Source of the DNA: Thermoanaerobaculia bacterium | Lineage (GTDB): Bacteria > Acidobacteriota > Thermoanaerobaculia > Multivoradales > JAHEKO01 | Length of the DNA: 64,000 nt | Direction: 5' to 3' | Assembly: GCA_049678185.1 (NCBI GenBank) | Contig: JBAUDS010000444.1 | Span: 7,158 to 71,157 of the forward strand | In this document: positions 1 to 64,000 of the stretch, one piece after another | How positions within the stretch are numbered: position 1 is the stretch's first letter | Layout: each line of letters starts with the position of its first letter | The notes under the pieces: generated by a model | Seen by the model: the letters and a program-made list of their open reading frames with translations, nothing else | Told to the model about the DNA's origin: nothing | Database searches by the model: none | Position numbers and translations under genes: made by a program

Positions 1-72
1 TTGACGACCCGTTGGTGCGGTACCGGGCGAAAGCTCGGCGGGCTGCGGAGCGGGTCGGAATCGCGGCGACCG

Positions 73-867
73 TCAGTAGGGCAGCGCGGTGTATTCGACT
101 CCCTGCTGGAGGCCGGTCGGGTTGGGGGGTGCGGCATTGCTGAAGTTCACCGGGATCGAGCCGCAGCCGTTGCAGCCCTGGACTTCGAAATGCAGGTGGG
201 GTGAGCCACCGCTGGTGCCGGAGACACCACTCCAGGCGATGTGCTGACCCTGTTGGACGAAATCGCCGAAGTCGACCACGGCCCCGTCTTGCGTCAGGTG
301 GGCATAGTAGGCGATGGTTCCGTCGTCGTGCTCGACGCCCAGGAAATTGCCGCCGATGTCGTTCGTCTCCTCGTTTGGAACATCCTCTTTCACACGAAAG
401 ACCACCCCGGCTCTTACCGCGGTGATCAGCTCCCCGGAGGCCATACTAAAGTCGTAGGCGAAATTGCTGCCCCCCACATGGTAGTTGCCGGTGCAGTTGC
501 CCTGACCTACGAGGTAGGTGGTTCCTACCGGGTAGGGGAGTACGTATGGTGAGAGGTCTTGAGGGCCGAAACCTCCGCAGGGGTCGGTCCGTGGTGCGGT
601 CGGTCCCCCTCCGTCACCTACAGCTGCAGAGCATGGCGACGGCGACGACCCCCGCAGCGTAAAGATTGATGGCGTGTCTGGATCGAAGCATGGCGTCGTT
701 TGGTGAGCCCGCCGGCTCACCAGGCCTTTGTCATGTTGGAGCGCTCGGGCAGGTCGAATCCTTCGTGGTTCGTGGCCTCGACGGTCATTTTCATCCGGCG
801 GAGTGTCATAATCGCCGGGCTCTCGTTGGCTTGTTGTCTGGCGAAAAGGAGAGACCCGATGCGTCAT
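73..867 (-). CDS. M23 family metallopeptidase (LytM domain)
   Basis: The C-terminal half carries the M23 signature, including the HLHFEV and HxxxD-type motif region (GNYHVGG...DFSM...YAHLTQDGAVV...PHLHFEVQ). The N-terminus is low-complexity, and the start overlaps the divergent lipoprotein start, so the true start may lie further downstream. Confidence 0.7.
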   Translation of the reverse strand: MTHRVSPFRQTTSQREPGDYDTPPDENDRRGHEPRRIRPARALQHDKGLVSRRAHQTTPCFDPDTPSIFTLRGSSPSPCSAAVGDGGGPTAPRTDPCGGFGPQDLSPYVLPYPVGTTYLVGQGNCTGNYHVGGSNFAYDFSMASGELITAVRAGVVFRVKEDVPNEETNDIGGNFLGVEHDDGTIAYYAHLTQDGAVVDFGDFVQQGQHIAWSGVSGTSGGSPHLHFEVQGCNGCGSIPVNFSNAAPPNPTGLQQGVEYTALPY

Positions 868-1215
868 CTATTGTTGGTCGTGCTGATGATCAGTGTGGCA
901 GGTTGCGGAGGGTCGGAGCCTGCCGAGGAGACGCCTCCGGCGCCGGCGCCGGAGGGCAGTGCGCAAGCGGCCGCGGAAGTGATTCAGCAGGAGGTGGAGA
1001 GGATTCGGGCCGAGAATGAGGAGCCGGCCACCCCCCAGATCGATCCGATGATGGAGGAGCGCTGCGCCGATGTGCCGCAGTCGGAGATGGACCGGGTGGA
1101 AGCGATGATGACCGAGATCGACCGCGAGACCGTGATGCTCACCGGCGACGACATGTTGGCGCTCGGCTGCTCGCGGTATCAGAAGTACCTCAGGGGAGAA
1201 TCCAGCAGCTATTGA
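859..1215 (+). CDS. hypothetical lipoprotein
   Basis: The ORF 700..1215 was trimmed to its internal ATG, which is preceded by an AAGGAG-like RBS. The lipobox LVVLMISVAGC follows a signal peptide. Confidence 0.5.
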   Translation: MRHLLLVVLMISVAGCGGSEPAEETPPAPAPEGSAQAAAEVIQQEVERIRAENEEPATPQIDPMMEERCADVPQSEMDRVEAMMTEIDRETVMLTGDDMLALGCSRYQKYLRGESSSY

Positions 1216-1287
1216 TCTCGGCGACCCGCAGATCGCTGCCGCCAGCGAGACCTCGAGACCGGCTATTCGATGCGGAGGTAGCTGAGG

Positions 1288-1821
1288 CTAGCGACCGGCT
1301 AGCTCTCGATCGACATAATCCTGCCAGTCGCGAATCTCCTCGCGAGCCCGGGTGAGCTCGTTCTCCAACCCCGAAATCTGTCGATCCAGCTCGGAGATGC
1401 GCGAGCTCAATTGCTCGAGATCCAGCTCCATCTGGGTCACCACCGTCTCGGCTTGCGTGTCCGAGAGCTCGAGCTCGCCAGCCGCAATCCGGTCGGCCAT
1501 CTCCGACAGCTGAAGCTCGGCCCGTGCCTTCTGATCCTCGAGCAGGCTTCGACTCGCCTGGGCTTTCTGCACCTGCTCCTGGAGCACGGTGACCCGCCGC
1601 TCGCTGACCTCTAGCCTCTTGAGCATCAGGTCCAGCCGTTGACCGTCGAGCTGTCCCTCGAGCGAATCGGCAATCCGTTCCAGCGCGAGATGGATCTGGG
1701 TGAGCTGATCGAGTATCTGGGCGGCCTCGGGGACGCTGGGTGGCTGCTGGGCAACGGCGATCCCCGGCAGGCAGACGACAACGGCGACGGAAATCAATCT
1801 CTGTACGCGTCGACACATCAC
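1288..1821 (-). CDS. secreted coiled-coil protein of unknown function
   Basis: There is an N-terminal signal peptide (ISVAVVVCLPGIAVAQQ). The rest is heptad-rich with many Leu/Glu/Gln residues, and no catalytic motif was recognised. Confidence 0.5.
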   Translation of the reverse strand: MMCRRVQRLISVAVVVCLPGIAVAQQPPSVPEAAQILDQLTQIHLALERIADSLEGQLDGQRLDLMLKRLEVSERRVTVLQEQVQKAQASRSLLEDQKARAELQLSEMADRIAAGELELSDTQAETVVTQMELDLEQLSSRISELDRQISGLENELTRAREEIRDWQDYVDRELAGR

Positions 1822-1962
1822 TTGGACCCTCCGTGTTGGCTCATGCGTAGAGTATCGAGAGCGCGCGCGGGTCCTGTCCCACCCCTCTGGGTGGTGCGGA
1901 CTTCTGGACCAGGGGTTAGGCTGTCCTCCTCAACGGTAGTAGTGATCGAATGGGAGGGAATC

Positions 1963-2439
1963 ATGCACGAAAAGAGCATCGAGCTTTTGAACCGGGCCCT
2001 GGCGGAGGAGCTTTCCGCCGTTCACCAGTACATGTACTTTCATTTCCACCTGGATGATCAGGGCTACGTACCGCTGGCCGGTCTGATGAAGCAGACCTCG
2101 ATCCAGGAGATGAGGCATGCCGAGGAGTTGGCCGAGCGCATCTTGTTTCTAGATGGCGAGGTGGAGATGGCGGTCTCCGATCCGGTCCAGAAGATCCACG
2201 ACGCCAAGGGGATGCTCGAGCGGGCCAAGGCCATGGAAGTGGCGAGCGCCCAGTTCTACAACGAGGCGGCCCAGGAGTGCGCCAAGAACGCCGACGCGGC
2301 GTCGAAGAAGATCTTCGAGGAGCTGGTGGCCGACGAGGAGGGCCACGCGGACACATTTGATCTGCAGATCACCTACATCGAGCGCTTTGGAGAGCGCTTT
2401 CTGGCGCTGCAGTCGATCCCGGCGGACCCCGCTGAGTAG
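1963..2439 (+). CDS. bfr: bacterioferritin
   Basis: The N-terminus MHEKSIELLNRALAEELSAVHQYMYFHF matches the bacterioferritin family and ferroxidase-site region. A GGGAGGGA RBS lies 5-10 nt upstream, and the 158-aa length fits. Confidence 0.85.
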   Translation: MHEKSIELLNRALAEELSAVHQYMYFHFHLDDQGYVPLAGLMKQTSIQEMRHAEELAERILFLDGEVEMAVSDPVQKIHDAKGMLERAKAMEVASAQFYNEAAQECAKNADAASKKIFEELVADEEGHADTFDLQITYIERFGERFLALQSIPADPAE

Positions 2440-2509
2440 GAGACAAACTCGGCGGAACTGCCGATGGCAGTCCAGCGGTCGAGTGTGATAGAAACAGCGG
2501 CACTCGACC

Positions 2510-4657
2510 ATGGTTGGCAAGAAACTCGCGCACTACCAGATCCGCGAAAAACTCGGCGAAGGCGGGATGGGTGAGGTCTATGTGGCCGAAGACACCCGTC
2601 TGGATCGTCGAGTGGCGCTCAAAGTCCTGCCCGAGAAGATGGCCGAGGACCCCGAGCGGCTCGAGCGCTTCGAGCGGGAGGCCAAGGCGGTCGCGGCGCT
2701 CAACCATCCCAATATCGTCACCATCCACTCGGTAGAGGAGGCCGACGGCTACCACTTCATCACCATGGAGCTGGTGGAGGGCAAGACCCTGGCCGAATCG
2801 CTGCTCAAAGGGGCCTTGTCGCTGGAGACCTTCTTCGACGTGGCCACCCACCTGGCCGACGCGTTGAGCGCGGCCCACAGTCAGGGCATCACCCACCGCG
2901 ACCTCAAACCGGCCAACGTCATGGTCGGCAACGACGGACGGATCAAGGTCCTGGACTTCGGGCTCGCCAAGCTGCGCGGACTCGGGCCGGCGGCGGAGAC
3001 CACCGAGCTGGCAACGGCCACCCTGACCCAACAGGGTCTTATTTTGGGGACGGTGCCCTATATGTCCCCCGAGCAGCTGCAGGGCAAGCCGGTGGATCAC
3101 CGGGCGGACATCTTTTCACTCGGCATCGTCCTCTATGAGACCGCTACCGGCCGGCGACCCTTCCAGGGGGAGACCTCGGTCGATCTCATCTCCGCCATCC
3201 TGCGCGACTCACCCCGACCGGTCACCGAGGTCAAGGTGGATCTGCCGGCCGACCTGGGGAGAATCATCCGCCGCTGTCTGGAGAAGGATCCTGAGCGGCG
3301 CTACCAGTCGGTGCAAGACATCCGCACCGAGCTGGAGGATATGCAGTCGGACGCGGTCACCAAGACCACCGAGCAGCCGTCGATCGCCGTGCTGCCATTC
3401 GTCGACATGAGCCCCGAAAGGGACCAGGAGTATTTCTGCGACGGCACCGCGGAGGAGCTGATCAATACGCTCATCAAAGCGGGTGGCCTCAGGGTGGCAT
3501 CTCGCACCTCGGCCTTTGGCTACAAGGGCAAAGATCTGAAGATTCAACAGATCGGCAAAGAGCTCAATGTGGGCACCGTGCTCGAGGGCAGCGTCCGCAA
3601 GGCCGGCAACCGGCTTCGCATCAATGCCCAGCTGGTCAACGTGACCGACGGCTACCAACTCTGGGCCGAGACCTTCGACCGCGAAATGGAGGATGTCTTT
3701 GCCATCCAGGACGAGATCGCCCGCAACATCAGCCGGGCGCTCAAGGGGGTGCTGACCGAGCAGGAGGAGGAGCCCTCCCTGCCCAGGGTCCCCACCGCCA
3801 GCGTCAAGGCCTACGAGTTCTATCTTCGCGGTCGCCAGCTCTTCCACGGCCACAGCCGCAACAGTCTGGAGCGCGCGCGGAGGCTCTTCCAGCGGGCCTG
3901 CGAGCTGGATCCCGAATACGGCAACGCCTGGGCCGGGGTCGCCGACTGCTGCTCGCTGATGTACATGTACTGGGATGCCAGCGAATCGCAGCTCGAGCAG
4001 GCCGAGGAGGCCAGCCGCAAGGCCCTCGAGCTCGACCCCGATGCCGCCGAGACCCACGTCGCCCGCGGGTTGGCGGTGTCGCTCAACAAGCGCTACGACG
4101 AGGCCACCCGCGAGTTCGAGCTCGCTATCCGTCAGAACCGCGAGCTCTACGAGGCTTACTACTTCTATGCCCGGGCCTGCGTGGCGCAGGGAAAGCTGGA
4201 GCGGGCAGCGGAGCTCTTCGAGCAGGCCTGCCGCATGCGGCCCGAGGACTATGTGGCGCCCGCCTTTCTCGGCGGCATCAACAACGCCCTGGGCCGAAAG
4301 AACGAATCGGAGGCGGCCTACCGGCGCTCACTCGATGCGGCCGAGGGGCACCTGGAGCTCTTTCCCGAAGAGCCGCGAGCGCTCTACATGGGAGCCATCT
4401 CGCTCGCCGCGCTGGAGGAGAACGAGCGCGCCCGCGACTGGGCCGACCGCGCCTTGGTAGCCGACCCGGAAGAGCCCATCGTGCTCTACAACGTCGCCTG
4501 TACCTATGCCTGTCTGGGCGAGATAGAGAAGGCCATCGACTGTCTCGACGAGGCCATCACCTTCGGCATGGGCCAGAAGGAGTGGTACCAGCACGACACC
4601 GACCTCGACCCGCTGCGCGAGCACCCCCGCTTCCAGACCCTACTCGACCGCCTCTAA
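2510..4657 (+). CDS. Hanks-type Ser/Thr protein kinase with TolB-N-like module and C-terminal TPR repeats
   Basis: Kinase motifs are present: GEGGMGEVY (the Gly-rich glycine loop), VALK, HRDLKPANVM, DFGLAK and PYMSPEQ. A mid region (LPFVDMSPERDQEYFCDGTAEELI...LEGSVRKAGNRLRINAQL) resembles the TolB N-terminal-like module, and the C-terminal third is TPR-like. Confidence 0.85.
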   Translation: MVGKKLAHYQIREKLGEGGMGEVYVAEDTRLDRRVALKVLPEKMAEDPERLERFEREAKAVAALNHPNIVTIHSVEEADGYHFITMELVEGKTLAESLLKGALSLETFFDVATHLADALSAAHSQGITHRDLKPANVMVGNDGRIKVLDFGLAKLRGLGPAAETTELATATLTQQGLILGTVPYMSPEQLQGKPVDHRADIFSLGIVLYETATGRRPFQGETSVDLISAILRDSPRPVTEVKVDLPADLGRIIRRCLEKDPERRYQSVQDIRTELEDMQSDAVTKTTEQPSIAVLPFVDMSPERDQEYFCDGTAEELINTLIKAGGLRVASRTSAFGYKGKDLKIQQIGKELNVGTVLEGSVRKAGNRLRINAQLVNVTDGYQLWAETFDREMEDVFAIQDEIARNISRALKGVLTEQEEEPSLPRVPTASVKAYEFYLRGRQLFHGHSRNSLERARRLFQRACELDPEYGNAWAGVADCCSLMYMYWDASESQLEQAEEASRKALELDPDAAETHVARGLAVSLNKRYDEATREFELAIRQNRELYEAYYFYARACVAQGKLERAAELFEQACRMRPEDYVAPAFLGGINNALGRKNESEAAYRRSLDAAEGHLELFPEEPRALYMGAISLAALEENERARDWADRALVADPEEPIVLYNVACTYACLGEIEKAIDCLDEAITFGMGQKEWYQHDTDLDPLREHPRFQTLLDRL

Positions 4658-4663
4658 AGTCCC

Positions 4664-5527
4664 TCAATCCCAGTTGGTTGCGGTCGCCCAGGCCTCGAAG
4701 GTCTGGGGCTGGACGTCGAGCTCCTCTGCCACCCCGCTGATGTCGGCGTCGTAACCGACGCGGTCGAGCCACTCCAGCATGCTCGCGAAGTCAGCGCTGA
4801 ACTGGCGGACATCTTCGATGGGTGTGGGCTCGAAGGCCACCTCTCGACCGGTCGCCTGGCTGAGGATCTCCGCCGTCTCGGGCATGGTGTGGCTAGCGCC
4901 GGCCAGGTCGATCTCGCGGCCGTTGAGCTCCTCGTGTTTGTCGAAGGCCAAGGCGCCGTACTTGCCGATGTCGGCGACGGCGATCATCTGCAGCTCGGTG
5001 CCGGGCTGGACGCTAACAGTGAGCTTGCCGTCGTCGATGGCCGGCTTGAACCAGGGCGAGCTGAAGTTCTCCATGAAAAAGACCGGCCGGATGATCGTGT
5101 AGGAGGGGAATCCCAGCTCGCGAATCTTGTTTTCGACCCGCCACTTGTTGTCGAAGTGGGGGATGCCGGTCTGCCGCTGAGCGGAGGCGACCGAGCTGTA
5201 GACAAAATGTTCGATGCCGCCGTTCTTGGCGATCTCGGCGAAGCGCTTGCCCTGCTCCTCCTCCCCTTCGACACCCGCCTCCCAGGTGTTCTGGATGGCA
5301 AAGGCTCCCCAGGCACCGTCAACCGCCCGCTCGAGCGAGGCCGCGTCATCGAGGTCGCCTTGTATAACTGTGGCGCCCATCTCCGCCAGAGCCCGGGCTT
5401 TGTCGCCGTCGGGGTTCCGCGTCATGACCCGCACTCTGTGGCCGCCGCTCAGTAGCTCCCGCGCCACGGCGCCGCCCTGCTGCCCGGTCGCACCGGTAAT
5501 CAGAATCACATCTTCACCCTTCTTCAT
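4664..5527 (-). CDS. NmrA-family NAD(P)-binding protein
   Basis: The N-terminus begins ILITGATGQQGGAV, a Rossmann GxxGxxG. The chosen start at MKKGEDV (index 19 of the ORF) is preceded by GGAGGT. The gene sits downstream of MarR on the same strand. Confidence 0.75.
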   Translation of the reverse strand: MKKGEDVILITGATGQQGGAVARELLSGGHRVRVMTRNPDGDKARALAEMGATVIQGDLDDAASLERAVDGAWGAFAIQNTWEAGVEGEEEQGKRFAEIAKNGGIEHFVYSSVASAQRQTGIPHFDNKWRVENKIRELGFPSYTIIRPVFFMENFSSPWFKPAIDDGKLTVSVQPGTELQMIAVADIGKYGALAFDKHEELNGREIDLAGASHTMPETAEILSQATGREVAFEPTPIEDVRQFSADFASMLEWLDRVGYDADISGVAEELDVQPQTFEAWATATNWD

Positions 5528-5603
5528 CGTCGGTACCTCCGTCTGACTATGTTTGTTGTAACGACTATCTACCCAAAAAAACATCCAGACCGATCGTGGG
5601 GCC

Positions 5604-6098
5604 CTAAGGAAACTCGCCCATATCGGCTCTCATCGCGTCCAGCAGATCCCTCAGTTCGCGCAGTCGCTTCTTTCCCAGTTGCCCCAGGATCTGTTTTGGG
5701 AACTGCTCGACCGCTTTGTCCAGGGATTTGAGTGTCGCCAAGCCGTCCCTGGCGATAAAGATCCTCACCAACCGGCGGTCGCCGGTGTCTCGCTTTCTGG
5801 TGACCAGCTTGCGCTCTGCCAGCCGGTCGACCAACCTGGTGACGTCCGGATCGCGGTTGATCATCCGCTCGGCTACCTCGCCGCAGGTCAAACCCTCGGG
5901 GTGTGCTCCCCGCAGGATCCGCAGCAGGTTGTACTGCGTCGTGCTCAACCCGGTCCTGGACTTGAGGAAGCGCGCCCACGGCTCTCGCGCTCGTTGTGCG
6001 GTCAGGCGGAGGCCGAGATAGACCTCAGCCTCGAGCGAAGGGAAGGCCTTGGCTTGCTTGAGCTCCTTTTGCAGTTGGGAAGACATTATCTGTTGCAA
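5604..6098 (-). CDS. MarR family transcriptional regulator
   Basis: The winged-helix region LSTTQYNLLRIL...LTCGEVAERMINRDPDVTRLVDRLAERKLVTRKRDTGDRR is typical of MarR. Confidence 0.8.
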   Translation of the reverse strand: MQQIMSSQLQKELKQAKAFPSLEAEVYLGLRLTAQRAREPWARFLKSRTGLSTTQYNLLRILRGAHPEGLTCGEVAERMINRDPDVTRLVDRLAERKLVTRKRDTGDRRLVRIFIARDGLATLKSLDKAVEQFPKQILGQLGKKRLRELRDLLDAMRADMGEFP

Positions 6099-6205
6099 CG
6101 ATAACTGGTAGAACCGTAATTTGTCAAGTGGGGTCTTCGGATCGGTGTCGGCATCGTGTAGCCTTTGGGCGTGAGCGGAACGAATCGGGCGGACCTGGTG
6201 GAGCG

Positions 6206-6985
6206 ATGAGCAGAATCAGCCTCGTTCACTGGAGCCTGGAAGAGGGCAAGGAGCGGGCCTCACAGCTGCGACGGGCCGGCCATCGAGTCAAGATGGTCTC
6301 CCCCCAGGGAGGAGACAGTCTTCAGGATTTGCTGACAAAGCCGCCCGACTCTTTCGTCATCGATCTCGGCCGGTCGCCGTCACAGGGGCGTGATCTGGCC
6401 ATCTGGCTCCGCGGACGCAAGGCCACCCGCTCCGTGCCCATCGTCTTGGTCGGCGGCGATCCTCAGAAGGTCGCGGGCGTGCGGAAGGTGCTGCCGGATG
6501 CCGTCTTCTCGGAGTGGCGACGGATCCGCAGCGCCGTGCGGCAAGCCATCGAGAGCCCGCCGACCGCCCCGGTGCAACCGGGGGCGATGGCCGGCTATGC
6601 GGGGACTCCGCTGCCCAAGAAACTCGGTATCAAAGAGGGATCGGTCGTGGTGCTGCTTGGTGCGCCCGGCGACTTCGAAGAAACTCTGGGCACCCTACCG
6701 CCCGAAGTTCGGCCGCGGCGCCGAGCTCGCGGTGAAGCCGATCTGGTGCTGTTGTTCTGCAAACGCCTGGCGGAGCTCGAGCGCCGCTTTCCGGTAGCCG
6801 TTCGTACGATGGCGGAAGGGGGGAGCCTGTGGATCGCCTGGCCCAAGCAGGCTTCGGGGGTCGCCACCGATCTCACCCAGAACAAGGTGCGTGCCTACGG
6901 CCTCGACAACGGTCTCGTCGACTTCAAGATCTGCGCCATCGACGACACCTGGTCAGGGCTGCGCTTTGCCCGTCGTAAGAGCTGA
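6206..6985 (+). CDS. hypothetical protein with a receiver-like N-terminal domain and a DUF3052-like C-terminal domain
   Basis: The internal ATG was chosen because it follows GGTGGAG. The N-terminus (EE ... FVIDLG ... IVLVGG ... K) resembles a CheY-like fold. The C-terminal 150 aa resemble DUF3052, but this is recalled from memory and not verified. Confidence 0.45.
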   Translation: MSRISLVHWSLEEGKERASQLRRAGHRVKMVSPQGGDSLQDLLTKPPDSFVIDLGRSPSQGRDLAIWLRGRKATRSVPIVLVGGDPQKVAGVRKVLPDAVFSEWRRIRSAVRQAIESPPTAPVQPGAMAGYAGTPLPKKLGIKEGSVVVLLGAPGDFEETLGTLPPEVRPRRRARGEADLVLLFCKRLAELERRFPVAVRTMAEGGSLWIAWPKQASGVATDLTQNKVRAYGLDNGLVDFKICAIDDTWSGLRFARRKS

Positions 6986-7018
6986 AGTCGCGCAGAGTAC
7001 GGGGAGGAAGAAGATTCG

Positions 7019-7714
7019 ATGAAGGGAATGACGAGGATCTTGGCGGTGATGATGTTCATACCTGTTCTCGGCTGTCGACAAGAACCGGCCGAGCTGCCGT
7101 CCGCGGAGACGCTGCGTATCTATCTCGCCCGTCACGGGCAGACCGACTGGAACGCCGAGCGACGGCTCCAGGGGGGTACCGACACCGAGCTCAACGAGAC
7201 CGGTCGAGGACAGGCGGCCGAGCTGGCAGCGAGGCTGGATGGGATCGCACTTGACGCTGTCTACTCGAGTCAGCTTCGCCGGAGTCGCGATACCGCCCAG
7301 GTGGTCGCGGGCGAGAGTGGGGTGGTCAGCCTCGCCGAGCTCAACGAGCAGCAGCTGGGAGAGTTCGAGGGTGCCTACCTCGACGGCCGTGACCCCCAAG
7401 CCGTGGCCGAGTTCGAGCGCCGGAGCGCCGACCCGACCGATACGATGGGTGGCGGGGAGTCGATCGAACAGCACCTGGCACGTGTGGAGCAGGCGCTCGA
7501 GCTCATTCGCGGCCGGCATCCCAGCGGGCGGATATTGATCGTCGGTCATGGTGGCACCAACGCCCAGATCTTGCGAGCGCTGCTCGGCCTGAGCGCGCAG
7601 GAGGCTGGAGAGATAGGGCAGAGCAACTCGGAGCTCTACCTCATCGAGCTGTCCCCAGGTCGGGATCCCAGGCTGTGGAAGCACATTCCGTCGGAGAACC
7701 TCGATGAGCTCTAG
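7019..7714 (+). CDS. histidine phosphatase family protein (phosphoglycerate-mutase-like), lipoprotein
   Basis: The RHGQTDWN catalytic His motif is present, along with a lipobox (VLGCRQ) and a second His in the GHGGT region. Confidence 0.75.
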   Translation: MKGMTRILAVMMFIPVLGCRQEPAELPSAETLRIYLARHGQTDWNAERRLQGGTDTELNETGRGQAAELAARLDGIALDAVYSSQLRRSRDTAQVVAGESGVVSLAELNEQQLGEFEGAYLDGRDPQAVAEFERRSADPTDTMGGGESIEQHLARVEQALELIRGRHPSGRILIVGHGGTNAQILRALLGLSAQEAGEIGQSNSELYLIELSPGRDPRLWKHIPSENLDEL

Positions 7715-8978
7715 ACAAAACACCAGGAGATGGCTCCTGTGGGGTCTGGCTGGGGTCGCCGTTGTCATCCAGCTCATCCCGGTCGATCGCTCCCATCGTC
7801 CGGCGCAGGCGGAGATCGAAGCGCCTCCAGAGGTGATGGAGATACTGCGCACGGCCTGTTACGACTGCCACTCGTACGAGACCGATTGGCCCTGGTACGG
7901 ATACGTGGCGCCGGTGTCGTGGTGGCTGGCTCACCATCAAGAAGAGGCCCAGGGAAAAATGAACTTCTCCGATTGGGGTCTGCTGGAGCCCGAGAAGCGG
8001 GCCGAGCTACAGGAGGAGATCTGGGAGGAGGTCGAGGAGGGAGAAATGCCCCTGCCGGCCTACCGGTGGGTCCATCCCGAGGCACGGCTCGATGATCGCC
8101 AGCTCCGGGTGCTCGAAACCTGGTCCCACGGTGAGCTCGAGAGCGTCGACTCCGACGTGGCCTACGGCACGGCTGCGGATCGGGTCCTGCTGATGGATGT
8201 CCACCATCCCGCGCATCCCAATGGCATAGGGGTCGTCTCCGTTGCCGGAAGTGCCTGGCGTGCCGACGAAGGGGGTGAGGGCGAGCCCTTGAAAGAGCAA
8301 ACAGGGTATGTCGAGGCCTATGTCGACCCCCTGGTGGCGGCCGGTTACACCGTCTTCAGTCTCAACCATCGCGGTGCCCCACCCTTTCCCTATCCGGCGG
8401 CGGTGGAGGACACCCAACGCGCTGTTCGGTTTGTCCGCCACCACGCCGAGGAGTTTGGGGTGGCGGCCGATCGTCTGGGGGCCGTGGGTTTCTCCTCGGG
8501 TGCTAACCTGGTGAGCCTTCTTGGTGTCAGCGACGGGCGTGGCCGGGCCGATGCTCCCGATCCGGTGGATCGAGAGAGCTCAAAGGTCCAGTGTGTTGTC
8601 GGCTTGGCAACGCCAACCGATCTCTCTCGGCTGAGACAGGACCTCGTCGGACCCTACCTTGGAGACGAGTCCCAGCCTGAGGCGAGTGGTGGCGACCGGT
8701 CGGTTGGCGCGATCTCCTTGGCAGCCTCGCCGGTAACCCACGTCACCGCCGACGATGCGCCCACCCTCCTCGTCCATGGGGTGCGCGACAGGACCGTTCC
8801 CAGCTCGCAGTCGGTGCTCTTCGAGCAGCGGCTGCGCGAGTCCGGGGTCGAGGTCAAGCTCGTCCTGTTGGAAGATCAGGCTCACCCGATCGCGCCGAGT
8901 GCGGGCGAGCCGTCTGTGGTCGAAGAGCTCCTGGAGTGGCTCGATCGACACCTTCTCGAGTCTCCCAGTTCCACCTAG
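7704..8978 (+). CDS. haem-binding-domain (CxxCH) protein fused to an alpha/beta-hydrolase (esterase/peptidase S9-like)
   Basis: The N-terminus has a TM segment followed by CYDCHSYETDWPWYGYVAPVSWWLAHHQ, which is a PF14376-like haem-binding domain. The C-terminus has a GFSSGANL nucleophile elbow (GxSxG) and a later conserved HG. Confidence 0.7.
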   Translation: MSSRQNTRRWLLWGLAGVAVVIQLIPVDRSHRPAQAEIEAPPEVMEILRTACYDCHSYETDWPWYGYVAPVSWWLAHHQEEAQGKMNFSDWGLLEPEKRAELQEEIWEEVEEGEMPLPAYRWVHPEARLDDRQLRVLETWSHGELESVDSDVAYGTAADRVLLMDVHHPAHPNGIGVVSVAGSAWRADEGGEGEPLKEQTGYVEAYVDPLVAAGYTVFSLNHRGAPPFPYPAAVEDTQRAVRFVRHHAEEFGVAADRLGAVGFSSGANLVSLLGVSDGRGRADAPDPVDRESSKVQCVVGLATPTDLSRLRQDLVGPYLGDESQPEASGGDRSVGAISLAASPVTHVTADDAPTLLVHGVRDRTVPSSQSVLFEQRLRESGVEVKLVLLEDQAHPIAPSAGEPSVVEELLEWLDRHLLESPSST

Positions 8979-8995
8979 AAAGGAAGAGATCGACA

Positions 8996-9196
8996 ATGGA
9001 AAACGAGTCAACTGCCAAGAGCTGTCTGGCCTGTCATCGCGGCACCAACGAAACGCCGCTCATCGCGCTGGAGTACCAGGAGTCCAGGATCTGGATCTGT
9101 CCCCAGCACCTTCCCATCTTGATCCACGATCCGGCGCGGCTGGTGGGTGTGCTCCCTGGAGCCGAGAATCTCTCGCCGGCCGAGGGACACGACTGA
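8996..9196 (+). CDS. small cysteine-rich protein (CLACH ... CPQH), possible zinc ribbon
   Basis: This 66-aa ORF is preceded by AAGGAAGAG. It has a CxxCH and a CxxH pair but no signal peptide. Confidence 0.35.
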   Translation: MENESTAKSCLACHRGTNETPLIALEYQESRIWICPQHLPILIHDPARLVGVLPGAENLSPAEGHD

Positions 9197-9199
9197 GGT

Positions 9200-10021
9200 C
9201 TAGCCCTCTGCGGAGGGATCGGGCAGGCTCAGGCAAGCGGCGATCAGATTCCGCTTGGCGAAGTGAAAGCGTGTAAACAGACTCAGGTGATCCTCTCCCC
9301 CGAGTAGCTCGCGGGTCATCTCCGCAATGCTCTTGCCCTGGGAGTGGAGTCGGTGGACCTCACCGCGGAGCGAGACCAGGTAGTCGAGCTTGCGGACCAG
9401 AGCGTCACGACCTTCGGCGACGACACCTCGATGCGAGCATAGGAGCGTCTCGAAGTCCAACTCCAGAACCCGTCGCAGACTCTCGATGTGCTCACCCAGG
9501 TTTTCGTCAAGTCGCAGAAAGCGGGTGCGAGCGGCGATAAAGAGGTCGCCGGTAAAGAGCCATCCCCTGTCGGGCTCCAGGTAGCAGGTCGAGTCGGGCG
9601 AGTGACCGGGTGTCGGCAGGGTAACGAGCGACAGACCCCCGGGGAGCTCCATTCTGTCGGGGACCGGCGCGGTTTCCACCACCAGCGGCCGGCCCCAGAT
9701 CAGGCGACGGTAGAGCTGGACCTCGTAGCCTCTCGACAGCGGCTCCAGCCCTTCTCGAGGCGCCAGAACAGGCACCTTTAGAGTGCGCTTGATCGGTGTC
9801 AGATTACCGCTGTGATCCTCGTGATGGTGGGTGACAAGAACCCGGTGTACCTCCTTCTCCTCGAGAAACCGCCGTACAAAGCGCCACTGATTTGGGGGCC
9901 CGGTATCGATAACCGTGCCACCGACTCGGTAGAGAATGCAAGTGGTGTTGATCTGCGAGGTAAACCGGCCGACCCGGATGCCCTCGATGTCGGCAAACTC
10001 GATGCGCTCGACAACGGACAT
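9200..10021 (-). CDS. MBL-fold metallo-hydrolase
   Basis: The HHHEDHSGN (HxHxDH) motif is present. The start was taken at the internal ATG MSVVERIEF. Confidence 0.8.
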   Translation of the reverse strand: MSVVERIEFADIEGIRVGRFTSQINTTCILYRVGGTVIDTGPPNQWRFVRRFLEEKEVHRVLVTHHHEDHSGNLTPIKRTLKVPVLAPREGLEPLSRGYEVQLYRRLIWGRPLVVETAPVPDRMELPGGLSLVTLPTPGHSPDSTCYLEPDRGWLFTGDLFIAARTRFLRLDENLGEHIESLRRVLELDFETLLCSHRGVVAEGRDALVRKLDYLVSLRGEVHRLHSQGKSIAEMTRELLGGEDHLSLFTRFHFAKRNLIAACLSLPDPSAEG

Positions 10022-10099
10022 AGCGATAAACCGAGGGATGAGAAGTATACGCCCGTGCAAAACGGCCGGCCTCTGTGCCGATTCAATGCGTAAGGGTAT

Positions 10100-10136
10100 G
10101 AAGCGGCCGGCCTCCGTGCCGGCCGGGGTGGGTGGC
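10100..10136 (+). repeat. REP-like GC hairpin, copy 1 (GAAGCGGCCGGCCTCCGTGCCGGCCG plus a G-rich tail)
   Basis: The arms form an 8-bp perfect stem (CGGCCGGC / GCCGGCCG) around a 6-nt loop. The same element occurs at five loci in this window, and this copy lies 3' of the PilZ gene. Confidence 0.6.
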
Positions 10137-10158
10137 AGACAGCTAGCCCTCTGGAGGC

Positions 10159-11778
10159 CTAGCCGCTATTTTCGCTGGCGATTTTCCAGGCGCCGTCTTC
10201 CCACACCAACTCGATCGTCTTGGCCACCGAGTCGCTGAAGGTGTCGGAGGAGTAGGCTTGCGAGAAGGTAACACTGACCCGATCGGCGCCGATGGGCTGC
10301 TGGCGTAGCCCATCCAGCTCGACCTTGATCCAAGCGGGTTTGCGCAGCCGGTTGAAGCGCTGCGTCTCCCACTCGTCGCGGCTCAAACCATCAGGGGGGT
10401 TGAACTCGCTGGCGTAAAAACCCAGATAGTCATCGACCTGCTGTCCCGACCAGGCCTGGGCCCAGGCGAGAACGGTCGCATCGACCGTGGACAGGTCACC
10501 CGACCCGGCGACCTCGACCGGCGCTGGCTTTTCGATCGCCGGCTCGACCGCGGCCGTCGGCTGTGCTTCGAACAACTCGGGCAGCTCGGGAGCGGGAACC
10601 GAGGTTTCCTCGACGAGGGCCTCCTCCACGGATCCGGTCGGGTCCGGCACCTCGGCGGTCGGAGCCGGCGGCGGTGTGGCTTGGAGCTGAGCGACAGCCC
10701 CGCTCTCGGGCACCGGAGGCTCTTCGGCAACCGGTCGCGCACCACGTTGCGGCAGCCAGTAGGCGAGGGCGAGGGCGACAACAAGGCCGACGCCGATCAC
10801 ACTGACCAGAAGTGGTGCTTTGCTGCCGCGATCGCTCGTCTCGGCCGGTTGGGGAGCGGGAACGGGAAAGTCCGGCGCCGCCTCGGCCGGTGCGTCCGTA
10901 TTCAGCACGGGCTGCAGCGCCTCGACCACCACTTCGGCGGCGGCGGCCAGCGCCGATGCCGGCTCGACCGGCTCCGCCACCCGCCTGGGGGTCGGCGACT
11001 CGACCGGCTTCGCCACCGGCTTGGGGGTCGGCGGCTCGACCAGGGCGCCCTCCGCCAGCATCTTGCGCATGGTGTGTTCTTTGACCAACCGCTTGATCAG
11101 ATCCCGACTTCTCAAATCGATCTTGAGGAAGCGGACGCCCATGCCGGCGGGTTGGTCCGGCCCCTCGGTTGTCGGGCGCCGCCAGGCGACCTCGGCCTGG
11201 CCCTGGATGAGAGACATATCCTCGCCCAGGCGGAACTCGAAGGACAGGACGGTCCCAGGCCGCTTGGGCCGGATCGAGCGCACGAACATACCGTTCATCG
11301 ACAGGTTCTCGGACACTTCTTCGACAAACTCCTCGAACTTGTCGTAGGCGACGATGACCGGCTCTCGAAACGGGATGCGCCTTTTCTCGATCGGGATGTG
11401 ACCCGCGCCGCGATCCCCTCGCCGGAGGCGATTGAAGACGAAGTCCTGCACCAGCTTGAACTGGTCGTCGTCGGGGTAGACAAAAGTCAGGCCGAGGTGC
11501 CTTTCCTCCTCTCTACCGACTCCGCGGTGGGGCACACTGCGGACCACCACGGCGTTGACCTCGATGATTGTTTCCGGGGTACTTCCCTCGGGTGGCAGAG
11601 TAAAGCGGAAACCGGACAGCTCGGTGCCGACTTCGAGGGGCTCGCCGGTGATCAAGGTAGCTCCGCCGGCACTGAGGTTTTCGATGGTCCCCAGGCGAGG
11701 CGACTCCGACCCCTTGACCCAATACTGGGCCTCCAGGGGGATCACCAAGCGAGGATGCCGCCGCCTCTCGTCGAACAT
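10159..11778 (-). CDS. tandem PilZ-domain protein with a Pro-rich linker, one TM helix and a C-terminal NTF2/SnoaL-like domain
   Basis: The N-terminus has RRHPR ... AQYW, a PilZ RxxxR and D/NxSxxG-like region (ENLSAGGA). A second PilZ-like block follows (ENLSMNGMFV). Then come a PVAKPVESPTP-type repeat linker, the TM helix LLVSVIGVGLVVALALAYWL, and the C-terminal region YLGFYASEF...DEW, which resembles an NTF2-like fold. Confidence 0.65.
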   Translation of the reverse strand: MFDERRRHPRLVIPLEAQYWVKGSESPRLGTIENLSAGGATLITGEPLEVGTELSGFRFTLPPEGSTPETIIEVNAVVVRSVPHRGVGREEERHLGLTFVYPDDDQFKLVQDFVFNRLRRGDRGAGHIPIEKRRIPFREPVIVAYDKFEEFVEEVSENLSMNGMFVRSIRPKRPGTVLSFEFRLGEDMSLIQGQAEVAWRRPTTEGPDQPAGMGVRFLKIDLRSRDLIKRLVKEHTMRKMLAEGALVEPPTPKPVAKPVESPTPRRVAEPVEPASALAAAAEVVVEALQPVLNTDAPAEAAPDFPVPAPQPAETSDRGSKAPLLVSVIGVGLVVALALAYWLPQRGARPVAEEPPVPESGAVAQLQATPPPAPTAEVPDPTGSVEEALVEETSVPAPELPELFEAQPTAAVEPAIEKPAPVEVAGSGDLSTVDATVLAWAQAWSGQQVDDYLGFYASEFNPPDGLSRDEWETQRFNRLRKPAWIKVELDGLRQQPIGADRVSVTFSQAYSSDTFSDSVAKTIELVWEDGAWKIASENSG

Positions 11779-11986
11779 CCCTGCAAGGATAGGGGATCCG
11801 CCTCTTTCAGGGCATCAAATTTGTCACAGTGATACGGGCCCCAAACCAATCGGGTGCGCGGGGCAACCTTTCTGCAGTGTTTTCGTACCTTTATTGCCGC
11901 CTTGATGACTGTGCCCCCACCGGCGCGGTTACTGGAATTGGCCGCGAGGCCCGGGAACGAACGCTGAGCGAGAGGACCGAGTTGTC

Positions 11987-14900
11987 ATGAATCTGACCCA
12001 GAGCTCCTTGAAGAACCCCGCAGGGGTGGCGGTGGGCGTCGCCATCGTCGTGGTTTTTGGCCTTTTTAGCCTGTCCAAGCTGCCGGTTCAGCTCTTTCCA
12101 GATATCGAGCGGCCGCAGCTGTCGATCTGGACCGGCTGGCGCGCGGCATCGCCCAAGGAGGTCGAGTCGGAGATCTTGGAGCCCCAGGAGGAGGTCCTCC
12201 AGGGCCTACCAGGGCTCCAGGAGATGACGGCGAATGCCAATCCCGGCGGTTGCTGGATCAACCTCGAGTTCGGTCTCGAGACCGACATGCAGGGGACCCT
12301 GATCGAGGTGATCAGCCGGCTCAACCGGCTCCCACCCTTGCCGCGTGATGCCAACCCGCCCGTGATCCAGCTTGGCGGCGGCGGCGGGGGTGGTGCCAAC
12401 CAAGCCTTGAGCTGGTTCTTCATCCAGCTGCTGCCCGGCAACAACCGGACCATGGACAGCTACCAGCGGTTTATCGAGGACGTGGTCAAGACCCGCATCG
12501 AGAGCGTGCCGGGTGTGGCCGGAGTGGAGATCATGGCCGGGGCGGAAGAGGAGCTCCAGATCGTCTTCGATCCCTACCGTGCCGCCGATCTGGGCATCGA
12601 GATCCCCCGCGTGGCCGCCATTGCGGGTCGCGCCGATGATGCCTCGGGCGGCTTCGTCGATGTGGGCCGGCGGCAGTACACGCTTCGCTTTGCGGGTCGC
12701 TATAGCCCCGAGGAGCTCTCCGAGCTGGTGCTCGACTGGCGTGACGGCCGGCCGGTGCGGCTGGGAGACATCGCCGAGATAGCCGTGCGCCGTGGCGATC
12801 GCACCGACATCGCCATCCAGAACAACAACCCGGCGACCGCCATCCGCGTCGACCGGGAAAGCGGCGCCAATGTGCTCGAGGCGCTCAACAACGTCAAGGT
12901 GGAAGTGGCAGCGCTGCGAGATGGACCCCTCAAGGACGAAGGTCTGACCATCGCCCAGAGCTTCGACGCCTCGGTCTTCATCTACCGGGCCATCGGACTG
13001 GTGACCAGTAACCTGCTTCTCGGTGTGACGCTGGCCATCGGTGTGCTGTGGTGGTTTCTCCGCAAGATGCGCGCCACGCTGCTGGTCGCGACGGCCATAC
13101 CCGTATCGCTGCTGGGAACTTTTATCGTCCTCAATCTGACCGGGCGGACGCTCAATGTGATCTCGCTAGCGGGTCTCGCCTTTGCGGTGGGGATGGTCCT
13201 GGATGCCGCCATCGTGGTCTTGGAAAACGTGGTGCGTCTGCGCGAAGCCGGGCGGTCACCACTCGAGGCCGCGTTCGAGGGCACTGCCCAAGTCTGGGGT
13301 GCACTGCTGGCCTCGACGGCCACCACCGTGGCCATCTTCCTACCGGTAATTTTTCTCAAGGATGTCGAAGGACAGCTCTTTGCCGATCTTGCCCTCACCA
13401 TTGCCATCGCCGTATCGATCTCGCTGCTGGTGGCGGTGACCATTCTGCCCACGGCGGCCCGCAAATGGCTAAAGGGAGAGCGGCTCGAAGACCGTCACGC
13501 CGAGTTCTGGAACCGGATCGCCAACGGCATCACCCATTTGACCGACTCCCGGCGCCGGCGGCTGGTGCTGATCGGTGTCCTCATGACGGTTCCGATTATC
13601 ACTACCGTGGCGTTGATCCCCAACCTCGACTACTTGCCACCGGTAAAACGAGATGCGGTCGACGCCTATTTCAATTTCCCACCCGGGTCCAATATCGAGA
13701 CGATCGACAACGAGATCGTGGACGTGATCGTGGAGCGGCTCCGGCCATACATGGCGGGGGAGAAGGAGCCGGCGCTCAAGAACTACTACGTCCTCGTCTG
13801 GCCCGGGGGCGGCACTATCGGTGTGCGAGCCAAGGACCAGGGCGATGTCAAAGAGCTCGAGCGCGTCGTGCGCGACGAGGTGGTGGCCGGCTTTCCCGAC
13901 ACCCGGGCCTTTGTCTTCCAGGGCAATCTCTTTGGTGGTTTTGGCGGCAACCGCAATATCGCCGTGCACATGCAATCCTCGAACGTGGAGGCGCTGCTCG
14001 ACACCGCGCGCAACGCCCTCGTTCAAGTACCGGAGGCCATTCCCGGCGCCCAGGTGCAGGCCTGGCCTGGTACCGAGATGGCGGAGCCCGAGTTGCGACT
14101 CCACCCGGACGACCGGCGGATCATCGAGGCCGGCTGGACGCGGGAGACAGTGGCCGGTGTCATGCGCACCCTGGGCGATGGTCTGTGGGTGGGCGAGCAT
14201 TTCGACGGCGAGAAGCGGATGAACATCATTCTGCGCTCCGAGGGCTGGGACAATCCGGAGGAGCTGGCGGCCGTTCCCCTGGCCACACCCTCGGGTGCGG
14301 TGGTCCAACTGGGTGAGCTGATCGACATCGAGCGCACCGTCGGCCCGTCGAATATCCGTCGCATCGACCGGCGCCGCACGGTGACCCTCGGGGTGACACC
14401 CCCCGACGGACTGTCGCTCGAAGAAGCCCTGACCACCCTGCAGGAAGTGGTGGAGCCGCAGTTGCTGGAAAGCCTGCCGTCTGATGCGGTGGTCAAGTAC
14501 GGCGGCAGCGCCGACAGTCTGCGCAACGCCATCAAGAACATGTCGGAGAACTTCATCATCGCCTTGATCGTCCTGTTCATGCTGATGAGTGCGCTCTTCG
14601 GCTCAATGAAGGACAGCCTGCTGGTGATGCTTGCCCTGCCACTGGCCACGGTCGGTGGGGTGGTGGCGCTGCGACTGCTCAATCTGATGACTTTTCAGCC
14701 CCTCGATCTGCTGACGATGATCGGGTTCATCATCCTGCTGGGTCTGGTCGTGAACAACGCCATTCTGTTGGTGCACCAGACCCGATCAGCGGAGCGTGAG
14801 GGGCTGCGCCGACGCGAGGCTGTCAGGCAGGCACTGCGCCTGCGGACGCGGCCCATCTTCATGAGCACCCTGACCAGCATCTTCGGCATGATGCCTCTGC

Positions 14901-15094
14901 TGCTCATGCCCGGGGAAGGAAGCGTCATCTACCGTGGGCTGGCGTCGGTCATCGTGGGTGGCATGAGCGTCAGCGCCCTGTTCACGCTGTTGCTCCTGCC
15001 GAGTTTTCTGCGTTTGGGTGAAGGGGCTCAGGTCACCGAAATCAAAGACTTCACCGAACCCCGTGAGTCCGCGGAAATTGCACAGGCCTCCTAG
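11987..15094 (+). CDS. efflux RND transporter permease subunit (HAE1 / AcrB family)
   Basis: The 1035-aa protein has 12-TM topology and AcrB-like periplasmic loops, with conserved blocks LAFAVGMVLDAAIVVLEN and GMMPL. Confidence 0.9.
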   Translation: MNLTQSSLKNPAGVAVGVAIVVVFGLFSLSKLPVQLFPDIERPQLSIWTGWRAASPKEVESEILEPQEEVLQGLPGLQEMTANANPGGCWINLEFGLETDMQGTLIEVISRLNRLPPLPRDANPPVIQLGGGGGGGANQALSWFFIQLLPGNNRTMDSYQRFIEDVVKTRIESVPGVAGVEIMAGAEEELQIVFDPYRAADLGIEIPRVAAIAGRADDASGGFVDVGRRQYTLRFAGRYSPEELSELVLDWRDGRPVRLGDIAEIAVRRGDRTDIAIQNNNPATAIRVDRESGANVLEALNNVKVEVAALRDGPLKDEGLTIAQSFDASVFIYRAIGLVTSNLLLGVTLAIGVLWWFLRKMRATLLVATAIPVSLLGTFIVLNLTGRTLNVISLAGLAFAVGMVLDAAIVVLENVVRLREAGRSPLEAAFEGTAQVWGALLASTATTVAIFLPVIFLKDVEGQLFADLALTIAIAVSISLLVAVTILPTAARKWLKGERLEDRHAEFWNRIANGITHLTDSRRRRLVLIGVLMTVPIITTVALIPNLDYLPPVKRDAVDAYFNFPPGSNIETIDNEIVDVIVERLRPYMAGEKEPALKNYYVLVWPGGGTIGVRAKDQGDVKELERVVRDEVVAGFPDTRAFVFQGNLFGGFGGNRNIAVHMQSSNVEALLDTARNALVQVPEAIPGAQVQAWPGTEMAEPELRLHPDDRRIIEAGWTRETVAGVMRTLGDGLWVGEHFDGEKRMNIILRSEGWDNPEELAAVPLATPSGAVVQLGELIDIERTVGPSNIRRIDRRRTVTLGVTPPDGLSLEEALTTLQEVVEPQLLESLPSDAVVKYGGSADSLRNAIKNMSENFIIALIVLFMLMSALFGSMKDSLLVMLALPLATVGGVVALRLLNLMTFQPLDLLTMIGFIILLGLVVNNAILLVHQTRSAEREGLRRREAVRQALRLRTRPIFMSTLTSIFGMMPLLLMPGEGSVIYRGLASVIVGGMSVSALFTLLLLPSFLRLGEGAQVTEIKDFTEPRESAEIAQAS

Positions 15095-15125
15095 CGTTCA
15101 ACTGTCCTGGATGGAGTATCAAATC

Positions 15126-16208
15126 ATGAAAACCTCATCTTCGAAGTTCAAGATCTTCGCTCCCGTTCTGGCAGGAGTGCTTCTGGCCTCTGCCCTCGTC
15201 GCCGAGGAAGGGCCGCCGCCGGCGGCGGTGCAAGTGGGTTTTGCCCTCGAGCAGGAGATGTCTCCTCTGGTCTGGGTGCCGGGGACGGTGGTGAGTCGCA
15301 ACCAGGCGGTCATCGCTACCGAGATTGCCGGGCAGCTCACCTGGGTGGCCGAAGTAGGCGATGTGGTCAAAAAGGGAGATGTGGTCGCCAGGATCAACGA
15401 CCAGTCCCTACAGCTCCAGCTTCAGAACGACGATGCGACGATCAAGCGCCACGAGGCCAATCTGCAGTATCTCGAGCAGCAGGTAAAGCGCCTCGAGAGG
15501 CTGACCGAGCAACAGGTCGCTCCGGCCAGCGATCTCGAGGAGGTGGTGTCGCGGCGCGAGACCTTGGTGCAGGAGATCGTCCAGGCCAAGGTGGCTGTGG
15601 AGCAGACCCGCTACCAGCTCTCACGCACCCGGGTGACGGCCCCCTTTTCCGGCAGGGTCGTCGAGCGCCTGCAACAGCCGGGCGGCTACGCTTCTGTGGG
15701 CGGCCCAGTCGTCCGCCTGGTAGATACCGAGAACACCGAGGTGAGGGCGCAGGCGCCGCTCAGCGTCGAGAGCTATCTCCAGGAGGGAATGCGTCTGGCG
15801 GTCAAGGGACGCGACCAGGAGGCGAAGGGCACCCTGCGTGCGGCGATTCCTGTGGGCGACGAGCGATCGCGAATGTTCGAAGTGCGCGTTGCTCTCGCGG
15901 GCGAGCCCTGGATCATCGGCAGCGCGGTCCGTGTGGCTCTACCGAGTGCCAGTCCCCGACCGGTCATCGCCGTGCCCCGGGATGCCCTCATCCTGCGTAG
16001 CGACAGTATCTACCTGTTCAAGATAACCGCAGAGGGAACGGCCGAGAAAGTCGCCGTAGAGACCGGTATCGGGCACGCCTCGCTGATCGAGGTCAAGGGT
16101 AATGTCGGTGCCGGAGACCAGGTCGTAGTACGCGGCGGCGAGCGTCTACAACCAGGCCAGTCCGTAACCATAGCCGGCAACGGCGACGAAGCCCAACCGT
16201 CATCGTGA
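15126..16208 (+). CDS. efflux RND transporter periplasmic adaptor subunit (HlyD/MFP family)
   Basis: It has a signal or TM segment followed by a coiled-coil hairpin (QLQLQNDDATIKRHEANLQYLEQQVKRLERL) and lipoyl and beta-barrel motifs (RVTAPFSGRV). The internal ATG at 15126 was chosen. ATG 15111 is an alternative start. Confidence 0.8.
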   Translation: MKTSSSKFKIFAPVLAGVLLASALVAEEGPPPAAVQVGFALEQEMSPLVWVPGTVVSRNQAVIATEIAGQLTWVAEVGDVVKKGDVVARINDQSLQLQLQNDDATIKRHEANLQYLEQQVKRLERLTEQQVAPASDLEEVVSRRETLVQEIVQAKVAVEQTRYQLSRTRVTAPFSGRVVERLQQPGGYASVGGPVVRLVDTENTEVRAQAPLSVESYLQEGMRLAVKGRDQEAKGTLRAAIPVGDERSRMFEVRVALAGEPWIIGSAVRVALPSASPRPVIAVPRDALILRSDSIYLFKITAEGTAEKVAVETGIGHASLIEVKGNVGAGDQVVVRGGERLQPGQSVTIAGNGDEAQPSS

Positions 16209-16245
16209 AGCGGCCGGCCACCGTGCCGGCCGGGGAGGGTGGGGT
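16207..16245 (+). repeat. REP-like GC hairpin, copy 2
   Basis: The sequence GAAGCGGCCGGCCACCGTGCCGGCCGGGGAGGGTGGGG fills the gap between the convergent adaptor and bcp stop codons, and the adaptor TGA lies inside the repeat. Confidence 0.6.
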
Positions 16246-16715
16246 CAGGATCCCGCGCGCAGCGCCTCCAGCACCTTGGCCGGGTGATCCGCCGCCTTGG
16301 CCACACGCCGCCAGTGCTTCTTCACCTTGCCGTCGGCCCCGACCCAGACCGTAGAACGGATGACCCCGGTGGTCTTCTTGCCGTACATCATCTTTTCACC
16401 CCAGGCGCCATATTCGGCCATGACCTTCTTGCCGGGGTCGGACAGCAGGGTAAGGGGCAGGCCGTATTTGCCGACGAACTTCTGGTGAGACTCGGGCCCG
16501 TCCGGCGAGATCCCCAGAACGGTGGCTCCTTCTCTGCGAATGTCCTGCCAGAGATCGCGGAAGCCACAGGCCTCTTTCGTGCAGCCGGGGGTGTCATCCC
16601 TGGGGTAGAAATAGACGATCACGTCCTCGCCGCGAAAGTCCTCGAGTGAAACCTTGTCGCCGTTCTGGTCCGGCAGGGTGAACGCCGGCGCGGCCTTGCC
16701 TTCTTCAACGGGCAT
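16245..16715 (-). CDS. bcp: peroxiredoxin, Bcp (AhpC/TSA) family
   Basis: The FYPRDDTPGCTKEAC motif contains the peroxidatic Cys, and the fold is thioredoxin-like. The start was taken at the second ATG, which is 9 nt after AGGAGGA. ATG 16721 is an alternative start. Confidence 0.85.
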   Translation of the reverse strand: MPVEEGKAAPAFTLPDQNGDKVSLEDFRGEDVIVYFYPRDDTPGCTKEACGFRDLWQDIRREGATVLGISPDGPESHQKFVGKYGLPLTLLSDPGKKVMAEYGAWGEKMMYGKKTTGVIRSTVWVGADGKVKKHWRRVAKAADHPAKVLEALRAGS

Positions 16716-16793
16716 CTTCATCTTCCTCCTGGTCAGAACAATACCAGCCTGCACTGGAAATGCAGGCTTGGCTGTTCTTCGCCTTTCGGCGGC

Positions 16794-18647
16794 TCAGTTG
16801 TCGGTGATTTTGATGACCACGACCGTGCGGTCGTCCGACGGCTCGGCATTGCCGGAGTAGCGGCGAACGGCGTCCATGATGCCATCGGCAACCTCGCGAG
16901 CCGACCCTCCGGACAACTGGCGGAGAATCTGCTGCAGACGCTCGGCCCCGAGCTCTTCGCCGTCGGCGTTGAGGCTCTCGTCGATGCCGTCGGAGTAGAT
17001 GACGACCATGTCCCGAGGTCGGAGCTCGAGGGTGATCTCGTCGTAGGTCCGATCGGCAAACATCCCCAGCGGGATCCCCACGGCGTCGATCTGATGAACC
17101 GACCAGTCGCGGAGGAGATAGGGGCGGGGCAGGCCCGAATTGGCCAGAGTGAGCGAACGCTCGGCGCTCTTGTAGAAGGCAAAGAGCATGGCCACAAAGC
17201 GATTGTCGATCTCGAGCTGGTGGAGCTTGGTGTTCATGTTGGCCAGGATGGCTGCCGGCTGCATCCCGGTCCGGTCCACTTGCTCCCGCAGCATGCCCAT
17301 GGCGAGGGAGCCGTAGAGGGCGGCCGAGGTGGATTTTCCCGCCACATCGCCCACCGCCAGGGCCATCTGGCCCTCGCAGCAGGGTAAAAAGTCGTAGAAG
17401 TCGCCACCCAGATGCCGCGCCGGCTCGTAGCCGACGGCCACCTGGAGACCCGGCATCCAAGGTCTGGTTTTGGGCAGCAGCTGCTTCTGGATCTCGCGAG
17501 CCGTCGACAGGTCTTGCTCGAGACGCTGCTCGTCCTTGCGTAACTGCTCGTAGAGACGAGCGTTCTCCAGGGCGATGGCCAGTCCCGCGCCTAGAGTCGA
17601 GAGAGTCTGCTCGTGCTGCATGGTAAAGGCGTCGTACTGGGTACTCTCCAGGTCGAGAACTCCCACCAGCTGTCCCTTGACCATCATGGGCGCGGCGAGC
17701 TCGGAGCGCACTTCCAGATCGGTGACACAGGAGACGTACCGCGGATCCAGGTGGATGTTGGGAACCCGTAGGGTCTGTTGGAGTGCGGCCGCGGTGCCGC
17801 AGATTCCCTGACCCAAAGCCAGGCTCCGGGCCGTCCCCACTTTGGGACCGTCGCGATAGAAAGAAATTCTGGGCTCGAGTAGCTGGGTCTCTTCGTTCCA
17901 GAGCAGGACCGTAAAGACGTCGTGGTCGATCAATCGGCGGACGAGCTCGGCAACCTTCTCGAGGAGCTCTTCACTGTCCAGAATCGAGGCCAGCTGGCGA
18001 TTGACTTCGTGGAGCATCGACAGCGTCTGCGCCTGCTCCTGCAGGTTGTGGTAGAGACGTGAGTTCTCGATCGCGTTGGCGAGTTGTCCGCCCAGGGGCT
18101 CCAGCAGACGCCGGTCCTTCTCGGTAAAGAAACCGGGCTTGCTGCTCCCCAGGTCGAGTACCCCGATGGTCCGGTCTTTGGCCACCAGCGGGATGGCCAA
18201 CTCCGAGCGAACACCCTCGGTGGCTTGGATGTAGCGGGAATCCTTCTCCACATCGGGGACGAGAACGGACTCCCTGGTTTCGGCGGCGGTGCCCACGATC
18301 CCCTGACCCATACCAAAGCGCCAGTGTTTCGCCACCTCTTCGCGGAAGCCCACCGCCAGCTCGAACTGGAGCTCGCGGCCCATGTCGTCCACCAGCAGGA
18401 TGCCAAAAGTGTCGTAGTCGACGAACTGCTTCAGACAGTCGGCCACCCGACGCAGACCCTCCTGTAGGTCGGGAGAGGCGTTGATCTCCTGGGTGACCGA
18501 GAGGATGCAGGCCAGTGTCTCAGCCTCGTGACGCGGGTCGAGACCTGTCGTCGTTTTGACCTCGGGTGTCACCGCGGCCTCTGCAGCCTCGTTCGAGGCG
18601 TCGGGTCTGTCGAGTTTCTCGATCATGTCGTCTGACCCTGCTAACAA
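16794..18647 (-). CDS. GAF-domain protein phosphatase of the PP2C/SpoIIE family (RsbU-like)
   Basis: Two GAF-like domains are followed by a PPM domain (GDVAGKSTSAALYGS, DGIDES). Confidence 0.85.
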   Translation of the reverse strand: MLAGSDDMIEKLDRPDASNEAAEAAVTPEVKTTTGLDPRHEAETLACILSVTQEINASPDLQEGLRRVADCLKQFVDYDTFGILLVDDMGRELQFELAVGFREEVAKHWRFGMGQGIVGTAAETRESVLVPDVEKDSRYIQATEGVRSELAIPLVAKDRTIGVLDLGSSKPGFFTEKDRRLLEPLGGQLANAIENSRLYHNLQEQAQTLSMLHEVNRQLASILDSEELLEKVAELVRRLIDHDVFTVLLWNEETQLLEPRISFYRDGPKVGTARSLALGQGICGTAAALQQTLRVPNIHLDPRYVSCVTDLEVRSELAAPMMVKGQLVGVLDLESTQYDAFTMQHEQTLSTLGAGLAIALENARLYEQLRKDEQRLEQDLSTAREIQKQLLPKTRPWMPGLQVAVGYEPARHLGGDFYDFLPCCEGQMALAVGDVAGKSTSAALYGSLAMGMLREQVDRTGMQPAAILANMNTKLHQLEIDNRFVAMLFAFYKSAERSLTLANSGLPRPYLLRDWSVHQIDAVGIPLGMFADRTYDEITLELRPRDMVVIYSDGIDESLNADGEELGAERLQQILRQLSGGSAREVADGIMDAVRRYSGNAEPSDDRTVVVIKITDN

Positions 18648-18783
18648 GAAAAGCCGTCTTTTCCTTCCCTAGATTACCGTTTGTCACCTCGATTCGAGCG
18701 ACGCCGAGGGAATTGACGCCAGAGGGTCAACGTACATAACCTAGACTCACACTCGCTCTCAGAAGGGGTCAGGAGGTTGGACC

Positions 18784-19713
18784 ATGATCGAAGTCGACGG
18801 TCTGCGCAAGGAGTACGGCTCGCTGACAGCCGTGGACGGTGTCTCCTTTACTGCCGAAGGGGCCGCCATCTTCGGGCTTCTCGGCCCCAACGGTGCCGGC
18901 AAGTCAACGACCATCGGCTGTATCTCGGGTCTGCTCCAACCGACGGCGGGGCGGATACGGGTCATGGGTCACGATGTGACGACCGACGGCCAAAAGGCCC
19001 GCGCCTGCCTCGGGGTCGTGCCCCAGGAGCTGGCGCTCTACGAAGATCTTTCCGCGGCCGAGAACCTCCTCTACTGGGGCTCGGCCTATGGCATGAAGGG
19101 CGCCGAGCTGAAGCGACGGATCGACGAGGTCCTCGAGCTCGCCGGGCTCCTCGATCGGGCCAAGGAGCCGGTCAAGCGCTTTAGCGGGGGGATGAAGCGT
19201 CGGCTCAACTTCGCCTGCGGCATCGTGCACCGACCGCAAGTCCTGCTGTTGGACGAGCCGACGGTGGGCGTCGATCCCCAGAGCCGGGTCCGTCTTCTCG
19301 ATCTGGTGCGCGAGCAGGTCGCCGCTGGGACCTGTGTTCTCTACACCACCCACTACATGGAGGAGGCCGAGGCGCTGTGTGATCGGCTGGCCGTGATCGA
19401 CCACGGCAAGGTGATCGCACTGGGATCGCTCACCGAGCTGCGAGCGATAATCGGTGAACGGGATGTTCTGCGTCTGGCCGGCACATTCCAGCCCGAAGCA
19501 GCGGCTGAGGCACTCGAGCATCTGGAGAACCTGGAGGTCGTTCAGGCTGAAGAAGACGGTCTGCTGCTGACTCTGGAGCAGGCCTCGCGCCGGCTGCCGG
19601 AGATCTTTGCGGCGCTCACCGCGGCCGGCGCCGAGGTGCGGGAAACAACCATGACCCAACCGAGCCTCGAGAGCCTGTTCATCAAGATCACCGGTCGGGA
19701 GCTGCGCGAGTAG
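18784..19713 (+). CDS. ABC transporter ATP-binding protein
   Basis: It carries Walker A (GPNGAGKST), the signature motif (FSGGMKRRL) and Walker B (VLLLDEPT). Confidence 0.9.
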   Translation: MIEVDGLRKEYGSLTAVDGVSFTAEGAAIFGLLGPNGAGKSTTIGCISGLLQPTAGRIRVMGHDVTTDGQKARACLGVVPQELALYEDLSAAENLLYWGSAYGMKGAELKRRIDEVLELAGLLDRAKEPVKRFSGGMKRRLNFACGIVHRPQVLLLDEPTVGVDPQSRVRLLDLVREQVAAGTCVLYTTHYMEEAEALCDRLAVIDHGKVIALGSLTELRAIIGERDVLRLAGTFQPEAAAEALEHLENLEVVQAEEDGLLLTLEQASRRLPEIFAALTAAGAEVRETTMTQPSLESLFIKITGRELRE

Positions 19714-19715
19714 AA

Positions 19716-20957
19716 ATGTCCTTTATCTGGAGCTCGGCACTCAAAGACCTGCGCCGCCGGGTGCGGGATCCGTTGGCCCTGGCCCTGGGGGCCGGAATCC
19801 CGTTTGTCACCCTCGCCCTGATCTCGCTGGCATTTGGTGTCGGCGGTGAGGTCAAGCCCCGGGCCCATCTGCTGGTTACCGACGAGGACAGCAGTTTCGT
19901 CAGTAACTTCCTGATCGGTGCTTTTGGACAGGGACCCGCGACCGAGCTCGTCTGGCTCGAAGAAGTGGAGCGTGAGGACGGGCGCACCCGGGTCGAGGCG
20001 GGGAAGGCCTCGGGCTGGCTCCTCATCCCGGCGGGCTTCGGTCAGGCCGTGCTGGAAGAAGAGCCTGTTACCCTCACCCTCGTCACCAACCCGGCGCAGA
20101 CCATTCTGCCCGGCATCCTCGAGGAGTTTCTAAGTGTCCTGGTCGATGCCACCTTCTATCTCCAACGCCTGCTTGGCGAGCCGCTGGAGGTGATCGCCGC
20201 CGGGCCGGAAGAGGGTGAAAGCACCCTCCCCGACCAGACGGTGGCCGAGATCAGCGTCACCATCAATCAACTGATGGAACGGCTGAGCACCTATCTGTTC
20301 CCGCCGGTGCTGGTGCTGGAGAGCGAGGTGGAGGTGGATGAGACCAAGGCCGACTTCAACCTCGGGGCCCTCTTCTTTCCGGGAATGTTCTTCATGGCCA
20401 TCCTCTTCATGGCCCAGGGGTTTAGCGACGACATCTGGCAGGAAAAGCTCCACGGCACCCTGCGACGGGTGATCACGACCCCCGAGGAGGTCTCCAGTTT
20501 TCTGGCGGGCAAGCTGCTGGCAGCGGCCGTCATCTTTGCCGCTCTCAGCCTGCTCGTGTTCATCGCCGGCAGCTGGCTCTACGGTTTCCCGCTTTCACGG
20601 CTGCCTCTGGCGGTGGCCTGGGCAACTTTTTCGGGTCTTCTATTTCTGGTGTTTTTCATCCTGATTCACCTCTACGCCGGCAGTCAGACCGCAGGCAGCA
20701 TTATGACCAGCTTCATCACCTTCCCGCTGCTCATGATCGGCGGCAGTTTCTTCCCCTTTGAGATCATGCCCGAGTGGCTGGCCTCGGTCGGTCGCTGGAC
20801 CCCAAACGGCTGGGCCCTGGAGCAGTTGAAGGCGATTCTCGCCGGCGGAGTGGAAATGGGCGGTCTTTCTGCCGCCTTCATCGGGCTGGCGGTAGTGGGA
20901 GCGGTGGCATTTGTATTGAGCTCGAGGAGTCTGAGACGGGGGTTTGCTCTGACATGA
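19716..20957 (+). CDS. ABC-2 family transporter permease
   Basis: It lies 3 nt after the ATPase stop. It has an N-terminal TM segment, a large periplasmic loop and five C-terminal TM segments, which is typical ABC-2 topology. Confidence 0.7.
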   Translation: MSFIWSSALKDLRRRVRDPLALALGAGIPFVTLALISLAFGVGGEVKPRAHLLVTDEDSSFVSNFLIGAFGQGPATELVWLEEVEREDGRTRVEAGKASGWLLIPAGFGQAVLEEEPVTLTLVTNPAQTILPGILEEFLSVLVDATFYLQRLLGEPLEVIAAGPEEGESTLPDQTVAEISVTINQLMERLSTYLFPPVLVLESEVEVDETKADFNLGALFFPGMFFMAILFMAQGFSDDIWQEKLHGTLRRVITTPEEVSSFLAGKLLAAAVIFAALSLLVFIAGSWLYGFPLSRLPLAVAWATFSGLLFLVFFILIHLYAGSQTAGSIMTSFITFPLLMIGGSFFPFEIMPEWLASVGRWTPNGWALEQLKAILAGGVEMGGLSAAFIGLAVVGAVAFVLSSRSLRRGFALT

Positions 20958-22096
20958 GCTGGCTGGGGAGCGCCTGGTTTATCGCCCGCAAGGATGTGCA
21001 GTACATGCTGCGCCAGAAGGCGACGATCCTCTGGACCTTTGTCATGCCCGTCCTGTTCTTCTTCTTCATCGGCAATATCACGAGTGGTTTTGGTAGTGAT
21101 GGCGAGCCCGACAAACTGGCGGTGTTGGTCGGGGAGGAGACCGGCTTTCTCGGCGACGAGCTAGAGCGGAGACTCGAAGAGCAGAACTTCGCGCTCGTGC
21201 CCGTCGAGAGTGCCTCCGAGCTGGCGAGCTACAGTCGACGCTTGACGCTCCCCGAGCGGCTGACCGAGAAAGCTCTGGCCGGGGAAGAGGCGACGGTGGA
21301 GTTCGTTCGCAAGGGAGAGGGTCTCGGCACCGACTACGACGAAGTCCGCGTGGGCCGGGCCCTCTACACCATGCTCGCCGATCTCGTGGTGACCGCCGAG
21401 GCCGGCGAGATGCCCAGTGCCGAGAGCTTTGCTCTTCTGCGACAGACCCCCCGGGCCCTCACCCTCGAGGTGATGCCCGCCGGCGAGAGGCAAGATCCTC
21501 CTGTCGGGTTCGAGCAGGCCATCCCCGGCACCATGGTCATGTTCACGCTGATTGTGCTCCTGACGAGCGGTGCCGTGCTGCTGGTCATCGAGCGTCGGCA
21601 GGGGCTGCTCCGACGGCTGGCCTCGACCCCTATCTCCCGCGGCAGTGTCGTCCTCGGCAAGTGGGGGGGTCGGATGGCCCTGGGGTTGGTGCAGATCGGC
21701 TTCGCTATTACTGCCGGAATGCTCCTGTTTGGCATGAACTGGGGAGATAACCTGCCGGCAGTGCTGGTGGTGCTCGTGGCCTACGCCTCGCTCACCGCCT
21801 CGCTGGGGATCCTCCTTGGCAACTTCGCCCGCACCGAAGGGCAAGCGGTTGGGCTGGGAGTAATGGTGAGCATGGTGCTCGCCGCCCTGGGTGGCTGCTG
21901 GTGGCCGATCGAGATCACTCCCTCCTGGATGCAGACCTTCTCCCGCTTCCTGCCCACCGGACTCACTATGGACGCCCTCCACAAGCTGGTGAGCTTTGGC
22001 GCCCCGGGCACGAGCGTCATTCCTCATGTCGTCATCCTGGTGCTCGCGGCTATCCTGAGTGGCTGGATCGCGGCGCGAAGTTTCCGCTTTCAATAG
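20954..22096 (+). CDS. ABC-2 family transporter permease (second paralog)
   Basis: An ATGA overlap joins it to the upstream permease. Its topology and length are similar to the first permease. Confidence 0.7.
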   Translation: MSWLGSAWFIARKDVQYMLRQKATILWTFVMPVLFFFFIGNITSGFGSDGEPDKLAVLVGEETGFLGDELERRLEEQNFALVPVESASELASYSRRLTLPERLTEKALAGEEATVEFVRKGEGLGTDYDEVRVGRALYTMLADLVVTAEAGEMPSAESFALLRQTPRALTLEVMPAGERQDPPVGFEQAIPGTMVMFTLIVLLTSGAVLLVIERRQGLLRRLASTPISRGSVVLGKWGGRMALGLVQIGFAITAGMLLFGMNWGDNLPAVLVVLVAYASLTASLGILLGNFARTEGQAVGLGVMVSMVLAALGGCWWPIEITPSWMQTFSRFLPTGLTMDALHKLVSFGAPGTSVIPHVVILVLAAILSGWIAARSFRFQ

Positions 22097-22169
22097 GCCC
22101 CGAGTCGGGGTGGAGCGACTGCAATAGACTGGCTCCCATGGTCTGTATCCCACCGAGGAGCGAACCGTA

Positions 22170-23498
22170 ATGGCGGCCGGAGGGCGGCAAGCTCACCCGT
22201 ACGACGTCGTAGTGGTGGGTGGGGGGCCGGCTGGCTCGACCGCAGCCGCGTTCTTGGCAATGGCCGGGCACAGAGTTGTTGTCGTAGAGCGAGAGAGCTT
22301 TCCCAGATTTCATATCGGCGAGTCGCTGCTTCCTGCAAGTCAGCCCATTCTGGAGCGTCTCGGGATAGCCTCGCGATTGGAGAGCGAGGGCTTTGTCACC
22401 AAGCGCGGTGCGTCAATCCTCTTCGAGGATGGCTCTACCGGTGCCTCGATCGTCTTTTCGCGCGGACTCGACTCGGGTCACAGTAGTACCTACCAGGTGG
22501 AGCGGGCACGCTTCGACAAGATCCTGCAAGAGACCGCGGTGGAAAAGGGGGCCGAGCTTCGATCGTCGACCCGGGCCACCGCTGTCGAATTTGACGAGAA
22601 GGAGGTGAGACTCCACCTGGCGGCCACGGGGGAGAGCTCATCTGCAATTGTCGAGACACTGCACGCGCGCTTCCTCGTCGATGCATCGGGCCAGGCCGGC
22701 TTTCTCGCCAAGCGCCTGGGGCTGCGACGCGTCGATCCGGATCTGCAAAGTGTGGCGGCATATGCACATTTTGTGAATGTTCACCGGTCAGACCAGGTGC
22801 CGGCCGGAGACATCCAGCTCATCTCGCGGCGCGATTTGAGCTGGTTGTGGCTCATACCGCTTTCAGAGGAACTCACGAGCGTTGGAGCAGTAGTACCGAA
22901 GGAGAATCTGAGGCGGACGAATGGACGGAGTAAAGAAGCCGCTTTTATGGAGCTGCTTTCATCGACATCGGTTGTCGCCAAGCAGATGGAGGCCGCTCAA
23001 CGGACGACTGAAGTCAAACACGAGGCGGATTTCAGCTACTCGTGCACCCACTACGCCGGAGACCGCTGGCTCCTGGCCGGAGATGCGGGGTCCTTTCTGG
23101 ATCCGGTGTTCTCGACCGGGGTTCAACTGGCGCTCGAAGCGGGAGAACAGGCAGCCGAAGCTATCGATGCAGCTCTTTCAGATGGAAGAGCTCGGGCAGA
23201 CGCGTTCGGGCAGTACGAGCGGAGCCAAAGGAAGCGGTACCGTCACTTTCGGCGGTACGTAAGAAGTTTCTACGACCCCGCCTTTCGCGATCTGCTCTGT
23301 CAAACTGCTACACGACTCGATCTAATGGAGGCGGTTACCTCCGTATTTGCGGGCCACACGAGGCTGAGTTGGAGGGTCCGCTGGCGCATGGAGCTCATCT
23401 TTCTGCTCGCCCGCCTCCAGAGCCTAGTACCTTCGTCAGTGCGACTTCATGACAGGTCTATGAAGCGTCCAGTTGAGGCGCCAGGTGATAGCTCCTGA
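22170..23498 (+). CDS. flavin-dependent halogenase (tryptophan-halogenase-like FAD-dependent oxidoreductase)
   Basis: It has an FAD-binding GGGPAGS motif, the WxWxIP motif (WLWLIP) and the FxxPxxSxG motif (FLDPVFSTG). These two halogenase hallmarks distinguish it from geranylgeranyl reductases. Confidence 0.7.
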   Translation: MAAGGRQAHPYDVVVVGGGPAGSTAAAFLAMAGHRVVVVERESFPRFHIGESLLPASQPILERLGIASRLESEGFVTKRGASILFEDGSTGASIVFSRGLDSGHSSTYQVERARFDKILQETAVEKGAELRSSTRATAVEFDEKEVRLHLAATGESSSAIVETLHARFLVDASGQAGFLAKRLGLRRVDPDLQSVAAYAHFVNVHRSDQVPAGDIQLISRRDLSWLWLIPLSEELTSVGAVVPKENLRRTNGRSKEAAFMELLSSTSVVAKQMEAAQRTTEVKHEADFSYSCTHYAGDRWLLAGDAGSFLDPVFSTGVQLALEAGEQAAEAIDAALSDGRARADAFGQYERSQRKRYRHFRRYVRSFYDPAFRDLLCQTATRLDLMEAVTSVFAGHTRLSWRVRWRMELIFLLARLQSLVPSSVRLHDRSMKRPVEAPGDSS

Positions 23499-23527
23499 TC
23501 GAAGCGTGCAAGCGGGAGGGGGCGGGC

Positions 23528-24385
23528 TCAACCCACAGGGCGACTCATCGCCAGCCGGATCACCTCTTCCGGAACGCCAGCCTCTTTCCAGGAGGCGAGA
23601 TCTTTGGCGGTGAGCGGCCTGGTGACCGTCTTGTTGGCTACATAGGCGGTGAGGGTCTCTGCCGAGAATCCCTGATCGAGAAGTCCTTTTAGCTCCTCGA
23701 GCAGCTCTTCCGGTGAGACGGCCTCACTTTGAGTCGATGAAGACCCAGCGATGCTGATGGGTGCCCGCCCGCCCATCCAGACGCGATGAAGGTCCGGCTG
23801 GCTGAAGAGATCTGCGAACGCCTCAATCATGGCGTCGCTCAGTACCTCGTTGCAGTTTTCATTGCTGAATTTCTTGCCGTAGCGGGAGGCGTCACCAAAA
23901 GCCGTCCCGGACCAGAGCTGAATACCGGCCCGATTCTGGAGCTGAGCGGCCACGCGGACCTCTGCATTGAAGGTGGAACCGACGGCTTTGTCCCTTTCGG
24001 TGACTTGAAATGTGAGGAGCTCGGCAGTCAGAGCAAGGTCGGCGTCCTCCGCGACTTGGATGCCCCATTCCTGGGCGTTCTTGACCAGGATCTTCTCCAC
24101 AAACGGCACCACTTCGTTCGTTGCTTTCAGGTCGAAGAGCTGGTCGTCATCGTTCGTTCGGCTGCCTATCAAAGCAGGGTCAGCGAAGGCTCGACCGTCC
24201 ACAAGGTGGATGCTGAGAGGGTGTTGACGAACGTTTCCGGGTATTGCCACCTCCGCTGCGGCCACGGCTTGCTGTGGGACGTAGACTAGATGGAAGTTGG
24301 GGTTGTTGGTTTTTGCCTGGACCGCTTCGCTGGTGAGAAATGAACCAATTACCAAGGCACTCCAGAGAACAGTTCCTGGTTTCAT
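23528..24385 (-). CDS. secreted protein of unknown function
   Basis: A signal peptide (VLWSALVIGSFLTSEAVQA) is present and no other motif was recognised. Confidence 0.45.
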   Translation of the reverse strand: MKPGTVLWSALVIGSFLTSEAVQAKTNNPNFHLVYVPQQAVAAAEVAIPGNVRQHPLSIHLVDGRAFADPALIGSRTNDDDQLFDLKATNEVVPFVEKILVKNAQEWGIQVAEDADLALTAELLTFQVTERDKAVGSTFNAEVRVAAQLQNRAGIQLWSGTAFGDASRYGKKFSNENCNEVLSDAMIEAFADLFSQPDLHRVWMGGRAPISIAGSSSTQSEAVSPEELLEELKGLLDQGFSAETLTAYVANKTVTRPLTAKDLASWKEAGVPEEVIRLAMSRPVG

Positions 24386-24647
24386 CAGAGCCTCCGTTCG
24401 AGCGAGAGATACACCTGCTTGTTGGAGATTATTCTACCGCGGAGCGCCGGATGGCGGCGCTCGAGCCGGAGAAACCACTACCGATTATTATGGCGTCATA
24501 GTCCTGCTTCACGTTTCTAGGTGGCCCGCGTAGAAAATCAGCGGAAGCGGAGCCCGGAGCCACATGCCTCTGTCGATGCGGCTTCACCAACGCCAGGGTC
24601 TCCATCGAAACACACCTACGGCTGAAAGGGACTGATATCCTGAATCA

Positions 24648-25406
24648 GTGAAAGATCGCCCCAAAGCCGAGCAACCCAGCCCGGTCGTTCCTCATCCCCC
24701 GTTGACCGAGTACTACCCGGACGCCGACACCCGCCGTCAGTTTGTGGACCGCATTTTCGACTCCACCGCGGAACATTACGAGTGGATCAACAAGGTCATG
24801 TCGTTCGGTATGGGCATTCGGTACCGACGGGAAGCACTCGAGCGTGCGGGTGTGTGCGAGGGTATGCGGGTGCTGGATGTCTGCACCGGTAGTGGCCAGG
24901 TGGCGCGGACCGGGATCGAGATGGTCGGATTGAATGGTTGGGTCGCCTGTTTGGATGCAAGTCTGGGGATGTTGTACGAAGCGTCTCGCGTGATCGGGGC
25001 GCCGCTGGTCCAGGGGTTCGTGGAGGACCTGCCGATTGCCGGTGGGGTCTTTGACGCCGTCACAATGGGATACGCCCTGAGACACGTAGCAGATCTCAAC
25101 GCCACCTTCCGCGAGTACCACCGAGTCCTGCGTCCCGGCGGACGGCTGCTGGTGCTGGAGCTCACCCGGCCACGGTCTCGATTCATGTATCACAGCGCCA
25201 AGTTCTATCTGAAGGGTGTGGTTCCTGCCGTGGCACGGTTGAAGGGTCGAGAAGCTCGAAAGCTCATGGAGTACTTCTGGGACACGATCGAGAATTGTGT
25301 CTCGCCGGAGACCATCCTTGGAGCGTTGGAGACTGCCGGGTTCGAGGCACCGAGCCGTTACGAGCAAATGGATTTATTCAGCGACTACACCGCTACCCGA
25401 CCTTGA
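24648..25406 (+). CDS. class I SAM-dependent methyltransferase (UbiE/MenG-like)
   Basis: It starts with GTG. Motif I is VLDVCTGSGQVA, the post-I acidic residue is present, and motif II/III is RVLRPGGRLLVLE. The N-terminal FDSTAEHYEWIN block is UbiE-like. Confidence 0.8.
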   Translation: MKDRPKAEQPSPVVPHPPLTEYYPDADTRRQFVDRIFDSTAEHYEWINKVMSFGMGIRYRREALERAGVCEGMRVLDVCTGSGQVARTGIEMVGLNGWVACLDASLGMLYEASRVIGAPLVQGFVEDLPIAGGVFDAVTMGYALRHVADLNATFREYHRVLRPGGRLLVLELTRPRSRFMYHSAKFYLKGVVPAVARLKGREARKLMEYFWDTIENCVSPETILGALETAGFEAPSRYEQMDLFSDYTATRP

Positions 25407-25423
25407 TATCCGACTTCTCTCGG

Positions 25424-26215
25424 TTATGGAAGGAGAACTGGTTGAAGTTCTCTTGCGTCGAGAGCATCCAGGAGACGCGGGAGAGCTTCCAAGACAACCG
25501 GACGGCCGCTCCGAGTCCGTGCAACAGACCCGTCGTGAAGCAGTAGCACGTCCCCCGCACCCAGGCGATCGACGAGTCGATCAACGACCTTCGAGGGACT
25601 CCTGGTAACCGTGTCGAAACCCCTCCTGGTCCAGGAAACGAGGTGCAAGCCGCGCCGCTGGAGATAGGGATCGAGCAGAGGGCTGCGAATCCCCGCGGGG
25701 GCGCGAAAATAGCGCGGGGCCTGCCCGGCAAGAGACTCCAGAAGCTCCTGGGTCCGATCCAGCTCGCGCGCGAGCTTGCGAGGTCCGGAGAACCAGAACG
25801 CAGGGGAATGACTCCAGGAGTGATTGCCGATCAGGTGCCCACCTTCAGCTATGGCCTTCACCATGGCAGGATGCGCGGCGGCTCGCCGGCCGATACAGAA
25901 AAAGGTGGCCGGCACCCGGCGTTGGCGCAGGATCTCGAGCACCTGGGGAGTCACCTCGGGGTCAGGACCGTCGTCGAAAGTGAGTGCCACGCGGCCGGCC
26001 GAGACGTCCGCGGGAGGGAGCTGGCTGAGATTGGGTCCCAGAAGGCGGCAGCGGGGTGCTAGTCCAGCTCCGACTACGATCGCGTGGTCGAGCAACAAGA
26101 CGGTCAGCCAGACCGGCCAGTGGGTGGGTCTCCTGACCAGCGCCATCCCGCAGACCAGATGAATACCAACCGACGCTACCACCAGGGTGTTGGGCCGCGA
26201 TCGAGGCGTTGTCAC
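25424..26215 (-). CDS. polysaccharide deacetylase (NodB-homology, CE4) with two N-terminal TM helices
   Basis: The motifs TFDDGP (the Asp-Asp metal and catalytic motif) and HSWSH are present. The start was assigned to an in-frame GTG that overlaps the ligase stop as GTGA. ATG 26146 is an alternative start. Confidence 0.65.
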   Translation of the reverse strand: MTTPRSRPNTLVVASVGIHLVCGMALVRRPTHWPVWLTVLLLDHAIVVGAGLAPRCRLLGPNLSQLPPADVSAGRVALTFDDGPDPEVTPQVLEILRQRRVPATFFCIGRRAAAHPAMVKAIAEGGHLIGNHSWSHSPAFWFSGPRKLARELDRTQELLESLAGQAPRYFRAPAGIRSPLLDPYLQRRGLHLVSWTRRGFDTVTRSPSKVVDRLVDRLGAGDVLLLHDGSVARTRSGRPVVLEALPRLLDALDARELQPVLLP

Positions 26216-27642
26216 GGCTCGCTGTCTTGATCTTCGAGAATCATCTTCACCGCCTGTCGGTCGATCTTGCCGCGTGAGGAACGTGGAATCTCGCCGACGA
26301 TGCGCACTTGCCGCGGCACCTTGTGGGCGGCGAGACGCTCGCGGCACCAAGTCGACACCTCGGTGGTGCTGAGGTGGTCGGTGTTCGCAGCAACTAGCGC
26401 TATGAGGGTCTCACCTGACCCGTTAGCTTCTGACGATCGGTGAACCAGGGCTTCGCTTACCCCGGGCATCGCCTCGAGTACGGCCTCGACCTCTCGCGGG
26501 CTCACTTTCTTGCCGCGCACGTTGATCATGTCGTCTACTCGACCCAAGAGAACAAGATCCTCGCCCTCGAATCGTCCCAGATCCGAAGTCCTGAAGCGTC
26601 CATTTCCGAGTCTGGTATCACTGCTGGGATAGTAGCCGAGTGCGGCCGCCGGTGATTCCACCTCGACTACCCCGGTACCGGCATCCTCTCCTTGGACGGG
26701 GATCAGTCTGATCTGCACGCCTTCGACTGCTGATCCCAGAGCACCCCGCTGGGCGGCACCCCCATCGCGGTCGTACGCAATTCCTCCGACCTCGGATGCA
26801 CCGTAGAAAGTGTGGATAGTCTGACCATAGACCTCTCGAAATCGTGTGGCAGTCTCGGGTCGCAAAGGCGCTCCCGCCGAAATAACGAGACGAACAGACG
26901 CAGGGAGGGGTGGGGGTGCGGTCATCTTCAGTAGCGCTTCGACGAAGGCAGGGACCGTGGGCAAGAACGTCACCTGGCCGTGTGTTGCGGCAGTGATGGG
27001 AGCAAAAGGGCCATGACTGTCGGGTATGGAGAGAGTCCAACTGGCAGTAAGAGCCGGCAGAAAGAGACTGCTGAATCCATAGGCATGGGACAACGGAATC
27101 GCGGCCAACGCCCTCTCGGTGTGGAGGCCCATCGTCTGCCGAAGCGCTCGGTCGTCCGCCAGGAGTGCCTCGGAAGTGTGGGCGATTCCCTGCGGCAGCC
27201 CAGTCGATCCCGAGCTCAAGCGAAGTGTGCTGACCTTGGCTGGAAGCGCTGGAAATTCTCCCTCCGCGGGCCCGGCGAGCAGATCGAAATCCTGATCGGA
27301 TTCAGGCCAGGCCCGGTGAGCGACGAGAACGGCCTTTGCACCCAGAGCGCCCTGAATTCTCTCGAGCTCGACCTGAGGAGTGGGCCAATCGATAAGTAGA
27401 ATCGGGTGGGAGGCCCGACGAAGTCCGAGATAACCCGCCACAAACGCCGGTCCATTTGGGGCCGAAAGCCCCACCAGAGCCCCTTCGGGCAGCCTGCTGG
27501 CAGCGACTCGGCTCGCCACCGCTTGGGCCAGGTCCGCAACCTCGGCGACGGTTGCCTTCTTGAGCGGCGAAGTCAGGAGGAGGTCCGACCCATGACGACG
27601 GGCACGGCTCTCGAATGCAAGGAGAATGGGGTCAGACGCCAT
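26212..27642 (-). CDS. AMP-binding acyl/aryl-CoA (or -ACP) ligase
   Basis: The AMP-binding core is LSSGSTGLPQGIAHT (the S/T-rich P-loop), with YGASE, a GEDLV-like region and a late Lys (PRSSRGKIDR). The start was taken at the internal ATG (MASDPILLAF). Confidence 0.8.
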   Translation of the reverse strand: MASDPILLAFESRARRHGSDLLLTSPLKKATVAEVADLAQAVASRVAASRLPEGALVGLSAPNGPAFVAGYLGLRRASHPILLIDWPTPQVELERIQGALGAKAVLVAHRAWPESDQDFDLLAGPAEGEFPALPAKVSTLRLSSGSTGLPQGIAHTSEALLADDRALRQTMGLHTERALAAIPLSHAYGFSSLFLPALTASWTLSIPDSHGPFAPITAATHGQVTFLPTVPAFVEALLKMTAPPPLPASVRLVISAGAPLRPETATRFREVYGQTIHTFYGASEVGGIAYDRDGGAAQRGALGSAVEGVQIRLIPVQGEDAGTGVVEVESPAAALGYYPSSDTRLGNGRFRTSDLGRFEGEDLVLLGRVDDMINVRGKKVSPREVEAVLEAMPGVSEALVHRSSEANGSGETLIALVAANTDHLSTTEVSTWCRERLAAHKVPRQVRIVGEIPRSSRGKIDRQAVKMILEDQDSEP

Positions 27643-27768
27643 TGCGAGGCAATGAACTCCACTGACAACTTTCGTCGATGCGCCTAGTATACTCTGGCGG
27701 AACGTGGGCACCTGCGGCGTCGGAAGGTGGGGGGCAAAAGGTCCGACCGCGAATCGGAGGAAGTGGCC

Positions 27769-28056
27769 ATGCCTGAGACAGGATCGATCCGTGCGCAGTT
27801 GAAGCGGTTGATCATCGACAGCCTCAATCTCGAAGAGATGTCGCCGGAAATGATTGGCGATGACTCGCCCTTGATGGGTGATGACGGGCTTGGCCTGGAT
27901 TCCGTCGACGCACTCGAGCTGGTGGTGGCGATGGAGAAAGAGTTCGGACTGCGGATCGAGGGTCAGGAGAGGCTCCGAGAGGCCTTCGTCTCAGTGGCGG
28001 GTCTTGCAGCATTCGTAGAAGAAATGATGGCGGAGAGCGTTTCTCCAGCGGAATGA
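27769..28056 (+). CDS. acyl carrier protein
   Basis: It has the GLDSVDALELV phosphopantetheine attachment Ser motif. It is about 95 aa long and is preceded by GGAGGAAG. Confidence 0.8.
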   Translation: MPETGSIRAQLKRLIIDSLNLEEMSPEMIGDDSPLMGDDGLGLDSVDALELVVAMEKEFGLRIEGQERLREAFVSVAGLAAFVEEMMAESVSPAE

Positions 28057-29282
28057 GCCCACCCTTTCGTGTCGTCATCACCGGCATCGGTGCGGTGAGC
28101 GCCTTTGGGTGGGGGGTGGACGCCCTGAGGCAGGGCCTGCAGTCCGGAAAGACCGCAATCACCGAGCCAAAATCGTTCAACACGAATGGACATCGCACTC
28201 GCGTTGCAGGGGAAGTCCCTGAAGCCCCGGCGGAAATAGAGGCTGCGTTCTCCGACTGGGATCGACTTTCTCGAGCCGACCAATTTGCCGTAGCGGCCGG
28301 CTTCGAGGCAGCTCGGCAGGCGCGGCTTGACGATCCGACGCAAGGCTGCGGTGTCTACTTCGGTAGCAGCACCGCCGGGATGCTCGAGTGCGAGGAGTAT
28401 GTGGCCCGTCTCTTGGGGGTACGAGCGGGACATCCACGACTGGGACAGCTGGCCTCGCAGCAGCTGAACGCGCCTGGGGACGCACTGGCCCGGGCGCTGG
28501 GCGTGACCGGGCCTGTCCAGAGTTTTTCCACTGCTTGTGCATCGGGTACCTTGGCGGTCGGTGCGGCTCGCGATGCCTTGCGCAACGGAGAAGTAGAGGC
28601 TGCCCTTACGGGAGGCGCAGACTCGCTCTGTCAACTCACCTACGGTGGCTTCAACTCCTTACGCGCGGTGGACAAGAGTCCCAGTCGCCCATTTCGAAAG
28701 GACCACTCCGGCTTGAGCTTGGGCGAAGGGGCGGGGGTGCTGGTCGTGGAAGACCTCGAGCATGCGGTCAGCCGAGGAGCTCGCCCTCTGGCCGAGGTCC
28801 TTGGGTTTGGGGCCAGCTGCGACGCCCACCATATGACCGCACCACAACCTGAAGGCGAGGGGGCTCTCGGCGCGATGAAGGCCGCACTCGCCGACGCCGG
28901 AGTCGAGCCGCGGCAGGTGGGCTTTTTGAATACCCATGGAACCGGCACACCGCACAACGACGAAGCCGAAGCTCGCGCCTGTGCACGCCTTTTGGAGGAG
29001 CGTCTTTCTCAGGTGCCGGTGTCGGCAACCAAGGCCGCCGTCGGTCATCTCCTGGGGGCGGCTGGGGCGCTCGAGGCCGTGGCGACCGTTCTCGCCCTGA
29101 TGGAGGGAGCCGTCCATCCGACCCCTGGTGCGGGAGAAATGGATGCAGAGCTGGGGCTCGATCTTGTCGTGGGCGAGGCGCGTGAGCTCGAGAACGGAGC
29201 TGTGGCGATCTCCACCAACCTGGCCTTCGGGGGCGCCAACGCAGCTCTGGTGCTGCGGGCGTGGAGTGGAGAGACCGCGTGA
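28053..29282 (+). CDS. beta-ketoacyl-ACP synthase (KS-alpha / FabF-like)
   Basis: The active-site Cys is in STACASG, and both His residues are present in HMTAP and NTHGTGTPHND. An ATGA overlap joins it to the ACP. Confidence 0.9.
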   Translation: MSPPFRVVITGIGAVSAFGWGVDALRQGLQSGKTAITEPKSFNTNGHRTRVAGEVPEAPAEIEAAFSDWDRLSRADQFAVAAGFEAARQARLDDPTQGCGVYFGSSTAGMLECEEYVARLLGVRAGHPRLGQLASQQLNAPGDALARALGVTGPVQSFSTACASGTLAVGAARDALRNGEVEAALTGGADSLCQLTYGGFNSLRAVDKSPSRPFRKDHSGLSLGEGAGVLVVEDLEHAVSRGARPLAEVLGFGASCDAHHMTAPQPEGEGALGAMKAALADAGVEPRQVGFLNTHGTGTPHNDEAEARACARLLEERLSQVPVSATKAAVGHLLGAAGALEAVATVLALMEGAVHPTPGAGEMDAELGLDLVVGEARELENGAVAISTNLAFGGANAALVLRAWSGETA

Positions 29283-30511
29283 CCCAGGCTCAGGCGGCGG
29301 TCGTCACCGGCCTCGGAGTAGTCGAAGGCAGTGGCTGGGGTATGGAGGCAGCGGCCGCGAGCTTTGCCGCGCCTGACCCCCAGCCGGTAGAGGTGGATCG
29401 CTCGGCTGGCTTTCATCGAGGAAGCCGAGCACACTGTGCTTTGCTCGTTGATCGAGCTCCACGGCGTGATTGGTTGTCCCCAATGGCGGCTCGGCGGATG
29501 AGCCCAGCATCACAGTTTGCTGTTTGTGCCGCCAAGATGGCGGTCGAAGAGGCCGGGCTGCAGCCGGAAGACATTGCGGGGAGAACGGCAGTCGTACTGG
29601 CTACTACGTATGGCGCCGTCGACACCACCGAAGGCATTCTGCGCCAGATCTTCCTCGACGGGCCGAAGACGATCTCACCCGCTCTTTTTACAGAATCTGT
29701 AGCCAATGCCCCGGCCGCGCACATCGCCATTGCCCTGGGAGCACGAGGACTCAACCTCACTGTGACCCAACACCAAGCGAGTGTGGCTGTAGCGTTGAGC
29801 CGCGCCAAGTTCGAGTTGGCCGCAGGCCGCGCGGATCGTGTGCTGGTGGGTGCGGTAGACGAGATAACTCCGATGCTGCATGCGATCCTGGACAGGTTCA
29901 AAGCCCTGGCGGTGCCGGACCCAGATGGAGCCGAAAGGGCACGTCCCTTCGATCGACGGAGAACCGGCTGGCTGGCGGCAGAGGGCGCCGTGGTAGCTCT
30001 CCTGGAGCGTGAAAGCGATGCGCGGCAAAGAGGAGCCCGGGTTCTGGCCCGCCTCTTGGGAGCGGGGAGTGCTTTCGATCCTCAGGCGCCCAGAACCGGT
30101 TGGGGAAAGTCACCGGGAATCCTGGCTGATTCTCTCCGCGAATATCTGGCTCGCGAGCGGTGTGAGATCGAGATGGTAAACAGGATAGTCACCGCTGCAG
30201 GTGGCCATCCGGCGGCCGATCGCCTGGAAGGGCAGCTCATCCGCGAGGTGTGGGGCGAGGCCGAGCTTCCCCCGGTGCTGGCTCCGACCGCGGTTTCGGG
30301 TGCGTACGGAGGATCTCTTCTCTCCGCTGCCATCCTTGCTGCCGGCAACCGGGAGTTCGGGCCTACTCCAGGGTTTGCTGAACCCGACACCGATATAGGC
30401 GTGGTCCCTCACGACGGAAGAGAGCTGTTGCCGGCATCGCACATACTTCTTACCGCCTGCGCGGCAGGAGGGGCAGCCGGTTGGGCGCTGTTCGAGGCCC
30501 CCGAGTCATGA
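29279..30511 (+). CDS. KS-beta / chain-length-factor-like ketosynthase paralog (active-site Cys replaced by Gln)
   Basis: It has the KS fold, but the catalytic position reads TVTQHQASVA, with Q in place of C as in type II PKS CLFs. A GTG overlaps the KS stop as GTGA. The ATG at 29261 is an alternative start. Confidence 0.75.
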   Translation: MTQAQAAVVTGLGVVEGSGWGMEAAAASFAAPDPQPVEVDRSAGFHRGSRAHCALLVDRAPRRDWLSPMAARRMSPASQFAVCAAKMAVEEAGLQPEDIAGRTAVVLATTYGAVDTTEGILRQIFLDGPKTISPALFTESVANAPAAHIAIALGARGLNLTVTQHQASVAVALSRAKFELAAGRADRVLVGAVDEITPMLHAILDRFKALAVPDPDGAERARPFDRRRTGWLAAEGAVVALLERESDARQRGARVLARLLGAGSAFDPQAPRTGWGKSPGILADSLREYLARERCEIEMVNRIVTAAGGHPAADRLEGQLIREVWGEAELPPVLAPTAVSGAYGGSLLSAAILAAGNREFGPTPGFAEPDTDIGVVPHDGRELLPASHILLTACAAGGAAGWALFEAPES

Positions 30512-31206
30512 GCGACACAGAGTCGGTGGCGGCAGCGATACCGGCCTACAATGCGGCTCCTTTTGTAGGCGACGTCGTCCGCCGCACCCTGGCGCAGATT
30601 GGTGAAGTAGTCGTGGTGGATGATGGTTCTGCGGACGAAACCGCAAGTCGCGCCCGGGAAGCAGGTGCAGAAGTTCTGGCGCATGATTTCAATCGGGGAA
30701 AGGGGGCGGCGCTGAGAACAGCGTTCGCATATCTGGCGGAACGTGACTTTGACGCGGTGTTGACTTTGGATGCGGATGGCCAGCATCTTCCAGAGGAGAT
30801 TCCTCGGCTCGAGCAGGCATGGCGGGAAGGTGCGGACCTCGTGTTGGGTACCCGGGACCACCTATTCGACGAGATGGTGTGGCTACGTCGAGCGAGCAAC
30901 ACCGTGTCTTCTGGCCTCATCTCCTTTGCCGCCGGGGTTCGCCTGGCCGACATCCAAACCGGTTTCCGCATCTATTCGAGATGTCTTCTGGAGGCCACGG
31001 GTTTTCCCGAGAATCGTTTCGAAGCCGAGAGCGCGGTTGTTGTGCGGGCGGCGCGGCGGGGTTTCAAGATTGCGACGGTTCCGGTGGAGTTGGGTTTTGC
31101 CGACGGCCGTTCCACAAGTCACTACAGACCGGTTATCGACAGCCTGCGAATCGCGGAGGCGGTCATCCGCGCCCGATTGGGCAGTATGAAGGGACAAGCA
31201 CAGTGA
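30508..31206 (+). CDS. glycosyltransferase family 2
   Basis: The N-terminus AIPAYNAAPFV ... VVVVDDGSADET carries the DxD region (DADGQH). An ATGA overlap joins it to the CLF. Confidence 0.8.
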   Translation: MSDTESVAAAIPAYNAAPFVGDVVRRTLAQIGEVVVVDDGSADETASRAREAGAEVLAHDFNRGKGAALRTAFAYLAERDFDAVLTLDADGQHLPEEIPRLEQAWREGADLVLGTRDHLFDEMVWLRRASNTVSSGLISFAAGVRLADIQTGFRIYSRCLLEATGFPENRFEAESAVVVRAARRGFKIATVPVELGFADGRSTSHYRPVIDSLRIAEAVIRARLGSMKGQAQ

Positions 31207-31928
31207 CGGAAGTCATCTTGGTAACGGGTGGAAGCAGAGGCATCGGGCGGGCGATAGTGGAGCGGCTCACCCGCTCCGGCCACACCGTTGGTTTTACCTG
31301 GCGTACAGATGAAACGCTCGCCAAAGAGGTCGAAGGCACAACCGGCGGCAAGGGAAAGGCTTTTCATCTGGACCTGACCGACCGGAAGCGGCCGGCACCT
31401 CTCGTGGCCGAGGTAGAGGCCGAGCTGGGACCATTGAGCGGTCTGGTCAACAACGCTGGTATTCAGCGCACGGAGCTGTTGGCGCTGACCTCGGATGCAT
31501 CGTGGGACGAGATCTCGGATGTGAATCTCGGCGGGGCCTTTCGCGTAACCCGTGAGGTATTACGCTCCATGGTGCCACGCCGACGGGGCTCGATCGTCAA
31601 CTTGGCCTCTCTTTCTGCCCTCCATGGTTTAGCGGGGCACGCTGCCTACGCGGCGTCGAAGGCCGGTCTTCTGGCCATGACCCGATGCCTGGCGAGAGAG
31701 ATGGGCGGTCGAGGCATTCGGGTAAACGCCGTTGTTCCCGGTTTTGTTGCCACCGAAATGACCAACGATCTGCCCAGTGAAGTCGTCTCTCGACTCCGCT
31801 CGGGCGAATGCCTGCCAGACGGGGTAACCGCCTCTGCGGTGGCCGAGGTTGTCGCTTTCCTCCTCTCGGAAGCGGCAGCGGCCGTCACCGGACAGGCGCT
31901 GCCGGTAGACGCGGGCACTTCAGCCTGA
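31203..31928 (+). CDS. 3-oxoacyl-ACP reductase (SDR, FabG-like)
   Basis: It has the TGGSRGIG cofactor motif, NNAG, and a catalytic S ... YAASK triad. A GTG start overlaps the GT2 stop as GTGA, giving a 241-aa product. Confidence 0.85.
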   Translation: MTEVILVTGGSRGIGRAIVERLTRSGHTVGFTWRTDETLAKEVEGTTGGKGKAFHLDLTDRKRPAPLVAEVEAELGPLSGLVNNAGIQRTELLALTSDASWDEISDVNLGGAFRVTREVLRSMVPRRRGSIVNLASLSALHGLAGHAAYAASKAGLLAMTRCLAREMGGRGIRVNAVVPGFVATEMTNDLPSEVVSRLRSGECLPDGVTASAVAEVVAFLLSEAAAAVTGQALPVDAGTSA

Positions 31929-31935
31929 GCCGCCC

Positions 31936-34395
31936 ATGGGAGTGTTGGCACGGATAGTGGCGCGGCACCCAAGAACCGTGGTGGCGGTTGCCCTGGTGCT
32001 GTGGGCGTTGGCCCTTATACCTGCTTCGCAGCTTCGGCTCCGCTTCGAGCTGGAATCTCTGCTACCCGGTAACTCACCGGCTGCAGCCGCCTACGGCGAA
32101 TATTTGCGTCTCTTCGGCGGGGTGAGGCGGGTCTTTGTGATCCTGCAGGCGCCCGAGGACACGGAAGGCGTTAGCTCAGCCCTGCTGACAGAAGCTGGAG
32201 ACCGGCTGGCTGAGCTGCTGGAGGAAAGTGGCGAGGTGTCGTCCGCCCGAGCTGGAATTAGCGACGAGGATCAGCGTGAATTCCTGACCAACGTTGTTCA
32301 ACGGGCTCCGTTGCTCGTTCCTGGAGACGATTGGCTCGAGCGGGTGGTCGCGCACCTCGACCCGGAGGCCATTCACGACAGGGTGCTGCAGATCCGCGCC
32401 TCATTGCTGATGCCCGGCGGTGGCACGACGGCCCGACTCGCTGTACACGATCCGCTGGGCTTCGCCGCAGAATTGCCTCTATTGCAGGAGCTTCCCTCTG
32501 GCATTCCTGTAGATCCCGTCACCTTGGGTTTTGTCTCTCCCGACGGTCGAAGCGCGTTGGTGGTAGCCGAGCCGTCGGCAGCGGAGTTGGATGCAGTGGC
32601 CGGGCAGCGACTGCAAAAGGCCATTGAGGAAGCGGCTGCAACGATTCGCTTGGAACTCGAGGAGGATCTGGTAGTGCGTGCGGTAGGCGGTCCCCTCTAC
32701 GCGGCACACGACCAGCAGGTCATCCGTTCCGATATGGAGCGGACGCTGGCGTACACGGCTCTTCTCTGTGGAGGATTGCTGGTGGCCGTTTTTGGGGGCC
32801 CCGCGATTCCCGTCGCCGGCTTGGTGGCACTCGCCGCAGCCCTGAGCTGGCTTGCCGCCGGCGTAGCGCTGACCGCCGGCGGTGTCACGGCGGTGGCCGT
32901 CGGTTTTTCGGCCGTTCTGGTGGGCTTGGGTCTGGATACAGCCATCCACGGTGGTGCCGCCTTGCGTCGGCGGCAGCTGGAGGCCACCTCGAGCGCAGAA
33001 GCCCTGGAAATGGCCTTTGATGACGTCGCCCGGCCGGTGGTTGCCGCGGCTGTTACCACTGCCGCGGCCTTTGGCGTGCTCATCGCTTCGAATCTGCCAC
33101 CTCTGCGGGAAGTTGGCGGAGTGGTGGCGGGAGGCATGCTAACCGTGGTGGTTTCGACCGCGACTTTGGGCGCCGGGTTGGCACTTCTGCTGTCGCGCAA
33201 ACCCAAGACCCCAGGATGGGCGTGGACCGTGCTTGGTCGTGCAGTGGACGCCATCGTCGAGACCGCCAGCCGTTGGCCCCGTGTTGTTTTGGCCAGCGCC
33301 TTGGTGCTTACTGCCGTAACTCTCCCGGCTGCTTTCAAGCTCGAGATTCGACCGGATCTCACCGGTCTGCGGCCCTTGGATCACCCTGTTCTCGAAGCCG
33401 AACGGGCTCTGCGTGAGTTCTTTGGCGTAGGAGAGGATGCCGCCACTGTCTTGGTGCGAGGTGATGATCTGGATGGGGCCCTGACCCAGGCGCGCGCGGT
33501 GATTGGCGTGCTCGAGGACTCAGGGACAGGTGTTACCGTCGTTTCACCGGTCGGTCGTATCATCGGTCCCGACGAGGCGGCCGGCCGGCTCGAGGCTCTT
33601 CAAGCTCTGCCACTGACAGAGGCAGTTGCTAGATTCCAGTCCGAGGTCCGTTCCGCCGGGCTCAACCCCGCGGTTTTCTCGCCGGGGCTGGACGCTCTGA
33701 GGGAGTTGGCCGACGGCAGAAGTCCAGGTGGAACATTGCCCGCCGCAGACGAGCAGCTCAGGGTACAACCCTCGGGCGAGGTGTGGGTGGCGATGTTGCT
33801 CCGCCAATCGGTGGACCCATGGCCTGACGGGCCGCCGATCGAAATTAGATCCGCAGTGACCCAGGCAGCTCCATCGGCGTTGATCGCGTCGGTGCCATGG
33901 GTCGGTGAGGATCTTCGCCGCGTGGCTGCCAAAGACCTCCGCAGGCTTTCCGGGCTGTCTCTGATCATCGTGGTGGGCGTAGTGTTGGCGTCATTTCGGG
34001 GCCGACCTGCCCCGTCACTGCTTGCCCTGGGTCCAGTATTCTTTGGCACCGCATGGTGTTTGGGGTTGTGGTCTCTCATGGGTCGTCCTTTGGATCTGGT
34101 CGGTCTGGCCGTGCTGCCGGTGATGTTGGGTATCGGGATTGACGACGGCCTGCATGCGGTCCATGGTGCGAAACCCGGGGGTGTCGAAAGGATCGCGGGC
34201 TCTGTCCGCCGCTCCGGACCCGCCATGACCCTCACCACCATCACGACCTGCATTGGATTCAGCAGTCTGGCGCTGTCGCGCCTGCCGGCGCTGCAGGCGG
34301 TAGCCCTTCTAGTACCCATCGGGGTGGGATCGTGTCTGGTGGCGACACTGGTGCTGATGCCCGCCACAGCCTCTCTTTTTCACGGGCGAGAATGA
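31936..34395 (+). CDS. MMPL-family (RND superfamily) exporter
   Basis: The 819-aa protein has two repeated 6-TM bundles with large periplasmic loops, which is typical of the MMPL-like exporters found in aryl-polyene clusters. Confidence 0.8.
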   Translation: MGVLARIVARHPRTVVAVALVLWALALIPASQLRLRFELESLLPGNSPAAAAYGEYLRLFGGVRRVFVILQAPEDTEGVSSALLTEAGDRLAELLEESGEVSSARAGISDEDQREFLTNVVQRAPLLVPGDDWLERVVAHLDPEAIHDRVLQIRASLLMPGGGTTARLAVHDPLGFAAELPLLQELPSGIPVDPVTLGFVSPDGRSALVVAEPSAAELDAVAGQRLQKAIEEAAATIRLELEEDLVVRAVGGPLYAAHDQQVIRSDMERTLAYTALLCGGLLVAVFGGPAIPVAGLVALAAALSWLAAGVALTAGGVTAVAVGFSAVLVGLGLDTAIHGGAALRRRQLEATSSAEALEMAFDDVARPVVAAAVTTAAAFGVLIASNLPPLREVGGVVAGGMLTVVVSTATLGAGLALLLSRKPKTPGWAWTVLGRAVDAIVETASRWPRVVLASALVLTAVTLPAAFKLEIRPDLTGLRPLDHPVLEAERALREFFGVGEDAATVLVRGDDLDGALTQARAVIGVLEDSGTGVTVVSPVGRIIGPDEAAGRLEALQALPLTEAVARFQSEVRSAGLNPAVFSPGLDALRELADGRSPGGTLPAADEQLRVQPSGEVWVAMLLRQSVDPWPDGPPIEIRSAVTQAAPSALIASVPWVGEDLRRVAAKDLRRLSGLSLIIVVGVVLASFRGRPAPSLLALGPVFFGTAWCLGLWSLMGRPLDLVGLAVLPVMLGIGIDDGLHAVHGAKPGGVERIAGSVRRSGPAMTLTTITTCIGFSSLALSRLPALQAVALLVPIGVGSCLVATLVLMPATASLFHGRE

Positions 34396-35363
34396 CAGAC
34401 GACGCAAACCCGGCGCCACCGCATGCTCCAGACACCAGAGGCCGCCTCCGCAGGCTTCTCGGCGCCTACCACGTGACGGGTGTCTTCTGGTACCGATTCC
34501 ATCATTGGGGCATGTCTATTCTCCCCGAGTGGGGGGTTCATGTAGCCATCTCCGTTTTTACGCCGTTTTTCTTCATTTCGCTGCGGCGGATCCGCAAGGC
34601 CATCGCCAGCAATCTCGAACCTGTCCTGGGACCTTGTGGCTGGTGGCAACGTCAAGGTCGGATCTGGTGGACCATGTGGACCTATGCGTGGTGTCTCTCC
34701 GAGCGGTACGAGTCGCTGAGTGGCAAAGGGTCAGCGCAGATCAGCGCGGACGGAGAGGACCGATGGCACGAGCTGATGGCCAGCGATCGGGGTCTTGTGT
34801 TCGTAACGGCCCATATCGGTCACTGGGAGATCGGCTCGCGGCTGGGATTGACTCGAGCTAATCGGCGCGTCCACGTCATACGTGAGGGGGAGGTGGACCC
34901 GAAAGCCCAGGAATTCATCCGCGAGCTCTTGGCTCGGGAGTCGGAAGCGAACTTTGAGATGCACTTCGCGGACGAGTCGGATCCGTCTCTGGGTGCCCAT
35001 CTCCTGGGGGCGCTGAGGGATGGCGACGTGGTCGCACTGCAGGGAGACCGTCCACGAGCTGGAAGCCGCTCCTGGACCGGCAGCCTGTGTGGCCGGCCGA
35101 TGGAGCTGCCGGTAGGACCGGCCGCTATCGCGCGTGCGGCCCAAGTACCGCTCGTGCCGGTGTTTATTTTCCGAGATGGCCGTCACCGGTCTCGGGTGTT
35201 CATACGAGCCCCGATTTCGGTCCCGTCCACCGACGATAGAACCGCCGACATCGCGAGTGCGCTGCAGCGGGTTGCCGACGAAGTGGAGTGGGCCATCCGC
35301 CATGAGCCACACCAATGGTTCTGCTTCCGGGAGCTATGGCCGGAGGCCGATGACCTTGCCTGA
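34392..35363 (+). CDS. lysophospholipid acyltransferase (LpxL/HtrB-like LPLAT)
   Basis: The AHIGHWE motif matches the HxxxxE acyltransferase motif. An ATGA overlap joins it to the MMPL stop. Confidence 0.75.
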   Translation: MTDDANPAPPHAPDTRGRLRRLLGAYHVTGVFWYRFHHWGMSILPEWGVHVAISVFTPFFFISLRRIRKAIASNLEPVLGPCGWWQRQGRIWWTMWTYAWCLSERYESLSGKGSAQISADGEDRWHELMASDRGLVFVTAHIGHWEIGSRLGLTRANRRVHVIREGEVDPKAQEFIRELLARESEANFEMHFADESDPSLGAHLLGALRDGDVVALQGDRPRAGSRSWTGSLCGRPMELPVGPAAIARAAQVPLVPVFIFRDGRHRSRVFIRAPISVPSTDDRTADIASALQRVADEVEWAIRHEPHQWFCFRELWPEADDLA

Positions 35364-35406
35364 CGGACTTTTGCCGAAGAGTCCGCTGTCCTTCAATTCA
35401 CCAGTG

Positions 35407-35850
35407 TCAAGCAGGAGTTGAGAGGCTAAGACGACCCTCAGCAGCCTCTTCCCCATCGAGAGTAACGGTAAACGAGAATGTTGCCAGATCTCCCATCTGG
35501 GCCTCGAGACGAACCCGAGCCTCGAGGGCCTGGTCCACGCAAACCTCGGGTACAAACAGCCGAGTCTCACGCAGACCGACCAGAAAGCCGAGCTCCGGGT
35601 GCGGCAGGTCCTCGGTTTCCGTGGCTTTCAGAAGACCGATGAGAACTCCTGCCGCCTGCGCCGCGAAGTCCACCACCAATAGTGCCGATACTCGCCCCTC
35701 GGCAACATAGGGGTGGCTGTGTGGGATACGGCCAGCAAGGGTGGCCGTCCTGCCCACGTGCTCGATCACTTCGGTCACCAGCAGCGCCGGAGGGCGGTGC
35801 GGTAGGAGATCTATCAGAGCGTCGGGGTCGCCTTGCCCACGCGGTCGCAC
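35407..35850 (-). CDS. hotdog-fold 3-hydroxyacyl-ACP dehydratase (FabA/FabZ-like)
   Basis: The LPHRPPALLVTEV N-terminal block and a His in the HSHPYV region mark the hotdog fold. The start is uncertain. The maximal ORF would overlap the downstream lipoprotein gene by 180 nt, so the in-frame GTG at 35850 was used, although it has no clear RBS. Confidence 0.5.
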   Translation of the reverse strand: MRPRGQGDPDALIDLLPHRPPALLVTEVIEHVGRTATLAGRIPHSHPYVAEGRVSALLVVDFAAQAAGVLIGLLKATETEDLPHPELGFLVGLRETRLFVPEVCVDQALEARVRLEAQMGDLATFSFTVTLDGEEAAEGRLSLSTPA

Positions 35851-35867
35851 CAGAGGATCAGCTACGA

Positions 35868-36284
35868 CTAGTCTTCGGGTTTGGCAGAGTCTTCGGGATA
35901 TTCGAAAACGTAGCTCATCATCTCTTCGAAGGTCCCGTCGGCATTTGGCAACGCCCGCTGTGCCGCGGTGAAGAGGAACTTGACCTTGACCTTTTCGTGC
36001 TTGACATTGGCTTTCAGCCGGAGAGTCAGTTCGACCTTCGTACCGCTGCAATCCACATCCAGGACGGTGAATGTAGCCCCCTCGGGAATCTCCTCGTTGT
36101 CCCTTTCCAGCTTGACGATTCCTCCCGGTGCTACTTTCGTGTCGTAAAGGGGTTTCTTGGCGATAAAGATCCTGCCCTCCAACTTGGTAGCCAACTCGGG
36201 GCAGTCGGAGTCAGCGGCGGCCAGCGAGGGGAAGGCAGTCAGCAGCACTGCGAGAGCCAACACGGTGAGAAACAAGGATTTCAT
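35868..36284 (-). CDS. small secreted protein or lipoprotein of unknown function
   Basis: It has a signal peptide (MKSLFLTVLALAVLLTAFPSLAAADSDC) and a 138-aa product. Confidence 0.5.
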   Translation of the reverse strand: MKSLFLTVLALAVLLTAFPSLAAADSDCPELATKLEGRIFIAKKPLYDTKVAPGGIVKLERDNEEIPEGATFTVLDVDCSGTKVELTLRLKANVKHEKVKVKFLFTAAQRALPNADGTFEEMMSYVFEYPEDSAKPED

Positions 36285-36321
36285 GGTTACACCTCCTGAG
36301 TAGGTCATCCGGCTCGAGGGT

Positions 36322-37281
36322 TCAATGCCGGGCTGTCGAAAGGTCCGCCCAGCCCTCGATCTCCACCAGCAGGCCATCACGGCAGAGGCCTACCCTGAGG
36401 AGCTCGATTTCTTCGAGTCCGGAAAAAGCAGTGCGTACGAGATCTTCAATTGTACTCTTGTCCCTCTCCTGCGGGTAATAGACCCGCAGCTGGCGGAACC
36501 TTCCGAGCAGAGCCTGCCGCTCACACTCCAGGTGGACTTCTGGTAGATCGACTATCAGACCGGAGGCGACCACCGACGCGAGATTGTGGAATGTTTCCTC
36601 AATCTGGGCCTCGAGGTCGCCGAGGTGAAGTGTGGTCTCGCCTCGAATGGAAGCCGTACCGCCGACCAGCAGTCGAGAGGGAGTGCCGGCTGTCTCTTCC
36701 AGCCGTGTGGCCCGGGAGAAACATGGCGGTAACGGACCATAGGCCCCGGAATAGCGGTAGGGAGCAATCTGACGGGGGTTGACTACCGGTAATCCTGGTT
36801 GGTCCGCGGCTAGCGCGTAGACGATCAGGTCGTCACCTTTGGTGCCGATTCCCGATGCGCAGGCAACCCTCTGGTCGAAGTCTCCACGCTCTCCGTACCA
36901 CCGGGAGTAGGCATTGAATCGCCCGGCGTTGAATGCCATGTAGCGATGCGGCAGGCTGCTGAGCGGCTCGAGAATCCCGGGGATGAGATTCCAGACGCGC
37001 ACGAGATGACGATCTCCCGCCGCGGTCAGCACCAATTCGTAGGCCTGTTCCACCTTCCGTTCAAGACCCTCTTGGTCGAGATATCGAGCCGCTTGGAGTC
37101 GAACGGCCACGAGCGTGTATCCCTCGCCCGTCCGGCGGCTCAAGAAGAAACCCTCGGGAGCTTCCAGCCCCAGCTCCGGACCGGGACCCACCAAATCGAG
37201 AACCCAGGGTTGGGGCTGACAGATCGACGGCTCAGCGGTTGAAGGCGGAGGGATGACTCGGGCAGCGAAGTGCTGAGGCAT
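36322..37281 (-). CDS. putative chorismatase, FkbO/Hyg5/XanB2-like (N-terminal domain plus RidA-fold C-terminus)
   Basis: The assignment is tentative. The protein is 319 aa, its C-terminal third (LLVGGTASIRGE ... LHLGDLEAQIEETFHNLASVV) resembles the RidA/YjgF fold, and the gene sits within a halogenase / aryl-polyene-like cluster. Confidence 0.35.
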   Translation of the reverse strand: MPQHFAARVIPPPSTAEPSICQPQPWVLDLVGPGPELGLEAPEGFFLSRRTGEGYTLVAVRLQAARYLDQEGLERKVEQAYELVLTAAGDRHLVRVWNLIPGILEPLSSLPHRYMAFNAGRFNAYSRWYGERGDFDQRVACASGIGTKGDDLIVYALAADQPGLPVVNPRQIAPYRYSGAYGPLPPCFSRATRLEETAGTPSRLLVGGTASIRGETTLHLGDLEAQIEETFHNLASVVASGLIVDLPEVHLECERQALLGRFRQLRVYYPQERDKSTIEDLVRTAFSGLEEIELLRVGLCRDGLLVEIEGWADLSTARH

Positions 37282-37366
37282 GCAGGATCGACACTACGCG
37301 CAAACTTCAGCGAGCGTCAATTAGATAGGCCACCAGTATTGGAGAACCAATCCGTTCGACTCCTCG

Positions 37367-38791
37367 TCAACGGGTTGCAGACTCGAGGGGAAATCTGCCT
37401 GGCTGTGTGGAAGATATGTCGTTGTCGAGCGGCTCGATTACCTCGGTAAACTTGAAATTCTCCTGGGCCAGCGCCTCGAGGACGGGGCGGTAGATGGCGG
37501 GCTCGGTGGGTATGTGGCTGCCGGTCAGATCGATGTCGCCATCCAGAACGAGTCGGGCGGCAAGGGCGCTGGGCAGACCCACTGCCCGCGCCATGGCGGT
37601 GTTGCCTCCGCGCTCACCATATTGCACGAGCGTGGCGACGATCTTCTCGCGTCGGATCCCCGCCGTTTCTTGATCCTCTCCATCCGTCGGGTAGTGAGCT
37701 GTGAGCTCGTGGTGAATGATGACCAGGTCCCTGCCGTCGGCCGGCAGCTGCAGCTTGGTGTCCAGGAGATGCACCAGGGCGTCGGTCGCCGACGCCCCCT
37801 CGATGCCGATGGGCTCTTCGGAGAACAAGCCCAACCAGCGCAAGTTCTCCATCACGGACCCCTGGCGATCAAGCCCCAGAAATCGAGCCGTTCTCTCTTC
37901 GACTGTCGCTCCGCGCACCTCTTCCGGCAGGAACATCTCTACCAGCTCGGCAAAGCTGCGTTCGGCGAGGTGAGGAATCGGGATCTGCTCACCGGTAAGG
38001 CCCAACCGAACGACCTGGTGCCAGGTTTCGCACCACCCGGGAAAGCGCAGTTTGCCTCGAATCAGGGTCTCCACTCGAGCCAGACCAAACTGTGACCGAT
38101 AGACGAGCGAGTCCCGGTTGGGGTAGGCCTCCATGGTGCCGACCCCCGGCACCTCCACCGGCCAGGTCTGGGTGAATACCCGCGACTTGGGCACCGCTCG
38201 GAGCTGTCCGTGGCGAAGGTAGTGCGCACCTCGATCGCCGGACGTGACCACGCGGCGGGGGCTACGGGTGATGGCATAGTGCAGCGGGTTGGTGAACGAA
38301 TCGGGAGCCGGGACACCACTGCCATAGGACTCGTAGCTCTCGACAATGCCACCGGCACTGTGTACCCGGTCGATGAGCGACATCCCAGCCATGTGGTCGA
38401 TTCCGGGATCGAGTCCCATCTCGGTGAGAAGCAGCACCCCCTGCTGGCGAGCTTTGCTCGATAGGGCTTTGATCTTCGGAGAACTGTAGGAAGTGGAGAT
38501 CATGTGCCGCCCCTGGCGGACGCACTCGTGGGCGACGAGGCTTGTCAGCGAGGGGGGCAAGAGGTTGACCACCAGATCGGCGCCATCGATGATCGCCTCC
38601 AGCCGAGCTTCGTCCCGGGCGTCGATGGCGATAGCCTCCCCTCGCGGGTGCCCGTTGACCCGCGAGGCGGCCACGTCGGGATCGAGATCGCCGACGGTGA
38701 TGATCCAGCCGTCGTCGTTGGCGTGATCCAGCAGATAGCGAATGAGATATGGCGCGCTCTGGCCCGCGCCGAGCACAAGGATTCTCTTCAT
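37367..38791 (-). CDS. saccharopine dehydrogenase family NAD(P)-binding oxidoreductase
   Basis: A Rossmann-fold N-terminus reads ILVLGAGQSA. The protein is 474 aa with the two-domain organisation of the saccharopine dehydrogenase family. Confidence 0.75.
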   Translation of the reverse strand: MKRILVLGAGQSAPYLIRYLLDHANDDGWIITVGDLDPDVAASRVNGHPRGEAIAIDARDEARLEAIIDGADLVVNLLPPSLTSLVAHECVRQGRHMISTSYSSPKIKALSSKARQQGVLLLTEMGLDPGIDHMAGMSLIDRVHSAGGIVESYESYGSGVPAPDSFTNPLHYAITRSPRRVVTSGDRGAHYLRHGQLRAVPKSRVFTQTWPVEVPGVGTMEAYPNRDSLVYRSQFGLARVETLIRGKLRFPGWCETWHQVVRLGLTGEQIPIPHLAERSFAELVEMFLPEEVRGATVEERTARFLGLDRQGSVMENLRWLGLFSEEPIGIEGASATDALVHLLDTKLQLPADGRDLVIIHHELTAHYPTDGEDQETAGIRREKIVATLVQYGERGGNTAMARAVGLPSALAARLVLDGDIDLTGSHIPTEPAIYRPVLEALAQENFKFTEVIEPLDNDISSTQPGRFPLESATR

Positions 38792-38832
38792 GGCTCTGCG
38801 GCCAAAAGTGATTGAAAACGGGGCAGACGCGC

Positions 38833-38864
38833 TGGTAACCCCAAAAGACCCCTCCTGGCGTCTA
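38833..38864 (+). promoter_or_regulatory. candidate ECF-type promoter (GGTAACC - 18 nt - CGTCTA) upstream of the ECF sigma gene
   Basis: An AAC-containing -35-like element and a CGTC -10-like element are spaced as in ECF promoters. They lie about 75 nt upstream of the sigma start. The call rests on pattern only. Confidence 0.25.
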
Positions 38865-38935
38865 TCTTACGCCCATCGCGGCAAAAAATCGAAATTCGGG
38901 ACAACGGCTAACTCCTGGGCAGGAGGCCTCGTCTA

Positions 38936-39523
38936 ATGAGTTGGATGGAGGGAAATGACCTTGACCTGGTTGAAAGAGCGCGCGCCGGGGATTCCGACGC
39001 CTTTAGGGAGCTTGTCGACCGACACAGCCGGACCATGTTCAAAACGGCCTATCGACTCACCGGCAACGAAGCGGATGCCGACGACCTGGTGCAGGAAGCC
39101 TTTCTGCGCGCCTATCGCAAGCTCGACCGCTTCGACGGCCGGTCGCAATTCAGCACCTGGCTCTATCGCATCACCGTCAACTGTGGAATGGATCTGATGA
39201 GAAAGAAATCACGCCGAAGCGCCCGGGCCGCGATGGACGAAGAGGTGGTTCTCGACACCGTGGCTACCAACGACCCCCGACCCGATCGGTTGGCCCTGAG
39301 CGGGGAGATCGGGCGGGCGGTGGAGAGTGTTCTCAGAACCTTGAGCCCAATGGAGCGGGCGGCCTTTGTTCTACGTCACTTCGAGGGACGGTCGATCGCC
39401 GAGATCGGCGGTCTGCTGGGAGCGCGGAGCGGAGCCACCAAACACGCCGTCTTTCGGGCGGTCAAGAAATTGCGGGCGGCGCTCGGACCGCTGGTGGAGG
39501 AGAGCCATGAAGCGACTCAGTGA
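38936..39523 (+). CDS. RNA polymerase sigma-70 factor, ECF subfamily
   Basis: Region 2 reads DLVQEAFLRAYRKLDRFDGRSQFSTWLYRITVNCGMD and region 4 reads RAAFVLRHFEGRSIAEIGGLLGARSGATKHAVFRA. An AGGAGG RBS is present. Confidence 0.9.
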   Translation: MSWMEGNDLDLVERARAGDSDAFRELVDRHSRTMFKTAYRLTGNEADADDLVQEAFLRAYRKLDRFDGRSQFSTWLYRITVNCGMDLMRKKSRRSARAAMDEEVVLDTVATNDPRPDRLALSGEIGRAVESVLRTLSPMERAAFVLRHFEGRSIAEIGGLLGARSGATKHAVFRAVKKLRAALGPLVEESHEATQ

Positions 39524-40286
39524 CGAGGAGTTGGTCCTCTACTACTACGGCGAGGCGCCGAATCCGGAGGAGATCGAACGCTTTCTCGAGAGCTCCAAAG
39601 AGGAGCAGCGGCGCTACGCCGAGCTCAGCCGGGTGCTCGATACCGTCGAGGAGCCGCAGCTGCCGCAGAAATCAGCCACCTACGGGACAAGCGTCTGGCG
39701 ACGGCTGGAGCCGCAGCTGGAAAAGAAGAGCTGGCTGGACGGCTGGAGCTGGGAAGCGCTGCGACCACGCCGCGAGTGGGCGCTGGCCGGGGCGATGGCT
39801 CTGCTCTTGGTGGTGTCCTTTCTCAGTGGTCGCTTCTGGCCGCGGCAGGAGACGGTAGCGGTGATCGCCGAGCAACCGGCCGCATCGCCCGAGCGGATCC
39901 TGCTGGTGACCGTAGCCGGACACCTCGAGCGCTCGGAGATGCTATTGCTGGAGCTGGTCAACACCCAGGAGAACGGCTCCTTCGACCTCTCGCTGGAGCG
40001 TGAGCTCGCCGGGGTGCTCAGCGGTGAGTCCCGTCTCTACCGGCAGGCGGCGCTCAATGCCGGCCAGGCCGATGTGGCCCTCGTTCTGGAGCAACTGGAG
40101 CGGGTGCTGGTGGAGCTGGCTCACGGTCCGGCCGAGACCCCGTCATCGGAGCTGGGCGCGCTCCGCCTGCGGCTCGAGGATGCCGGTCTTCTGTTCAAGG
40201 TCCGCGTCGTGGGCTCACGGCTGCGGCAGGAAACCCAAACTCAACAACGGTCCGGTGAGACGACCCGGGCCGCTCAGGATGTATAG
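39507..40286 (+). CDS. anti-sigma factor (single-pass membrane)
   Basis: Its start overlaps the sigma gene 3' end by 17 nt and follows GGAGGAG. A short cytoplasmic N-terminus precedes the TM helix WALAGAMALLLVVSFLSGRFW, and the domain after it is periplasmic. Confidence 0.6.
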   Translation: MKRLSDEELVLYYYGEAPNPEEIERFLESSKEEQRRYAELSRVLDTVEEPQLPQKSATYGTSVWRRLEPQLEKKSWLDGWSWEALRPRREWALAGAMALLLVVSFLSGRFWPRQETVAVIAEQPAASPERILLVTVAGHLERSEMLLLELVNTQENGSFDLSLERELAGVLSGESRLYRQAALNAGQADVALVLEQLERVLVELAHGPAETPSSELGALRLRLEDAGLLFKVRVVGSRLRQETQTQQRSGETTRAAQDV

Positions 40287-40292
40287 GAGGTA

Positions 40293-41534
40293 ATGACAAT
40301 GAAGAACATGCGTTGGCTTACAACCATTCTGTCCGTTGCGCTACTGGCAGTCGGTGCACCACTCGTGGGCTGGACCGGGCTGAGCGAGCCCTGGCTCGCA
40401 CCCGACCAGGCGATGTCCGGCCGCAGTGACGCCTACCGCGTCGCCCAACAGGCACTCGATGGCGAAGACTGGGAGGAGGCGGAGAGGCTCTTTGGCCAGG
40501 TGGCCGGGCAGGGCGGCGCCGACGCCGATGCCGCCCTCTACTGGCAGGCCTACGCCCAGCTAAAGCGTGGGCGCAAGAGCACCGCGCTCCGCACCCTGGA
40601 GGCGCTAAACAAGAGCTATCCCGAGAGCTCCTGGATCGACGATGCCCGGGCACTCGAGGTGGAAGCCCGAGGAGCAGGGGGCGAGCAGGTGCTGTCCGCA
40701 TCCGAGGACGACGAGCAGCTCAAGCTCTACGCCCTCAACAGCCTGATGAACGCGGATTCGGAGAAGGCGATACCGATCCTGAACGACTTCCTCGAGGGCA
40801 ATCACTCGCTCGAGCTCAAAAAGAAGGCGCTGTTTGTGATCGCCATGGGCGATTCGCCGGCAGCCACCGAGATCCTCAAACAGATCGCCAAGGGCGAGCG
40901 TCAACCGGAGCTCTCGGTGCAAGCGATCGAGTACCTGGGGCTCCAAGGAGGTGCGGAGAGTGGTCGCGTGCTCGAGGAGATCTACTCTAGCTCCCCCGAT
41001 CCCAAGGCCAAGTCGAAAGCGCTCGAAGCAATGATGCTGGGAGACCACAAAGAGATGGTGCTGGCGGCGGCGCGCGGGGAGCAGGACGTGGAGCTCAGGG
41101 GCAAAGCGGTCGAGATGCTCGGGGTCATGGATGCCACGGCCGAGCTGAGAGAGCTTTACAAGACCGAAAGCTCGCCGCAAATCAAGGCCAAGCTCGTCGA
41201 GAGTTTCTTCATCGCGGACGATGTCGACACCCTGACCGAGATAGCTCGCACCGATGCCGATCCCAAGCTTCGCCGCAAGGCGATCGAGGGGCTGGGAATC
41301 GTGGATTCACCGCAGGCCCGAGCGGAGCTTGCGGCCCTCTACGAGAGCGAGCAAGATCGGGACACGCGAGGCAAGATCCTCGAGGCCTTCATGCTTGCCG
41401 ACGACGCCCAGGCCCTCATCGACGTCATCGGCTCCGAGCAGGACCGCGAGCTACGCAAAAAGGCCCTGGAGTACCTGTCTCTGATGGACTCCGACGAGGC
41501 AATGGCCTACCTGATGAAGGTGCTGGAAGAGTGA
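40293..41534 (+). CDS. exported HEAT-repeat (PBS-lyase-like) protein
   Basis: A signal peptide is followed by repeated units with DxxVRxxAxxALG periodicity. Confidence 0.7.
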   Translation: MTMKNMRWLTTILSVALLAVGAPLVGWTGLSEPWLAPDQAMSGRSDAYRVAQQALDGEDWEEAERLFGQVAGQGGADADAALYWQAYAQLKRGRKSTALRTLEALNKSYPESSWIDDARALEVEARGAGGEQVLSASEDDEQLKLYALNSLMNADSEKAIPILNDFLEGNHSLELKKKALFVIAMGDSPAATEILKQIAKGERQPELSVQAIEYLGLQGGAESGRVLEEIYSSSPDPKAKSKALEAMMLGDHKEMVLAAARGEQDVELRGKAVEMLGVMDATAELRELYKTESSPQIKAKLVESFFIADDVDTLTEIARTDADPKLRRKAIEGLGIVDSPQARAELAALYESEQDRDTRGKILEAFMLADDAQALIDVIGSEQDRELRKKALEYLSLMDSDEAMAYLMKVLEE

Positions 41535-41554
41535 GGGGGGGAGGCTTCAGGGGA

Positions 41555-41580
41555 CGAAGCGGCCGGCCTCCGTGCCGGCC
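41555..41580 (+). repeat. REP-like GC hairpin, copy 3
   Basis: The copy GAAGCGGCCGGCCTCCGTGCCGGCCG lies between the two HEAT-repeat genes. Confidence 0.6.
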
Positions 41581-41610
41581 GACTCCGCGACGAAGAAAGG
41601 GAGAACCGAA

Positions 41611-42690
41611 ATGAAACTGACAGCCGCACTGATCATCGCAGCCACCATTGCTGCCGTTCCTTGTCTATCCCAGGCAGCCGAGATCCAAAATGCGAAAACG
41701 GAATCGATGCAGGCCACCGGCGATCTCCAAAAGACGGTAGAGCGCCTCGCCCGGGAAGCGGACGAGCCCACCTGGGTGGTCTACTCGGCGCCGATGGTCG
41801 AGGGCGATCGTTTGCTCTGCTGCAACGAGTCCCATACGTGGAGGGCGGGGGCCAAGAGCTGTGAGCTGGAAGGCCGGGAGCGCAATTTCGTCATGTCGAA
41901 CAGACACGGTTTGGTCCCCGCGAGCATGGCGTCGCGTGACCTTCTGGTCTTCCTGCGGCTCGCGAGCGATCGGGTTTCCGACCTACGGGTCTATTCCGAG
42001 TCCTGCCCGGTCGATGCCGGTGGCACCCGGGTGGTGTGGCTGGAGGGGGTGTCGCCCGAGTCGAGCGCCAAGATGCTGCACCGGTTCGCAGCGGGCGACC
42101 GCCTGCTGGCCGGCGATGAGGATCTGGCCGATGAAGCCCTCACGGCCCTCGCCCTCCACGACGCCGAGGGTACCGATGCCGCGGTCGAGGATCTCGCTGG
42201 ACCGAGCCACCCCGAGGAGTTGCGTGAGGAGGCCATCTTCTGGTTGGGCCACATGCGGGGTCGTGCGGGCTATTTGGCCCTCGACCGGCTGCTCGAGACA
42301 GAGAAGGACCCGGAGATCAAGGAGGAGATCGCCTTCGCCCTGACCCAGAGCCCGGTGCCGGAGGCGATCGACAGGCTGGAGAAGCTCGCCAAGAGCGACC
42401 CCAGCCCCGATGTGCGCGGCGAGGCCCTCTTCTGGCTGGCCCAGAGCGGCAGCGCCGGGGCCGGCGCGACGATCGTCGAGGCTATCCAACAGGACCCGGA
42501 AGAGGACGTGCGGGAGGAGGCGATCTTTGCCCTCAACCAGCTCCCCGACAACCAAGGGACCGAGCTGCTGCTGGAAATTGTCCGCGACGGCTCGCGGCCT
42601 GACGAGATTCGCCAAGAAGCGCTGTTCTGGCTCGTCCAATCGGACGACGACCGGGCCCTCGACCTGGTGTCCGATATCTTGCGGCAATAG
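41611..42690 (+). CDS. exported HEAT-repeat protein (second paralog)
   Basis: A signal peptide (LIIAATIAAVPCLSQA) precedes HEAT/PBS-lyase repeats (EEAIFWLGHMRG, GEALFWLAQSG, EEAIFALNQL, QEALFWLVQSD). Confidence 0.7.
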   Translation: MKLTAALIIAATIAAVPCLSQAAEIQNAKTESMQATGDLQKTVERLAREADEPTWVVYSAPMVEGDRLLCCNESHTWRAGAKSCELEGRERNFVMSNRHGLVPASMASRDLLVFLRLASDRVSDLRVYSESCPVDAGGTRVVWLEGVSPESSAKMLHRFAAGDRLLAGDEDLADEALTALALHDAEGTDAAVEDLAGPSHPEELREEAIFWLGHMRGRAGYLALDRLLETEKDPEIKEEIAFALTQSPVPEAIDRLEKLAKSDPSPDVRGEALFWLAQSGSAGAGATIVEAIQQDPEEDVREEAIFALNQLPDNQGTELLLEIVRDGSRPDEIRQEALFWLVQSDDDRALDLVSDILRQ

Positions 42691-42708
42691 ACCGAAATGT
42701 GGGGGTGG

Positions 42709-42790
42709 TTACTCCACCTCCACCACCATCTCGATCTCGACCGCGATACTCATTGGCAGCGATGCCATACCCACCGCGGCGCAGGAGGCT
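42709..42790 (-). pseudogene. orphan 3'-terminal fragment of a ridA-like gene (diverged duplicate of 44767..44850)
   Basis: Over about 65 nt it is similar to the 3' end of the intact ridA gene. The first 38 nt are identical and the remainder about 80% identical. It encodes ...ASLPMSIAVEIEMVVEVE plus a stop, and the listed ORF 42709..43038 is non-RidA upstream of that. Confidence 0.6.
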
Positions 42791-42970
42791 TTCGCCAACG
42801 CCAGCAACGAGGCCGACTGAGACGTATCGGTGTTCATGGGCGGGGCCGGTCTTCCCACCTTCAGGTTGCCACGAAAGGAGAAGGCGAAGACCCGGAGGCG
42901 GCCAATCGAGATTGGCGAGACCGCGAAGAGGTGGGACCAGAGTGGCGAGCGATCATCGAGGCGGAGGAGT

Positions 42971-44500
42971 TCATCGCTCGGGCCGCGCACTTGCGTATGC
43001 CTCTTGGACTGCCTGCTCCATTTGGGCGATCTCGTCATCTGACAGAAAGTCGAAATGACTGCTGCGCTTCAGAGCGGAAATTCGCCCGTTGTTCTGAAGG
43101 CAGAACCGAATGAACAGGTCGATCTTCCGGTCGGGTATGTCCAGAATGTCTTGAATGGCCTTCTTGGTCTCCTCGTACATTGCCAGAAACGACAATTCCT
43201 CGACGAGTTCCGTCTCGATGGTGTGCTCAATGAAGCGGTACAGCGCCTCGGCCTGCGGCGTCATGTCGATGTAGGCGTACCATCGAGCCGTATCGTTCTG
43301 GACGGTCATGCGCCCGTCTTCGTCGAGCAAATATTCGACCAATGGCATGAGCGGGCGCGAGAACGCCTCCAGCGAGGCGTCGTACGCGGACGGATTTTTC
43401 AGCATCGAAGCCGAAACTGGAAACATGATGCCTTCAGGCGTGAAGCCCTGGCGCGCAAGAATGTTGTGGATCAAGAAGCGATGGATGCGCCCATTGCCAT
43501 CTTCGAAGGGATGAAGGAAGACGAACCCGTAGGCCAGCGTTGCCGCGTGTACAACGGGGGGAACGCCGCCTTTATCCATTCGCTCATGCGTGGCGATCAG
43601 GCCGCTCATGAGCGACTCTAGATCTTCTGGCTTCGGGCAAGCGAAATGGACCTTCTCCCGTTGCCATGCCACGCTTTCGCCGACATAGTTCTGGAACGTA
43701 CGATAGTCGGAATCGCGGAATCTCGGATCGACGATGCGATTCTGAAGATCGATCAAATGCGCCTTCTCACAGAAGTCCTCTTTCTCCGCAAGCTGAAGCA
43801 TTGCGATGAATCGTTCGGTTCGAGTCGAGCTCGGTTTGACATGCTCGATCTCGAAGGACGATTTCGTCTCTTTTGTGTACAGGTAGCTCAGGGCCCGCTT
43901 CAGCAGTTCCGGCGAAAAGGCCGACACGACCTGCTTGCAGCGTTCGGTGAGATCGGCCTCTTGGAAGCCGCGAAGGACGTCGGTGCGCCGTATGGTTGGA
44001 CAAAATCGGCTATCGCCTAGCAGATTGTCGTTGATCCTCTGGCGACGGATCTGGCGAGCCGGTGTGACCGTGTAGTATTGATCCGAATCCAGCAGGTCGA
44101 CGTAGTTGCCCTGCTTCACATCATCCAACGGGAGAGTCGAGCCCGTTAGAAACTCATACAGGAACCACAGCCGTCGGGCGTATTTCCCGGTTGGTTTGGA
44201 CTCAACGTAGGCCAGGATTTCTTCCTGCAGGACTACCTCAAACAGGCTGGCGAGGATTGCGAGATTCGTGCCGTCGTACTTGAGTGCGAATTCGAGATGC
44301 GCCCCGAGAGAGTCCCCCGGCCAGTACTTGAATGGATAAACCTCCTCGGTTACGCCGGAGGAGGTTTCGATTCGGTGGGAACCGCCGGTGGCCACGCAGG
44401 ACCGGTGCCAGTTCGGGATAACTTCCAGGCTATATCTGGCAATCAGCGCCTCATACCCTGCTGGCTTCTGTCCCGTGCCTTCCTGATCGTGTTCATCCAT
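42971..44500 (-). CDS. Fic family protein (509 aa, COG3177-type)
   Basis: It has the canonical Fic motif HPFEDGNGRIHR. The architecture is an N-terminal helical domain with a C-terminal winged helix. Confidence 0.9.
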   Translation of the reverse strand: MDEHDQEGTGQKPAGYEALIARYSLEVIPNWHRSCVATGGSHRIETSSGVTEEVYPFKYWPGDSLGAHLEFALKYDGTNLAILASLFEVVLQEEILAYVESKPTGKYARRLWFLYEFLTGSTLPLDDVKQGNYVDLLDSDQYYTVTPARQIRRQRINDNLLGDSRFCPTIRRTDVLRGFQEADLTERCKQVVSAFSPELLKRALSYLYTKETKSSFEIEHVKPSSTRTERFIAMLQLAEKEDFCEKAHLIDLQNRIVDPRFRDSDYRTFQNYVGESVAWQREKVHFACPKPEDLESLMSGLIATHERMDKGGVPPVVHAATLAYGFVFLHPFEDGNGRIHRFLIHNILARQGFTPEGIMFPVSASMLKNPSAYDASLEAFSRPLMPLVEYLLDEDGRMTVQNDTARWYAYIDMTPQAEALYRFIEHTIETELVEELSFLAMYEETKKAIQDILDIPDRKIDLFIRFCLQNNGRISALKRSSHFDFLSDDEIAQMEQAVQEAYASARPER

Positions 44501-44581
44501 GGTGTTTCCAGAAGAACGATTACGTCCACAGAATTATGATTATATTTTGGCAAAAGTCAAGAAAAATGATTACGAAAGGGG

Positions 44582-44607
44582 TTTTCTAGGACCACACTCC
44601 TAGAAAA
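44582..44607. promoter_or_regulatory. perfect 10-bp inverted repeat TTTTCTAGGA-N6-TCCTAGAAAA in the fic leader
   Basis: The palindrome lies about 85-110 nt upstream of the fic start, inside the AT-rich foreign segment. Three ATGAT(T/C)A direct repeats lie nearby. Confidence 0.4.
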
Positions 44608-44766
44608 GCCGCGATAGGACCGGCAATACGAGTACAGTTGGCCACTTTTCAAGAAATATGATCACAGCCTATCCAGCCACCTCCCAATGGGTAGTGATCA
44701 GGGAAAGGAAGTTCGGCGATACGAACTTCCTTTCATTAACTTCCTTGATGACTTCCTGGTCATGTC

Positions 44767-45369
44767 CTACTCCACCTCCACCACCATCTCGATCTCGACC
44801 GCGATGCCCATGGGCAGCGATACCATCCCGACGGCGGCGCGGGCGTGCTTGCCCTGGTCGCCGAAGATCGACACCAGTAGATCCGAGCAGCCGTTGATGA
44901 CCTTGGGCTGGTCGGTAAAGGCGGGATCCGAGTTCACCATGCCGTGTACCTTGACGATGCGCTTCACCCGGCTGAGCTCCCCGATCTCGGCCTTGAGCGA
45001 GGCCAGCAGCGCGATGGCGGTAAGACGCGCGGCCTCGTAACCCTCTTCGAGTGTCAGGTCCTGACCCAGCCTGCCAGTGACATAGGTGCCGTCGGCCTTC
45101 AATGGCCCATGACCAGCCAGAAAGACTAGATTGCGGGTCGTCACCGCCCGTACATAGTTGGCCACCGGTGGTGGTGGAGTGGGGAGCTCGATACCGAGCG
45201 CCGCCAAACGTTTCTCTGGCGTGTCGGCGGCACTTTTGTCCGACGCGGTGTCTTGGGCGTTCGCCATCGGTGCAACGACGAGCCCGGCCACCAGGGCCAG
45301 CGCCACCAACAAGACGCCGATCTTTCTATCGGACCGGCTCTCCTCCAAGTTATCCAGACTGCAGCTCAT
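44767..45369 (-). CDS. Sec-exported RidA/YjgF family protein
   Basis: A signal peptide (IGVLLVALALVAGLVVAPMANA) precedes the RidA fold, and the C-terminus ARAAVGMVSLPMGIAVEIEMVVEVE is characteristic. A strong AGGGAGGA RBS lies before the internal ATG. The 3' end of this gene is the insertion site of the fic islet. Confidence 0.8.
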   Translation of the reverse strand: MSCSLDNLEESRSDRKIGVLLVALALVAGLVVAPMANAQDTASDKSAADTPEKRLAALGIELPTPPPPVANYVRAVTTRNLVFLAGHGPLKADGTYVTGRLGQDLTLEEGYEAARLTAIALLASLKAEIGELSRVKRIVKVHGMVNSDPAFTDQPKVINGCSDLLVSIFGDQGKHARAAVGMVSLPMGIAVEIEMVVEVE

Positions 45370-45398
45370 AGCATCCTCCCTTTGTGGTTGCCGGGATC

Positions 45399-46700
45399 TC
45401 AGGCTGTGGGTAGACCGCGATCGATGACCGCCTCCATGGCGTCGGCGAAGCGGTCGATCTCCTGCGGGGTGGTGAACACACTGGGCGAGACCCGGATGCC
45501 CTCGAACTCCGGGTGCTTGATGGCGACGACAAAGATACGATGGGTCTCCCACAGGTGGTCAGCCAACTCGGTGGAGTCGACCCCGTCGATCTGGACCGTG
45601 GCGATCCCGTAGGCGAATCCGGGCTCGAGACTGGTGTGGAGTCGCACCCGGTCGGACTCGATCAACCGCTCGGCCCAGCGGTTCCGCAGATAGACCAGAC
45701 GGGCGGCCTTGCGCTGGATACCGATCCCCTGGTTGAAGGTCAGCGCCTCGGCAATGGCCAGATAGTTGGCGGCCGGGTGGGTGCCGATCTCCTCGTACTT
45801 GCGAACGTTGTCGTCCATCTCGTCGGTGGCGGCCATCAGCGGCCACAGATCCCGGATCTTGTCCCGCCTGACATAGAGCAGACCGGTGCCGTGGGGAGCA
45901 AAAAGCCACTTGTGGAGGCTGGTGGCGAAGTAGTCGCAGTCGAGGTCCTTCTGCGTGAAGTCATAGTGGGCAAAGGTGTGGGCACCGTCGACGATCACCG
46001 GGATCCCCTTTCTGCGGGCCATCTGCACGACCTGGCGCACCGGCAGGATCTGGCCGGTGATGTTGATCATGTGGCACATGAGGATCAGTCGGGTGCGCGG
46101 GGTGATGTTCTCCTCGAACAGAGCGACGATCTGGTCCGGATCTTCGGCCGGGATGGGAATCTGGAAGCGGCGCAGGACGATCCCCTCGCGCCGCTCGCGC
46201 TGTTTGAAGGTGGTGACCATCCGTGGATAGTCCTGGGTGGTGGTGAGCACTTCGTCACCGGGCGCGAGGTCGAAGCCGAACTGGCAGATCTGCAGTCCCT
46301 CCGAGGCGTTGCGGGTAAGCGCGATCTCCTCCGGGTCGCAGGCGAAAAAGCGGGCCAGACGCTGCCGCACCGGTTCGCGCTGGGGCTCGAGGATCCGCCA
46401 CATGGTGTACGGGGGCACGGTGTTGGAATAGTCGAGGTGCCGCTTCATCGCCTGCTGCACCACGGCCGGGGCCGGGCTGACGCCGCCGTTGTTGAGGTTG
46501 ACCAGGCTGCGGTCGGGGGTGAAGGCCTGCTGGACCCGGAACCAGAAGGCCTCGTCGGTGGCGACCTCCGCCGGGCTCCCGGGGTAGGAAGCCAGATCTT
46601 GAGTGATGGCGGCGACCCGTTCCGGCCTGAGGGCGGCCATGGCCATCAGGGCACCGGCGGGCAAGGCGATCGAGCCGAGAAACTGGCGGCGACTGTGCAT
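45399..46700 (-). CDS. TAT-exported class V aminotransferase-fold PLP enzyme (cysteine-desulfurase / isopenicillin-N-epimerase-like)
   Basis: The twin-arginine motif SRRQFLGS is followed by an h-region, and class V fold blocks are present. The gene lies immediately upstream of ridA on the same strand. Confidence 0.75.
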   Translation of the reverse strand: MHSRRQFLGSIALPAGALMAMAALRPERVAAITQDLASYPGSPAEVATDEAFWFRVQQAFTPDRSLVNLNNGGVSPAPAVVQQAMKRHLDYSNTVPPYTMWRILEPQREPVRQRLARFFACDPEEIALTRNASEGLQICQFGFDLAPGDEVLTTTQDYPRMVTTFKQRERREGIVLRRFQIPIPAEDPDQIVALFEENITPRTRLILMCHMINITGQILPVRQVVQMARRKGIPVIVDGAHTFAHYDFTQKDLDCDYFATSLHKWLFAPHGTGLLYVRRDKIRDLWPLMAATDEMDDNVRKYEEIGTHPAANYLAIAEALTFNQGIGIQRKAARLVYLRNRWAERLIESDRVRLHTSLEPGFAYGIATVQIDGVDSTELADHLWETHRIFVVAIKHPEFEGIRVSPSVFTTPQEIDRFADAMEAVIDRGLPTA

Positions 46701-46792
46701 GGAGTCTCCCTCCTCAGGGCTACGCAGAGTGGCGAGTGTCGAACTGAACGATGAGCTCAAAGTATACAGAGGGCTTGGCCAGCCCTCCTGAC

Positions 46793-46818
46793 GAAGCGGC
46801 CGGCCACCGTGCCGGCCG
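46793..46818 (+). repeat. REP-like GC hairpin, copy 4
   Basis: The copy GAAGCGGCCGGCCACCGTGCCGGCCG lies about 27 nt 3' of the PPK2 stop. Confidence 0.6.
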
Positions 46819-46844
46819 ATCGACTACTGATTCTCTTTCGCGGC

Positions 46845-47657
46845 TCAATCCTCGATCACGACCCCCTCGAGCCCCTCTTCCGCCTCTGGATACCGCATCT
46901 CGAGCCCCTCGAGCGTGTCGACGAGAATCTGCGATATGAGGAGGTTGCGGAACCACTTCTGATCACCGGGGATGATGTACCAGGGGGCCGACTCGGTGCT
47001 GGTCTTCGACAGGACATCTTCGTAGGCCTGCTGGTAGTCGTCCCAGAGGGCGCGCTCGGCCAGGTCCCCCTTGGCGAACTTCCAGTTCTTGTCCGGCTCG
47101 TCGAGCCTGGCCTGGAGTCTTTCCTTCTGCTCCTTCTTCGAGATGTGGAGAAAGAACTTGAGGATGGTGGCACCCTCTTCGGCGAGCAGTCGCTCGAAGT
47201 CGTTGATCTGCGCGTATCTCAGTTTCCACACCTTTTTGGGCACCAGGTCGTGGACCCGCACCACCAGGACGTCCTCGTAGTGACTGCGGTTGAAGATGAC
47301 GATCTCGCCGCTGCCCGGGGTGTGCGGGTGGACCCGCCAGAGATAGTCGTGGGCCAATTCACGAGAGGTAGGCTTCTTGAAGCTCGCCACTTTGACCCCT
47401 TGCGGGTTGACCCCGTCGAACACATGCCGGATGGTGCCGTCCTTGCCGCCGGTGTCCATCGCCTGCAGCATCACCAGCACTTTGTGCTTCGACTCTGCCC
47501 ACAGCAGCTCCTGCAGCTCTTCTAGACGTTCGGTAAGGGGAGCGAGCCTCTCTCGGCCCTCATCCTTGTCGAGCCCGACAGCATCCCCTCCACGCGTGGC
47601 CCACTCATCGAGCTCGATGCGGCTGTCCGGCGGAATGCGATAGCGATTGGCTTTCAC
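46845..47657 (-). CDS. polyphosphate kinase 2 (PPK2) family protein
   Basis: It has Walker A-like MDTGGKDGT and the lid and PPK2 blocks (FNRSHYEDVLVVRVH). The start was set at an in-frame GTG after AGGAGGGAG, which gives about 270 aa. The maximal ORF would overlap the divergent gene start, so the N-terminus is uncertain. Confidence 0.7.
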   Translation of the reverse strand: MKANRYRIPPDSRIELDEWATRGGDAVGLDKDEGRERLAPLTERLEELQELLWAESKHKVLVMLQAMDTGGKDGTIRHVFDGVNPQGVKVASFKKPTSRELAHDYLWRVHPHTPGSGEIVIFNRSHYEDVLVVRVHDLVPKKVWKLRYAQINDFERLLAEEGATILKFFLHISKKEQKERLQARLDEPDKNWKFAKGDLAERALWDDYQQAYEDVLSKTSTESAPWYIIPGDQKWFRNLLISQILVDTLEGLEMRYPEAEEGLEGVVIED

Positions 47658-47782
47658 GGCTCCCTCCTGGATTTCGTCCTGTAGGATGTGGGTGAAGGCT
47701 ATCCCATCGGCACGGACGGCGACGTTCTCTTGCCCGTTCTGTAACCGACGTGGGAGGATGCTGGAGCCGAAGGAGGAGTCCG

Positions 47783-48703
47783 ATGTCACGCAACCTCATT
47801 CTGTCGACCATTTTTCTTTGCATATTGACGGCTGGTGTCGTACAAGCGGCCTCGGTCGAGCAGGCCAGGTCCTATATCCAGGATCGGGACCTGGCGCGGG
47901 CGAAGCAGGAGCTGGCGCAGGTTCTGGCCTCGGACGCAGCCGACGAGGAGATGGCGGCGGCACTCGATCTGATGGCGGCGATCGCGGTCGAAGAGCGGGA
48001 TTACACCAGTGCCGCGGATCTGTGGGAAAGGCTGGTGACCGACTACCCCAAACGGGCCGAGGAGCTGGGAGCGGCGACCAAGCTCCTGCTGGCGAAAGCT
48101 CTAATCGGGCAGGAAGAGGTCAAGATGGCCCCGGCACCGGCGGCGGAGGTGCCCGCGGCGCCGGTTGCACCCACCCCGCAGGCGGTGGCGCCGAGCACAG
48201 AGGCGACAGCGGAGAAGGCTGCGCCGGCCCCGGCGCCGGCGACCGCCCCGCAAGAAGTTCGGGCAGAAAAGCCGGCGGCTCCAAGGGTACCCGGGCTGGT
48301 GCTGGTGGCAGGCACCGGTAAACCCTACGAAGCCGCCGAGCACGCCGTTGCGGAGTTGGCGACTTATCTGATCGAAAGTGGCGTCAACACCGAGCTGCCG
48401 ACCGGTGGTATCCCCGTGGTCGAGAGCGCAACCACCTCGATGATGCGGTTACTGGAGGCGGTCGAAGATCGTGGTGCCGAGAGCCTGGTCTTCATGCGGG
48501 TGAATTTCGCGACCGTGGAGAAGATCGCGGTCGAGGTCTACTCTCCCGATGGTGCTCTGTTGTGGAAGGAGCGTGTAAGCGGCGGTACCGGGCACACGGG
48601 CCGTCCCTACTCCAAGACCGGTGTCAATGCCAAGCTCATGGAACGGTTCCTTGGCAAGATCGCCAAGCGTATCGGCGGCCCCGGTCTACCGGTCAGCCAC
48701 TAG
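47783..48703 (+). CDS. secreted protein of unknown function (TPR-like N-terminus, Ala/Pro-rich linker, unknown C-terminal domain)
   Basis: It has a strong AGGAGGAG RBS and a signal peptide ([19 protein letters not shown]). Confidence 0.5.
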
Positions 48704-49676
48704 TGTTACCGCCTTCGGGTTCGTCGAGGAACCCGTGCTCGCGCATCCAGTCGTCGGAAACGAACTTGGTCAGGTAGTTGCGGATCGAGTCGGGCAGAAT
48801 CACCAAGGCTTTCTTCACCTCCGGGTAGTGCTCGAGTGCCTGGAGCATCGCCCAGACCGCGGTGCCGGAGCTGCCGCCAACCAGCAGTCCCTCTTCCCGG
48901 ATCAGTCTCCGAGCCATGAGGAAGCTCTCCCGGTCGTTGACATAGATCCAGCGGTCGACGAGGTCCCGGTCGAGCACCCCGGGAATGAAGTCGTAGCCGA
49001 TGCCTTCGACCTGGTAGGTGGCGACCTCGGTGCGACCTCCGAGTATCGAGCCCTCCGGGTCGACACCGATGATCAAAATATCGGGGTTCTTCTCCTTGAG
49101 GAAGCGGGCCACGCCGGTGATGGTGCCGCCGGTACCGGCGCTGATCACCACCATGTCCAGTGAGTCACCAAAATCCTCCGAGATCTCGGCGCCGGTGCCG
49201 TGGTAATGGGCGTCGGGGTTGTCGGGGTTCTCGTACTGGTCGGGAATGACCGAGCCGTCGATCTCCTCGTTGAGTCGTTTGGCGACCCCGAGCAGACTCT
49301 CGGGATCGTCGTGGGCCGCCTCGGTCGGGGTACGGATGATCTCGGCACCCAGCGCCTCCATCACCACCTGTTTCTCCTGGCTCATCTTCTCCGGCATGGT
49401 AATGATCAGCCGGTAACCCTTGACCGCGGCGGTCATGGCGAGACCGGCGCCGGTATTGCCGCTGGTGGGCTCGATGAGGGTGGTGACCCCGGGCTGGGCG
49501 CGGCCGGCCTTCTCCAGCCCATCCACCATACGCACGGCAATCCGGTCCTTGACCGAGCCGCCGGGGTTCAAGAACTCGCACTTGGCGTAGAGCTCGGTTG
49601 AAAGCTCCGCCCCGATCTTGTTGAGTCGCACCACCGGGGTCCTGCCCACGATCTGCAGGATGTTGTCGTAGATCAT
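48693..49676 (-). CDS. cystathionine beta-synthase / cysteine synthase family PLP enzyme (no CBS-pair domains)
   Basis: The [17 protein letters not shown] block holds the PLP lysine, and the GNTG loop is present. The 327-aa product is measured from the MIYDNIL start. Confidence 0.85.
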
Positions 49677-49827
49677 CTGGTCCCCTCTCTGGACGCTGAC
49701 AAAAAAGCAGCGGGGAGTATACCTTCCGTCTCCGGGGTGGTGGCTCGAGAGTCGGTTCGGGCTGGGATAGGATGCGAGCTGCGACAGCCAACGGGCGAGG
49801 GTTTCCCCTCGGAAGGAAAGGAGAATC

Positions 49828-51606
49828 ATGAACAGTCTGAGCAGATGGGTGGGTCTGACCCTGGTCGGTGCGGTCTTGGGATGCGCGCCGGCGAATGGTC
49901 CGGCAGCGACCGATTCGACAGCCGATCTTCATGGCCTCTTCGACGAGGCCTGGAGCTTTGTGCTGGAGGAGAACCCCTTCTACGCCACCTATGTGGGGAA
50001 CCACGACTACGACGATCGTCTGCCATCGGCGTCGCTGGCGGACGAGGCCCGGCGCGCCGAATACTGGCAAGAGACCCTGGAGCGGCTGGCAGCGATCGAC
50101 CGCTCGAGTCTTGCCGCGGAAGAGCAGATCAACTACGACATGTTCGAGAGCCAGGTGAGCGATCGGGTTACCGCCTTCGAGCTCAACGACCATCTGATTC
50201 CGATCACCGCCGAGAGCGGATTTCACACCGGCTTTGCACGGCTGGCCGATCGGGTGCCGCTGGCTACCGTCGAAGGCTACGAGAACTACATCTCGCGGCT
50301 GCGGGCGTTCCCCGACCTTGTCGACCAGTACATCGAGGTCATGCGCCAAGGGATTGCCGAGGGCTACGTCCTGCCGCGGGTGGTGCTCGACGGGTATGAG
50401 TCGACGATCGACGCCCACATCGTCGAGGAGGTCGCCGAGAGTGTCTTCTGGAAGCCGTTCGAGAGCTTCCCCACCACCGTGCCCGCGGACGAGCACGAGC
50501 GGTTGCGGGAGGCCGGCGAGGCGGCCATCATCGAAAGGGTGATTCCCGGCTACGAGGCCTTCTACGCTTTTATGGTCGACGAGTACATCCCCAACACCCG
50601 TGAGACCCTGGGAGCCTCGGAGCTTCCCAACGGCCGTGAGCTCTACGACTACCTGATCCGCCACCACACGACCCTGGATCTGACCGCCGACGAGGTGCAC
50701 CAGATCGGGCTCGACGAGGTGGCCCGCATCCGCGCCGAGATGATGGAGGTGATCGAGCAGGTGGGATTCGCGGGGAGCTTTGACGAGTTTGTGGAGTTTT
50801 TGCGTACCGATCCCCGCTTCTACCCGAAGAGCGCCGAGGAGTTGCTGAAAGAGGCCTCCTATATCGCCAAGAAGATGGACGGCAAGCTGCCGTCGCTGTT
50901 CAAGACCCTGCCGCGGCTCCCCTACGGGGTGGAGCCGGTGCCCGAGCACATCGCCCCCAAGTACACCGCCGGCCGCTACGTCGGCGCGCCGGTCGGCAGC
51001 ACCAAGCCGGGCTACTACTGGGTCAACACCTATGCCCTCGAAAGCCGCCCCCTCTATGCGCTGACGGCACTGACCCTGCACGAGGCGGTGCCGGGTCACC
51101 ATCTGCAAAACGCCCTGCGCCAGGAGCTCGAGGATCTGCCCAACTTCCGGCGCTTCTCCGGTGTCAACGCCTATGGCGAAGGGTGGGGCCTCTACTCCGA
51201 GCGGCTCGGTCTCGAAGCGGGCTTCTACGAGGATCCGTACGACAACTTCGGCCGCCTGACCTACGAGATGTGGCGGGCCTGCCGGTTGGTGGTCGACACC
51301 GGGGTCCATGCCAAGGGGTGGACGCGGCAGCAGATGATCGACTATCTCGCCGCCAACACGGCGCTGTCGCTGCACGAGATCACCACCGAGACCGATCGCT
51401 ACATCTCCTGGCCGGGGCAGGCCCTGGCCTACAAGATCGGTGAGCTCAAAATCCGCGAGCTTCGGGCCAAGGCCGAGGAAGCCTTGGGTGAGCGCTTCGA
51501 CATCCGCGAGTTCCACGATGTGATCCTGCGCCACGGGCCGGTGCCGCTTCCGGTGCTGGAGAGCCAGATCGACGCCTTTATCCAGGAGGCACAGGCGAGC
51601 GGCTAG
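49828..51606 (+). CDS. DUF885 family putative metallopeptidase lipoprotein
   Basis: A lipobox ([10 protein letters not shown]) and the [10 protein letters not shown] zinc-binding-like motif are present, and the 592-aa length is typical of DUF885. The 827-aa antisense ORF 49165..51648 is judged spurious. Confidence 0.8.
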
Positions 51607-51617
51607 GCGCCAGAGGA

Positions 51618-52133
51618 ATGAGCAATCGAGCGCTGAGGGCGACAGCACTCGTCGTTGCCCTGATCATCGCCGCCTGGGTCTTCCTGGGGTGGTGGGGAAG
51701 CGACGAGCGGCGGATCAAACGACGGGTCAAGCACCTCCAGAAGCTGGTGACCAAGAACATCGGCGAGGGGGACCTGGGAGCGCTCAACCGCGCCCGCGAG
51801 ATCACCGAGATTTTTGCCGACCCCTTCGACTTCGAAGCCGAGCAGTTCGATTTCCGCAGCCGCGACCGCCAGAGCCTGGCGGTCGGTATCCACAGCTACC
51901 GCTCGCGCGCCGAGACCATAGGCATGCGGGTCCGTGACTGGCAGCTCGATGTCGACAAACCATCGCGGCGGGCGACGCTGAACGTGACCACCGACTTCGT
52001 CACCAGCTTCCGCGACATAACCGGCCGCGAGGCCTATCGCTGGCAGGTGAACTGGGTCGAGCAGGAGGATGAGTGGCGGATCGACTACGTGCGGCTGCTC
52101 GAGGTCATCGAAGAGCCGTCCTGGGGCTTTTGA
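51618..52133 (+). CDS. membrane-anchored protein of unknown function (target gene of the second islet)
   Basis: It has an N-terminal TM segment (ALVVALIIAAWVFLGWW). Its last 85 nt are duplicated in diverged form at 53881..53969. Confidence 0.5.
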   Translation: MSNRALRATALVVALIIAAWVFLGWWGSDERRIKRRVKHLQKLVTKNIGEGDLGALNRAREITEIFADPFDFEAEQFDFRSRDRQSLAVGIHSYRSRAETIGMRVRDWQLDVDKPSRRATLNVTTDFVTSFRDITGREAYRWQVNWVEQEDEWRIDYVRLLEVIEEPSWGF

Positions 52134-52154
52134 CTGCTCGGCTCGACCTCGAGC

Positions 52155-52808
52155 CTAAGGCGAGGCCGGGAGAAACTCGCAGCCGACAGAGCTGAGAAAG
52201 CACCGCTTCTTGCTGCCGCCGAGTAGCTTCATTACTGCCGGTTTGAAGTTGGAGACCGGCTTCCCGGCAGAATTCTTGTTACCCACCGGGTCCGCCGCGA
52301 GTTTCTGGATAACCCTCCGGTCTTTGAACCGGACTCGGACGGTTACCCCAAGCCCATGCCGAATCTCGATCTCTTGCGGCAGCGGGAGGCTCTCTACGAC
52401 ATAGACGTCCCACCTTGGCGAGTGCCATTTGAGGTCGTTCTCCGCGAAGATCCTTCGATGGCCGTCAAATACGTGGAGTTGGGTGATAAACGCCCCACCG
52501 TCGTCCATCGGGTACTTGTAGAAGTTGTCGGACTCTTGGACCCACTCCGGGTTGGGGATCGGAGGCTCGTAATCGGTGGTGAACTGCAGCATCACTTTGC
52601 GAAGTCGCGGCCACTGTTGCGAGCTTTCTACGGCCAGGCTGGTCATCGGTAGGTGAAAGTGCACCCAGGGTTCGTCATGGTTGTCTTCATCCTGGGCCTT
52701 GCCCTCGAGATAGAGACCCCAACCGGCAGGAGTCCACTCACCCCACTCGTCTTCGACCTCCTGGAAGTGCCCGCAGTTGCCGTGGACCCAAGTAATCTGC
52801 GTCGACAT
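52155..52808 (-). CDS. hypothetical cytoplasmic protein (islet cargo)
   Basis: The 217-aa ORF lies in the lower-GC segment, and no motif was recognised. Confidence 0.45.
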   Translation of the reverse strand: MSTQITWVHGNCGHFQEVEDEWGEWTPAGWGLYLEGKAQDEDNHDEPWVHFHLPMTSLAVESSQQWPRLRKVMLQFTTDYEPPIPNPEWVQESDNFYKYPMDDGGAFITQLHVFDGHRRIFAENDLKWHSPRWDVYVVESLPLPQEIEIRHGLGVTVRVRFKDRRVIQKLAADPVGNKNSAGKPVSNFKPAVMKLLGGSKKRCFLSSVGCEFLPASP

Positions 52809-53113
52809 TGACCTGGTCCTCCTAGAAAAAAGTTGTCGTCATCCAGGCAAACCGGTCAAGGCTGCGCTGGTATCCGGATCCGCAAGAGGAATCTCCTCTG
52901 GATGAGACTTACTCGTTCTGTGGAACTTCTCGGAGCTTCGTGGCTGGACCACCCAGTTCGATCAACACGATATCCGAGTCTACGCCCAAACGGTCGAATA
53001 CGATCCGCTGGCCACCCGATTTTGGAGTGAGATCGGACGGCCAGTCGAAAGGGATATAGTGCTTGGAACCACTATCACCAGTTTCTGGTCAAATAGGGAC
53101 CTAGGAGGACGAT

Positions 53114-53791
53114 TTGCGCCAGGTTGCTGCTCGGATAACACCTTTTGTAGTCCTACTGGTTGTTGCTCTTCCCGGGATGGCCGACTCTCGTCTCACCATC
53201 GAGGAAGGGAGCGGTCTGGTCGGCGACGGCGCTGAGCTGCCGGAGGGCATGCGCGAGAGCCTGGCCAATCAAGAGCCAACAACGGTTACCTATTGGTTCA
53301 CCGGGGACCGCGCGGCTCGAGTCGATAAGTCAGGCAGCATCATCAGCCGGCTGGACCGGAGTGAGGCCTACTTCGTCAACACCGACGCCAAGACCTACAC
53401 CGTCATCGAGATGGGCGGCCCAGAAGATGGGCCTGCGCCAACGGCTGTCTCGAAACTCGTCCAATCGGGCGAGACCAGAAAGATCGCCTCCTGGAACACG
53501 GTTCGCTACGACATGACGATCGAGATGGGGGACGAGCCCGCCGAGATTGTCCTGTGGGTCAGCGATGAGGTCGATGTCGACCTATCCTCCTACCGGGCCT
53601 TTGTCGAAGCCATGGCCGACTCGCAGGGGATGGAATGGATGAAGAGCTTTCTCGAGATCGACGGCTACCCGGTACGGCAGGAATTCCGCATGGGTCCCAT
53701 CCTGTCGTGGCAGCAACTCGTCTCGGTAAGTCAGGAGCCGGCACCTGCCGGCACCTACGAGGCACCGGCAGGCTTCGCGAAAGTCGATTAG
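53114..53791 (+). CDS. hypothetical secreted protein (islet cargo)
   Basis: A TTG start 5 nt after AGGAGGA is followed by a signal peptide (ITPFVVLLVVALPGMADS), giving a 225-aa product. Confidence 0.45.
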   Translation: MRQVAARITPFVVLLVVALPGMADSRLTIEEGSGLVGDGAELPEGMRESLANQEPTTVTYWFTGDRAARVDKSGSIISRLDRSEAYFVNTDAKTYTVIEMGGPEDGPAPTAVSKLVQSGETRKIASWNTVRYDMTIEMGDEPAEIVLWVSDEVDVDLSSYRAFVEAMADSQGMEWMKSFLEIDGYPVRQEFRMGPILSWQQLVSVSQEPAPAGTYEAPAGFAKVD

Positions 53792-53880
53792 CTGCGCGAA
53801 TGGCCAGTAGCCTCCAAGTCGGGTGTTTCACGGCCCGGTGATGACGCTCCAGGCGACGCGGCCGAAGCTGGGCTGTGAAG

Positions 53881-53969
53881 CCAACCGCTGGCAGGTAGAC
53901 CGGGTAGAGCAGGAGGAGGAGTGGTGGTTCGACTATGCTCGGCTGCTCGAGGTCATCGAAGACCTCTAG
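53881..53969 (+). pseudogene. orphan diverged 3'-end copy of gene 51618..52133 (alternative C-terminus plus stop)
   Basis: It is about 80% identical over 85 nt, with a 22-nt perfect core GGCTGCTCGAGGTCATCGAAGA. It encodes NRWQVDRVEQEEEWWFDYARLLEVIEDL plus a stop, compared with YRWQVNWVEQEDEWRIDYVRLLEVIEEPSWGF in the intact gene. Confidence 0.55.
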
Positions 53970-56377
53970 CGCGTGGGATTCGGAGTCGCGGGAATCCCGA
54001 TGCGGCGAGTCAGCTCGGCGAAACGGGGATCGTCGCGGACGAGATCCCAGCTGGGCTCCTGGCGCATCAGCATGAGCTGTGGGATACGCTCGACGTAGGC
54101 TCGCTCCAGCCACTCGTAGGCGGCATCGGCCTCTCCGGCCCCCGCAAAGTAGAGGGCGACCTCGCGCGCATTGGACCGGCCCGACTCGACCCGAGTGGCC
54201 AACACCTCGGCGACTCGCTTCGCTCCTTCCCGCGGACCCGCCGCGGCATATCCCTCTTCGAGAGCGGTGAGCAGCTCGGGGTTGTCTTGCCAGCGTCGGC
54301 GGTACTCGGCCAACGACGCCTCGAAGTCACCTTTGAGCCAGAGGGCCCGAGCGAGAAAAATCCGCGCCGCAGGAAACCTTGGATCAATCTCCAGGAGTGT
54401 GTGGGCGCCGTCGATAGCCTCGTCATAGCGCCGCGCCAAGACGAGGTGGGCTACCACAGGTGAGTTGACGAGGGGGGAGAGGGGATCGGCCCGTGCCGCC
54501 CGCCGCAAGTACTCGACACCCTCGTCGGCTCTTCCCATCACCGTCAGGTAGTCGGCGTAGCCGTGGCAGGCGTACGGATCGTAGGGATTCAATGCGAGCG
54601 CCCGTTCGAAATCGCGGGCCGCACCGCTCCAGTCCCAATCGAAGTAGAGCCTTATCCAGCCGGACAGCGCATGACCGGTGAGGTTGTCGGGATCCAGCTC
54701 GAGAGCTTTTCGAGTGTTCTCTCGGGTCAGCGCCTCGTGCTGCCGGCGGTCGCCGATGCCAAAGCTTGCGATCAACAGGTGGCAGCCGGCTAACCGGGCG
54801 TAGGCTTCGGCAAAACCGGGCTGGATCTCGATGGCTCGATTGAAGAAGTCTACGGCCCGGAGGTAGCCGTCGGCAGTGAAGCGATTGAACGAGTGCTGAC
54901 CCTTGAGAAAAGCCTCGTGTGCCGCGGGATCGATCGTTCCCGTCGCGGCAAAGCGTCGCTCCTGCTCGGGTGTCAGGGTAGCCTGGATCTCGCCGGCGAT
55001 GGAGCGGGCTACCTCACTCAGCAGGATCAACACATTCTCAATCTGTCGATCGTAGCTATCGGCCCACAGATGCTCATCGGTGCGTCCATCGATCAATTGG
55101 GCGGTGACGCGAACCTCGCCACCCGAGCGCAAAACAGAGCCTTCGATCAGCGCGTCGACATTCAACTGCTGGGCGATCTCCGGCAGGCTCGCATCGCTGT
55201 CCTTGAACCGCATGGCCGAGGTGCGGGAGATGACGCGCAGGGATGTAATCTTCGCCAGGTCGGTGATCAGAGCCTCATGCAGTCCCTCGACAAAGTAGTC
55301 CTGGTCCGGATCGTTCATTAGATTCTCGAAGGGCAGGACCGCCAATGACTCCACACTCGGATGCCCGGCAGCCCCGGGTGGTGGGCTTCGACGTCCGGAT
55401 AACCAGTAGACACCAGCCAGAATGACGACCAGCGCCGCGGCGATCATCAAAGGAAGGCGCCAAGGTGCAAGAGGCGATTGCTGTGCCTCAGGCTCGACGG
55501 GCGGTCGAGCATCGAGGATGGCCCGGGTTTCGAGCTCCTTGGCGAGGTCCTGGAGCTCGTTGCGGACGTCCTTGGCCGACTCGTAGCGGCGCTCGGGGTC
55601 TTTTTCCAAGCACCGTCGAACGATGCGGCCGAGATGGTGAGGCAGCTCCTGCCGCAGGGCATCCACGGAGCTTGGAGGATCCCGCAAGATCGCGGAGATC
55701 AGATCGGCCGAGCTCTTGCCGCCAAAGGGGCGACCTCCCGTCGCGATCTCGTAGAGGACCACTCCCAGCGCGTACACATCCGTCCGTCGATCGGTCTCCT
55801 GGCCCTGCACTTGCTCGGGCGCCATGTAGGGGACCGTGCCGACAACCCGGCCCTCCTGCGTGATGCCCTCGGTCGCCAGTTGGGTTCCCGTCTTGTCTGC
55901 CGCGTCTGGCTTGAGCTTGGCGAGACCGAAGTCGAGCACCTTGACCTGACCCCTCGGCGTGACCATGACATTGCCGGGCTTCAGGTCGCGGTGCACGATT
56001 CCCTTATCGTGCGCCGCCGCCACGGCATCGGCCAGCGGAATCGCCACCTCGAAAATCCTTTCCAGAGTTATTCCTCCAGGTGGGATGAGGTCCGCCAGAG
56101 TCCGTCCTTCGACCAGCTGCATCGTGAGAAAGCGAATCCCGTCGTCCTCTTCGACCGAGTAGATGTGCACGATGTTCGGATGGTCCAAAGCAGCCAGTGT
56201 CTCTGCCTCCAACTGAAAGCGCTGCATCCTCTCCTGGCTGCCAACCATCCCCGGCGGCAGCACTTTCAGGGCAACCTGACGCTTGAGCTCGAGATCGTCG
56301 GCGCGGTAGACCTCGCCCATACCGCCTTCGCCCAGCTTGGCGAGCACGCGGTAGTGGGAAATGGTTCTGCCGATCAT
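53966..56377 (-). CDS. Hanks-type Ser/Thr protein kinase with TolB-N-like module and C-terminal TPR repeats (paralog of 2510..4657)
   Basis: Kinase motifs are GEGGMGEVY (Gly-rich glycine loop), VALK, HRDLKPGNVM, DFGLAK and PYMAPEQ. A TM segment follows (PLMIAAALVVILAGVYWL), then LPFENLMNDPDQDYFVEGLHEALI and TPR repeats. Confidence 0.85.
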   Translation of the reverse strand: MIGRTISHYRVLAKLGEGGMGEVYRADDLELKRQVALKVLPPGMVGSQERMQRFQLEAETLAALDHPNIVHIYSVEEDDGIRFLTMQLVEGRTLADLIPPGGITLERIFEVAIPLADAVAAAHDKGIVHRDLKPGNVMVTPRGQVKVLDFGLAKLKPDAADKTGTQLATEGITQEGRVVGTVPYMAPEQVQGQETDRRTDVYALGVVLYEIATGGRPFGGKSSADLISAILRDPPSSVDALRQELPHHLGRIVRRCLEKDPERRYESAKDVRNELQDLAKELETRAILDARPPVEPEAQQSPLAPWRLPLMIAAALVVILAGVYWLSGRRSPPPGAAGHPSVESLAVLPFENLMNDPDQDYFVEGLHEALITDLAKITSLRVISRTSAMRFKDSDASLPEIAQQLNVDALIEGSVLRSGGEVRVTAQLIDGRTDEHLWADSYDRQIENVLILLSEVARSIAGEIQATLTPEQERRFAATGTIDPAAHEAFLKGQHSFNRFTADGYLRAVDFFNRAIEIQPGFAEAYARLAGCHLLIASFGIGDRRQHEALTRENTRKALELDPDNLTGHALSGWIRLYFDWDWSGAARDFERALALNPYDPYACHGYADYLTVMGRADEGVEYLRRAARADPLSPLVNSPVVAHLVLARRYDEAIDGAHTLLEIDPRFPAARIFLARALWLKGDFEASLAEYRRRWQDNPELLTALEEGYAAAGPREGAKRVAEVLATRVESGRSNAREVALYFAGAGEADAAYEWLERAYVERIPQLMLMRQEPSWDLVRDDPRFAELTRRIGIPATPNPTR

Positions 56378-56445
56378 CGAGCAGCTCCCGGAAGAATCTG
56401 TGGATTCAGCCTAGATTGTAGCGCTCTTGGAGCTCGGCGACATGT

Positions 56446-57732
56446 TCAGAACGAGAAGATCGCCGACACTGAGAGGGTGTCGCGAAGATCGGAGAAATCG
56501 GCTCCGAGGTCGATCTGGAACCGCTCGAAGGCCGCTCCTATGCCGAAGGCGTAGTGGATCTCGTCGGAGCCTGGGGACAGGAACGCCCGAAACAGGTCGT
56601 CACCTTCGGTGGCCCGGATGCGATGGTCCGGGTCGAGCCAGAGGCCAAGCCGAAGAGCGATGACTGGGTGGCTGCGAAGAAAAGCGTACTCACCGCCCAG
56701 GTGGAGCTCGTCGCCGTCGGGGATCGTCTCGTTTGGATCTGGCTCGGTGATCACCGAGTAGAGGACGTGGTCCCACTCGAAGCTCACCGTCAGGTGGCCG
56801 CCCGGTGAGGTATAGGCACCGCCCAGGCCGAAGACCCACGGGAAGTCCCAGTCGCCGGTGAAGTTCCACTGCCACAGGTTCTCGGGCGTGCTCGCCGGGC
56901 CCGGCACGCCTATCCAGCGGACGGGGACTGAGAATCCCGAGCGCAGGGAGCCGCCCAGCCTCCAGCGCTCCGTCGCTCTCCAGAGCAGCCCCGCGTTGAG
57001 GCCCACGGTCGAGTCGTGCGCCCGGGTCGTGCTCCATCCCGGTGAGCGCTCCGGAAGATAGGAGTTGGTTGAGAAAAAGGCCTCGAGTGAGTCGTCGTCG
57101 GGCAGATAGGTCGTGGCCCCGATGTCGAGGTCGACTTGGAGATAGGTCAAGCCGAGACCGAGGCTCAGCGAGTCGGTGATGCGACGAGCGGCGGCGAAGC
57201 CCCAGCCGACCACCTCGAGATCGGTAAACCCCTGCTGGTCGAGCCGGCGATCGGTGTCGAGATAGGTCGAGCCCTCGGCGAAGAGCCCGTCGGTGGCGTA
57301 TGACGATGCAAACCGGGCCAGTTGGTGGCGATAGAACGCAAACGACCAGCGCTCCCGCGGATGGACATAGGAGAGATACGAGAGCCCGTTGAAGTCGGCC
57401 GTGGACTCTTCCCAGCGCAGGTCCGGCGTGGTGTCGATGCCGAGACCCGTGGGGGCTCCACTGGCGCGGCCTCCGGCGACAAAGGGAGTGGAATACCTCC
57501 AGGACCGCCCCTCGACCGAGATCTCCGGGCGGGTGAGCTGGACCAGGCCCGCCGGGTTGGCGTAGGCGGCGGTGGCGTCGTCGGCCAGGGCCACGAAGGC
57601 GCCCCCGACGCCAAGGCTCCTGGCGCCCGGGTTCGAGAAGCTGAACTCGAGGGTAAGGAGTCCCTGGGCAAAGGCGCTCGAGGCCAGCAGGAAAGTGGCC
57701 GGTAGGACCAGGAGGCGGAATCGAGCACTCAT
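56446..57732 (-). CDS. outer membrane transport protein, OmpP1/FadL/TodX family
   Basis: A signal peptide is followed by the FadL N-terminal block GVGGAFVALADDATAAYANPAGL, and the C-terminus ends in an aromatic residue (SAIFSF). Confidence 0.7.
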   Translation of the reverse strand: MSARFRLLVLPATFLLASSAFAQGLLTLEFSFSNPGARSLGVGGAFVALADDATAAYANPAGLVQLTRPEISVEGRSWRYSTPFVAGGRASGAPTGLGIDTTPDLRWEESTADFNGLSYLSYVHPRERWSFAFYRHQLARFASSYATDGLFAEGSTYLDTDRRLDQQGFTDLEVVGWGFAAARRITDSLSLGLGLTYLQVDLDIGATTYLPDDDSLEAFFSTNSYLPERSPGWSTTRAHDSTVGLNAGLLWRATERWRLGGSLRSGFSVPVRWIGVPGPASTPENLWQWNFTGDWDFPWVFGLGGAYTSPGGHLTVSFEWDHVLYSVITEPDPNETIPDGDELHLGGEYAFLRSHPVIALRLGLWLDPDHRIRATEGDDLFRAFLSPGSDEIHYAFGIGAAFERFQIDLGADFSDLRDTLSVSAIFSF

Positions 57733-57941
57733 GTCACCTGGGTATCAGATCGGCGCTACCGGCGGAATACCCGCCCGGGTAGGGCCGGGCGGGTGGCATC
57801 GGAGGCCCTGCCACCCAGCGCTATCTGGAAACGCGTCGAAAGGAAGGACCTGCCGCAGTCACGAGCGGTGGCGGGATGCCAAAGCGCCCGTTCCTCAGGT
57901 CCGGGCGCGACTGGAATGACCGAGATGCTCGACGACCGGAA

Positions 57942-58526
57942 TCAGGTCGGGCGACCAGTCGATTTGGAGGCCGCACCGATCTGCAGAGCGCGTAGCAGCT
58001 CCAGGGCCTGCTGGAATTGCTCGCGGGCGCGCGAGATGTACTTGTGGACCTCGTCGATGTAGCCGTCGGTGGAGGCCGACCAGCTGCGGTTGAGATAGCG
58101 CTCGCCGGTGGCGAAGTGGCTCATGACATCGGCGTAGGCCTGGAGGCCGTGGGCGTGGCCGATCGACTCGCGGGCCTGGACAAAGATGTCGAGGTCCTCC
58201 ATGAACATGTCGTCGATCTTGTGTCGTACCTCGTAGACGTCGAGAGACTCCTTTGCCGTATCGAGCCGGGCCGCTTTCTCGACGATGCGGTCGAGGCTCC
58301 CCTCCACCTTGCCGAGGTTGGCCTGCACCTCATCGGTGGCGGTCCGTTTGCTGCGGAAGTCCAATTGCACCAGCACCACGCCGATGAGTCCCACCACCAG
58401 ACAGGGTCCGACCATGTGCCAGGGAACGGTCTCGGTGTCCAACACCGAGAAGTAGGCGCCGGCGAGAAAGCCGCCCCAGATCAACAGAAGTCCAAGAGTT
58501 CTCATTCTTCGATCTCCTTTGGCCAT
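57942..58526 (-). CDS. membrane protein of unknown function (2 TM) downstream of the OPT transporter
   Basis: Two N-terminal TM helices precede a helical cytoplasmic domain. It lies 3 nt from the OPT stop. Confidence 0.45.
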   Translation of the reverse strand: MAKGDRRMRTLGLLLIWGGFLAGAYFSVLDTETVPWHMVGPCLVVGLIGVVLVQLDFRSKRTATDEVQANLGKVEGSLDRIVEKAARLDTAKESLDVYEVRHKIDDMFMEDLDIFVQARESIGHAHGLQAYADVMSHFATGERYLNRSWSASTDGYIDEVHKYISRAREQFQQALELLRALQIGAASKSTGRPT

Positions 58527-58528
58527 CT

Positions 58529-60277
58529 CTAACCGGCGCCGACGGCACCAAAGATCATGTAGAGGGCAAAGCCCACGCCCACCAGGGCTTCACCGACGAT
58601 GAGCCCTGCGGCTACCGGTATCCCGACCTCCTCGCTAAAACGCCGCCCCGGTTTCCGATCGGTCAGCACTCGGAGAATGGTGCCGATGGTGTAGGTCAGC
58701 ACGATGTTGAAGGGCAGATAGAAGCCCAGCCCGACGAGTATCCCCAGCCCGCCGATGCCGCTGGCGCTAAGGATGGCGCCCATGCCGGCCCCCGCCATGT
58801 ATTTCTGCACCGGCACGTCGCCGCCCAGAATGCCTTGAATCATGCTGGCCAGGGCCTGGCCCTGGGGCGCCGGCAGCCGCGGGGATCCCAGTTCGTAGGC
58901 TTTGTGGAGGATCAGAATCAGGGCCATGATCACCAACGGACCGAGCCAGGTGCCCAAGAACTGTGCGATCTGCTGCCGGCGGGGTATCGCCCCGACGAGA
59001 TAGCCGGTCTTTAGATCCATCATCAGATCGGTGGCCTGGGCCATGGCCACGCACATGGCGGCGCCGACGATGATCGAGGAGACGACGGTGGCTTGATCGC
59101 TCATACCACTCGCCACCAGCAGCAGGATGGTGATGCCGATCAGCGTCATCCCCGACAGCGGTGACCAATTGGTGCGGCCGATGCACTCGGAGAGCACTAC
59201 CCCGGCCATCCAGATCCAGAGCGTGCCCAAGAGCGCCATGAGCCCGCCTCGTACCCAGGTGACCTCGGAGGAGGAGAGGATGGCGGTCGCCATCAGCACC
59301 ACGAAAGCGGCGGCCACGGCCATGTAGAGCAGCCGGATGGGCATCTCGTCCCGCGACAGATCGCCCTTCATCTTGGAGGCGGTATGCATGCTGCGGATAG
59401 CGCTCACCACCAGAGGGAAGGCCAACAGGATTCCGGTCAGGGCTCCACCAATGAGCATGCCGATCCCCAGCGGCCGGAAGAGCACCAGCCGCAGATAGCC
59501 CGGCATCGAAGCCCCCATCTCGGCGAGCGTGGTGGGGTCGGGCAGCAGCCCCTGGACGGCGAGCATCGGCGCCAGGACCCAGTAGCAGATGTAGCCGCCG
59601 ATGACGAAGAAGACCCCACCGCGACCGGCGATGTAGGCAGCACCGATGGTCAACAGCGACACATACCAGACGCCGTTCATATAGTCGGGCATGCCGAGAC
59701 GAGCGCCCAATTCCAGATTCTCGACGTGGGTGAGCTGGCTGATCAGGTGGACGCCGGCGCTCAGCGCGGCACCACCCAGCAGCAATAGGGCCTTGCGCAC
59801 ACCGGCACCGGGAGATTTGAGGATGGTGGCCACTGCGATCCCACCGGGATAGGCCAGCCGGTTGAAGTCGATCATCTGTTTGCGCAGCGGAATGATGAAC
59901 GCGACGCCCAGCACCCCACCGGCGATGCAGGCGATGATCATCAGCGGGATGTTGAAGTCGGTGTAGCCGAGGATGAAGATGGCCGGCACCGAGAACATCA
60001 TCCCGGCCGAAGCGCCGTTGACGGCGCTGGCAATGGTCTGGTTGATGTTGTTCTCGATGATGCTGGTGCGGCGCATCAAGCCCCGCAGGATGCCAAAGCC
60101 GAGGATGGCCGCCAGCTCGGAGCCTTCGATGGTGAAGCCCAGGATGAGCGAGGCGTAGCCGATCGACAGGGCGATGAGCATCCCGAGAAAGTAGCCCACC
60201 AGGATGGCCGGCCAGGTGATCTCGGGGTACGGGCCGTAGCGGATCGGACGCGCGGTCTGAGCACCCTTATCTGTCAC
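58529..60277 (-). CDS. OPT family oligopeptide transporter
   Basis: It is a 582-aa polytopic protein, and the N-terminal blocks (NINQTIASAVNGASAGMMFSVPA) match the OPT superfamily. Confidence 0.85.
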   Translation of the reverse strand: MTDKGAQTARPIRYGPYPEITWPAILVGYFLGMLIALSIGYASLILGFTIEGSELAAILGFGILRGLMRRTSIIENNINQTIASAVNGASAGMMFSVPAIFILGYTDFNIPLMIIACIAGGVLGVAFIIPLRKQMIDFNRLAYPGGIAVATILKSPGAGVRKALLLLGGAALSAGVHLISQLTHVENLELGARLGMPDYMNGVWYVSLLTIGAAYIAGRGGVFFVIGGYICYWVLAPMLAVQGLLPDPTTLAEMGASMPGYLRLVLFRPLGIGMLIGGALTGILLAFPLVVSAIRSMHTASKMKGDLSRDEMPIRLLYMAVAAAFVVLMATAILSSSEVTWVRGGLMALLGTLWIWMAGVVLSECIGRTNWSPLSGMTLIGITILLLVASGMSDQATVVSSIIVGAAMCVAMAQATDLMMDLKTGYLVGAIPRRQQIAQFLGTWLGPLVIMALILILHKAYELGSPRLPAPQGQALASMIQGILGGDVPVQKYMAGAGMGAILSASGIGGLGILVGLGFYLPFNIVLTYTIGTILRVLTDRKPGRRFSEEVGIPVAAGLIVGEALVGVGFALYMIFGAVGAG

Positions 60278-60405
60278 TCACTTCCCTCCGGGTCGAAGTG
60301 ATTCAGCAGGCTGGAAGGCATCATTTTATCCCGATTCGGGACGGGAGGTGATCGGGGTGACCGGTTTCGCAGCCCAAAGGCGGCGCGGCTGCTAGCCTGA
60401 TTCGA

Positions 60406-62286
60406 ATGACTGCCAAGCGGATCGTGGCGTTCTGTCTGGCCTTCTTCTGGGTGTCGGGAGTGTGGTCTGCTCCTGTGTCGCAGGCCATCAAGCTCGATCA
60501 CTTTGGCTATCGAACCGCAGACACAAAGGTAGCGATCTTTACCATCGACCCCGGGCCGGTGGTCGAGCTTCGGGACACGGAAGATCTGACGGTGTTTCGG
60601 ATTCCCACCGATGGTGGCTCGATCAGCGATCTGGGGTCGGACGGAGCTCCGTCGGGTGACGACGTCTGGTGGGTGGACTTCTCGGCGTTCGATACTCCGG
60701 GCTCCTACCGTTTGTACAGCTCTGCTCTGGGTGCCGTCTCCTACGACTTCGACATCCGGGACGATATCTACAACGTGGTGGTGCGGAAGGCGCTCGACAC
60801 CTTCTATCTGCAGCGCTGCAATACACCAAAGGCAGCTGCCCTGGCGGGCGCCTGGGCGGACAGCGAGGCTTGCCACATGGATGACGTGACCACCGGCCCG
60901 GCATCCGGGCAGACAGATCATGGGAGTCTCGACCTCACGGGTGGCTGGCACGATGCCGGCGACTACAACAAGTATGTGTGGAGTGCGGTATCGACTGCCG
61001 TACTCTTCATGCTGCGGGCCTTCGAAGACAATCCGGGTGTCTTTGTGGATGGCGACCTGGTGATTCCCGAGGCGGGCAACGGCATCCCCGACCTACTCGA
61101 CGAGATCAAATGGGAGCTCGACTGGTTGCTCCAGATGCAGCTCCCCGGCGGCGAGGTGCTGTCTCAGATGCACGTCACCGGCTTCGCCGCCGACTCTCCA
61201 CCCAGCGTCGACGGCAATCTCCGCTACTACCAGGACCCCAACCTGGAGTCGGGTGCGGTTTTTGCCGGAACCTGCGCGTTGGCGGCGCGGGTGTTTGCGG
61301 CCGAGGGGCTGACAACCTATGCCGCGACGCTGCGGACCGCGGCCCTCTCGACCTGGGCATGGCTGGAGACGCAAGGCGACAGCGAGATCAAGGTCTGGGC
61401 GGCGGCCGAGATCTTTCGTCTCGATCCATCGGTGACCTCGGCCAGGTCCTACGTGGACAGCTTCTATTCGGCCGCGTGGTCCGGGATCTTCTTCAATGTC
61501 ATGCGCTACGACACCCACGCCGCCCTCACCTATGTCTCGACTCCGGGAGCCACTGCGGCAGTGGTGGCCAACATGAAGCAGAACATCGGCAACCAGGTGG
61601 ACTACATCTTCAACAGTGACGATCTCTACCGCAACGGCATGCCGTCGTGGTCCTACTACTGGGGCTCCAACTCGATTCGAGCCGGCTACGGTGTCTTTCT
61701 CCTACAGGCCGCGAGGCTGGGTGAGACCGGATCGCATACGGCGGCCGACTGCATCGAGCACGCCGCGGGATTCCTCCACTACTTCCACGGGCAGAACGCT
61801 TTGAACATGGTCTATCTGACCAACATGGCGGCTCTCGGCGGCGAGCACTCGTCGTTTCAGTTCTACCACGCCTGGTTTGGGGACTCGGAGAACGAGTATT
61901 CGCGTGACCGCTTTGTCGGCAAGCCACCGGCTGTCGTCGAGCCCGACTACCCCTACTTCAAGGGGACCGACAACCACGGCATCGGCGACAACAAGAGCTC
62001 GACGCTCGGACCGGCGCCCGGGTTTGTAACCGGAGGTCCCAACAAAGACTATGGCGGCGACGCCTGGCCGCCGCTGGGGGCGGTCTACTACAACCGTTTC
62101 TATCGGGATTGGAACGACCAGGAGGTGTGGACGGCCAGAACCTGGGAGATCACCGAGAACTCCATCGGCTACCAGGGTCCCTACGTCGCCCTCGGCGCCT
62201 ACTTCATGCAGCCCGGACCGAAGTCGATCTTCACCGACGGTTTCGAGTCGGGAGACACTAACGCCTGGTCGAACATCAGCCCGTAG
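60406..62286 (+). CDS. glycoside hydrolase family 9 endoglucanase with N-terminal Ig-like (CelD_N-type) domain
   Basis: A signal peptide is present. The GGWHDAGDYNKY motif holds the GH9 catalytic Asp pair, and C-terminal GH9 blocks include YYWGSNS. Confidence 0.85.
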   Translation: MTAKRIVAFCLAFFWVSGVWSAPVSQAIKLDHFGYRTADTKVAIFTIDPGPVVELRDTEDLTVFRIPTDGGSISDLGSDGAPSGDDVWWVDFSAFDTPGSYRLYSSALGAVSYDFDIRDDIYNVVVRKALDTFYLQRCNTPKAAALAGAWADSEACHMDDVTTGPASGQTDHGSLDLTGGWHDAGDYNKYVWSAVSTAVLFMLRAFEDNPGVFVDGDLVIPEAGNGIPDLLDEIKWELDWLLQMQLPGGEVLSQMHVTGFAADSPPSVDGNLRYYQDPNLESGAVFAGTCALAARVFAAEGLTTYAATLRTAALSTWAWLETQGDSEIKVWAAAEIFRLDPSVTSARSYVDSFYSAAWSGIFFNVMRYDTHAALTYVSTPGATAAVVANMKQNIGNQVDYIFNSDDLYRNGMPSWSYYWGSNSIRAGYGVFLLQAARLGETGSHTAADCIEHAAGFLHYFHGQNALNMVYLTNMAALGGEHSSFQFYHAWFGDSENEYSRDRFVGKPPAVVEPDYPYFKGTDNHGIGDNKSSTLGPAPGFVTGGPNKDYGGDAWPPLGAVYYNRFYRDWNDQEVWTARTWEITENSIGYQGPYVALGAYFMQPGPKSIFTDGFESGDTNAWSNISP

Positions 62287-62309
62287 CCCGAAGGCGCAGT
62301 CCGACTTAC

Positions 62310-62335
62310 GAAGCGGCCGGCCTCCGTGCCGGCCG
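62310..62335 (+). repeat. REP-like GC hairpin, copy 5
   Basis: The copy GAAGCGGCCGGCCTCCGTGCCGGCCG lies between the convergent GH9 and aminopeptidase stops. Confidence 0.6.
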
Positions 62336-62344
62336 AATGCGACG

Positions 62345-63463
62345 TCAGGCGGTCAGACGCTCCGGGTTGAGCTCCCGAAGCTCGTCGATAACAAACTCAC
62401 CATCCTTGCGAATGAGCTTGTCGTCGAACCAGATCTCCCCACCTCCGGCCTCCGGATCCATGAGCAGCACCAGGTCCCAGTGGATTTGACTACGGTTGCC
62501 GTTGTCGGCCTCTTCATAGGCCTGGCCTGGGGTGAGATGGATCGAGCCGGCGATCTTCTCGTCGAACAGGATGTCCTTCATCGGCCGTCGGATCTGGGGG
62601 TGGAAACCGATTGCGAACTCACCGACATAGCGCGAGCCCTCGTCGGTATCGAGCACCTTCTCCAGGTGCTCGGTTTGGGAGCTGGTGGCCTCGACCACCC
62701 GGCCATCCTTGAAGACCAGACGGATGTCCTCGTGGGTCACCCCCTGGTAGATGGTGGGGGTGTTGTACTGGATAGTGCCGTTGATCGAGTCGCGAACCGG
62801 GGCGGTAAAGACCTCGCCATCGGGGATGTTGCGATGACCGTCGCACTCGATGGCGGGGATGTCCTTGATGCTGAGCTCGAGCTCGGTGCCGGGGGCGACC
62901 AGCCGTACCCGGTCGGTGGCGTTCATCAGGTCCTGTAGCGGCTTCATCGCCTCCGACATGCGGGCGTAGTCGAGATTGCAGACCTCGAAGTAGAAATCCT
63001 CGAAGGCCGCGGTGGACATCTGAGCCAGCTGTGCCATCGAGGGATTGGGCCAGCGCAAAACCACCCATTTGGTCTTTGGCACCCGGATGTCGACATGGAC
63101 CTTTTTCCACACATTGGATTCGAAGAGCGCCATCCGGTCGGCCGGGACATCCGACCATTCCGAAACATTCTGGCTGCCGCGCACCCCGATGTAGGCATCC
63201 ATCTCCGCCATGCGCTTTGCCTCCACGTCGGCGATGAGACCCATCTGCTCCTCGGTGGCGACGAGTTGGAGGGCTCGCCAGACACTCTGATTCTTCAGTG
63301 TCACAAAGGGCAGAGCACCCGCCTCGGCCGCCACGCGGACGAGCTCGCAGGTAAAGGTGTTGGGGATATCGACGGCCTCGATCAGGACCTTCTCGCCCGG
63401 TTGGAGCTCGCACGAGTAGCGGATCAGGGTGTCGGCCAGTTTGGTGTGACGTGGATCGGTCAT
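62345..63463 (-). CDS. aminopeptidase, M29 family (AmpS/PepS-like)
   Basis: The N-terminus LADTLIRYSCELQPGEKVLI is typical of M29. The start was taken at the internal ATG (MTDPRHTKL). Confidence 0.8.
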   Translation of the reverse strand: MTDPRHTKLADTLIRYSCELQPGEKVLIEAVDIPNTFTCELVRVAAEAGALPFVTLKNQSVWRALQLVATEEQMGLIADVEAKRMAEMDAYIGVRGSQNVSEWSDVPADRMALFESNVWKKVHVDIRVPKTKWVVLRWPNPSMAQLAQMSTAAFEDFYFEVCNLDYARMSEAMKPLQDLMNATDRVRLVAPGTELELSIKDIPAIECDGHRNIPDGEVFTAPVRDSINGTIQYNTPTIYQGVTHEDIRLVFKDGRVVEATSSQTEHLEKVLDTDEGSRYVGEFAIGFHPQIRRPMKDILFDEKIAGSIHLTPGQAYEEADNGNRSQIHWDLVLLMDPEAGGGEIWFDDKLIRKDGEFVIDELRELNPERLTA

Positions 63464-63570
63464 GGTCGCCTCACATCGGTTGTCATGGTTGGAAAGTCGC
63501 TGTCGGAGCCGGCGAGAGTTTAGCAAGGAAGCACCCCTCCATTGCTGCTAAGCTTTTTGGCTTGGAGGTG

Positions 63571-64000
63571 ATGATGGAAGACCATGGAGGCGTTATCGCG
63601 CACGACATCCGGCCGTTGGTGCGCCGCATGGGGAAGCTGCCCGCGGAGTGGCAGCGTCGGGATCTGATCGATCTCTGTCTCAAGCAGCCCATCCGGGTGA
63701 TCAATTTCCGCTATCCCTCCATCGACGGCAAGCTGCGGGAGCTGCGGCTGCCGGTCAACGATCCGGCCTACCTCGAGCGGATCCTGGCGGCCGGTGAGAG
63801 GGTCGACGGCTCGAGCCTGTTTCCGGGGCTGTTCGATACCGGCAAGAGCGACATCTACGCCGTACCCGTCTACCGTTGGGCGTATCTGAACCCGTGGGCG
63901 GATGACGAGCTGGACATCGTCTGTCGATTCGCCGATGCCGAGGGGCAGCCCTGTTCCGAAACACCCGACAATCTGCTGGCAGCCGTGGCCCAGCGCCTGC
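63571..64000 (+). CDS. glutamine synthetase family protein (5' partial, runs off the window)
   Basis: The gene is preceded by a GGAGGTG RBS. The N-terminal beta-grasp region (VRVINFRYPSIDGKLRELRLPV) resembles GS catalytic-family N-termini. Confidence 0.55.
   Translation, partial: MMEDHGGVIAHDIRPLVRRMGKLPAEWQRRDLIDLCLKQPIRVINFRYPSIDGKLRELRLPVNDPAYLERILAAGERVDGSSLFPGLFDTGKSDIYAVPVYRWAYLNPWADDELDIVCRFADAEGQPCSETPDNLLAAVAQRL

Follow-up and report, generated by a model that had tools for sequence, protein, structure and literature searches.

What does a cluster of about 15 kb, in which polyketide synthase genes lie among genes for a halogenase, a chorismatase and lipid-modifying enzymes, produce in a bacterium that is clearly not Xanthomonas? 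The cluster lies within a 64-kb window (the whole stretch of DNA analyzed) from a metagenome-assembled genome of an uncultured member of the Thermoanaerobaculia (Acidobacteriota). Gene boundaries were refined by means of public gene calls on identical contigs and the sequence itself. All 15 genes of the original prediction were found as uninterrupted open reading frames between 22170 and 37281, each had the expected family match in profile searches, and the catalytic motifs of the encoded proteins were intact in every case checked. The 15-gene set was thus confirmed, as follows.

22170..23498, + strand: flavin-dependent halogenase of the CndH/PltA/CmlS/Bmp2 type, 442 aa (PF04820, E 3e-31)
23528..24385, − strand: secreted protein of the PF03923 (YajG-like) family, 285 aa (E 1.4e-6)
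24648..25406, + strand: SAM-dependent methyltransferase of the UbiE/MenG family, 252 aa (PF01209, E 6e-34)
25424..26215, − strand: membrane-anchored CE4 (NodB-type) deacetylase, 263 aa (PF01522, E 1e-32)
26212..27642, − strand: AMP-forming ligase, 476 aa (PF00501, E 7e-39; PF13193)
27643..27768, no strand: divergent intergenic region, 126 bp
27769..28056, + strand: acyl carrier protein (ACP) of the ApeE type, 95 aa (PF00550)
28053..29282, + strand: ketosynthase KS-alpha (KS), 409 aa (PF00109, PF02801)
29279..30511, + strand: full-length chain-length factor, KS-beta (CLF), 410 aa (PF00109, PF13723)
30508..31206, + strand: family 2 glycosyltransferase (GT2), 232 aa (PF00535, E 5e-24)
31203..31928, + strand: FabG-type 3-oxoacyl-ACP reductase (KR), 241 aa (PF13561, E 2e-57)
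31936..34395, + strand: MMPL/RND-type lipid exporter, 819 aa (PF03176, E 2e-18)
34392..35363, + strand: LpxL/HtrB-family lipid acyltransferase, 323 aa (PF03279, E 3e-17)
35407..35850, − strand: hotdog-fold 3-hydroxyacyl-ACP dehydratase of the ApeP type, 147 aa (PF22817, LPHR motif)
35868..36284, − strand: small secreted protein with a signal peptide, 138 aa
36322..37281, − strand: FkbO/Hyg5/XanB2-family chorismatase, 319 aa (PF21168, TIGR04444)

The gene layout indicated that transcription is organized in at least five units and possibly a sixth: the ABC genes with the halogenase, the 285-aa secreted protein by itself, the methyltransferase by itself, the ligase with CE4, a translationally coupled operon running from ACP through KS, CLF, GT2, KR and MMPL to LpxL, and a sixth unit made up of the chorismatase, the 138-aa protein and the dehydratase, in that order, possibly with saccharopine dehydrogenase as its first gene. 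The seven-gene operon is marked by 4-base start/stop overlaps, as between the ACP stop and the KS start. The GTG start of CE4 at 26215 overlaps the TGA stop of the ligase, an arrangement which indicates that CE4 is translationally coupled to it. The divergent region that separates the ligase-CE4 unit from the ACP-to-LpxL operon is likely a promoter region shared by both, and a single sigma-70-like match was located there at 27662-27690 on the + strand in a scan that was overall at chance level.

One candidate for the supplier of an aromatic starter is the protein encoded at 36322..37281, for which similarity to FkbO and XanB2 had been proposed. Consistent with the proposal, the protein matched PF21168 (E 4.6e-13, 49.7 bits versus a cut-off of 27) and NCBIfam TIGR04444 (E 1.2e-37, with 129.9 bits falling below the 325-bit trusted cut-off), as well as solved structures of Hyg5 (5AG3, E 1e-26) and FkbO (4BPS, E 9e-21). 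Alignment placed Gly144, Gly208, Cys300 and Glu307 at Hyg5 positions Gly173, Gly240, Cys327 and Glu334, and the catalytic Glu was retained. The Gly/Gly/Cys residues are characteristic of the 3-hydroxybenzoate-forming subfamily according to a published study, and it has also been published that the product of a chorismatase is not reliably predictable from alignment. Many homologues are annotated by JGI as "chorismate lyase/3-hydroxybenzoate synthase." From its sequence, the protein is predicted to be a 3-hydroxybenzoate synthase.

The chorismatase could instead be merely a neighbor that makes hydroxybenzoate for quinone synthesis, a diffusible signal or catabolism, with the polyketide synthase using a different starter. 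XanB2 has been reported to be bifunctional, as it also feeds ubiquinone synthesis and acts as a diffusible-factor synthase, and Caballeronia carries a plasmid-borne homologue outside any pigment cluster. Moreover, the gene lies on the strand opposite to the polyketide synthase operon, in a unit that may start with an unrelated gene, saccharopine dehydrogenase. Co-location was counted within 10 kb of the chorismatase homologue in 80 species-level genomes carrying one. At least one further cluster gene was present in 63 of the 80, in several different gene orders, and therefore the grouping is not due to chance; the homologue had no cluster gene within that distance in 17. Nearby genes included KS (42/80), ligase (39/80), halogenase and LpxL (36/80 each), GT2 (31/80), CE4 (29/80) and MMPL (28/80), and in many Acidobacteriota and Planctomycetota genomes the homologue was surrounded by this gene set, in which halogenase, methyltransferase and CE4 deacetylase were represented. 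GT2 was among the best-conserved cluster proteins, with 61-74% identity across Acidobacteriota loci. Also against mere proximity, the chorismatase and the ApeP-like dehydratase belong to one transcription unit, and profile searches of the window found no ammonia lyase or other enzyme that could supply a starter. We conclude that a chorismatase unconnected to the pathway is very improbable. Saccharopine dehydrogenase and an ECF sigma factor were considered as cluster parts and rejected, as neither is a conserved member.

The proteins that would load and extend the starter resembled those of aryl-polyene (APE) systems. The ligase contained the SSGSTGLPQ and YGASE motifs and the A10 Lys and was 23% identical to Escherichia coli ApeH (E 8e-8). 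By analogy with the published XanA2 and Azoarcus ligases, it is predicted to be an aryl-acid:ACP (or CoA) ligase that loads hydroxybenzoate. The ACP has its attachment residue, Ser45, within GLDSV and was 46% identical to E. coli ApeE (E 2e-21) versus 30% to AcpP. The active site of KS was intact (Cys-His-Lys-His). By raw score KS was nearest FabF, ahead of ApeO, with a fabF model score of 346 that is below the cut-off of 494. In neighbor-joining trees with three primary-metabolism references only, KS grouped with E. coli ApeO at 87-91% bootstrap and was closer to FabF in 0 of 200 replicates, as expected if the original prediction of an APE-type KS is correct. The CLF, which aligned to FabF across residues 5-406, had Gln in place of Cys, Ala in place of both His residues and Thr in place of Lys, and it fell in a clade with 100% bootstrap that has Gln or Glu at the Cys position. 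Gln at this position has been found essential in ORF16, a CLF-like protein of Lysobacter. The CLF is full length, whereas the ApeC/ORF16 type is truncated, and no similarity to the 240-aa E. coli ApeC was detectable.

The reductive steps could indicate either a polyene pathway or a specialized fatty-acid-synthase-like system, whose KS/CLF, KR and dehydratase would yield an aryl-lipid or glycolipid that is hydroxylated or partly saturated, such as a phenolic lipid or a lipid-A-like molecule, rather than a polyene pigment. The best scores of KS and KR were to FabF and FabG; enzymes such as the LpxL-like protein, GT2 and CE4 typically serve in the synthesis of envelope glycolipids; and an enoyl reductase of primary metabolism could work in trans. 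KR, which contained the TGGSRGIG, NNAG and YAASK motifs, was 41% identical to E. coli FabG versus 32% to ApeQ. Xanthomonas also uses a FabG-like reductase for its pigment, FabG3, which complements a fabG mutant of E. coli. The dehydratase had a precomputed PF22817 match on the identical protein (E 0.056 only in the Pfam copy used), an NCBIfam FabZ match (E 2e-6), the LPHR His motif and a conserved acidic residue. When a profile of four orthologues was used, the best solved relative was 6QSR_B (E 7e-12), above all FabZ entries; this structure shares 53% identity with E. coli ApeP, which places the dehydratase in the ApeP type. The fatty-acid-synthase-like alternative is opposed by that assignment, the ApeE-type ACP, the position of KS with ApeO rather than FabF and the Gln-type CLF, which is a polyketide feature. 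Moreover, no enoyl reductase was encoded in the cluster in a Pfam profile search, and the same LpxL-like, GT2 and CE4 enzymes also occur in proven polyene pigment clusters. We consider the alternative quite unlikely and a polyene pathway the better reading.

Genes for a lipid anchor and for export accompany the polyketide core. CE4 contained the FDDG, HSWSH, RAPAG and LLHD motifs. GT2 contained DDGSAD and DAD, matched the NCBIfam PpgS-like model below its cut-off (E 8e-29) and resembled polyprenyl-phosphate and lipid-linked hexosamine transferases. GT2 was 26% identical to the N-terminal half of E. coli ApeJ (E 2e-13), and the LpxL-like protein, which has a HIGHWE motif of the HX4D/E type, was 24% identical to the C-terminal half (residues 362-556; E 1e-9), such that the two genes jointly represent the two halves of ApeJ. 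The exporter matched the TIGR00921 HAE3 model below its cut-off (E 4e-47) and was weakly similar to E. coli ApeM (25% identity, E 0.007). The structure of the aryl-polyene lipid and proposed roles of ApeJ and ApeM have been published, and Xenorhabdus aryl-polyene lipids have a GalNAc-phosphoglycerolipid anchor.

Two further proteins appear to be secreted. The 285-aa protein (PF03923, 28.6 bits versus a cut-off of 25) had a signal peptide at its N terminus and no lipobox Cys; its homologue was kept in L088, an 89%-identical relative, another with 35% identity was present in the L068 cluster, and its AlphaFold model was of low confidence (pLDDT 54). The 138-aa protein had no Pfam or NCBIfam match, its conservation did not extend beyond the closest relatives, L008-L010 (39-42% identity), and a fold comparison with its AlphaFold model (pLDDT 64) gave no significant match. 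The small lipoprotein that had been proposed was not borne out, since the protein has a signal peptide and no clear lipobox. A lipoprotein label is thus supported for neither.

The halogenase and the methyltransferase would account for decoration of the pigment. The halogenase matched the NCBIfam CmlS model (E 1.4e-66), with 225 bits far under the 900-bit cut-off, and its best solved relatives were all FADH2-dependent halogenases (8ZOP, 2e-63; CndH 3E1T, 3e-62; PltA, 5e-56). It contained GGGPAG at residues 17-22, WLWLIP at 225-230 and FLDPVFSTG at 309, and its Lys78 aligned with CndH Lys76. A WLWLIP motif and a Lys at the CndH Lys76 position distinguish halogenases from monooxygenases. The methyltransferase had the SAM motif VLDVCTGSG at residue 75 and scored 148.7 bits with the NCBIfam UbiE model, below the 216-bit cut-off. 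It adjoined CE4, ligase or chorismatase genes in 14 of the 80 loci, and the methyltransferase-deacetylase adjacency is also found in Azoarcus (arcM/arcN).

If the "halogenase" acted outside the pathway or did not halogenate, the product would be a nonhalogenated, xanthomonadin-like aryl polyene, as in Lysobacter. The enzyme might then be a hydroxylase or might serve the neighboring ABC transporter operon. The gene is 73 bp downstream of an ABC-2 permease gene on the same strand, may share its transcript, and is separated from the polyketide synthase operon by three other units; the Lysobacter and Xylella clusters are without a halogenase, and their pigment is nonbrominated; and only 36 of the 80 related loci had a halogenase within 10 kb. 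The diagnostic residues and solved relatives described above argue against this alternative, as do the positions of homologues among polyketide synthase genes: between ligase and ACP in L061, between ligase and GT2 in L068, and as two copies after LpxL in L089. Moreover, in L087, a relative with 78% identity, the halogenase occurs without ABC genes. The adjacent ABC exporter, named in the original prediction, was not conserved across the related loci compared and was rejected as a cluster part. Transcriptional separation of the halogenase and methyltransferase had been expected to weaken their assignment to the pathway, and both are indeed in other units than the operon. Separation is not evidence against membership, however, because in relatives (L061, L068, L060 and L089) they lie inside the polyketide synthase cluster, with halogenase homologues so placed in all four, and because the Xanthomonas pig cluster itself has been reported as seven transcription units. 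We conclude that a nonhalogenated product is unlikely and that the halogenase is better read as part of the pathway.

One way in which the cluster could operate is as follows. The chorismatase would convert chorismate to 3-hydroxybenzoate and perhaps also to 4-hydroxybenzoate, with its family and residues observed and its product predicted, and by analogy the AMP-ligase would place hydroxybenzoate on the ApeE-like ACP. The single KS and the Gln-type CLF would then extend the starter with malonyl units, presumably supplied by a housekeeping malonyl transferase, as the cluster encodes none. Each round would be processed by the FabG-like reductase and the ApeP-like dehydratase, and as no enoyl reductase is encoded, the product should be a conjugated polyene. 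The halogenase, of the carrier-protein-substrate type (CndH, PltA and Bmp2), would chlorinate or brominate the aryl ring or the chain, with the substrate probably ACP-bound at the time of reaction, and the UbiE-like methyltransferase would, by analogy, methylate the aryl head. GT2, membrane-bound CE4 and the LpxL-like enzyme may build a hexosamine-containing lipid anchor, proposed by analogy with that of Xenorhabdus, and join the polyene to it, after which MMPL would move the pigment lipid towards the outer membrane.

Aryl-polyene and xanthomonadin clusters usually also include a second KS, which is the initiating one, a second dehydratase, a thioesterase, a PlsC-type acyltransferase and LolA/LolB-like carriers, none of which was found in the whole 64-kb window. 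The repertoire matched the published xanthomonadin pathway and, gene for gene, the Azoarcus arcuflavin cluster, to which a polysaccharide deacetylase (arcN) also belongs.

The chorismatase match, the KS tree, the Gln of the CLF, the likeness to ApeE, ApeP and ApeJ and the recurring gene set together support the aryl-polyene, xanthomonadin-like reading. We conclude, with a probability of roughly 80%, that the locus is a xanthomonadin-type aryl-polyene biosynthetic gene cluster of a Thermoanaerobaculia bacterium. By comparison with known systems, its product would most likely be a halogenated, membrane-anchored yellow pigment resembling the xanthomonadins of Xanthomonas. The host is indeed outside Xanthomonas but is less surprising than was implied, because xanthomonadin-type clusters have already been described from Betaproteobacteria and the family is common in Acidobacteriota and Planctomycetota. 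The kind of cluster is well known; in this case it occurs in a little-studied phylum and has a few unusual parts.

Fifteen uninterrupted open reading frames were counted across 22170-37281, with boundaries refined from public gene calls on identical contigs and by reading of the sequence. The original prediction had described the region as a halogenase-containing cluster of the aryl-polyene (APE) or xanthomonadin type, and every one of its family assignments was reproduced by Pfam and NCBIfam. Moreover, motif reading indicated that catalytic motifs were intact throughout the cluster proteins. The genes are listed below in order.

Genes of the cluster at 22170-37281, in order, with strand
1, plus: halogenase
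2, minus: 285-amino-acid secreted protein
3, plus: UbiE-type methyltransferase
4, minus: CE4 (NodB-type) deacetylase
5, minus: AMP-ligase
6, plus: acyl carrier protein (ACP)
7, plus: ketosynthase (KS)
8, plus: chain-length factor (CLF)
9, plus: family 2 glycosyltransferase (GT2)
10, plus: ketoreductase (KR)
11, plus: MMPL transporter
12, plus: LpxL-like acyltransferase (LpxL)
13, minus: hotdog dehydratase
14, minus: 138-amino-acid secreted protein
15, minus: chorismatase (36322-37281)

Because the seven plus-strand genes from the ACP gene to the LpxL gene were joined by 4-base start/stop overlaps, save for an 8-base gap ahead of the MMPL gene, we conclude that they constitute one translationally coupled operon. 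The GTG start of the CE4 gene also overlapped the stop codon of the ligase gene. The G+C content of the window was approximately 63%, and a consensus scan for promoters and terminators returned counts at chance level (2 versus 2.3 expected and 16 versus 12.8) and was therefore uninformative on operons.

The product of 36322-37281 had been proposed to be an FkbO- or XanB2-like chorismatase, and it passed the Pfam model for the N-terminal domain of the FkbO/Hyg5 family, PF21168 (E value of 4.6e-13; 49.7 bits against a cut-off of 27). The match to NCBIfam model TIGR04444 covered profile positions 67 to 309 of 311 (E value of 1.2e-37), but the score of 129.9 bits fell below the curated cut-off for the whole protein, 325 bits, and thus the protein is a divergent member of the family. 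Its only solved relatives were Hyg5 (5AG3; E value of 1e-26) and FkbO (4BPS; E value of 9e-21). Gly144, Gly208, Cys300, and Glu307 aligned with Gly173, Gly240, Cys327, and Glu334 of Hyg5, respectively, and FkbO carries Ala at the positions of Hyg5 Gly240 and Cys327. According to a published study, the Gly/Gly/Cys combination typifies the subfamily that forms 3-hydroxybenzoate, and Glu334 is the catalytic acid. Across 33 homologues, Gly208, Cys300, and Glu307 were invariant and Gly144 was nearly so, and many of the homologues bear the JGI label "chorismate lyase/3-hydroxybenzoate synthase." According to the Azoarcus paper, sequence does not reveal whether 4-hydroxybenzoate is an additional product, as it is for the XanB2 type. 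By family match, the cluster thus contains an FkbO/Hyg5/XanB2-family chorismatase, as expected of the xanthomonadin/arcuflavin subtype.

The identical chorismatase protein was encoded in a Thermoanaerobaculia (Acidobacteriota) metagenome-assembled genome (MAG), GCA_049648285.1, and was found on 15 public contigs. A tblastn search of plasmids with the chorismatase returned only FkbO/Hyg5 genes of Streptomyces and Pseudonocardia plus one Caballeronia gene, the last of which lay outside any pigment cluster. The AMP-ligase gene, divergent from that of the ACP, encodes a protein only distantly similar to ApeH of the E. coli CFT073 APE cluster; its P-loop-like SSGSTGLPQ motif and A10 Lys were intact, and hydroxybenzoate is its predicted substrate.

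The KS retained an intact Cys-His-Lys-His active site. One alternative is that it is a FabF of primary metabolism, and by raw score it was closest to FabF of T. thermophilus (246 bits), followed by E. coli FabF (210 bits), E. coli ApeO (188 bits), and the solved ApeO 6QSP (174 bits). On the fabF equivalog model TIGR03150, it scored 346.2 bits, below the curated cut-off of 493.75, and the KS gene was coupled to that of the CLF within a pigment-type cluster. Neighbour-joining trees were built from 59 to 60 KS and CLF sequences that included those of related loci together with the ape genes of E. coli CFT073 and E. coli fab genes, a sampling limited to three references from primary metabolism and containing neither Xanthomonas nor flexirubin sequences. 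KSs of the window type formed a clade with 96 to 98% bootstrap support, the sister of which comprised Planctomycetota KSs and ApeO (87 to 91%), and when the distances of the window KS to ApeO and to E. coli FabF were compared, FabF was the nearer in 0 of 200 replicates. We conclude that, within the limited sampling of the neighbour-joining analysis, the KS groups with ApeO, and that the FabF grouping was not seen.

The CLF was full length (410 amino acids) and aligned to FabF over residues 5 to 406, with Gln in place of the catalytic Cys and both His residues lost. Its clade was 100% supported, and the members bear either Gln or Glu at the catalytic Cys position. The CLF was translationally coupled to the KS and matched PF13723 (E value of 1.8e-12), and a comparison with E. 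coli ApeC (240 amino acids) gave no detectable similarity. Pigment formation in Lysobacter requires the conserved Gln of ORF16, a CLF-like protein, but the partner proteins described for Lysobacter and Azoarcus correspond to an N-terminal half, whereas the window CLF is full length. A KS/CLF-like pair is also represented by the solved entry 9S5H. A different arrangement was observed in Planctomycetota, in which a KS and a short CLF-like segment occupied one reading frame with no stop between them (locus L027, 3083-5557). Similar KS/CLF-like open reading frames of approximately 750 to 1000 amino acids were present in other Planctomycetota loci (L043, L045, L054, L062, L065, L067, L070, L079, and others), and the continuous frames suggest a fused polypeptide. 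In the tree, E. coli ApeO had the KSs of these frames as its closest relatives.

The ACP and the dehydratase also resembled APE proteins. The ACP was 46% identical to ApeE (E value of 2e-21) and 30% identical to AcpP, with the attachment residue Ser45 in a GLDSV motif. The TGGSRGIG, NNAG, and YAASK motifs of the KR were intact, and its score on the flexirubin reductase model FlxB was below threshold (180 bits; cut-off of 340). The Xanthomonas reductase FabG3 is sufficiently FabG-like to rescue a fabG mutant of E. coli, a result which the FabG-like score of the window KR fits. When the dehydratase was combined with three orthologues in a profile, the best solved relative was 6QSR_B (E value of 7e-12), ahead of every FabZ; 6QSR_B is a solved ApeP orthologue that is 53% identical to E. 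coli ApeP. The dehydratase carries an LPHR motif and a conserved acidic residue. Only one dehydratase was counted, Pfam annotation indicated no enoyl reductase encoded in the cluster, and the cluster thus has the combination expected of APE clusters, a KR with an ApeP-type dehydratase but without an enoyl reductase. Other APE parts were missing, as ApeC, ApeD, ApeG, ApeI, ApeK (the thioesterase), ApeL, and ApeN had no match anywhere in the 64-kb window, and the initiating KS ApeR matched only the single KS and the CLF there. An initiating KS and a thioesterase are not universal among xanthomonadin-type clusters.

Four proteins may serve lipid anchoring and export of the product. The GT2 matched the N-terminal half of ApeJ and the LpxL the C-terminal half, and therefore the fused glycosyl/acyl transferase of E. 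coli appears here as two genes. Characteristic motifs were found in the GT2 (DDGSAD and DAD), the LpxL (HIGHWE), and the CE4 deacetylase (FDDG, HSWSH, RAPAG, and LLHD), and the MMPL transporter was only distantly similar to ApeM. The complete Xenorhabdus product is an aryl-polyene lipid in which the polyene is esterified to GalNAc that is phosphate-linked to diacylglycerol; addition of both the sugar and the polyene has been proposed for ApeJ, and export of the lipid for ApeM. By analogy, the GT2, CE4 deacetylase, and LpxL would build and acylate a hexosamine lipid anchor, and any order of their steps, or choice between an ester and an amide link, is speculation.

A homologue of LolA or DUF3261 was not found by Pfam annotation of the region, by Pfam at relaxed thresholds, or by BLAST of the 64-kb window. 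The 285- and 138-amino-acid secreted proteins are candidates for LolA/LolB-like carrier replacements. AlphaFold single-sequence models of the 138- and 285-amino-acid proteins were of low confidence (pLDDT of 64 and 54, respectively), Foldseek with the 138-amino-acid model gave no match below an E value of 0.06, and relaxed-threshold Pfam added nothing for either protein. A 668-amino-acid halogenase homologue (52% identity) from a Thermoanaerobaculia MAG, MEE8523839.1, also contains LolA domain PF03548 and, on a contig of only 2.7 kb, looks like a fusion of a halogenase to an outer-membrane lipoprotein carrier. Such a fusion would physically link the tailoring and transport parts of these clusters.

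The extent of the cluster was evaluated across relatives. One genome per species was scanned with a chorismatase alignment, and the best 80 of the 224 relatives, almost all of which were Acidobacteriota (Thermoanaerobaculia, Holophagae, and Vicinamibacteria) and Planctomycetota (Phycisphaerae and Tepidisphaerales), were analysed for homologues of window proteins within 10 kb of the chorismatase gene.

Homologues within 10 kb of the chorismatase gene among the best 80 of 224 relatives (loci of 80)
KS: 42
CLF: 41
AMP-ligase: 39
Halogenase: 36
LpxL: 36
GT2: 31
CE4 deacetylase: 29
MMPL transporter: 28
Methyltransferase: 14
At least one of KS, ligase, LpxL, GT2, CE4, MMPL, halogenase, and methyltransferase: 63
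ABC-2 permease 1: 2
ABC-2 permease 2: 1
Saccharopine dehydrogenase: 0
ECF sigma factor: 0

Neither the saccharopine dehydrogenase nor the ECF sigma factor had a homologue at any of the 80 loci, and both were rejected as cluster members. An adjacent ABC exporter had been named with the cluster in the original prediction, and it too was rejected as a member, the permease homologues being rare near the chorismatase. In the segment 16794-22096, genes for an ABC ATPase and two ABC-2 permeases lie between an upstream gene for a GAF-GAF-SpoIIE phosphatase and the halogenase gene, which begins 73 bp after the permease gene, an order of permease and halogenase kept in an 89%-identical relative (L088). 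In L087, which encodes a 78%-identical halogenase, the ABC genes were absent upstream of the halogenase gene, a further ground for rejecting the exporter. The GAF-SpoIIE gene directly abuts the halogenase gene in L087, and we therefore infer that the ABC operon was gained or lost recently at the site.

Other genes in the window were noted on both sides of the cluster. Adjoining the cluster, 38936-42690 encodes a sigma factor of the ECF type, a probable anti-sigma protein (39520-40286), and a pair of secreted repeat proteins, of which the second has a homologue annotated as a HEAT-repeat protein in public calls; across same-species contigs, this set remained linked to the chorismatase end of the cluster. 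Farther away are two Ser/Thr kinases with TPR repeats (2510-4657 and 53966-56377), a Fic-domain protein (42971-44500; assigned from the Pfam annotation of an identical public gene), a glycoside hydrolase of family 9 that carries a CelD N-terminal domain (60406-62286), and an AcrB/membrane-fusion efflux pair (11987-16208).

The GxGxxG and WxWxIP motifs and a catalytic Lys separate flavin-dependent halogenases from related monooxygenases. The window halogenase contains GGGPAG (residues 17 to 22), WLWLIP (residues 225 to 230), and Lys78, which aligned with Lys76 of CndH. All but one of its ten top solved relatives were flavin-dependent halogenases (the CndH, PltA, ChlB4, CmlS, Bmp2, and RadH group), the exception being 3NIX, annotated as "Flavoprotein/dehydrogenase," and the best match was 8ZOP. 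Because several of these relatives use carrier-protein-bound substrates, the halogenase is predicted to act on an ACP-bound intermediate. The UbiE-type methyltransferase carries a VLDVCTGSG motif. The halogenase, methyltransferase, and polysaccharide deacetylase were all present with intact motifs, and all three recurred in related clusters.

Separate transcription of the halogenase and methyltransferase genes from the polyketide synthase genes had been held to weaken the original prediction. Transcription indeed appears to be separate here, but membership was not weakened, as both genes recur near the synthase genes in shuffled orders, and it is mainly on this recurrence that we assign them to the pathway. 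Gene order varied widely among related loci, such that the halogenase gene was between the ligase and ACP genes in L061 and between the ligase and GT2 genes in L068, and L089 carried two tandem copies after the LpxL gene. Moreover, the Xanthomonas pig cluster has been reported to comprise seven transcription units. The tandem halogenases of L089 (8454-11302 of a 9.3-Mb ENA contig; 515 and 433 amino acids) directly follow the LpxL gene, and a very large nonribosomal peptide synthetase gene starts approximately 10 kb downstream.

Three further observations concern the related loci. The closest relatives with the window gene order, L008 to L010, have an extra gene between those for the 138-amino-acid protein and the dehydratase (L008 2478-3596 and equivalent gaps in L009 and L010) that is absent from the window; in L008 it encodes 372 amino acids with a membrane N terminus and a methyltransferase-like C terminus and matches a DUF2062-methyltransferase of L095. 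L095 is the cultured acidobacterium Luteitalea sp. TBR-22, the complete genome of which (AP024452.2) contains a related cluster at 5438653-5459567 with genes for a CE4 deacetylase, ACP, KR, KS-like protein, LolA, MMPL, GT2, LpxL, YdjM, the DUF2062-methyltransferase, chorismatase, ApeP-like dehydratase, and AMP-ligase; no halogenase was found within 10 kb. Luteitalea sp. TBR-22 could serve as an experimental model for the chemistry of the cluster. Finally, the chorismatase of L084, a MAG labelled "Proteobacteria bacterium," was 61 to 97% identical to proteins of which the named ones were from Luteitalea/Vicinamibacteria or other Acidobacteria, with no Proteobacteria among the named matches of the protein search, and judging from this protein the label is probably wrong.

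In gene repertoire, the claimed match to xanthomonadin-type clusters was borne out, as the window contains the arcuflavin gene list except for LolA and the duplicated parts. The arcuflavin loci of Azoarcus encode a halogenase, XanB2-type chorismatase, methyltransferase, polysaccharide deacetylase, AMP-ligase, ACP, KS, N-terminal-KS-domain protein, dehydratases, reductase, glycosyltransferase, acyltransferases, exporter, and LolA. By gene families, the functional repertoire of the window is the same as that of the arc locus of Azoarcus sp. BH72 and the pig/xan loci of X. campestris and X. oryzae, namely, a XanB2-type chorismatase, AMP-ligase, ACP, KS with a CLF-like partner, FabG-like reductase, hotdog dehydratase, halogenase, methyltransferase, polysaccharide deacetylase, glycosyltransferase, lipid acyltransferase, and exporter. 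Several transcription units and a Gln-bearing CLF-like partner are also shared. The window differed in that a LolA-like carrier was not found and that only one acyltransferase and one dehydratase were detected, and its host belongs to the Acidobacteriota rather than the Pseudomonadota. Xanthomonadins are brominated, methylated aryl polyenes, the 3-hydroxybenzoate primer of which is loaded by XanA2 onto the ACP XanC.

Likeness to other systems was partial. The ape clusters of E. coli CFT073 and Xenorhabdus doucetiae share with the window an ApeE-like ACP, an ApeO-grouping KS, a dehydratase near ApeP, the two halves of ApeJ as GT2 and LpxL, an MMPL exporter, and an AMP-ligase. Glycosyltransferase and acyltransferase are fused in the ape cluster but separate in the window, the chorismatase, halogenase, and CE4 deacetylase are not annotated in the CFT073 cluster, and the window methyltransferase is from a different family than ApeB. 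The cluster of Lysobacter enzymogenes OH11 resembles the window in that its KS is stand-alone and lies beside a CLF-like protein bearing Gln, a dolichyl-phosphate-mannose-synthase-like GT2 adjoins the KS pair, and a XanB2 homologue supplies 3-hydroxybenzoate. It lacks a halogenase and an in-cluster methyltransferase, and its pigment is unbrominated, whereas the window carries both genes.

Highly reducing type II polyketide synthases (for instance, 6KXD of the ishigamide pathway and the actinorhodin KS/CLF 1TQY) pair a full-length KS with a full-length Cys-less CLF, as in the window, but their gene context differs. The window KS scored 217 bits against 6KXD_A and 190 bits against 1TQY_A, both below the 246 bits for FabF. 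Flexirubin clusters of the Bacteroidota share the aryl-polyene core logic, with a glycosyltransferase, LolA, acyltransferase, and exporter as accessory genes, but draw their starter from a tyrosine ammonia lyase rather than a chorismatase. DarB is a member of the FabH family. No FabH-like gene was found in the window by tblastn, and no dar-type gene was present among the Pfam-annotated genes of the cluster region.

We conclude, with a probability of roughly 0.8, that the window encodes a xanthomonadin-type aryl-polyene cluster with a full-length CLF, a reduced set of parts, and a new host phylum. A broader proposal, which we consider doubtful, is that Acidobacteriota, and in a different form Planctomycetota, hold a distinct, uncharacterised lineage of xanthomonadin-type APE synthases in which one KS and a full-length Gln/Glu-type CLF, instead of a truncated ApeC/ORF16 partner, would perform both initiation and elongation. 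In this proposal, a membrane-bound CE4 deacetylase would also act before LpxL, by analogy to lipid A deacetylation followed by N-acylation, and the halogenated polyene would be amide-linked to a hexosamine lipid. If true, such a lipid would constitute a new class of aryl-polyene lipid.

No paper tying aryl-polyene clusters to Thermoanaerobaculia was found in the literature, and genome-mining papers mention aryl-polyene clusters and Acidobacteria together. The value of the finding is for annotation and natural-product discovery and leaves the understanding of such systems unchanged. Among uncultured Acidobacteriota and Planctomycetota, the xanthomonadin-like subtype that is primed through a chorismatase and bears a halogenase is common, and for Thermoanaerobaculia, the cluster predicts a halogenated membrane pigment that may be antioxidant or photoprotective.

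What the first reader, a model, noticed from the sequence alone, without database searches (positions are those of the whole stretch)
42705..44850. Low-GC fic islet inserted at the 3' end of ridA, bounded by a diverged duplicate of the ridA terminus
The last 65 nt or so of the intact ridA gene (44767..44850, ...VSLPMGIAVEIEMVVEVE*) recur at 42709..42790. The first 38 nt are identical (CTACTCCACCTCCACCACCATCTCGATCTCGACCGCGAT) and the next 27 nt are about 80% identical, so the duplicate encodes the variant ...ASLPMSIAVEIEMVVEVE*. The roughly 2 kb between the two copies has much lower GC than the surrounding genome (about 68% GC). It contains a 509-aa Fic (HPFEDGNGR) gene and a 265-nt AT-rich leader. 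This is the structure left by a site-specific element that targets the 3' end of a conserved gene and brings its own replacement terminus, yet no integrase, transposase or tRNA is present.
Basis: seen in the sequence. Interest (0 to 1): 0.78.

Follow-up and report, generated by a model that had tools for sequence, protein, structure and literature searches.

The report
Fic defence islet with recombination scars
A single horizontally acquired Fic gene (a candidate anti-phage gene) sits in a variable spot between two converging core genes, and the duplicated gene end beside it looks like a scar of recombination between related genomes, not the footprint of a self-mobile site-specific element.

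Summary
Window 42710-42785 repeats 44768-44843 (76 nt, 38 identical then 30/38). The 2 kb between them is the lowest-GC stretch of the window (0.55 against 0.63, not 0.68). It holds one intact 509-aa Fic gene with its own promoter. A related MAG (L001) has the empty site: Rid stop, 14-nt spacer, HEAT2 stop.

The site-specific-element reading is only partly supported.
- The 38-nt "core" is as conserved in every Rid ortholog examined, so it is not an att signature.
- Copy A is the last 76 nt of a second, diverged Rid allele. Its inner edge is fused through a 7-nt microhomology (GCGGCGC) to a scrap of a DinB gene.
- The other islet end carries another DinB scrap.
- In sister lineages (L085, L127, L181) the same fic (dS about 0.10 against 0.30-0.38 for flanking genes) lies beside an intact DinB plus a DinB 3' remnant.
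- I found no integrase, transposase or tRNA between about 18.7 and 54.5 kb of the window.
- Other cargo in the same interval leaves no second Rid terminus.

Best reading: a non-autonomous cargo islet (PADLOC candidate PDC-S24) moved between related Thermoanaerobaculia by homologous plus illegitimate recombination. An integrase acting in trans is not excluded.

The parts
41611..42690 (+). HEAT2, the last gene of the sigma / anti-sigma / HEAT-repeat operon. It is the native right-hand neighbour of the insertion site and converges on Rid.
   Evidence: Pfam HEAT_2. Same synteny in L001, L127 and L165-171.
42691..42708 (.). Native spacer between the HEAT2 stop and the Rid stop (GTGGGGGTGG motif).
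   Evidence: Aligns with the 14-nt spacer of the empty site in L001 and with the spacer of L127 and L085.
42699..42723 (.). Hairpin GUGGGGGUGG-UUACU-CCACCUCCAC, built from the spacer and the last 12 nt of Rid. Inferred to be a bidirectional terminator-like element for the two converging genes. Copy A keeps it for HEAT2.
   Evidence: Present in the minimum-free-energy fold of the window and of L001. Function is inferred, not shown.
42709..42785 (-). Copy A: stop codon plus the last 76 nt (24-25 codons) of a second, diverged Rid allele (...AAVGMASLPMSIAVEIEMVVEVE*).
   Evidence: Six of the 8 differences from copy B fall on the 11 of 38 sites that vary among orthologs (my binomial estimate P about 0.01).
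42776..42782 (.). GCGGCGC, a 7-nt microhomology where the sequence switches from Rid-like (antisense) to DinB-like (sense).
   Evidence: Position-by-position comparison with six Rid orthologs and four DinB orthologs.
42783..42824 (+). DinB scrap: codons about 97-106 (…EAFANASNEA) joined to the last codons, the stop and 4 nt downstream (D*, GACG). The join runs through the 8-nt repeat GACGAGGC, an internal deletion of DinB.
   Evidence: tblastn E = 0.003. DNA matches to L127 DinB of 27/30 and 18/18.
42825..42970 (.). 146 nt of unknown origin between the DinB stop and the fic stop. L085 and L127 have 12 nt here.
   Evidence: No DNA match in any fetched locus and no Rid-profile match.
42971..44500 (-). 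fic: an intact 509-aa Fic-domain protein, the cargo.
   Evidence: Pfam Fic E = 7e-15. PADLOC PDC-S24 E = 2.7e-188 over the full length. Fold matches are FICD and SoFic only. dN/dS 0.29 against L085.
44501..44577 (-). Conserved fic leader. It holds the promoter (TTGACT at 44560-44555, 16-nt spacer, CATAAT at 44538-44533) and three GTAATCRT repeats.
   Evidence: Promoter scan 10/12. DNA homology to dozens of unrelated fic loci stops 60-79 nt upstream of the ATG.
44578..44699 (-). Distal leader, shared only with the L085/L181 lineage. Includes the 13-bp palindrome 44579-44610.
44703..44734 (.). Perfect 13-bp hairpin starting 32 nt past the Rid stop, absent from L085 and L181. Inferred to replace the terminator that Rid lost.
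   Evidence: Function is inferred.
44742..44762 (+). Second DinB scrap (…MTSWS, DinB codons 108-113). It is the start of the DinB 3' remnant that abuts the leader in L085 and L181.
   Evidence: tblastn hit. The 15-mer GACCAGGAAGTCATC is shared with L085, is unique in the window and has 0 expected by chance.
44767..44843 (-). Copy B: stop codon plus the last 76 nt of the intact Rid gene.
44767..45369 (-). Intact Rid/YjgF-family gene (200 aa with a signal peptide). It is the native left-hand neighbour of the insertion site.
   Evidence: Pfam PF14588 and PF01042. A GGAGGA ribosome-binding site precedes the ATG at 45369. Orthologs in L001, L002 and L175-180.

Best explanation
**What it is.** The 2-kb segment is a non-autonomous cargo islet. 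It consists of one promoter-plus-fic unit, a PADLOC PDC-S24 candidate anti-phage Fic AMP-transferase. It lies in a variable interval between the converging Rid and HEAT2 genes of a Thermoanaerobaculia bacterium.

**How it most likely got there.** It was not placed by a recombinase of its own. A piece of a related genome was transferred in which fic already lay beside a DinB gene. That piece ran from inside DinB, through fic and its leader, into the DinB 3' remnant, and was linked to a Rid terminus. It was joined to this chromosome by homology in or upstream of the Rid 3' end on one side. On the other side it was joined by an illegitimate junction at a 7-nt microhomology, 76 nt before the resident Rid stop.

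**What that left.** An intact Rid, the islet, and then the last 76 nt of a second Rid allele still attached to the native spacer. The topological route could be homology-facilitated illegitimate recombination of a linear fragment, or single-crossover integration of a circularised fragment. I cannot tell which.

**Why the remnant persists (inferred).** Together with the spacer it forms the hairpin that ends the HEAT2 operon. A new hairpin at 44703-44734 now follows Rid.

**Status of each step.**
- Shown: the insertion, the empty site, two Rid alleles, the microhomology junction, the DinB scraps, the younger age of fic, and no integrase found.
- Inferred: the recombination route, which Rid terminus is the foreign one, the terminator roles, and the defence function.
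For: - Empty site in L001 with identical synteny.
- The islet is the lowest-GC segment of the window. Across 42 loci fic stays at 0.46-0.62 GC while the flanks range from 0.32 to 0.66.
- Fic homologs at 75-87% identity occur in many phyla and in unrelated contexts.
- Synonymous divergence of fic between the window and L085 or L127 is 0.10, against 0.38 (HEAT1) and 0.30 (HEAT2) for the flanking genes.
- Copy A has the same similarity profile to copy B as true orthologs have, and its differences sit on ortholog-variable sites.
- The Rid/DinB junction lies at GCGGCGC.
- A DinB scrap lies at each islet end, matching the L085/L127/L181 arrangement of DinB, fic, leader, DinB remnant.
- The interval is variable in the clade: empty, DinB plus fic, five other genes, or other.
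- No second Rid terminus occurs in any other Rid locus.
- The conserved fic unit has no defined ends.
- Neighbourhood gene calls show no integrase or transposase within about 10 kb either side, a Pfam scan of ten ORFs at 18.7-31.9 kb shows none, and the window has no tRNA.
- Illegitimate recombination assisted by homology is a described route for replacing chromosomal segments (PMC2884548).
Against: - To my knowledge, the described products of homology-facilitated illegitimate recombination are insertion-deletions, not duplications. The duplication needs the illegitimate joint to fall inside the homologous anchor, or a circular intermediate.
- The donor arrangement (a Rid stop directly abutting the DinB remnant) was not found. 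The L127 contig ends inside fic.
- Several other fic loci also show a fic-only islet between an intact gene and a duplicate of that gene's 3' end: DinB in L085/L181, HNH in L120, and 17 nt of tRNA-Asn in L105/L107. This is the classic signature of integrase-mediated insertion and could mean a recombinase acts in trans.
- The codon-position bias of the Rid differences alone is weak (5 of 9, P = 0.14).
- All ten sampled contigs of this species are identical, so no polymorphism shows the event in progress.
Confidence: 0.55

Rival explanations
1. The islet is a site-specific integrative element that lacks its own integrase, either a decayed island or a cis-mobilisable element. A tyrosine recombinase encoded elsewhere, or since lost, inserted it at the Rid 3' end. 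The element carried a replacement Rid terminus, and copy A is the displaced native end.
For: - The architecture fits: intact gene, cargo, then a displaced 3' remnant attached to native downstream DNA.
- The two termini are different functional alleles.
- The same architecture recurs with fic at DinB (L085/L181), at HNH (L120, with 8 of 9 differences at third codon positions) and at tRNA-Asn with a 17-nt repeat (L105/L107).
Against: - No integrase was found between about 18.7 and 54.5 kb of the window.
- The flanking repeats at the four targets share no evident core by inspection.
- Most of the roughly 60-70 fic loci tested have no flanking direct repeat.
- The 38-nt identity is explained by gene conservation.
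- The would-be arm of attP is a fragment of the previous neighbour gene, joined at a microhomology.
- The islet carries DNA from both sides of its previous DinB site, which precise excision would not give.
- fic has either orientation relative to the target gene.
Confidence: 0.25
2. The repeat is a long target duplication made in one genome when a DNA fragment was captured at a staggered break or a stalled fork. Copy A has since decayed, except where selection for the HEAT2 terminator keeps it.
For: - Both islet ends are illegitimate joints.
- The outer part of copy A overlaps a conserved hairpin.
- Two of the differences (G to S, R to C) are unique to copy A and non-synonymous.
Against: - Six of the 8 differences fall on the 11 of 38 ortholog-variable sites, and four of them carry states seen in other orthologs (my estimate P about 0.01).
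- The hairpin explains conservation of only about 15 of the 38 identical nt.
- In L120 the analogous repeat differs almost only at third codon positions (P = 0.001), which decay would not produce.
Confidence: 0.08
3. fic and the duplicate are ancestral at this locus. The 'empty' sites are secondary deletions by recombination between the two Rid copies.
For: Recombination between copies A and B would regenerate exactly the L001 arrangement, so an empty site alone does not show the direction of the event.
Against: - Only one species, sampled as identical contigs, has the doubled terminus.
- fic is compositionally foreign and has about a third of the synonymous divergence of its flanks.
- The islet carries scraps of a DinB locus, so it is derived from another arrangement.
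- Fic homologs are scattered over many phyla.
Confidence: 0.05

Closest known systems
Genomic islands integrated by tyrosine recombinases at the 3' end of tRNA, tmRNA or protein genes, with an attP that restores the gene end
   Same: An intact target gene, foreign lower-GC cargo, and a direct repeat made of the gene's 3' end, with the displaced remnant attached to native downstream DNA.
   Different: No integrase. No att core shared with other loci. The identity block is no more than ortholog-level conservation. The inner repeat edge is a microhomology joint to a fragment of another gene. The cargo is a single gene.
Cis-mobilisable elements (CIMEs) and other integrase-less, att-flanked derivatives of integrative elements (named from my own knowledge)
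   Same: Flanked by repeats and carrying no recombinase. Would depend on an enzyme supplied in trans.
   Different: No cognate integrase or parental element was identified, and there is no evidence of excision. The islet contains flanks of a previous, different insertion site.
Homology-facilitated illegitimate recombination, described in Acinetobacter, Pseudomonas stutzeri and Streptococcus pneumoniae (summarised in PMC2884548)
   Same: Homology on one side and a short GC-rich microhomology joint on the other. Foreign DNA comes from a related genome. No element-encoded enzymes are needed.
   Different: To my knowledge the described products are insertion-deletions. Here 76 nt of the anchor are duplicated. 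Competence or any other DNA-uptake route in this uncultured lineage is unknown.
Defence islets in core-genome hotspots that lack mobility genes (general concept, from my own knowledge)
   Same: A single candidate defence gene between conserved core genes, in an interval whose content varies between relatives.
   Different: This case preserves readable junction scars: two Rid alleles and DinB scraps from the previous location.
PADLOC PDC-S24 and class II Fic proteins such as SoFic and FICD
   Same: Full-length match to the PDC-S24 model. Canonical HPFEDGNGRIHR motif. Fold matches FICD and SoFic.
   Different: It has an extra N-terminal domain of about 120 residues. The inhibitory-helix motif reads SSFEIEH and not (S/T)xxxE(G/N). 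No experimental evidence of defence or of a target.

Membership tests
Integrase-mediated island at a gene 3' end | A tyrosine or serine recombinase gene inside or next to the island | tested here: not met
   The islet holds only fic. Precomputed Pfam calls within about 10 kb either side, and my Pfam scan of ten ORFs at 18.7-31.9 kb, show no integrase or transposase.
Integrase-mediated island at a gene 3' end | Direct repeats (attL and attR) made of the target's 3' end, with the target gene left intact | tested here: met
   76-nt repeat, with an intact Rid ORF ending in copy B.
Integrase-mediated island at a gene 3' end | The same attachment core recurs at other insertions of the element family | tested here: not met
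   No other Rid locus among the fetched loci has a second terminus. Other fic loci are flanked by unrelated sequences or by none.
Integrase-mediated island at a gene 3' end | Precise excision to a circular form and a restored empty site | not testable with these tools
   This needs read-level data. All ten contigs of this species carry the islet.
Product of homology-facilitated illegitimate recombination | A short microhomology at the non-homologous joint | tested here: met
   GCGGCGC at 42776-42782 is shared by the Rid and DinB proxies.
Product of homology-facilitated illegitimate recombination | A homologous anchor shared by donor and recipient, next to the foreign DNA | tested here: inconclusive
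   Two diverged Rid alleles are juxtaposed. The donor genome and the upstream crossover point were not found.
Fic/DOC family (PF02661) | Pfam score above the gathering threshold and the HxFx(D/E)GNGRxxR motif | tested here: met
   56 bits against a cut-off of 24. The motif HPFEDGNGRIHR is invariant in 25 homologs.
PADLOC PDC-S24 (candidate defence system) | Full-length match to the PDC-S24 model | tested here: met
   E = 2.7e-188, residues 11-504 against profile positions 4-491 of 497.
PADLOC PDC-S24 (candidate defence system) | Protection against phage | not testable with these tools
   No paper in the searchable library mentions PDC-S24.
RidA proper (TIGR00004) | Score above the curated cut-off | tested here: not met
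   28.9 bits against 106.25. It does pass PF14588 YjgF_endoribonc (81 against 35 bits), so it is a Rid-superfamily member and not an archetypal RidA.

The most novel reading that the evidence does not exclude
Promoter-plus-fic cassettes of this family may be minimal integrase-less mobile units. On this reading they travel with a short replacement 3' end of the gene they land behind (Rid, DinB, HNH and tRNA-Asn seen here), and recombinases supplied in trans insert them, so that a single defence gene behaves as a satellite-like integrative cassette.
Probability: 0.15. Interest if true: 0.65.

Novelty: new member of a known kind. Interest (0 to 1): 0.35.

Why it matters
This locus gives a readable record of how a lone candidate defence gene moves between related genomes without carrying mobility genes. 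The junctions preserve two alleles of the target gene's end, a microhomology joint, and scraps of the gene's previous neighbour.

It also carries a caution. A long identical 'core' inside a flanking repeat need not be an attachment site if that part of the gene is equally conserved among orthologs.

If the recurrence of 3'-end duplicates around fic at four different targets reflects a recombinase acting in trans, it would define a very small class of mobilisable defence cassettes.

Tried and rejected
- **Longer Rid pseudogene in copy A.** A Rid-family profile built from 120 homologs matches only the last 24 codons. The apparent extension is a DinB scrap on the other strand.
- **42786-42970 as a decayed DinB 3' half.** I first read it that way from the MAFFT alignment. 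Exact comparison shows a short DinB scrap with an internal deletion through GACGAGGC, followed by 146 nt of unknown origin.
- **tRNA or integrase in the window.** No tRNA was found, and I found no integrase in the region examined.
- **Within-species empty site.** All ten contigs that encode this exact Rid carry an identical islet.
- **Left side of the L127-type locus.** I could not recover it: the contigs are too short, and the L181 Fic sits in a cluster headed by a fragment.
- **Recombinase-like domain in Fic.** The AlphaFold2 model (pLDDT 64) matches only FICD and SoFic-type structures.
- **Defined element ends.** Pairwise homology among about 85 fic loci stops 60-79 nt upstream of the ATG and 20-40 nt before the stop codon. 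No terminal repeats were seen.
- **Literature.** No paper mentions PDC-S24. The original paper on homology-facilitated illegitimate recombination is not held in the library.
Full report
**Observation**

The repeat is real. Window 42710-42785 and 44768-44843 form a 76-nt direct repeat at 89% identity. The first 38 nt are identical and the next 38 match at 30 positions. The 38-mer occurs exactly twice in 64 kb, against 0 expected. Each copy ends in a stop codon on the minus strand, but the codons differ: TAA at 42709-42711 and TAG at 44767-44769.

Between the copies lies one intact gene, a 509-aa Fic protein (42971-44500, minus strand; Pfam PF02661; motif HPFEDGNGRIHR). A 266-nt leader of 43.6% GC precedes it. 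The islet is 55.3% GC in a window of 62.9%, not 68%, and it contains the lowest-GC 1.5-kb stretch of the window.

The 'ridA' gene is a Rid/YjgF-superfamily gene with a signal peptide. It passes PF14588 but is far below the RidA TIGR00004 cut-off.

**Organism and population**

The Fic protein is 100% identical to one annotated in Thermoanaerobaculia MAGs. Seven MAG contigs and three short Logan contigs carry the same 2.3 kb without a single difference. All ten contigs that encode this exact Rid protein carry the islet.

**Empty site and a variable interval**

A related MAG (L001; Rid 77% identical) has the same sigma, anti-sigma, HEAT1, HEAT2 operon converging on Rid, with only 14 nt between the two stop codons. 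The spacer beside copy A (GTGGGGGTGG) is that native spacer.

The interval varies in other relatives:
- DinB plus fic in L085, L127 and L181.
- Five unrelated genes in L177-179.
- Other sequence in L002, L175 and L176.

Only the window's species has a second Rid terminus.

**The 38-nt 'core' is not diagnostic**

The last 38 nt of the window's Rid are 36-38 of 38 identical to those of orthologs L001, L002, L175, L176 and L177. The preceding 38 nt are 30-33 of 38 identical. Copy A (38 of 38, then 30 of 38) has exactly the profile of an ortholog from another species.

Six of the eight differences between copy A and copy B in the variable 38-nt block fall on the 11 of 38 sites that vary among orthologs. 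Four of them carry states seen in other orthologs. My binomial estimate for this is P of about 0.01. Copy A is therefore the last 76 nt of a second Rid allele that was once functional. It is not a decayed self-copy, and the sharp change in identity needs no crossover core.

**What lies at the islet's edges**

- *Inner edge of copy A.* At 42776-42782 (GCGGCGC) the sequence switches from Rid (antisense) to DinB (sense).
- *First DinB scrap.* The following 42 nt are DinB codons about 97-106 joined to the last codons, the stop and 4 nt downstream. The join runs through the 8-nt repeat GACGAGGC. The matches to the DinB gene of L127 are 27/30 and 18/18.
- *Second DinB scrap.* At the other end, directly against the Rid stop, 44742-44762 encodes MTSWS, DinB codons 108-113. 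The 15-mer GACCAGGAAGTCATC is unique in the window and identical to the edge of the DinB remnant in L085.

**Sister lineages**

L085, L181 and L127 are relatives whose flanking genes are about 87-90% identical to the window's. They carry a fic that is 94-96% identical at the DNA level, placed next to the same HEAT2 spacer. Their arrangement is: spacer, intact DinB, 12 nt, fic (convergent), leader, a diverged DinB 3' remnant starting at codon 108, and then (in L181) a converging kinase gene.

The window's islet is therefore a slice of such a locus that overshoots the fic unit on both sides. Precise site-specific excision would not produce that.

**Age**

Synonymous divergence of fic between the window and L085 or L127 is 0.10. 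For HEAT1 it is 0.38 and for HEAT2 0.30. Fic was shared between these lineages well after they split.

**Fic as a travelling gene**

More than 7000 homologs were found, and the best 120 are 75-87% identical. They come from Phycisphaerales, Gemmatimonadota, Gammaproteobacteria, Planctomycetota and others.

The unit conserved at the DNA level across unrelated contexts is the ORF plus 60-79 nt upstream. That stretch holds a TTGACT-16-CATAAT promoter and three GTAATCRT repeats. No terminal repeats or fixed ends are seen.

Fic GC stays at 0.46-0.62 while flanking GC ranges from 0.32 to 0.66. The protein matches the PADLOC candidate defence model PDC-S24 over its full length (E = 2.7e-188). Its model resembles only FICD and SoFic.

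**Mechanism**

The best-supported account is recombination between related chromosomes. The incoming piece was joined by homology in or upstream of the Rid terminus. Its other end was joined by an illegitimate junction at a 7-nt GC-rich microhomology, 76 nt inside the resident Rid gene. This leaves an intact Rid, the cargo, and the second Rid allele's last 76 nt still joined to the native spacer.

Illegitimate recombination assisted by homology is a described route (PMC2884548). A single crossover of a circularised fragment gives the same product, and I cannot choose between the two routes.

Two inferences follow:
- The hairpin formed by the spacer and the last 12 nt of Rid (42699-42723), conserved in L001, may be why the remnant persists.
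- The perfect 13-bp hairpin at 44703-44734, absent from L085 and L181, may now terminate Rid.

**What keeps the integrase reading alive**

Among 60-70 fic loci with usable flanks, a minority show the same architecture with other targets:
- DinB in L085 and L181.
- An HNH gene in L120: an 87-nt repeat in which 8 of 9 differences are at third codon positions (P = 0.001).
- A 17-nt repeat of the tRNA-Asn 3' end around a fic-only 2.1-kb islet in L105 and L107.

This is the classic look of integrase-mediated insertion. However, by inspection the four targets share no evident core sequence, fic has either orientation relative to the target, most loci have no such repeat, and I saw no integrase. I give this reading 0.25. 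I give 0.15 to the more novel version, a family of minimal trans-mobilised cassettes.

**Verdict**

The finding is a real horizontally acquired single-gene islet with a real empty site, but the structure is better read as recombination scars in a hotspot than as the footprint of a site-specific element. It is a new member of a known kind, of moderate interest.

Noticed in passing
window 22170-38866: A lipid or aryl-polyene-like biosynthetic cluster. It encodes an FAD halogenase, a UbiE-type methyltransferase, a polysaccharide deacetylase, an AMP-ligase, two ketosynthases and a ketoreductase, and then MMPL, an LpxL-type acyltransferase, ApeP-like and FkbO-like genes. GC is slightly low at 22.9-24 kb.
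   Followed up: partly
window 42699-42723; L001 about 1090-1115: A 10-bp hairpin built from the intergenic spacer and the last 12 nt of Rid, conserved in the empty-site relative. It looks like a shared terminator for the two converging genes. The last 33-38 nt of Rid are almost invariant, even at synonymous sites, in the six orthologs closest to the window (L034 is more divergent).
   Followed up: partly
window 44703-44750: A perfect 13-bp hairpin in which the motif AGGAAGT occurs three times direct and once inverted. It looks like a local palindromic expansion of the neighbouring DinB scrap. It is absent from the otherwise homologous leader of L085 and L181.
   Followed up: partly
window 44501-44577: Three GTAATCRT repeats bracket the fic promoter. 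This 75-nt block is conserved at the DNA level with fic in dozens of unrelated genomes and may be an operator for autoregulation.
   Followed up: no
window 42709-42837 (minus strand): The 42-aa 'gene' called in the public MAGs is a chimera of an antisense DinB scrap and the Rid tail, and not a real gene.
   Followed up: yes
window 42825-42970: 146 nt between the DinB stop and the fic stop have no detectable relative in any fetched locus. L085 and L127 have 12 nt here.
   Followed up: partly
L081-L084 (for example L081 57-5045): An 87%-identical Fic lies beside an IS481-type transposase, a PIN toxin, Phd/ParE and HTH genes, a typical toxin-antitoxin and defence patch.
   Followed up: no
L105 2127-4298; L107: A fic-only 2.1-kb islet lies between 17-nt direct repeats made of the tRNA-Asn 3' end plus 8 nt of flank, with no integrase on the contig.
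   Followed up: partly
L120 2209-2295 and 4301-4387: Fic lies between an HNH endonuclease gene and an 87-nt duplicate of that gene's 3' end. The duplicate has its own different C-terminal tail and stop codon, and 8 of 9 differences are at third codon positions.
   Followed up: partly
L085 2520-2660; L181: In this sister lineage the 359-aa HEAT2 gene is reduced to a stub of about 50 nt ahead of the spacer. The ABC-transporter genes lie next to the sigma-factor operon, so the genome is rearranged relative to the window.
   Followed up: no
L184-L187: DinB orthologs (86% identical) in other genomes are followed by a converging PIN/VapB pair, so the DNA downstream of DinB is itself a landing place for small accessory modules.
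   Followed up: no

Follow-up and report, generated by a model that had tools for sequence, protein, structure and literature searches.

Two low-GC islets were found in the window (the whole stretch of DNA analysed, 64 kb of a Thermoanaerobaculia-like chromosome, Acidobacteriota), and each was bounded by the intact 3' end of a gene and by a diverged partial copy of that end. The best explanation, to which about an even chance is given, is that both islets are scars of accessory-gene gain and rearrangement at gene-boundary hot spots and not discrete mobile elements with an integration system of their own or a novel one; the distal copies would be displaced gene ends. An earlier note on this DNA had proposed a possibly undescribed or trans-mobilised integration system, and its interpretation was partly supported.

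The only direct repeats of at least 60 nt in the whole window were two pairs. Pair D2 (42710-42785 and 44768-44843) was 76 nt long with 89% identity, and its stop-proximal 38 nt were perfect. Pair D1 (52023-52114 and 53871-53962) was 92 nt long with 84% identity, and its final 23 nt were perfect. Both pairs consisted of a gene 3' end and a partial copy 1.8-2.1 kb downstream with low-GC cargo between them, and the gene-attached copy was the true 3' end of an intact gene (RidA in islet 1 and X171 in islet 2). The GC content of the islets was 0.55-0.59, compared with 0.63 for the window. These results confirmed the two islets with diverged gene-end copies and low GC described in the earlier note, and its perfect stretches of 22-38 nt correspond to 38 nt in RidA and 23 nt in X171. 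No motif was common to the two cores.

No integrase, recombinase or transposase domain came to light when the ORFs of the islets and every sizeable ORF of the window were scanned against Pfam. No tRNA was present in the 64 kb and no inverted terminal repeats joining the islet ends were found, so the initial description holds on these three points. Precomputed Pfam annotation of the same-species contigs also contained no integrase or transposase, and a pseudo-integrase was likewise not detected, either there or in the window with its two islets; the recombinase that had been expected elsewhere was thus absent from the window and from these contigs. Look-ups by exact protein sequence for X171, Fic and the HEAT-repeat gene showed that islets 1 and 2 were present on all contigs of the species, while the look-up of the kinase returned no record. 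Presence/absence polymorphism of the islets within the species, which had been suggested as a check, was not seen among the contigs of these look-ups. An IS or transposon was rejected, as there was no transposase, no inverted repeat at the islet ends and duplications of 76-111 nt. An integron cassette was rejected as well, as there was no integrase and the repeats were the coding ends of neighbouring genes, not attC-type palindromes.

The features of islet 1 are as follows.

41611-42690, forward strand: HEAT-repeat gene (Pfam HEAT_2), the ancestral convergent neighbour of RidA
42709-42785, reverse strand: R2, displaced relic of the RidA 3' end, stop TAA at 42709-42711
42786-42970, no strand: islet-specific spacer of 185 nt from the Fic stop to the RidA relic
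42971-44500, reverse strand: Fic-domain protein, 509 aa, HPFxxGNGR motif (Pfam Fic 7.2e-15)
44501-44580, reverse strand: conserved 5' leader of the Fic module
44581-44766, no strand: islet-specific spacer of 186 nt with two hairpins, outside the segment conserved with other Fic loci
44767-45369, reverse strand: intact RidA/YjgF-family gene, the target of islet 1
44768-44843, reverse strand: R1, the functional repeat copy that forms the final 76 nt of the RidA gene itself, stop TAG at 44767-44769

The RidA gene starts at 45369 or at 45267; public gene calls take 45267, which gives a protein of 166 aa. The protein matched Pfam YjgF_endoribonc (4.3e-23) and Ribonuc_L-PSP (3.8e-13), and its orthologs were 85-92% identical. 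Comparison with the congener L195 showed that islet 1 is a clean 2,058-bp insertion, as the empty site exists in L195 with RidA abutting the HEAT-repeat gene; the gap between the two genes was 14 nt in L195-L197. The distal copy and its downstream flank were colinear with this empty site (L195 7718-9320 matches window 42785-41189), and R2 has kept its connection to the HEAT-repeat gene through the ancestral downstream spacer. Islet 1 is therefore an insertion at the RidA 3' end that duplicated the last 76 nt. Insertion at a stop codon, proposed for both islets, was borne out in islet 1 by the empty site but not in islet 2, where X171 continues.

The two RidA copies differed from each other by 9 nt, and each differed from the orthologs by 6-11 nt. 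To judge from these distances, the divergence fits either a related donor or an old event. The differences between R1 and the orthologs were mostly synonymous, and R2 carried a G to S change at a conserved glycine. Both copies had A at the third position of a V/A codon (GTA/GCA), which was absent from three congeners. The stop-proximal 36-38 nt of RidA were invariant in all four congeners compared, with no cargo or with different cargo. The perfect core of RidA, taken earlier for a junction, is thus invariant coding sequence and no junction core. At the distal joint the similarity narrowed to GCGCCGC plus a few bases, a short GC-rich match that would agree with an illegitimate joint but is not diagnostic. 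Sliding identity against three congeners gave no signal of an imported block beside islet 1, as the species were about equally distant. The 186-nt and 185-nt spacers had no blastn match in any fetched locus or in the rest of the window.

The Fic protein was a full-length match to the PADLOC profile PDC-S24 (PDLC04966; E 2.7e-188, residues 11-504 against positions 4-491 of 497), which places the gene, by prediction, in a candidate defence family. This agrees with the earlier reading of Fic as a frequent toxin or defence module, and the islet cargo is compositionally foreign. A literature search on PDC-S24 found no paper mentioning the family. Fic homologs were 75-87% identical, and those with a named source spanned five phylum- or class-level groups; their GC content was 0.55-0.57 in hosts with a GC of 0.48-0.64. 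Nucleotide homology with Fic loci of unrelated hosts reached 44574-44580, and a promoter scan located a sigma70-like promoter in the leader (TTGACT-16-CATAAT, 44560-44533). Promoter and ORF were 78-86% identical at the nucleotide level in unrelated contexts, so the Fic module (promoter plus ORF) appears to be a wandering, self-contained unit. No flanking repeats were present around the Fic homologs in three other contexts, and the supposed common insertion hallmark does not travel with the cargo. The PDC-S24-type Fic family also occurs in phages; a plasmid search gave only homologs of at most 44% identity.

The same junctions held other genes in congeners. The junction between RidA and the HEAT-repeat gene contained five unrelated genes with no RidA relic or duplication in L198-L202, and a TonB-dependent receptor in L107/L108. 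Here, L196-L197 and L199-L202 are sister contigs with the same gene order by gene calls. The five-gene insert without duplication speaks against the shared insertion route that had been proposed. PPK2 was absent from the alignment of L107/L108 to the window, a further single-gene difference; there are thus several gene-content differences among congeners within about 15 kb, of which only two left a duplicated end. A synteny scan of contigs carrying the DUF885 protein was discarded, as the closest genomes were only 56-68% identical and had no other gene of the region in common.

The features of islet 2 are as follows.

51618-52133, forward strand: X171, intact, SnoaL_4-like, 171 aa; its native 3' end comprises the repeat copy 52023-52114 and runs on to the stop
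52155-52808, reverse strand: c217, 217 aa, in a swappable slot between X171 and the beta-propeller gene
52899-53034, reverse strand: third relic, from a beta-propeller gene of the PD40/Tricorn type (its last ~41 codons)
53114-53791, forward strand: DUF4412-family gene, 225 aa (Pfam DUF4412 6.8e-07)
53871-53969, forward strand: decayed relic of the X171 3' end, ending EDL* and overlapping the convergent kinase gene at its stop codon
53966-56377, reverse strand: Ser/Thr protein kinase with TPR repeats, adjoining the X171 relic (precomputed Pfam Pkinase/TPR, identical contigs)

In all relatives the native X171 sequence did not stop at the 23-nt core but went on through the EEPSWGF tail, and an EEPSWGF-type tail was conserved down to 50% identity in the family alignment (A1). 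The claim that an element regenerates the C-terminus thus fails for islet 2. A Campbell-type or site-specific crossover in the 23-nt block was rejected, because it would make the EEPSWGF tail element-derived, yet cargo-free relatives have this tail natively. No intact X171 paralog that could be the source of the relic was present among the homologs listed.

The c217 protein had no Pfam, NCBIfam or PADLOC match. It was found in the same position in L106 with 60% amino acid and 71% nucleotide identity between flanks of 87-92%, and c217 evolves fast. The c217 gene adjoined X171 in another species whose neighbouring gene differed, and a DUF2780 gene filled its slot in L104, L195 and L198-L200. The propeller relic was recognised by tblastn (80% over 41 aa) and by blastn to L198 (83% over 115 nt); the propeller gene was intact in congeners and syntenic in at least three. 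Synteny with L106 stopped at 53034/53035, with an identity of 0.80 up to 53034 and 0.30 beyond it. The DUF4412 gene had no tblastn match in the congener loci fetched. No empty site for islet 2 was found in the congener loci, whose contigs end beyond the propeller gene.

The X171 relic, which abuts the kinase gene, differed from the gene-attached copy by 9 nonsynonymous and 4 synonymous codon changes; both distal copies are open frames but, contrary to the earlier description, are not coding-competent in evolutionary terms. Against the functional copies of five congeners, the relic differed at 15-20 of 93 nt and in 9-11 nonsynonymous codons. The changes struck invariant or near-invariant residues of the family, including the near-invariant Y140 and W146, and the relic is a long-branch pseudogene. 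It was about 21% diverged over its first 70 nt, while its last 23 nt were identical to the functional copy; by our own estimate, such non-uniformity under uniform decay is roughly a 0.004 event. Islet 2 is a composite of a cassette slot, a propeller relic, the DUF4412 gene and a heavily decayed X171 fragment. It is not one unit, and it contains the third relic at 52899-53034.

We infer the recombination mechanism and the donor from these arrangements. In the preferred reading, the distal copies would be non-functional orphan 3' ends kept by the ancestral downstream neighbour, with new DNA joined just upstream. Islet 1 would be a 2,058-bp segment (in order, RidA 3' end, 186 nt, promoter-plus-Fic module and 185 nt) from a related donor that already had the cargo downstream of RidA, and the highly conserved RidA sequence would have anchored the recombination that fixed it. 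The second joint may have been illegitimate (homology-facilitated illegitimate recombination, HFIR, or "C-terminal displacement") or may have formed when the invariant 38 nt underwent one Campbell-type crossover. The outcome would be a preserved functional RidA with the old end turned into a relic. At islet 2 at least two superimposed events would be needed, namely a cassette exchange between X171 and the beta-propeller gene (c217 or DUF2780) and an older event, which cut the propeller gene short and left DUF4412 with the X171 relic next to the kinase gene.

At Rhs and T6SS loci, an insertion anchored by homology upstream has been proposed to displace the 3' end (PMC5361080). The islets resemble the C-terminal displacement and HFIR scars of Rhs and of Vibrio T6SS effector-immunity arrays (PMC5361080, PMC3240628) in the conserved upstream anchor, the arrival of a new gene end with cargo behind it, the old 3' end orphaned downstream, the lack of an element-encoded recombinase and the different cargo at the same slot in related strains. 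However, the Rhs and T6SS targets are polymorphic toxins and the incoming end is a new toxin tip, whereas the targets here are ordinary housekeeping-type genes (RidA, SnoaL_4-like) and the protein tail encoded by the incoming end is essentially unchanged; there is a single orphan per locus here, and the mechanism is inferred. HFIR is rare and usually deletes, rather than duplicates, recipient DNA (PMC5361080, PMC3240628). No donor with the RidA-186 nt-Fic arrangement was found, and the Fic homologs lay in unrelated contexts. The displaced-end model also leaves the identical last 23 nt of the X171 relic unexplained; to invoke gene conversion for this block, or a constraint imposed by the 3' end of the convergent kinase gene, would be ad hoc.

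Variable slots flanked by core genes, including defence hot spots, are exchanged by flanking homologous recombination, and plain exchange of this kind leaves no duplicated gene end. The islets share with such slots the same junction with different cargo, including a candidate defence gene, and the lack of mobile-element hallmarks; they differ in the duplicated gene end at both sites.

The leading alternative, which is less likely but a serious rival, is that the islets derive from integrative elements that have since decayed (CIME-like remnants), one at the RidA 3' end and an earlier one at the X171 3' end. An island with a tyrosine or serine integrase, whose attP carries a gene fragment, would have replaced the gene end, so that the gene-attached copy would be the replacement of the element and the distal copy the displaced host end. 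Later internal deletions would account for the missing integrase and the loss of most cargo; the gene(s) under selection and the two att scars would be what is left, and an incoming related element might still mobilise the islets in cis. The arrangement is precisely that of attL-cargo-attR with the gene end displaced, the cargo is of foreign composition with a candidate defence gene from a family also seen in phages, and the two orphan spacers (186 and 185 nt) could be remains of the element. Integrative elements as a rule restore their target gene with a fragment carried on attP (PMC7192596); in the case of e14, icd lies on one side and the icdC pseudogene on the other (PMC13626634). With such elements the islets share an intact target, a diverged 3' copy at the far end, foreign cargo and, for islet 1, an empty site in relatives (L195-L197). 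They differ in having no integrase in 64 kb, inserts of only 1.8-2.1 kb and no related integrase-bearing element among the loci compared, and in the syntenic chromosomal genes and extra relic of islet 2. CIMEs keep attL and attR with the integration genes lost (PMC6323972), and like them the islets lack an integrase and have direct repeats on both sides of the cargo, where a conserved gene has its 3' end. However, CIMEs are defined by intact attL/attR in common with a cognate ICE or IME, whereas the distal repeats here are decaying and 80 RidA loci, the seven congener loci compared by sequence (L104-L108, L195, L198) and the IMG/VR contigs revealed no cognate element at the same att site.

Further evidence also weakens the CIME-like alternative. 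No integrase-bearing relative was found at either site in the loci compared, and neither the islets nor the window nor the same-species contigs held an integrase or a pseudo-integrase. The RidA core had no match in IMG/VR. The X171 core matched two IMG/VR contigs from sister samples over 23 nt, with unrelated flanks, and this was considered a chance match; no phage or IMG/VR contig carried either core in an att-like setting. The five-gene occupant of the RidA junction had no att duplication, other Fic loci had no repeats, and islet 2 includes a propeller gene of housekeeping type with conserved synteny in at least three congeners. There was no crossover block specific to the occupied sites, as the RidA block is invariant and X171 continues past its block. 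Since CIMEs and the restoration of gene ends by attP are already described (PMC6323972, PMC7192596), even a recombinase reading would not be a new category, and the suggestion of an uncatalogued one is not upheld.

An in-place duplication of 76-111 nt at insertion, by a staggered break or template switch (NHEJ- or MMBIR-type) with later divergence of the copies, is unlikely. It agrees with the A at the V/A codon third position in both RidA copies and its absence in three congeners, with the lack of a donor-specific signal in the identity profiles along the region and with relic decay, as expected of a redundant copy. However, as the copy-copy difference (9 nt) equals the copy-ortholog difference (6-11 nt), islet 1 would have to be about as old as the L195 split, yet the L195 empty site is intact. 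This explanation also does not account for both duplications ending at a stop codon, and the decay of the relic is strikingly non-uniform.

Slightly less likely still is a new or trans-acting route, in which a host- or helper-encoded recombinase would recognise conserved 3' ends of convergent genes and insert integrase-less mini-cassettes (e.g., the PDC-S24 Fic module) with the stop-proximal perfect blocks as its crossover sites; two islets of the same geometry within 11 kb, perfect blocks in both repeats (statistically odd for X171) and variable gene content of both junction regions among congeners favour it, but the RidA block is invariant irrespective of insertion, the native X171 tail goes on past its block, other occupants of the same junctions lack duplications, the cargo lacks such repeats elsewhere, and no shared core motif, inverted repeats or candidate recombinase was found.

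The islets caution genome scanning, as a diverged gene end with a perfect core and low-GC cargo mimics an att site. If true, a trans-acting recombinase would add a mobilisation route for defence genes; no finding requires one. The region offers a well-resolved natural example, in an uncultured Acidobacteriota, of single accessory genes entering at gene boundaries with the neighbouring gene undisrupted. The entering genes include a widely travelling Fic-type candidate defence gene, and the junctions are reused for different cargo in sister species.

A search for direct repeats, run on 40-57 kb first and then on the entire window, detected just two of 60 nt or longer. Both gene-attached copies were the genuine 3' ends of intact genes, RidA and X171, and the displaced copies (relics) lay on the far side of the cargo of two islets. 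The features of the islets were as follows:

42710-42785 and 44768-44843: RidA repeat pair (distal and proximal copy), 76 nt, 89% identical, the 38 stop-proximal nt perfect
44767, - strand: end of the RidA/YjgF-family gene
42971-44500, - strand: islet 1 cargo, Fic protein of 509 aa
44560-44533: predicted sigma70-like promoter in the Fic leader
51618-52133, + strand: X171, SnoaL_4-like gene of 171 aa
52023-52114 and 53871-53962: X171 repeat pair (gene-attached copy and relic), 92 nt, 84% identical, the final 23 nt perfect
52155-52808, - strand: islet 2 cargo, c217, 217 aa, without a family match
52899-53034, - strand: third relic, the last approximately 41 codons of a beta-propeller gene
53114-53791, + strand: islet 2 cargo, DUF4412 protein

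The GC content of the islets was 0.55-0.59, against 0.63 for the window. No tRNA was found in the window, no inverted repeats linked the islet ends, and integrase or transposase domains were absent from every sizeable window ORF and from the precomputed annotation of same-species contigs. The two gene-end duplications around low-GC cargo described in an earlier note are real, and its statement that recombinase, tRNA and inverted terminal repeats are lacking holds for the window.

The same islet structure was present on every contig with an identical X171, Fic or HEAT-repeat protein (Microflora Danica MAGs labelled Thermoanaerobaculia by NCBI; Logan assemblies); therefore, both islets appear to be fixed within the sampled species. 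MAGs of this species include GCA_049674085.1, GCA_049670325.1 and GCA_049674505.1, and congeners come from JGI samples 3300041074-3300041087. The presence/absence check proposed earlier yielded no islet-free contig among the same-species contigs examined. The species was absent from the hits of the genome contig search, and the nearest genomes in it shared no synteny. In public gene calls on same-species contigs, the two relics were annotated as hypothetical proteins of 42 aa (42709-42837) and 48 aa (53826-53969); in all likelihood, both are fragments of pseudogenes.

RidA homologs pointed to related loci of three types, in which the greater part of the alignment had approximately 80-87% nt identity. 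One homolog, P0039, was 92% identical, and its C-terminal tail was the same as that of the gene-attached window copy. In congener loci L195-L197, a convergent HEAT-repeat gene lay 14 nt past RidA, and the anti-sigma and sigma genes found in the window came next here too; this RidA-HEAT junction is the empty site for islet 1. The junction was reused in L198-L202, where it held five unrelated genes of about 4.2 kb (PAS-SpoIIE phosphatase, 67-aa ORF, rhodanese, Usp protein, and short-chain dehydrogenase), and the far end of this insert lacked a RidA relic. In L107 and L108, the gene after RidA was convergent with it and encoded a TonB-dependent-receptor-like protein of 977 aa. Blastn and alignment showed that the RidA end, downstream spacer and HEAT gene of L195 (7718-9320) were colinear with the window's distal copy (42785-41189), and that the sequence after the gene-attached RidA copy was new relative to L195. 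Islet 1 thus represents a clean insertion of 2,058 bp, with the distal copy retaining the ancestral context. The earlier claim of insertion at the RidA 3' end with duplication is supported by this empty site and colinearity.

The perfect RidA core had been taken for a junction core. The same block, ATCGCGGTCGAGATCGAGATGGTGGTGGAGGTGGAGTA, occurred unchanged in the two window copies and in L195, L198, L107 and L108, congeners that hold other cargo or none; it is thus a conserved part of the RidA coding sequence and no junction specific to an element. Over the 75 nt ahead of the stop codon, with differences confined to the variable upstream part, the proximal and distal window copies differed at 9 nt, either window copy differed from three orthologs at 6-11 nt, and the orthologs differed from one another at 4-8 nt. 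The divergence between the window copies is thus about that between orthologs of different species in this group, and it is consistent with an old duplication or with the import of one copy from a related donor. A conserved glycine was changed in the distal copy (G->S).

The islet 1 cargo protein had a Fic domain and was a full-length match to PDC-S24 (E 2.7e-188), a single-gene family that PADLOC lists as a defence candidate. Fic homologs with 75-87% aa identity were very numerous and spanned at least five phylum- or class-level labels, the named sources being Thermoanaerobaculia, Phycisphaerales, Planctomycetes, Gemmatimonadota, and Gamma- and Deltaproteobacteria. A 64-65% homolog was carried by phage contigs that also encode a terminase, a primase and a RecD2-like helicase, and plasmid homologs had at most 44% identity. 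Nucleotide homology to three other Fic loci was confined to 44580-42990, which corresponds to the ORF and a leader of about 75 nt. The GC content of the gene was 0.55-0.57 throughout, in hosts of 0.48-0.64. Elsewhere the gene was located in a toxin-antitoxin patch beside an IS481-type transposase, solo between enzyme genes, or beside an AAA_14 ATPase gene; none of these three contexts had flanking direct or inverted repeats, so that the repeat hallmark does not go with the cargo elsewhere. The 186-nt and 185-nt spacers between the Fic module and the RidA copies had no match in any fetched locus. The module (promoter and ORF, 42971-44580) was 78-86% nt identical across hosts of very different GC (L187, L190, L191, and L205-L207); as a single gene, Fic/PDC-S24 seems unusually well conserved and widely transferred.

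Islet 2, previously described as one inserted unit, is not a single unit. In L106, X171 was followed by c217, as in the window, and then by an intact PD40/Tricorn-type beta-propeller gene; identity of the window to L106 was 0.80 up to 53034 and random beyond. Past this propeller breakpoint came DUF4412, 79 nt, and the X171 relic, whose stop codon overlapped the stop of a convergent Ser/Thr kinase gene. The slot beside X171 was occupied by a DUF2780 gene instead of c217 in L104, L195 and L198-L200, and in L198 a 104-aa ORF and a beta-propeller gene came after it. The contigs of L198 and L106 both stop inside the propeller gene. Between the window and L106 (1031-1684), c217 shared 71% nt and 60% aa identity without indels, its flanks sharing 87-92%, and the changes by codon position were 52/48/90; this low identity and the many first- and second-position changes suggest that c217, in its swappable slot, may be under diversifying or relaxed selection.

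The X171 tail beyond the 23-nt block (EEPSWGF and variants) was conserved down to 50% identity in the family alignment and was present in L104, L195 and L198, all without c217. The gene-attached end is thus native, with homology running past the 'core', and not a C-terminus regenerated by an element, as had been proposed. Against the functional copy of each of the five congeners, the relic had 15-20 differences in 93 nt and 9-11 nonsynonymous codons, and the functional copies differed from one another at 0-13 nt. The relic is a long-branch pseudogene fragment, either old or decaying fast. It does not fit the description of the partial copies as coding-competent, since the near-invariant Y140 and W146 are among the altered positions. 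Divergence was about 21% over the first 70 nt and zero over the last 23 nt (53940-53962 vs 52092-52114), for which the chance under uniform decay is roughly 0.004. The 23-nt block itself varied among L104, L195, L198 and L105. Gene conversion, or constraint from the adjoining convergent kinase gene end, could possibly have kept it perfect.

The PPK2 gene segment 46778-47746 (gene 46845-47789, - strand) had no counterpart when L107 and L108 were aligned with the window; L195 had a PPK2 call of only 132 aa, and its alignment was split by a gap of about 70 nt. This is apparently another difference in gene content among the congeners, without flanking duplication. Several such differences thus lie within about 15 kb, only two of them with a duplicated gene end. 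A GC-rich intergenic hairpin repeat of REP or terminator type, ACGAAGCGGCCGGCC[A/T]CCGTGCCGGCCGA, was located at 16194-16233, 41543-41582, 46780-46819 and 62297-62336, also at 10100-10130, and in L198 at 7598-7635; it is common to the window and this congener, and two sites are close to variable junctions. A lipid/polyketide-type biosynthetic cluster resembling aryl-polyene-type clusters occupied about 22000-36400 (flavin halogenase, methyltransferase, polysaccharide deacetylase, AMP-ligase, ACP, ketosynthase, glycosyltransferase, ketoreductase, MMPL transporter, lipid A-type acyltransferase, ApeP-like protein, and FkbO/Hyg5-like protein).

For an insertion with a duplicated gene end at islet 1, junctions reused for other cargo, decaying distal copies, no recombinase in 64 kb and a repeat hallmark that does not accompany the cargo elsewhere, the explanation we prefer, at about even probability, is that the new DNA derived from related donors. 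It would have been fixed by recombination anchored in a conserved gene end, the second joint being illegitimate or else a single crossover in an invariant block, and the resident 3' end would have been pushed downstream as an orphan. An explanation of this kind has been put forward for the orphan 3' ends of Rhs and T6SS loci (PMC5361080; homology-facilitated illegitimate recombination, HFIR, in PMC3240628). HFIR is rare and typically deletes DNA (PMC5361080, PMC3240628). No donor with a RidA-Fic arrangement was found among the loci fetched, and the microhomology at the distal joint (GCGCCGC) was non-diagnostic. The uneven divergence of the X171 relic is a weakness of the donor-recombination explanation, which leaves it unaccounted for. 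A crossover located within the 23-nt block of X171 is specifically disfavoured, because the native tail shared by the whole family would then have to come from an element.

The main rival, a decayed integrase-borne island resembling a remnant of a cis-mobilizable element (CIME), is possible but rather unlikely: the islet geometry is that of e14 in icd/icdC and of the attP-fragment strategy (PMC7192596, PMC13626634, PMC6323972), but no integrase was found, no locus examined had a cognate element at either site, and neither gene end was found in an att-like context on a phage contig. Duplication of the gene ends in situ at insertion is improbable. Slightly less probable still is the new or trans-acting integration system put forward in the earlier note, given the invariant RidA core, the lack of a recombinase in 64 kb, and Fic cargo that elsewhere is not associated with the repeat hallmark.

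The loci resemble C-terminal-displacement/HFIR scars or degraded integrative islands, both already described. Unlike integrase-borne elements, the islets had neither the defining integrase nor a site-specific identity block; CIMEs are defined by att sites shared with a cognate element, and no locus examined had one for the islets; they belong neither to the integrons nor to the transposons. They caution against mistaking conserved gene ends for att cores, and they illustrate cleanly how genes, a PDC-S24 Fic gene among them, are gained at hot spots in uncultured Acidobacteriota.
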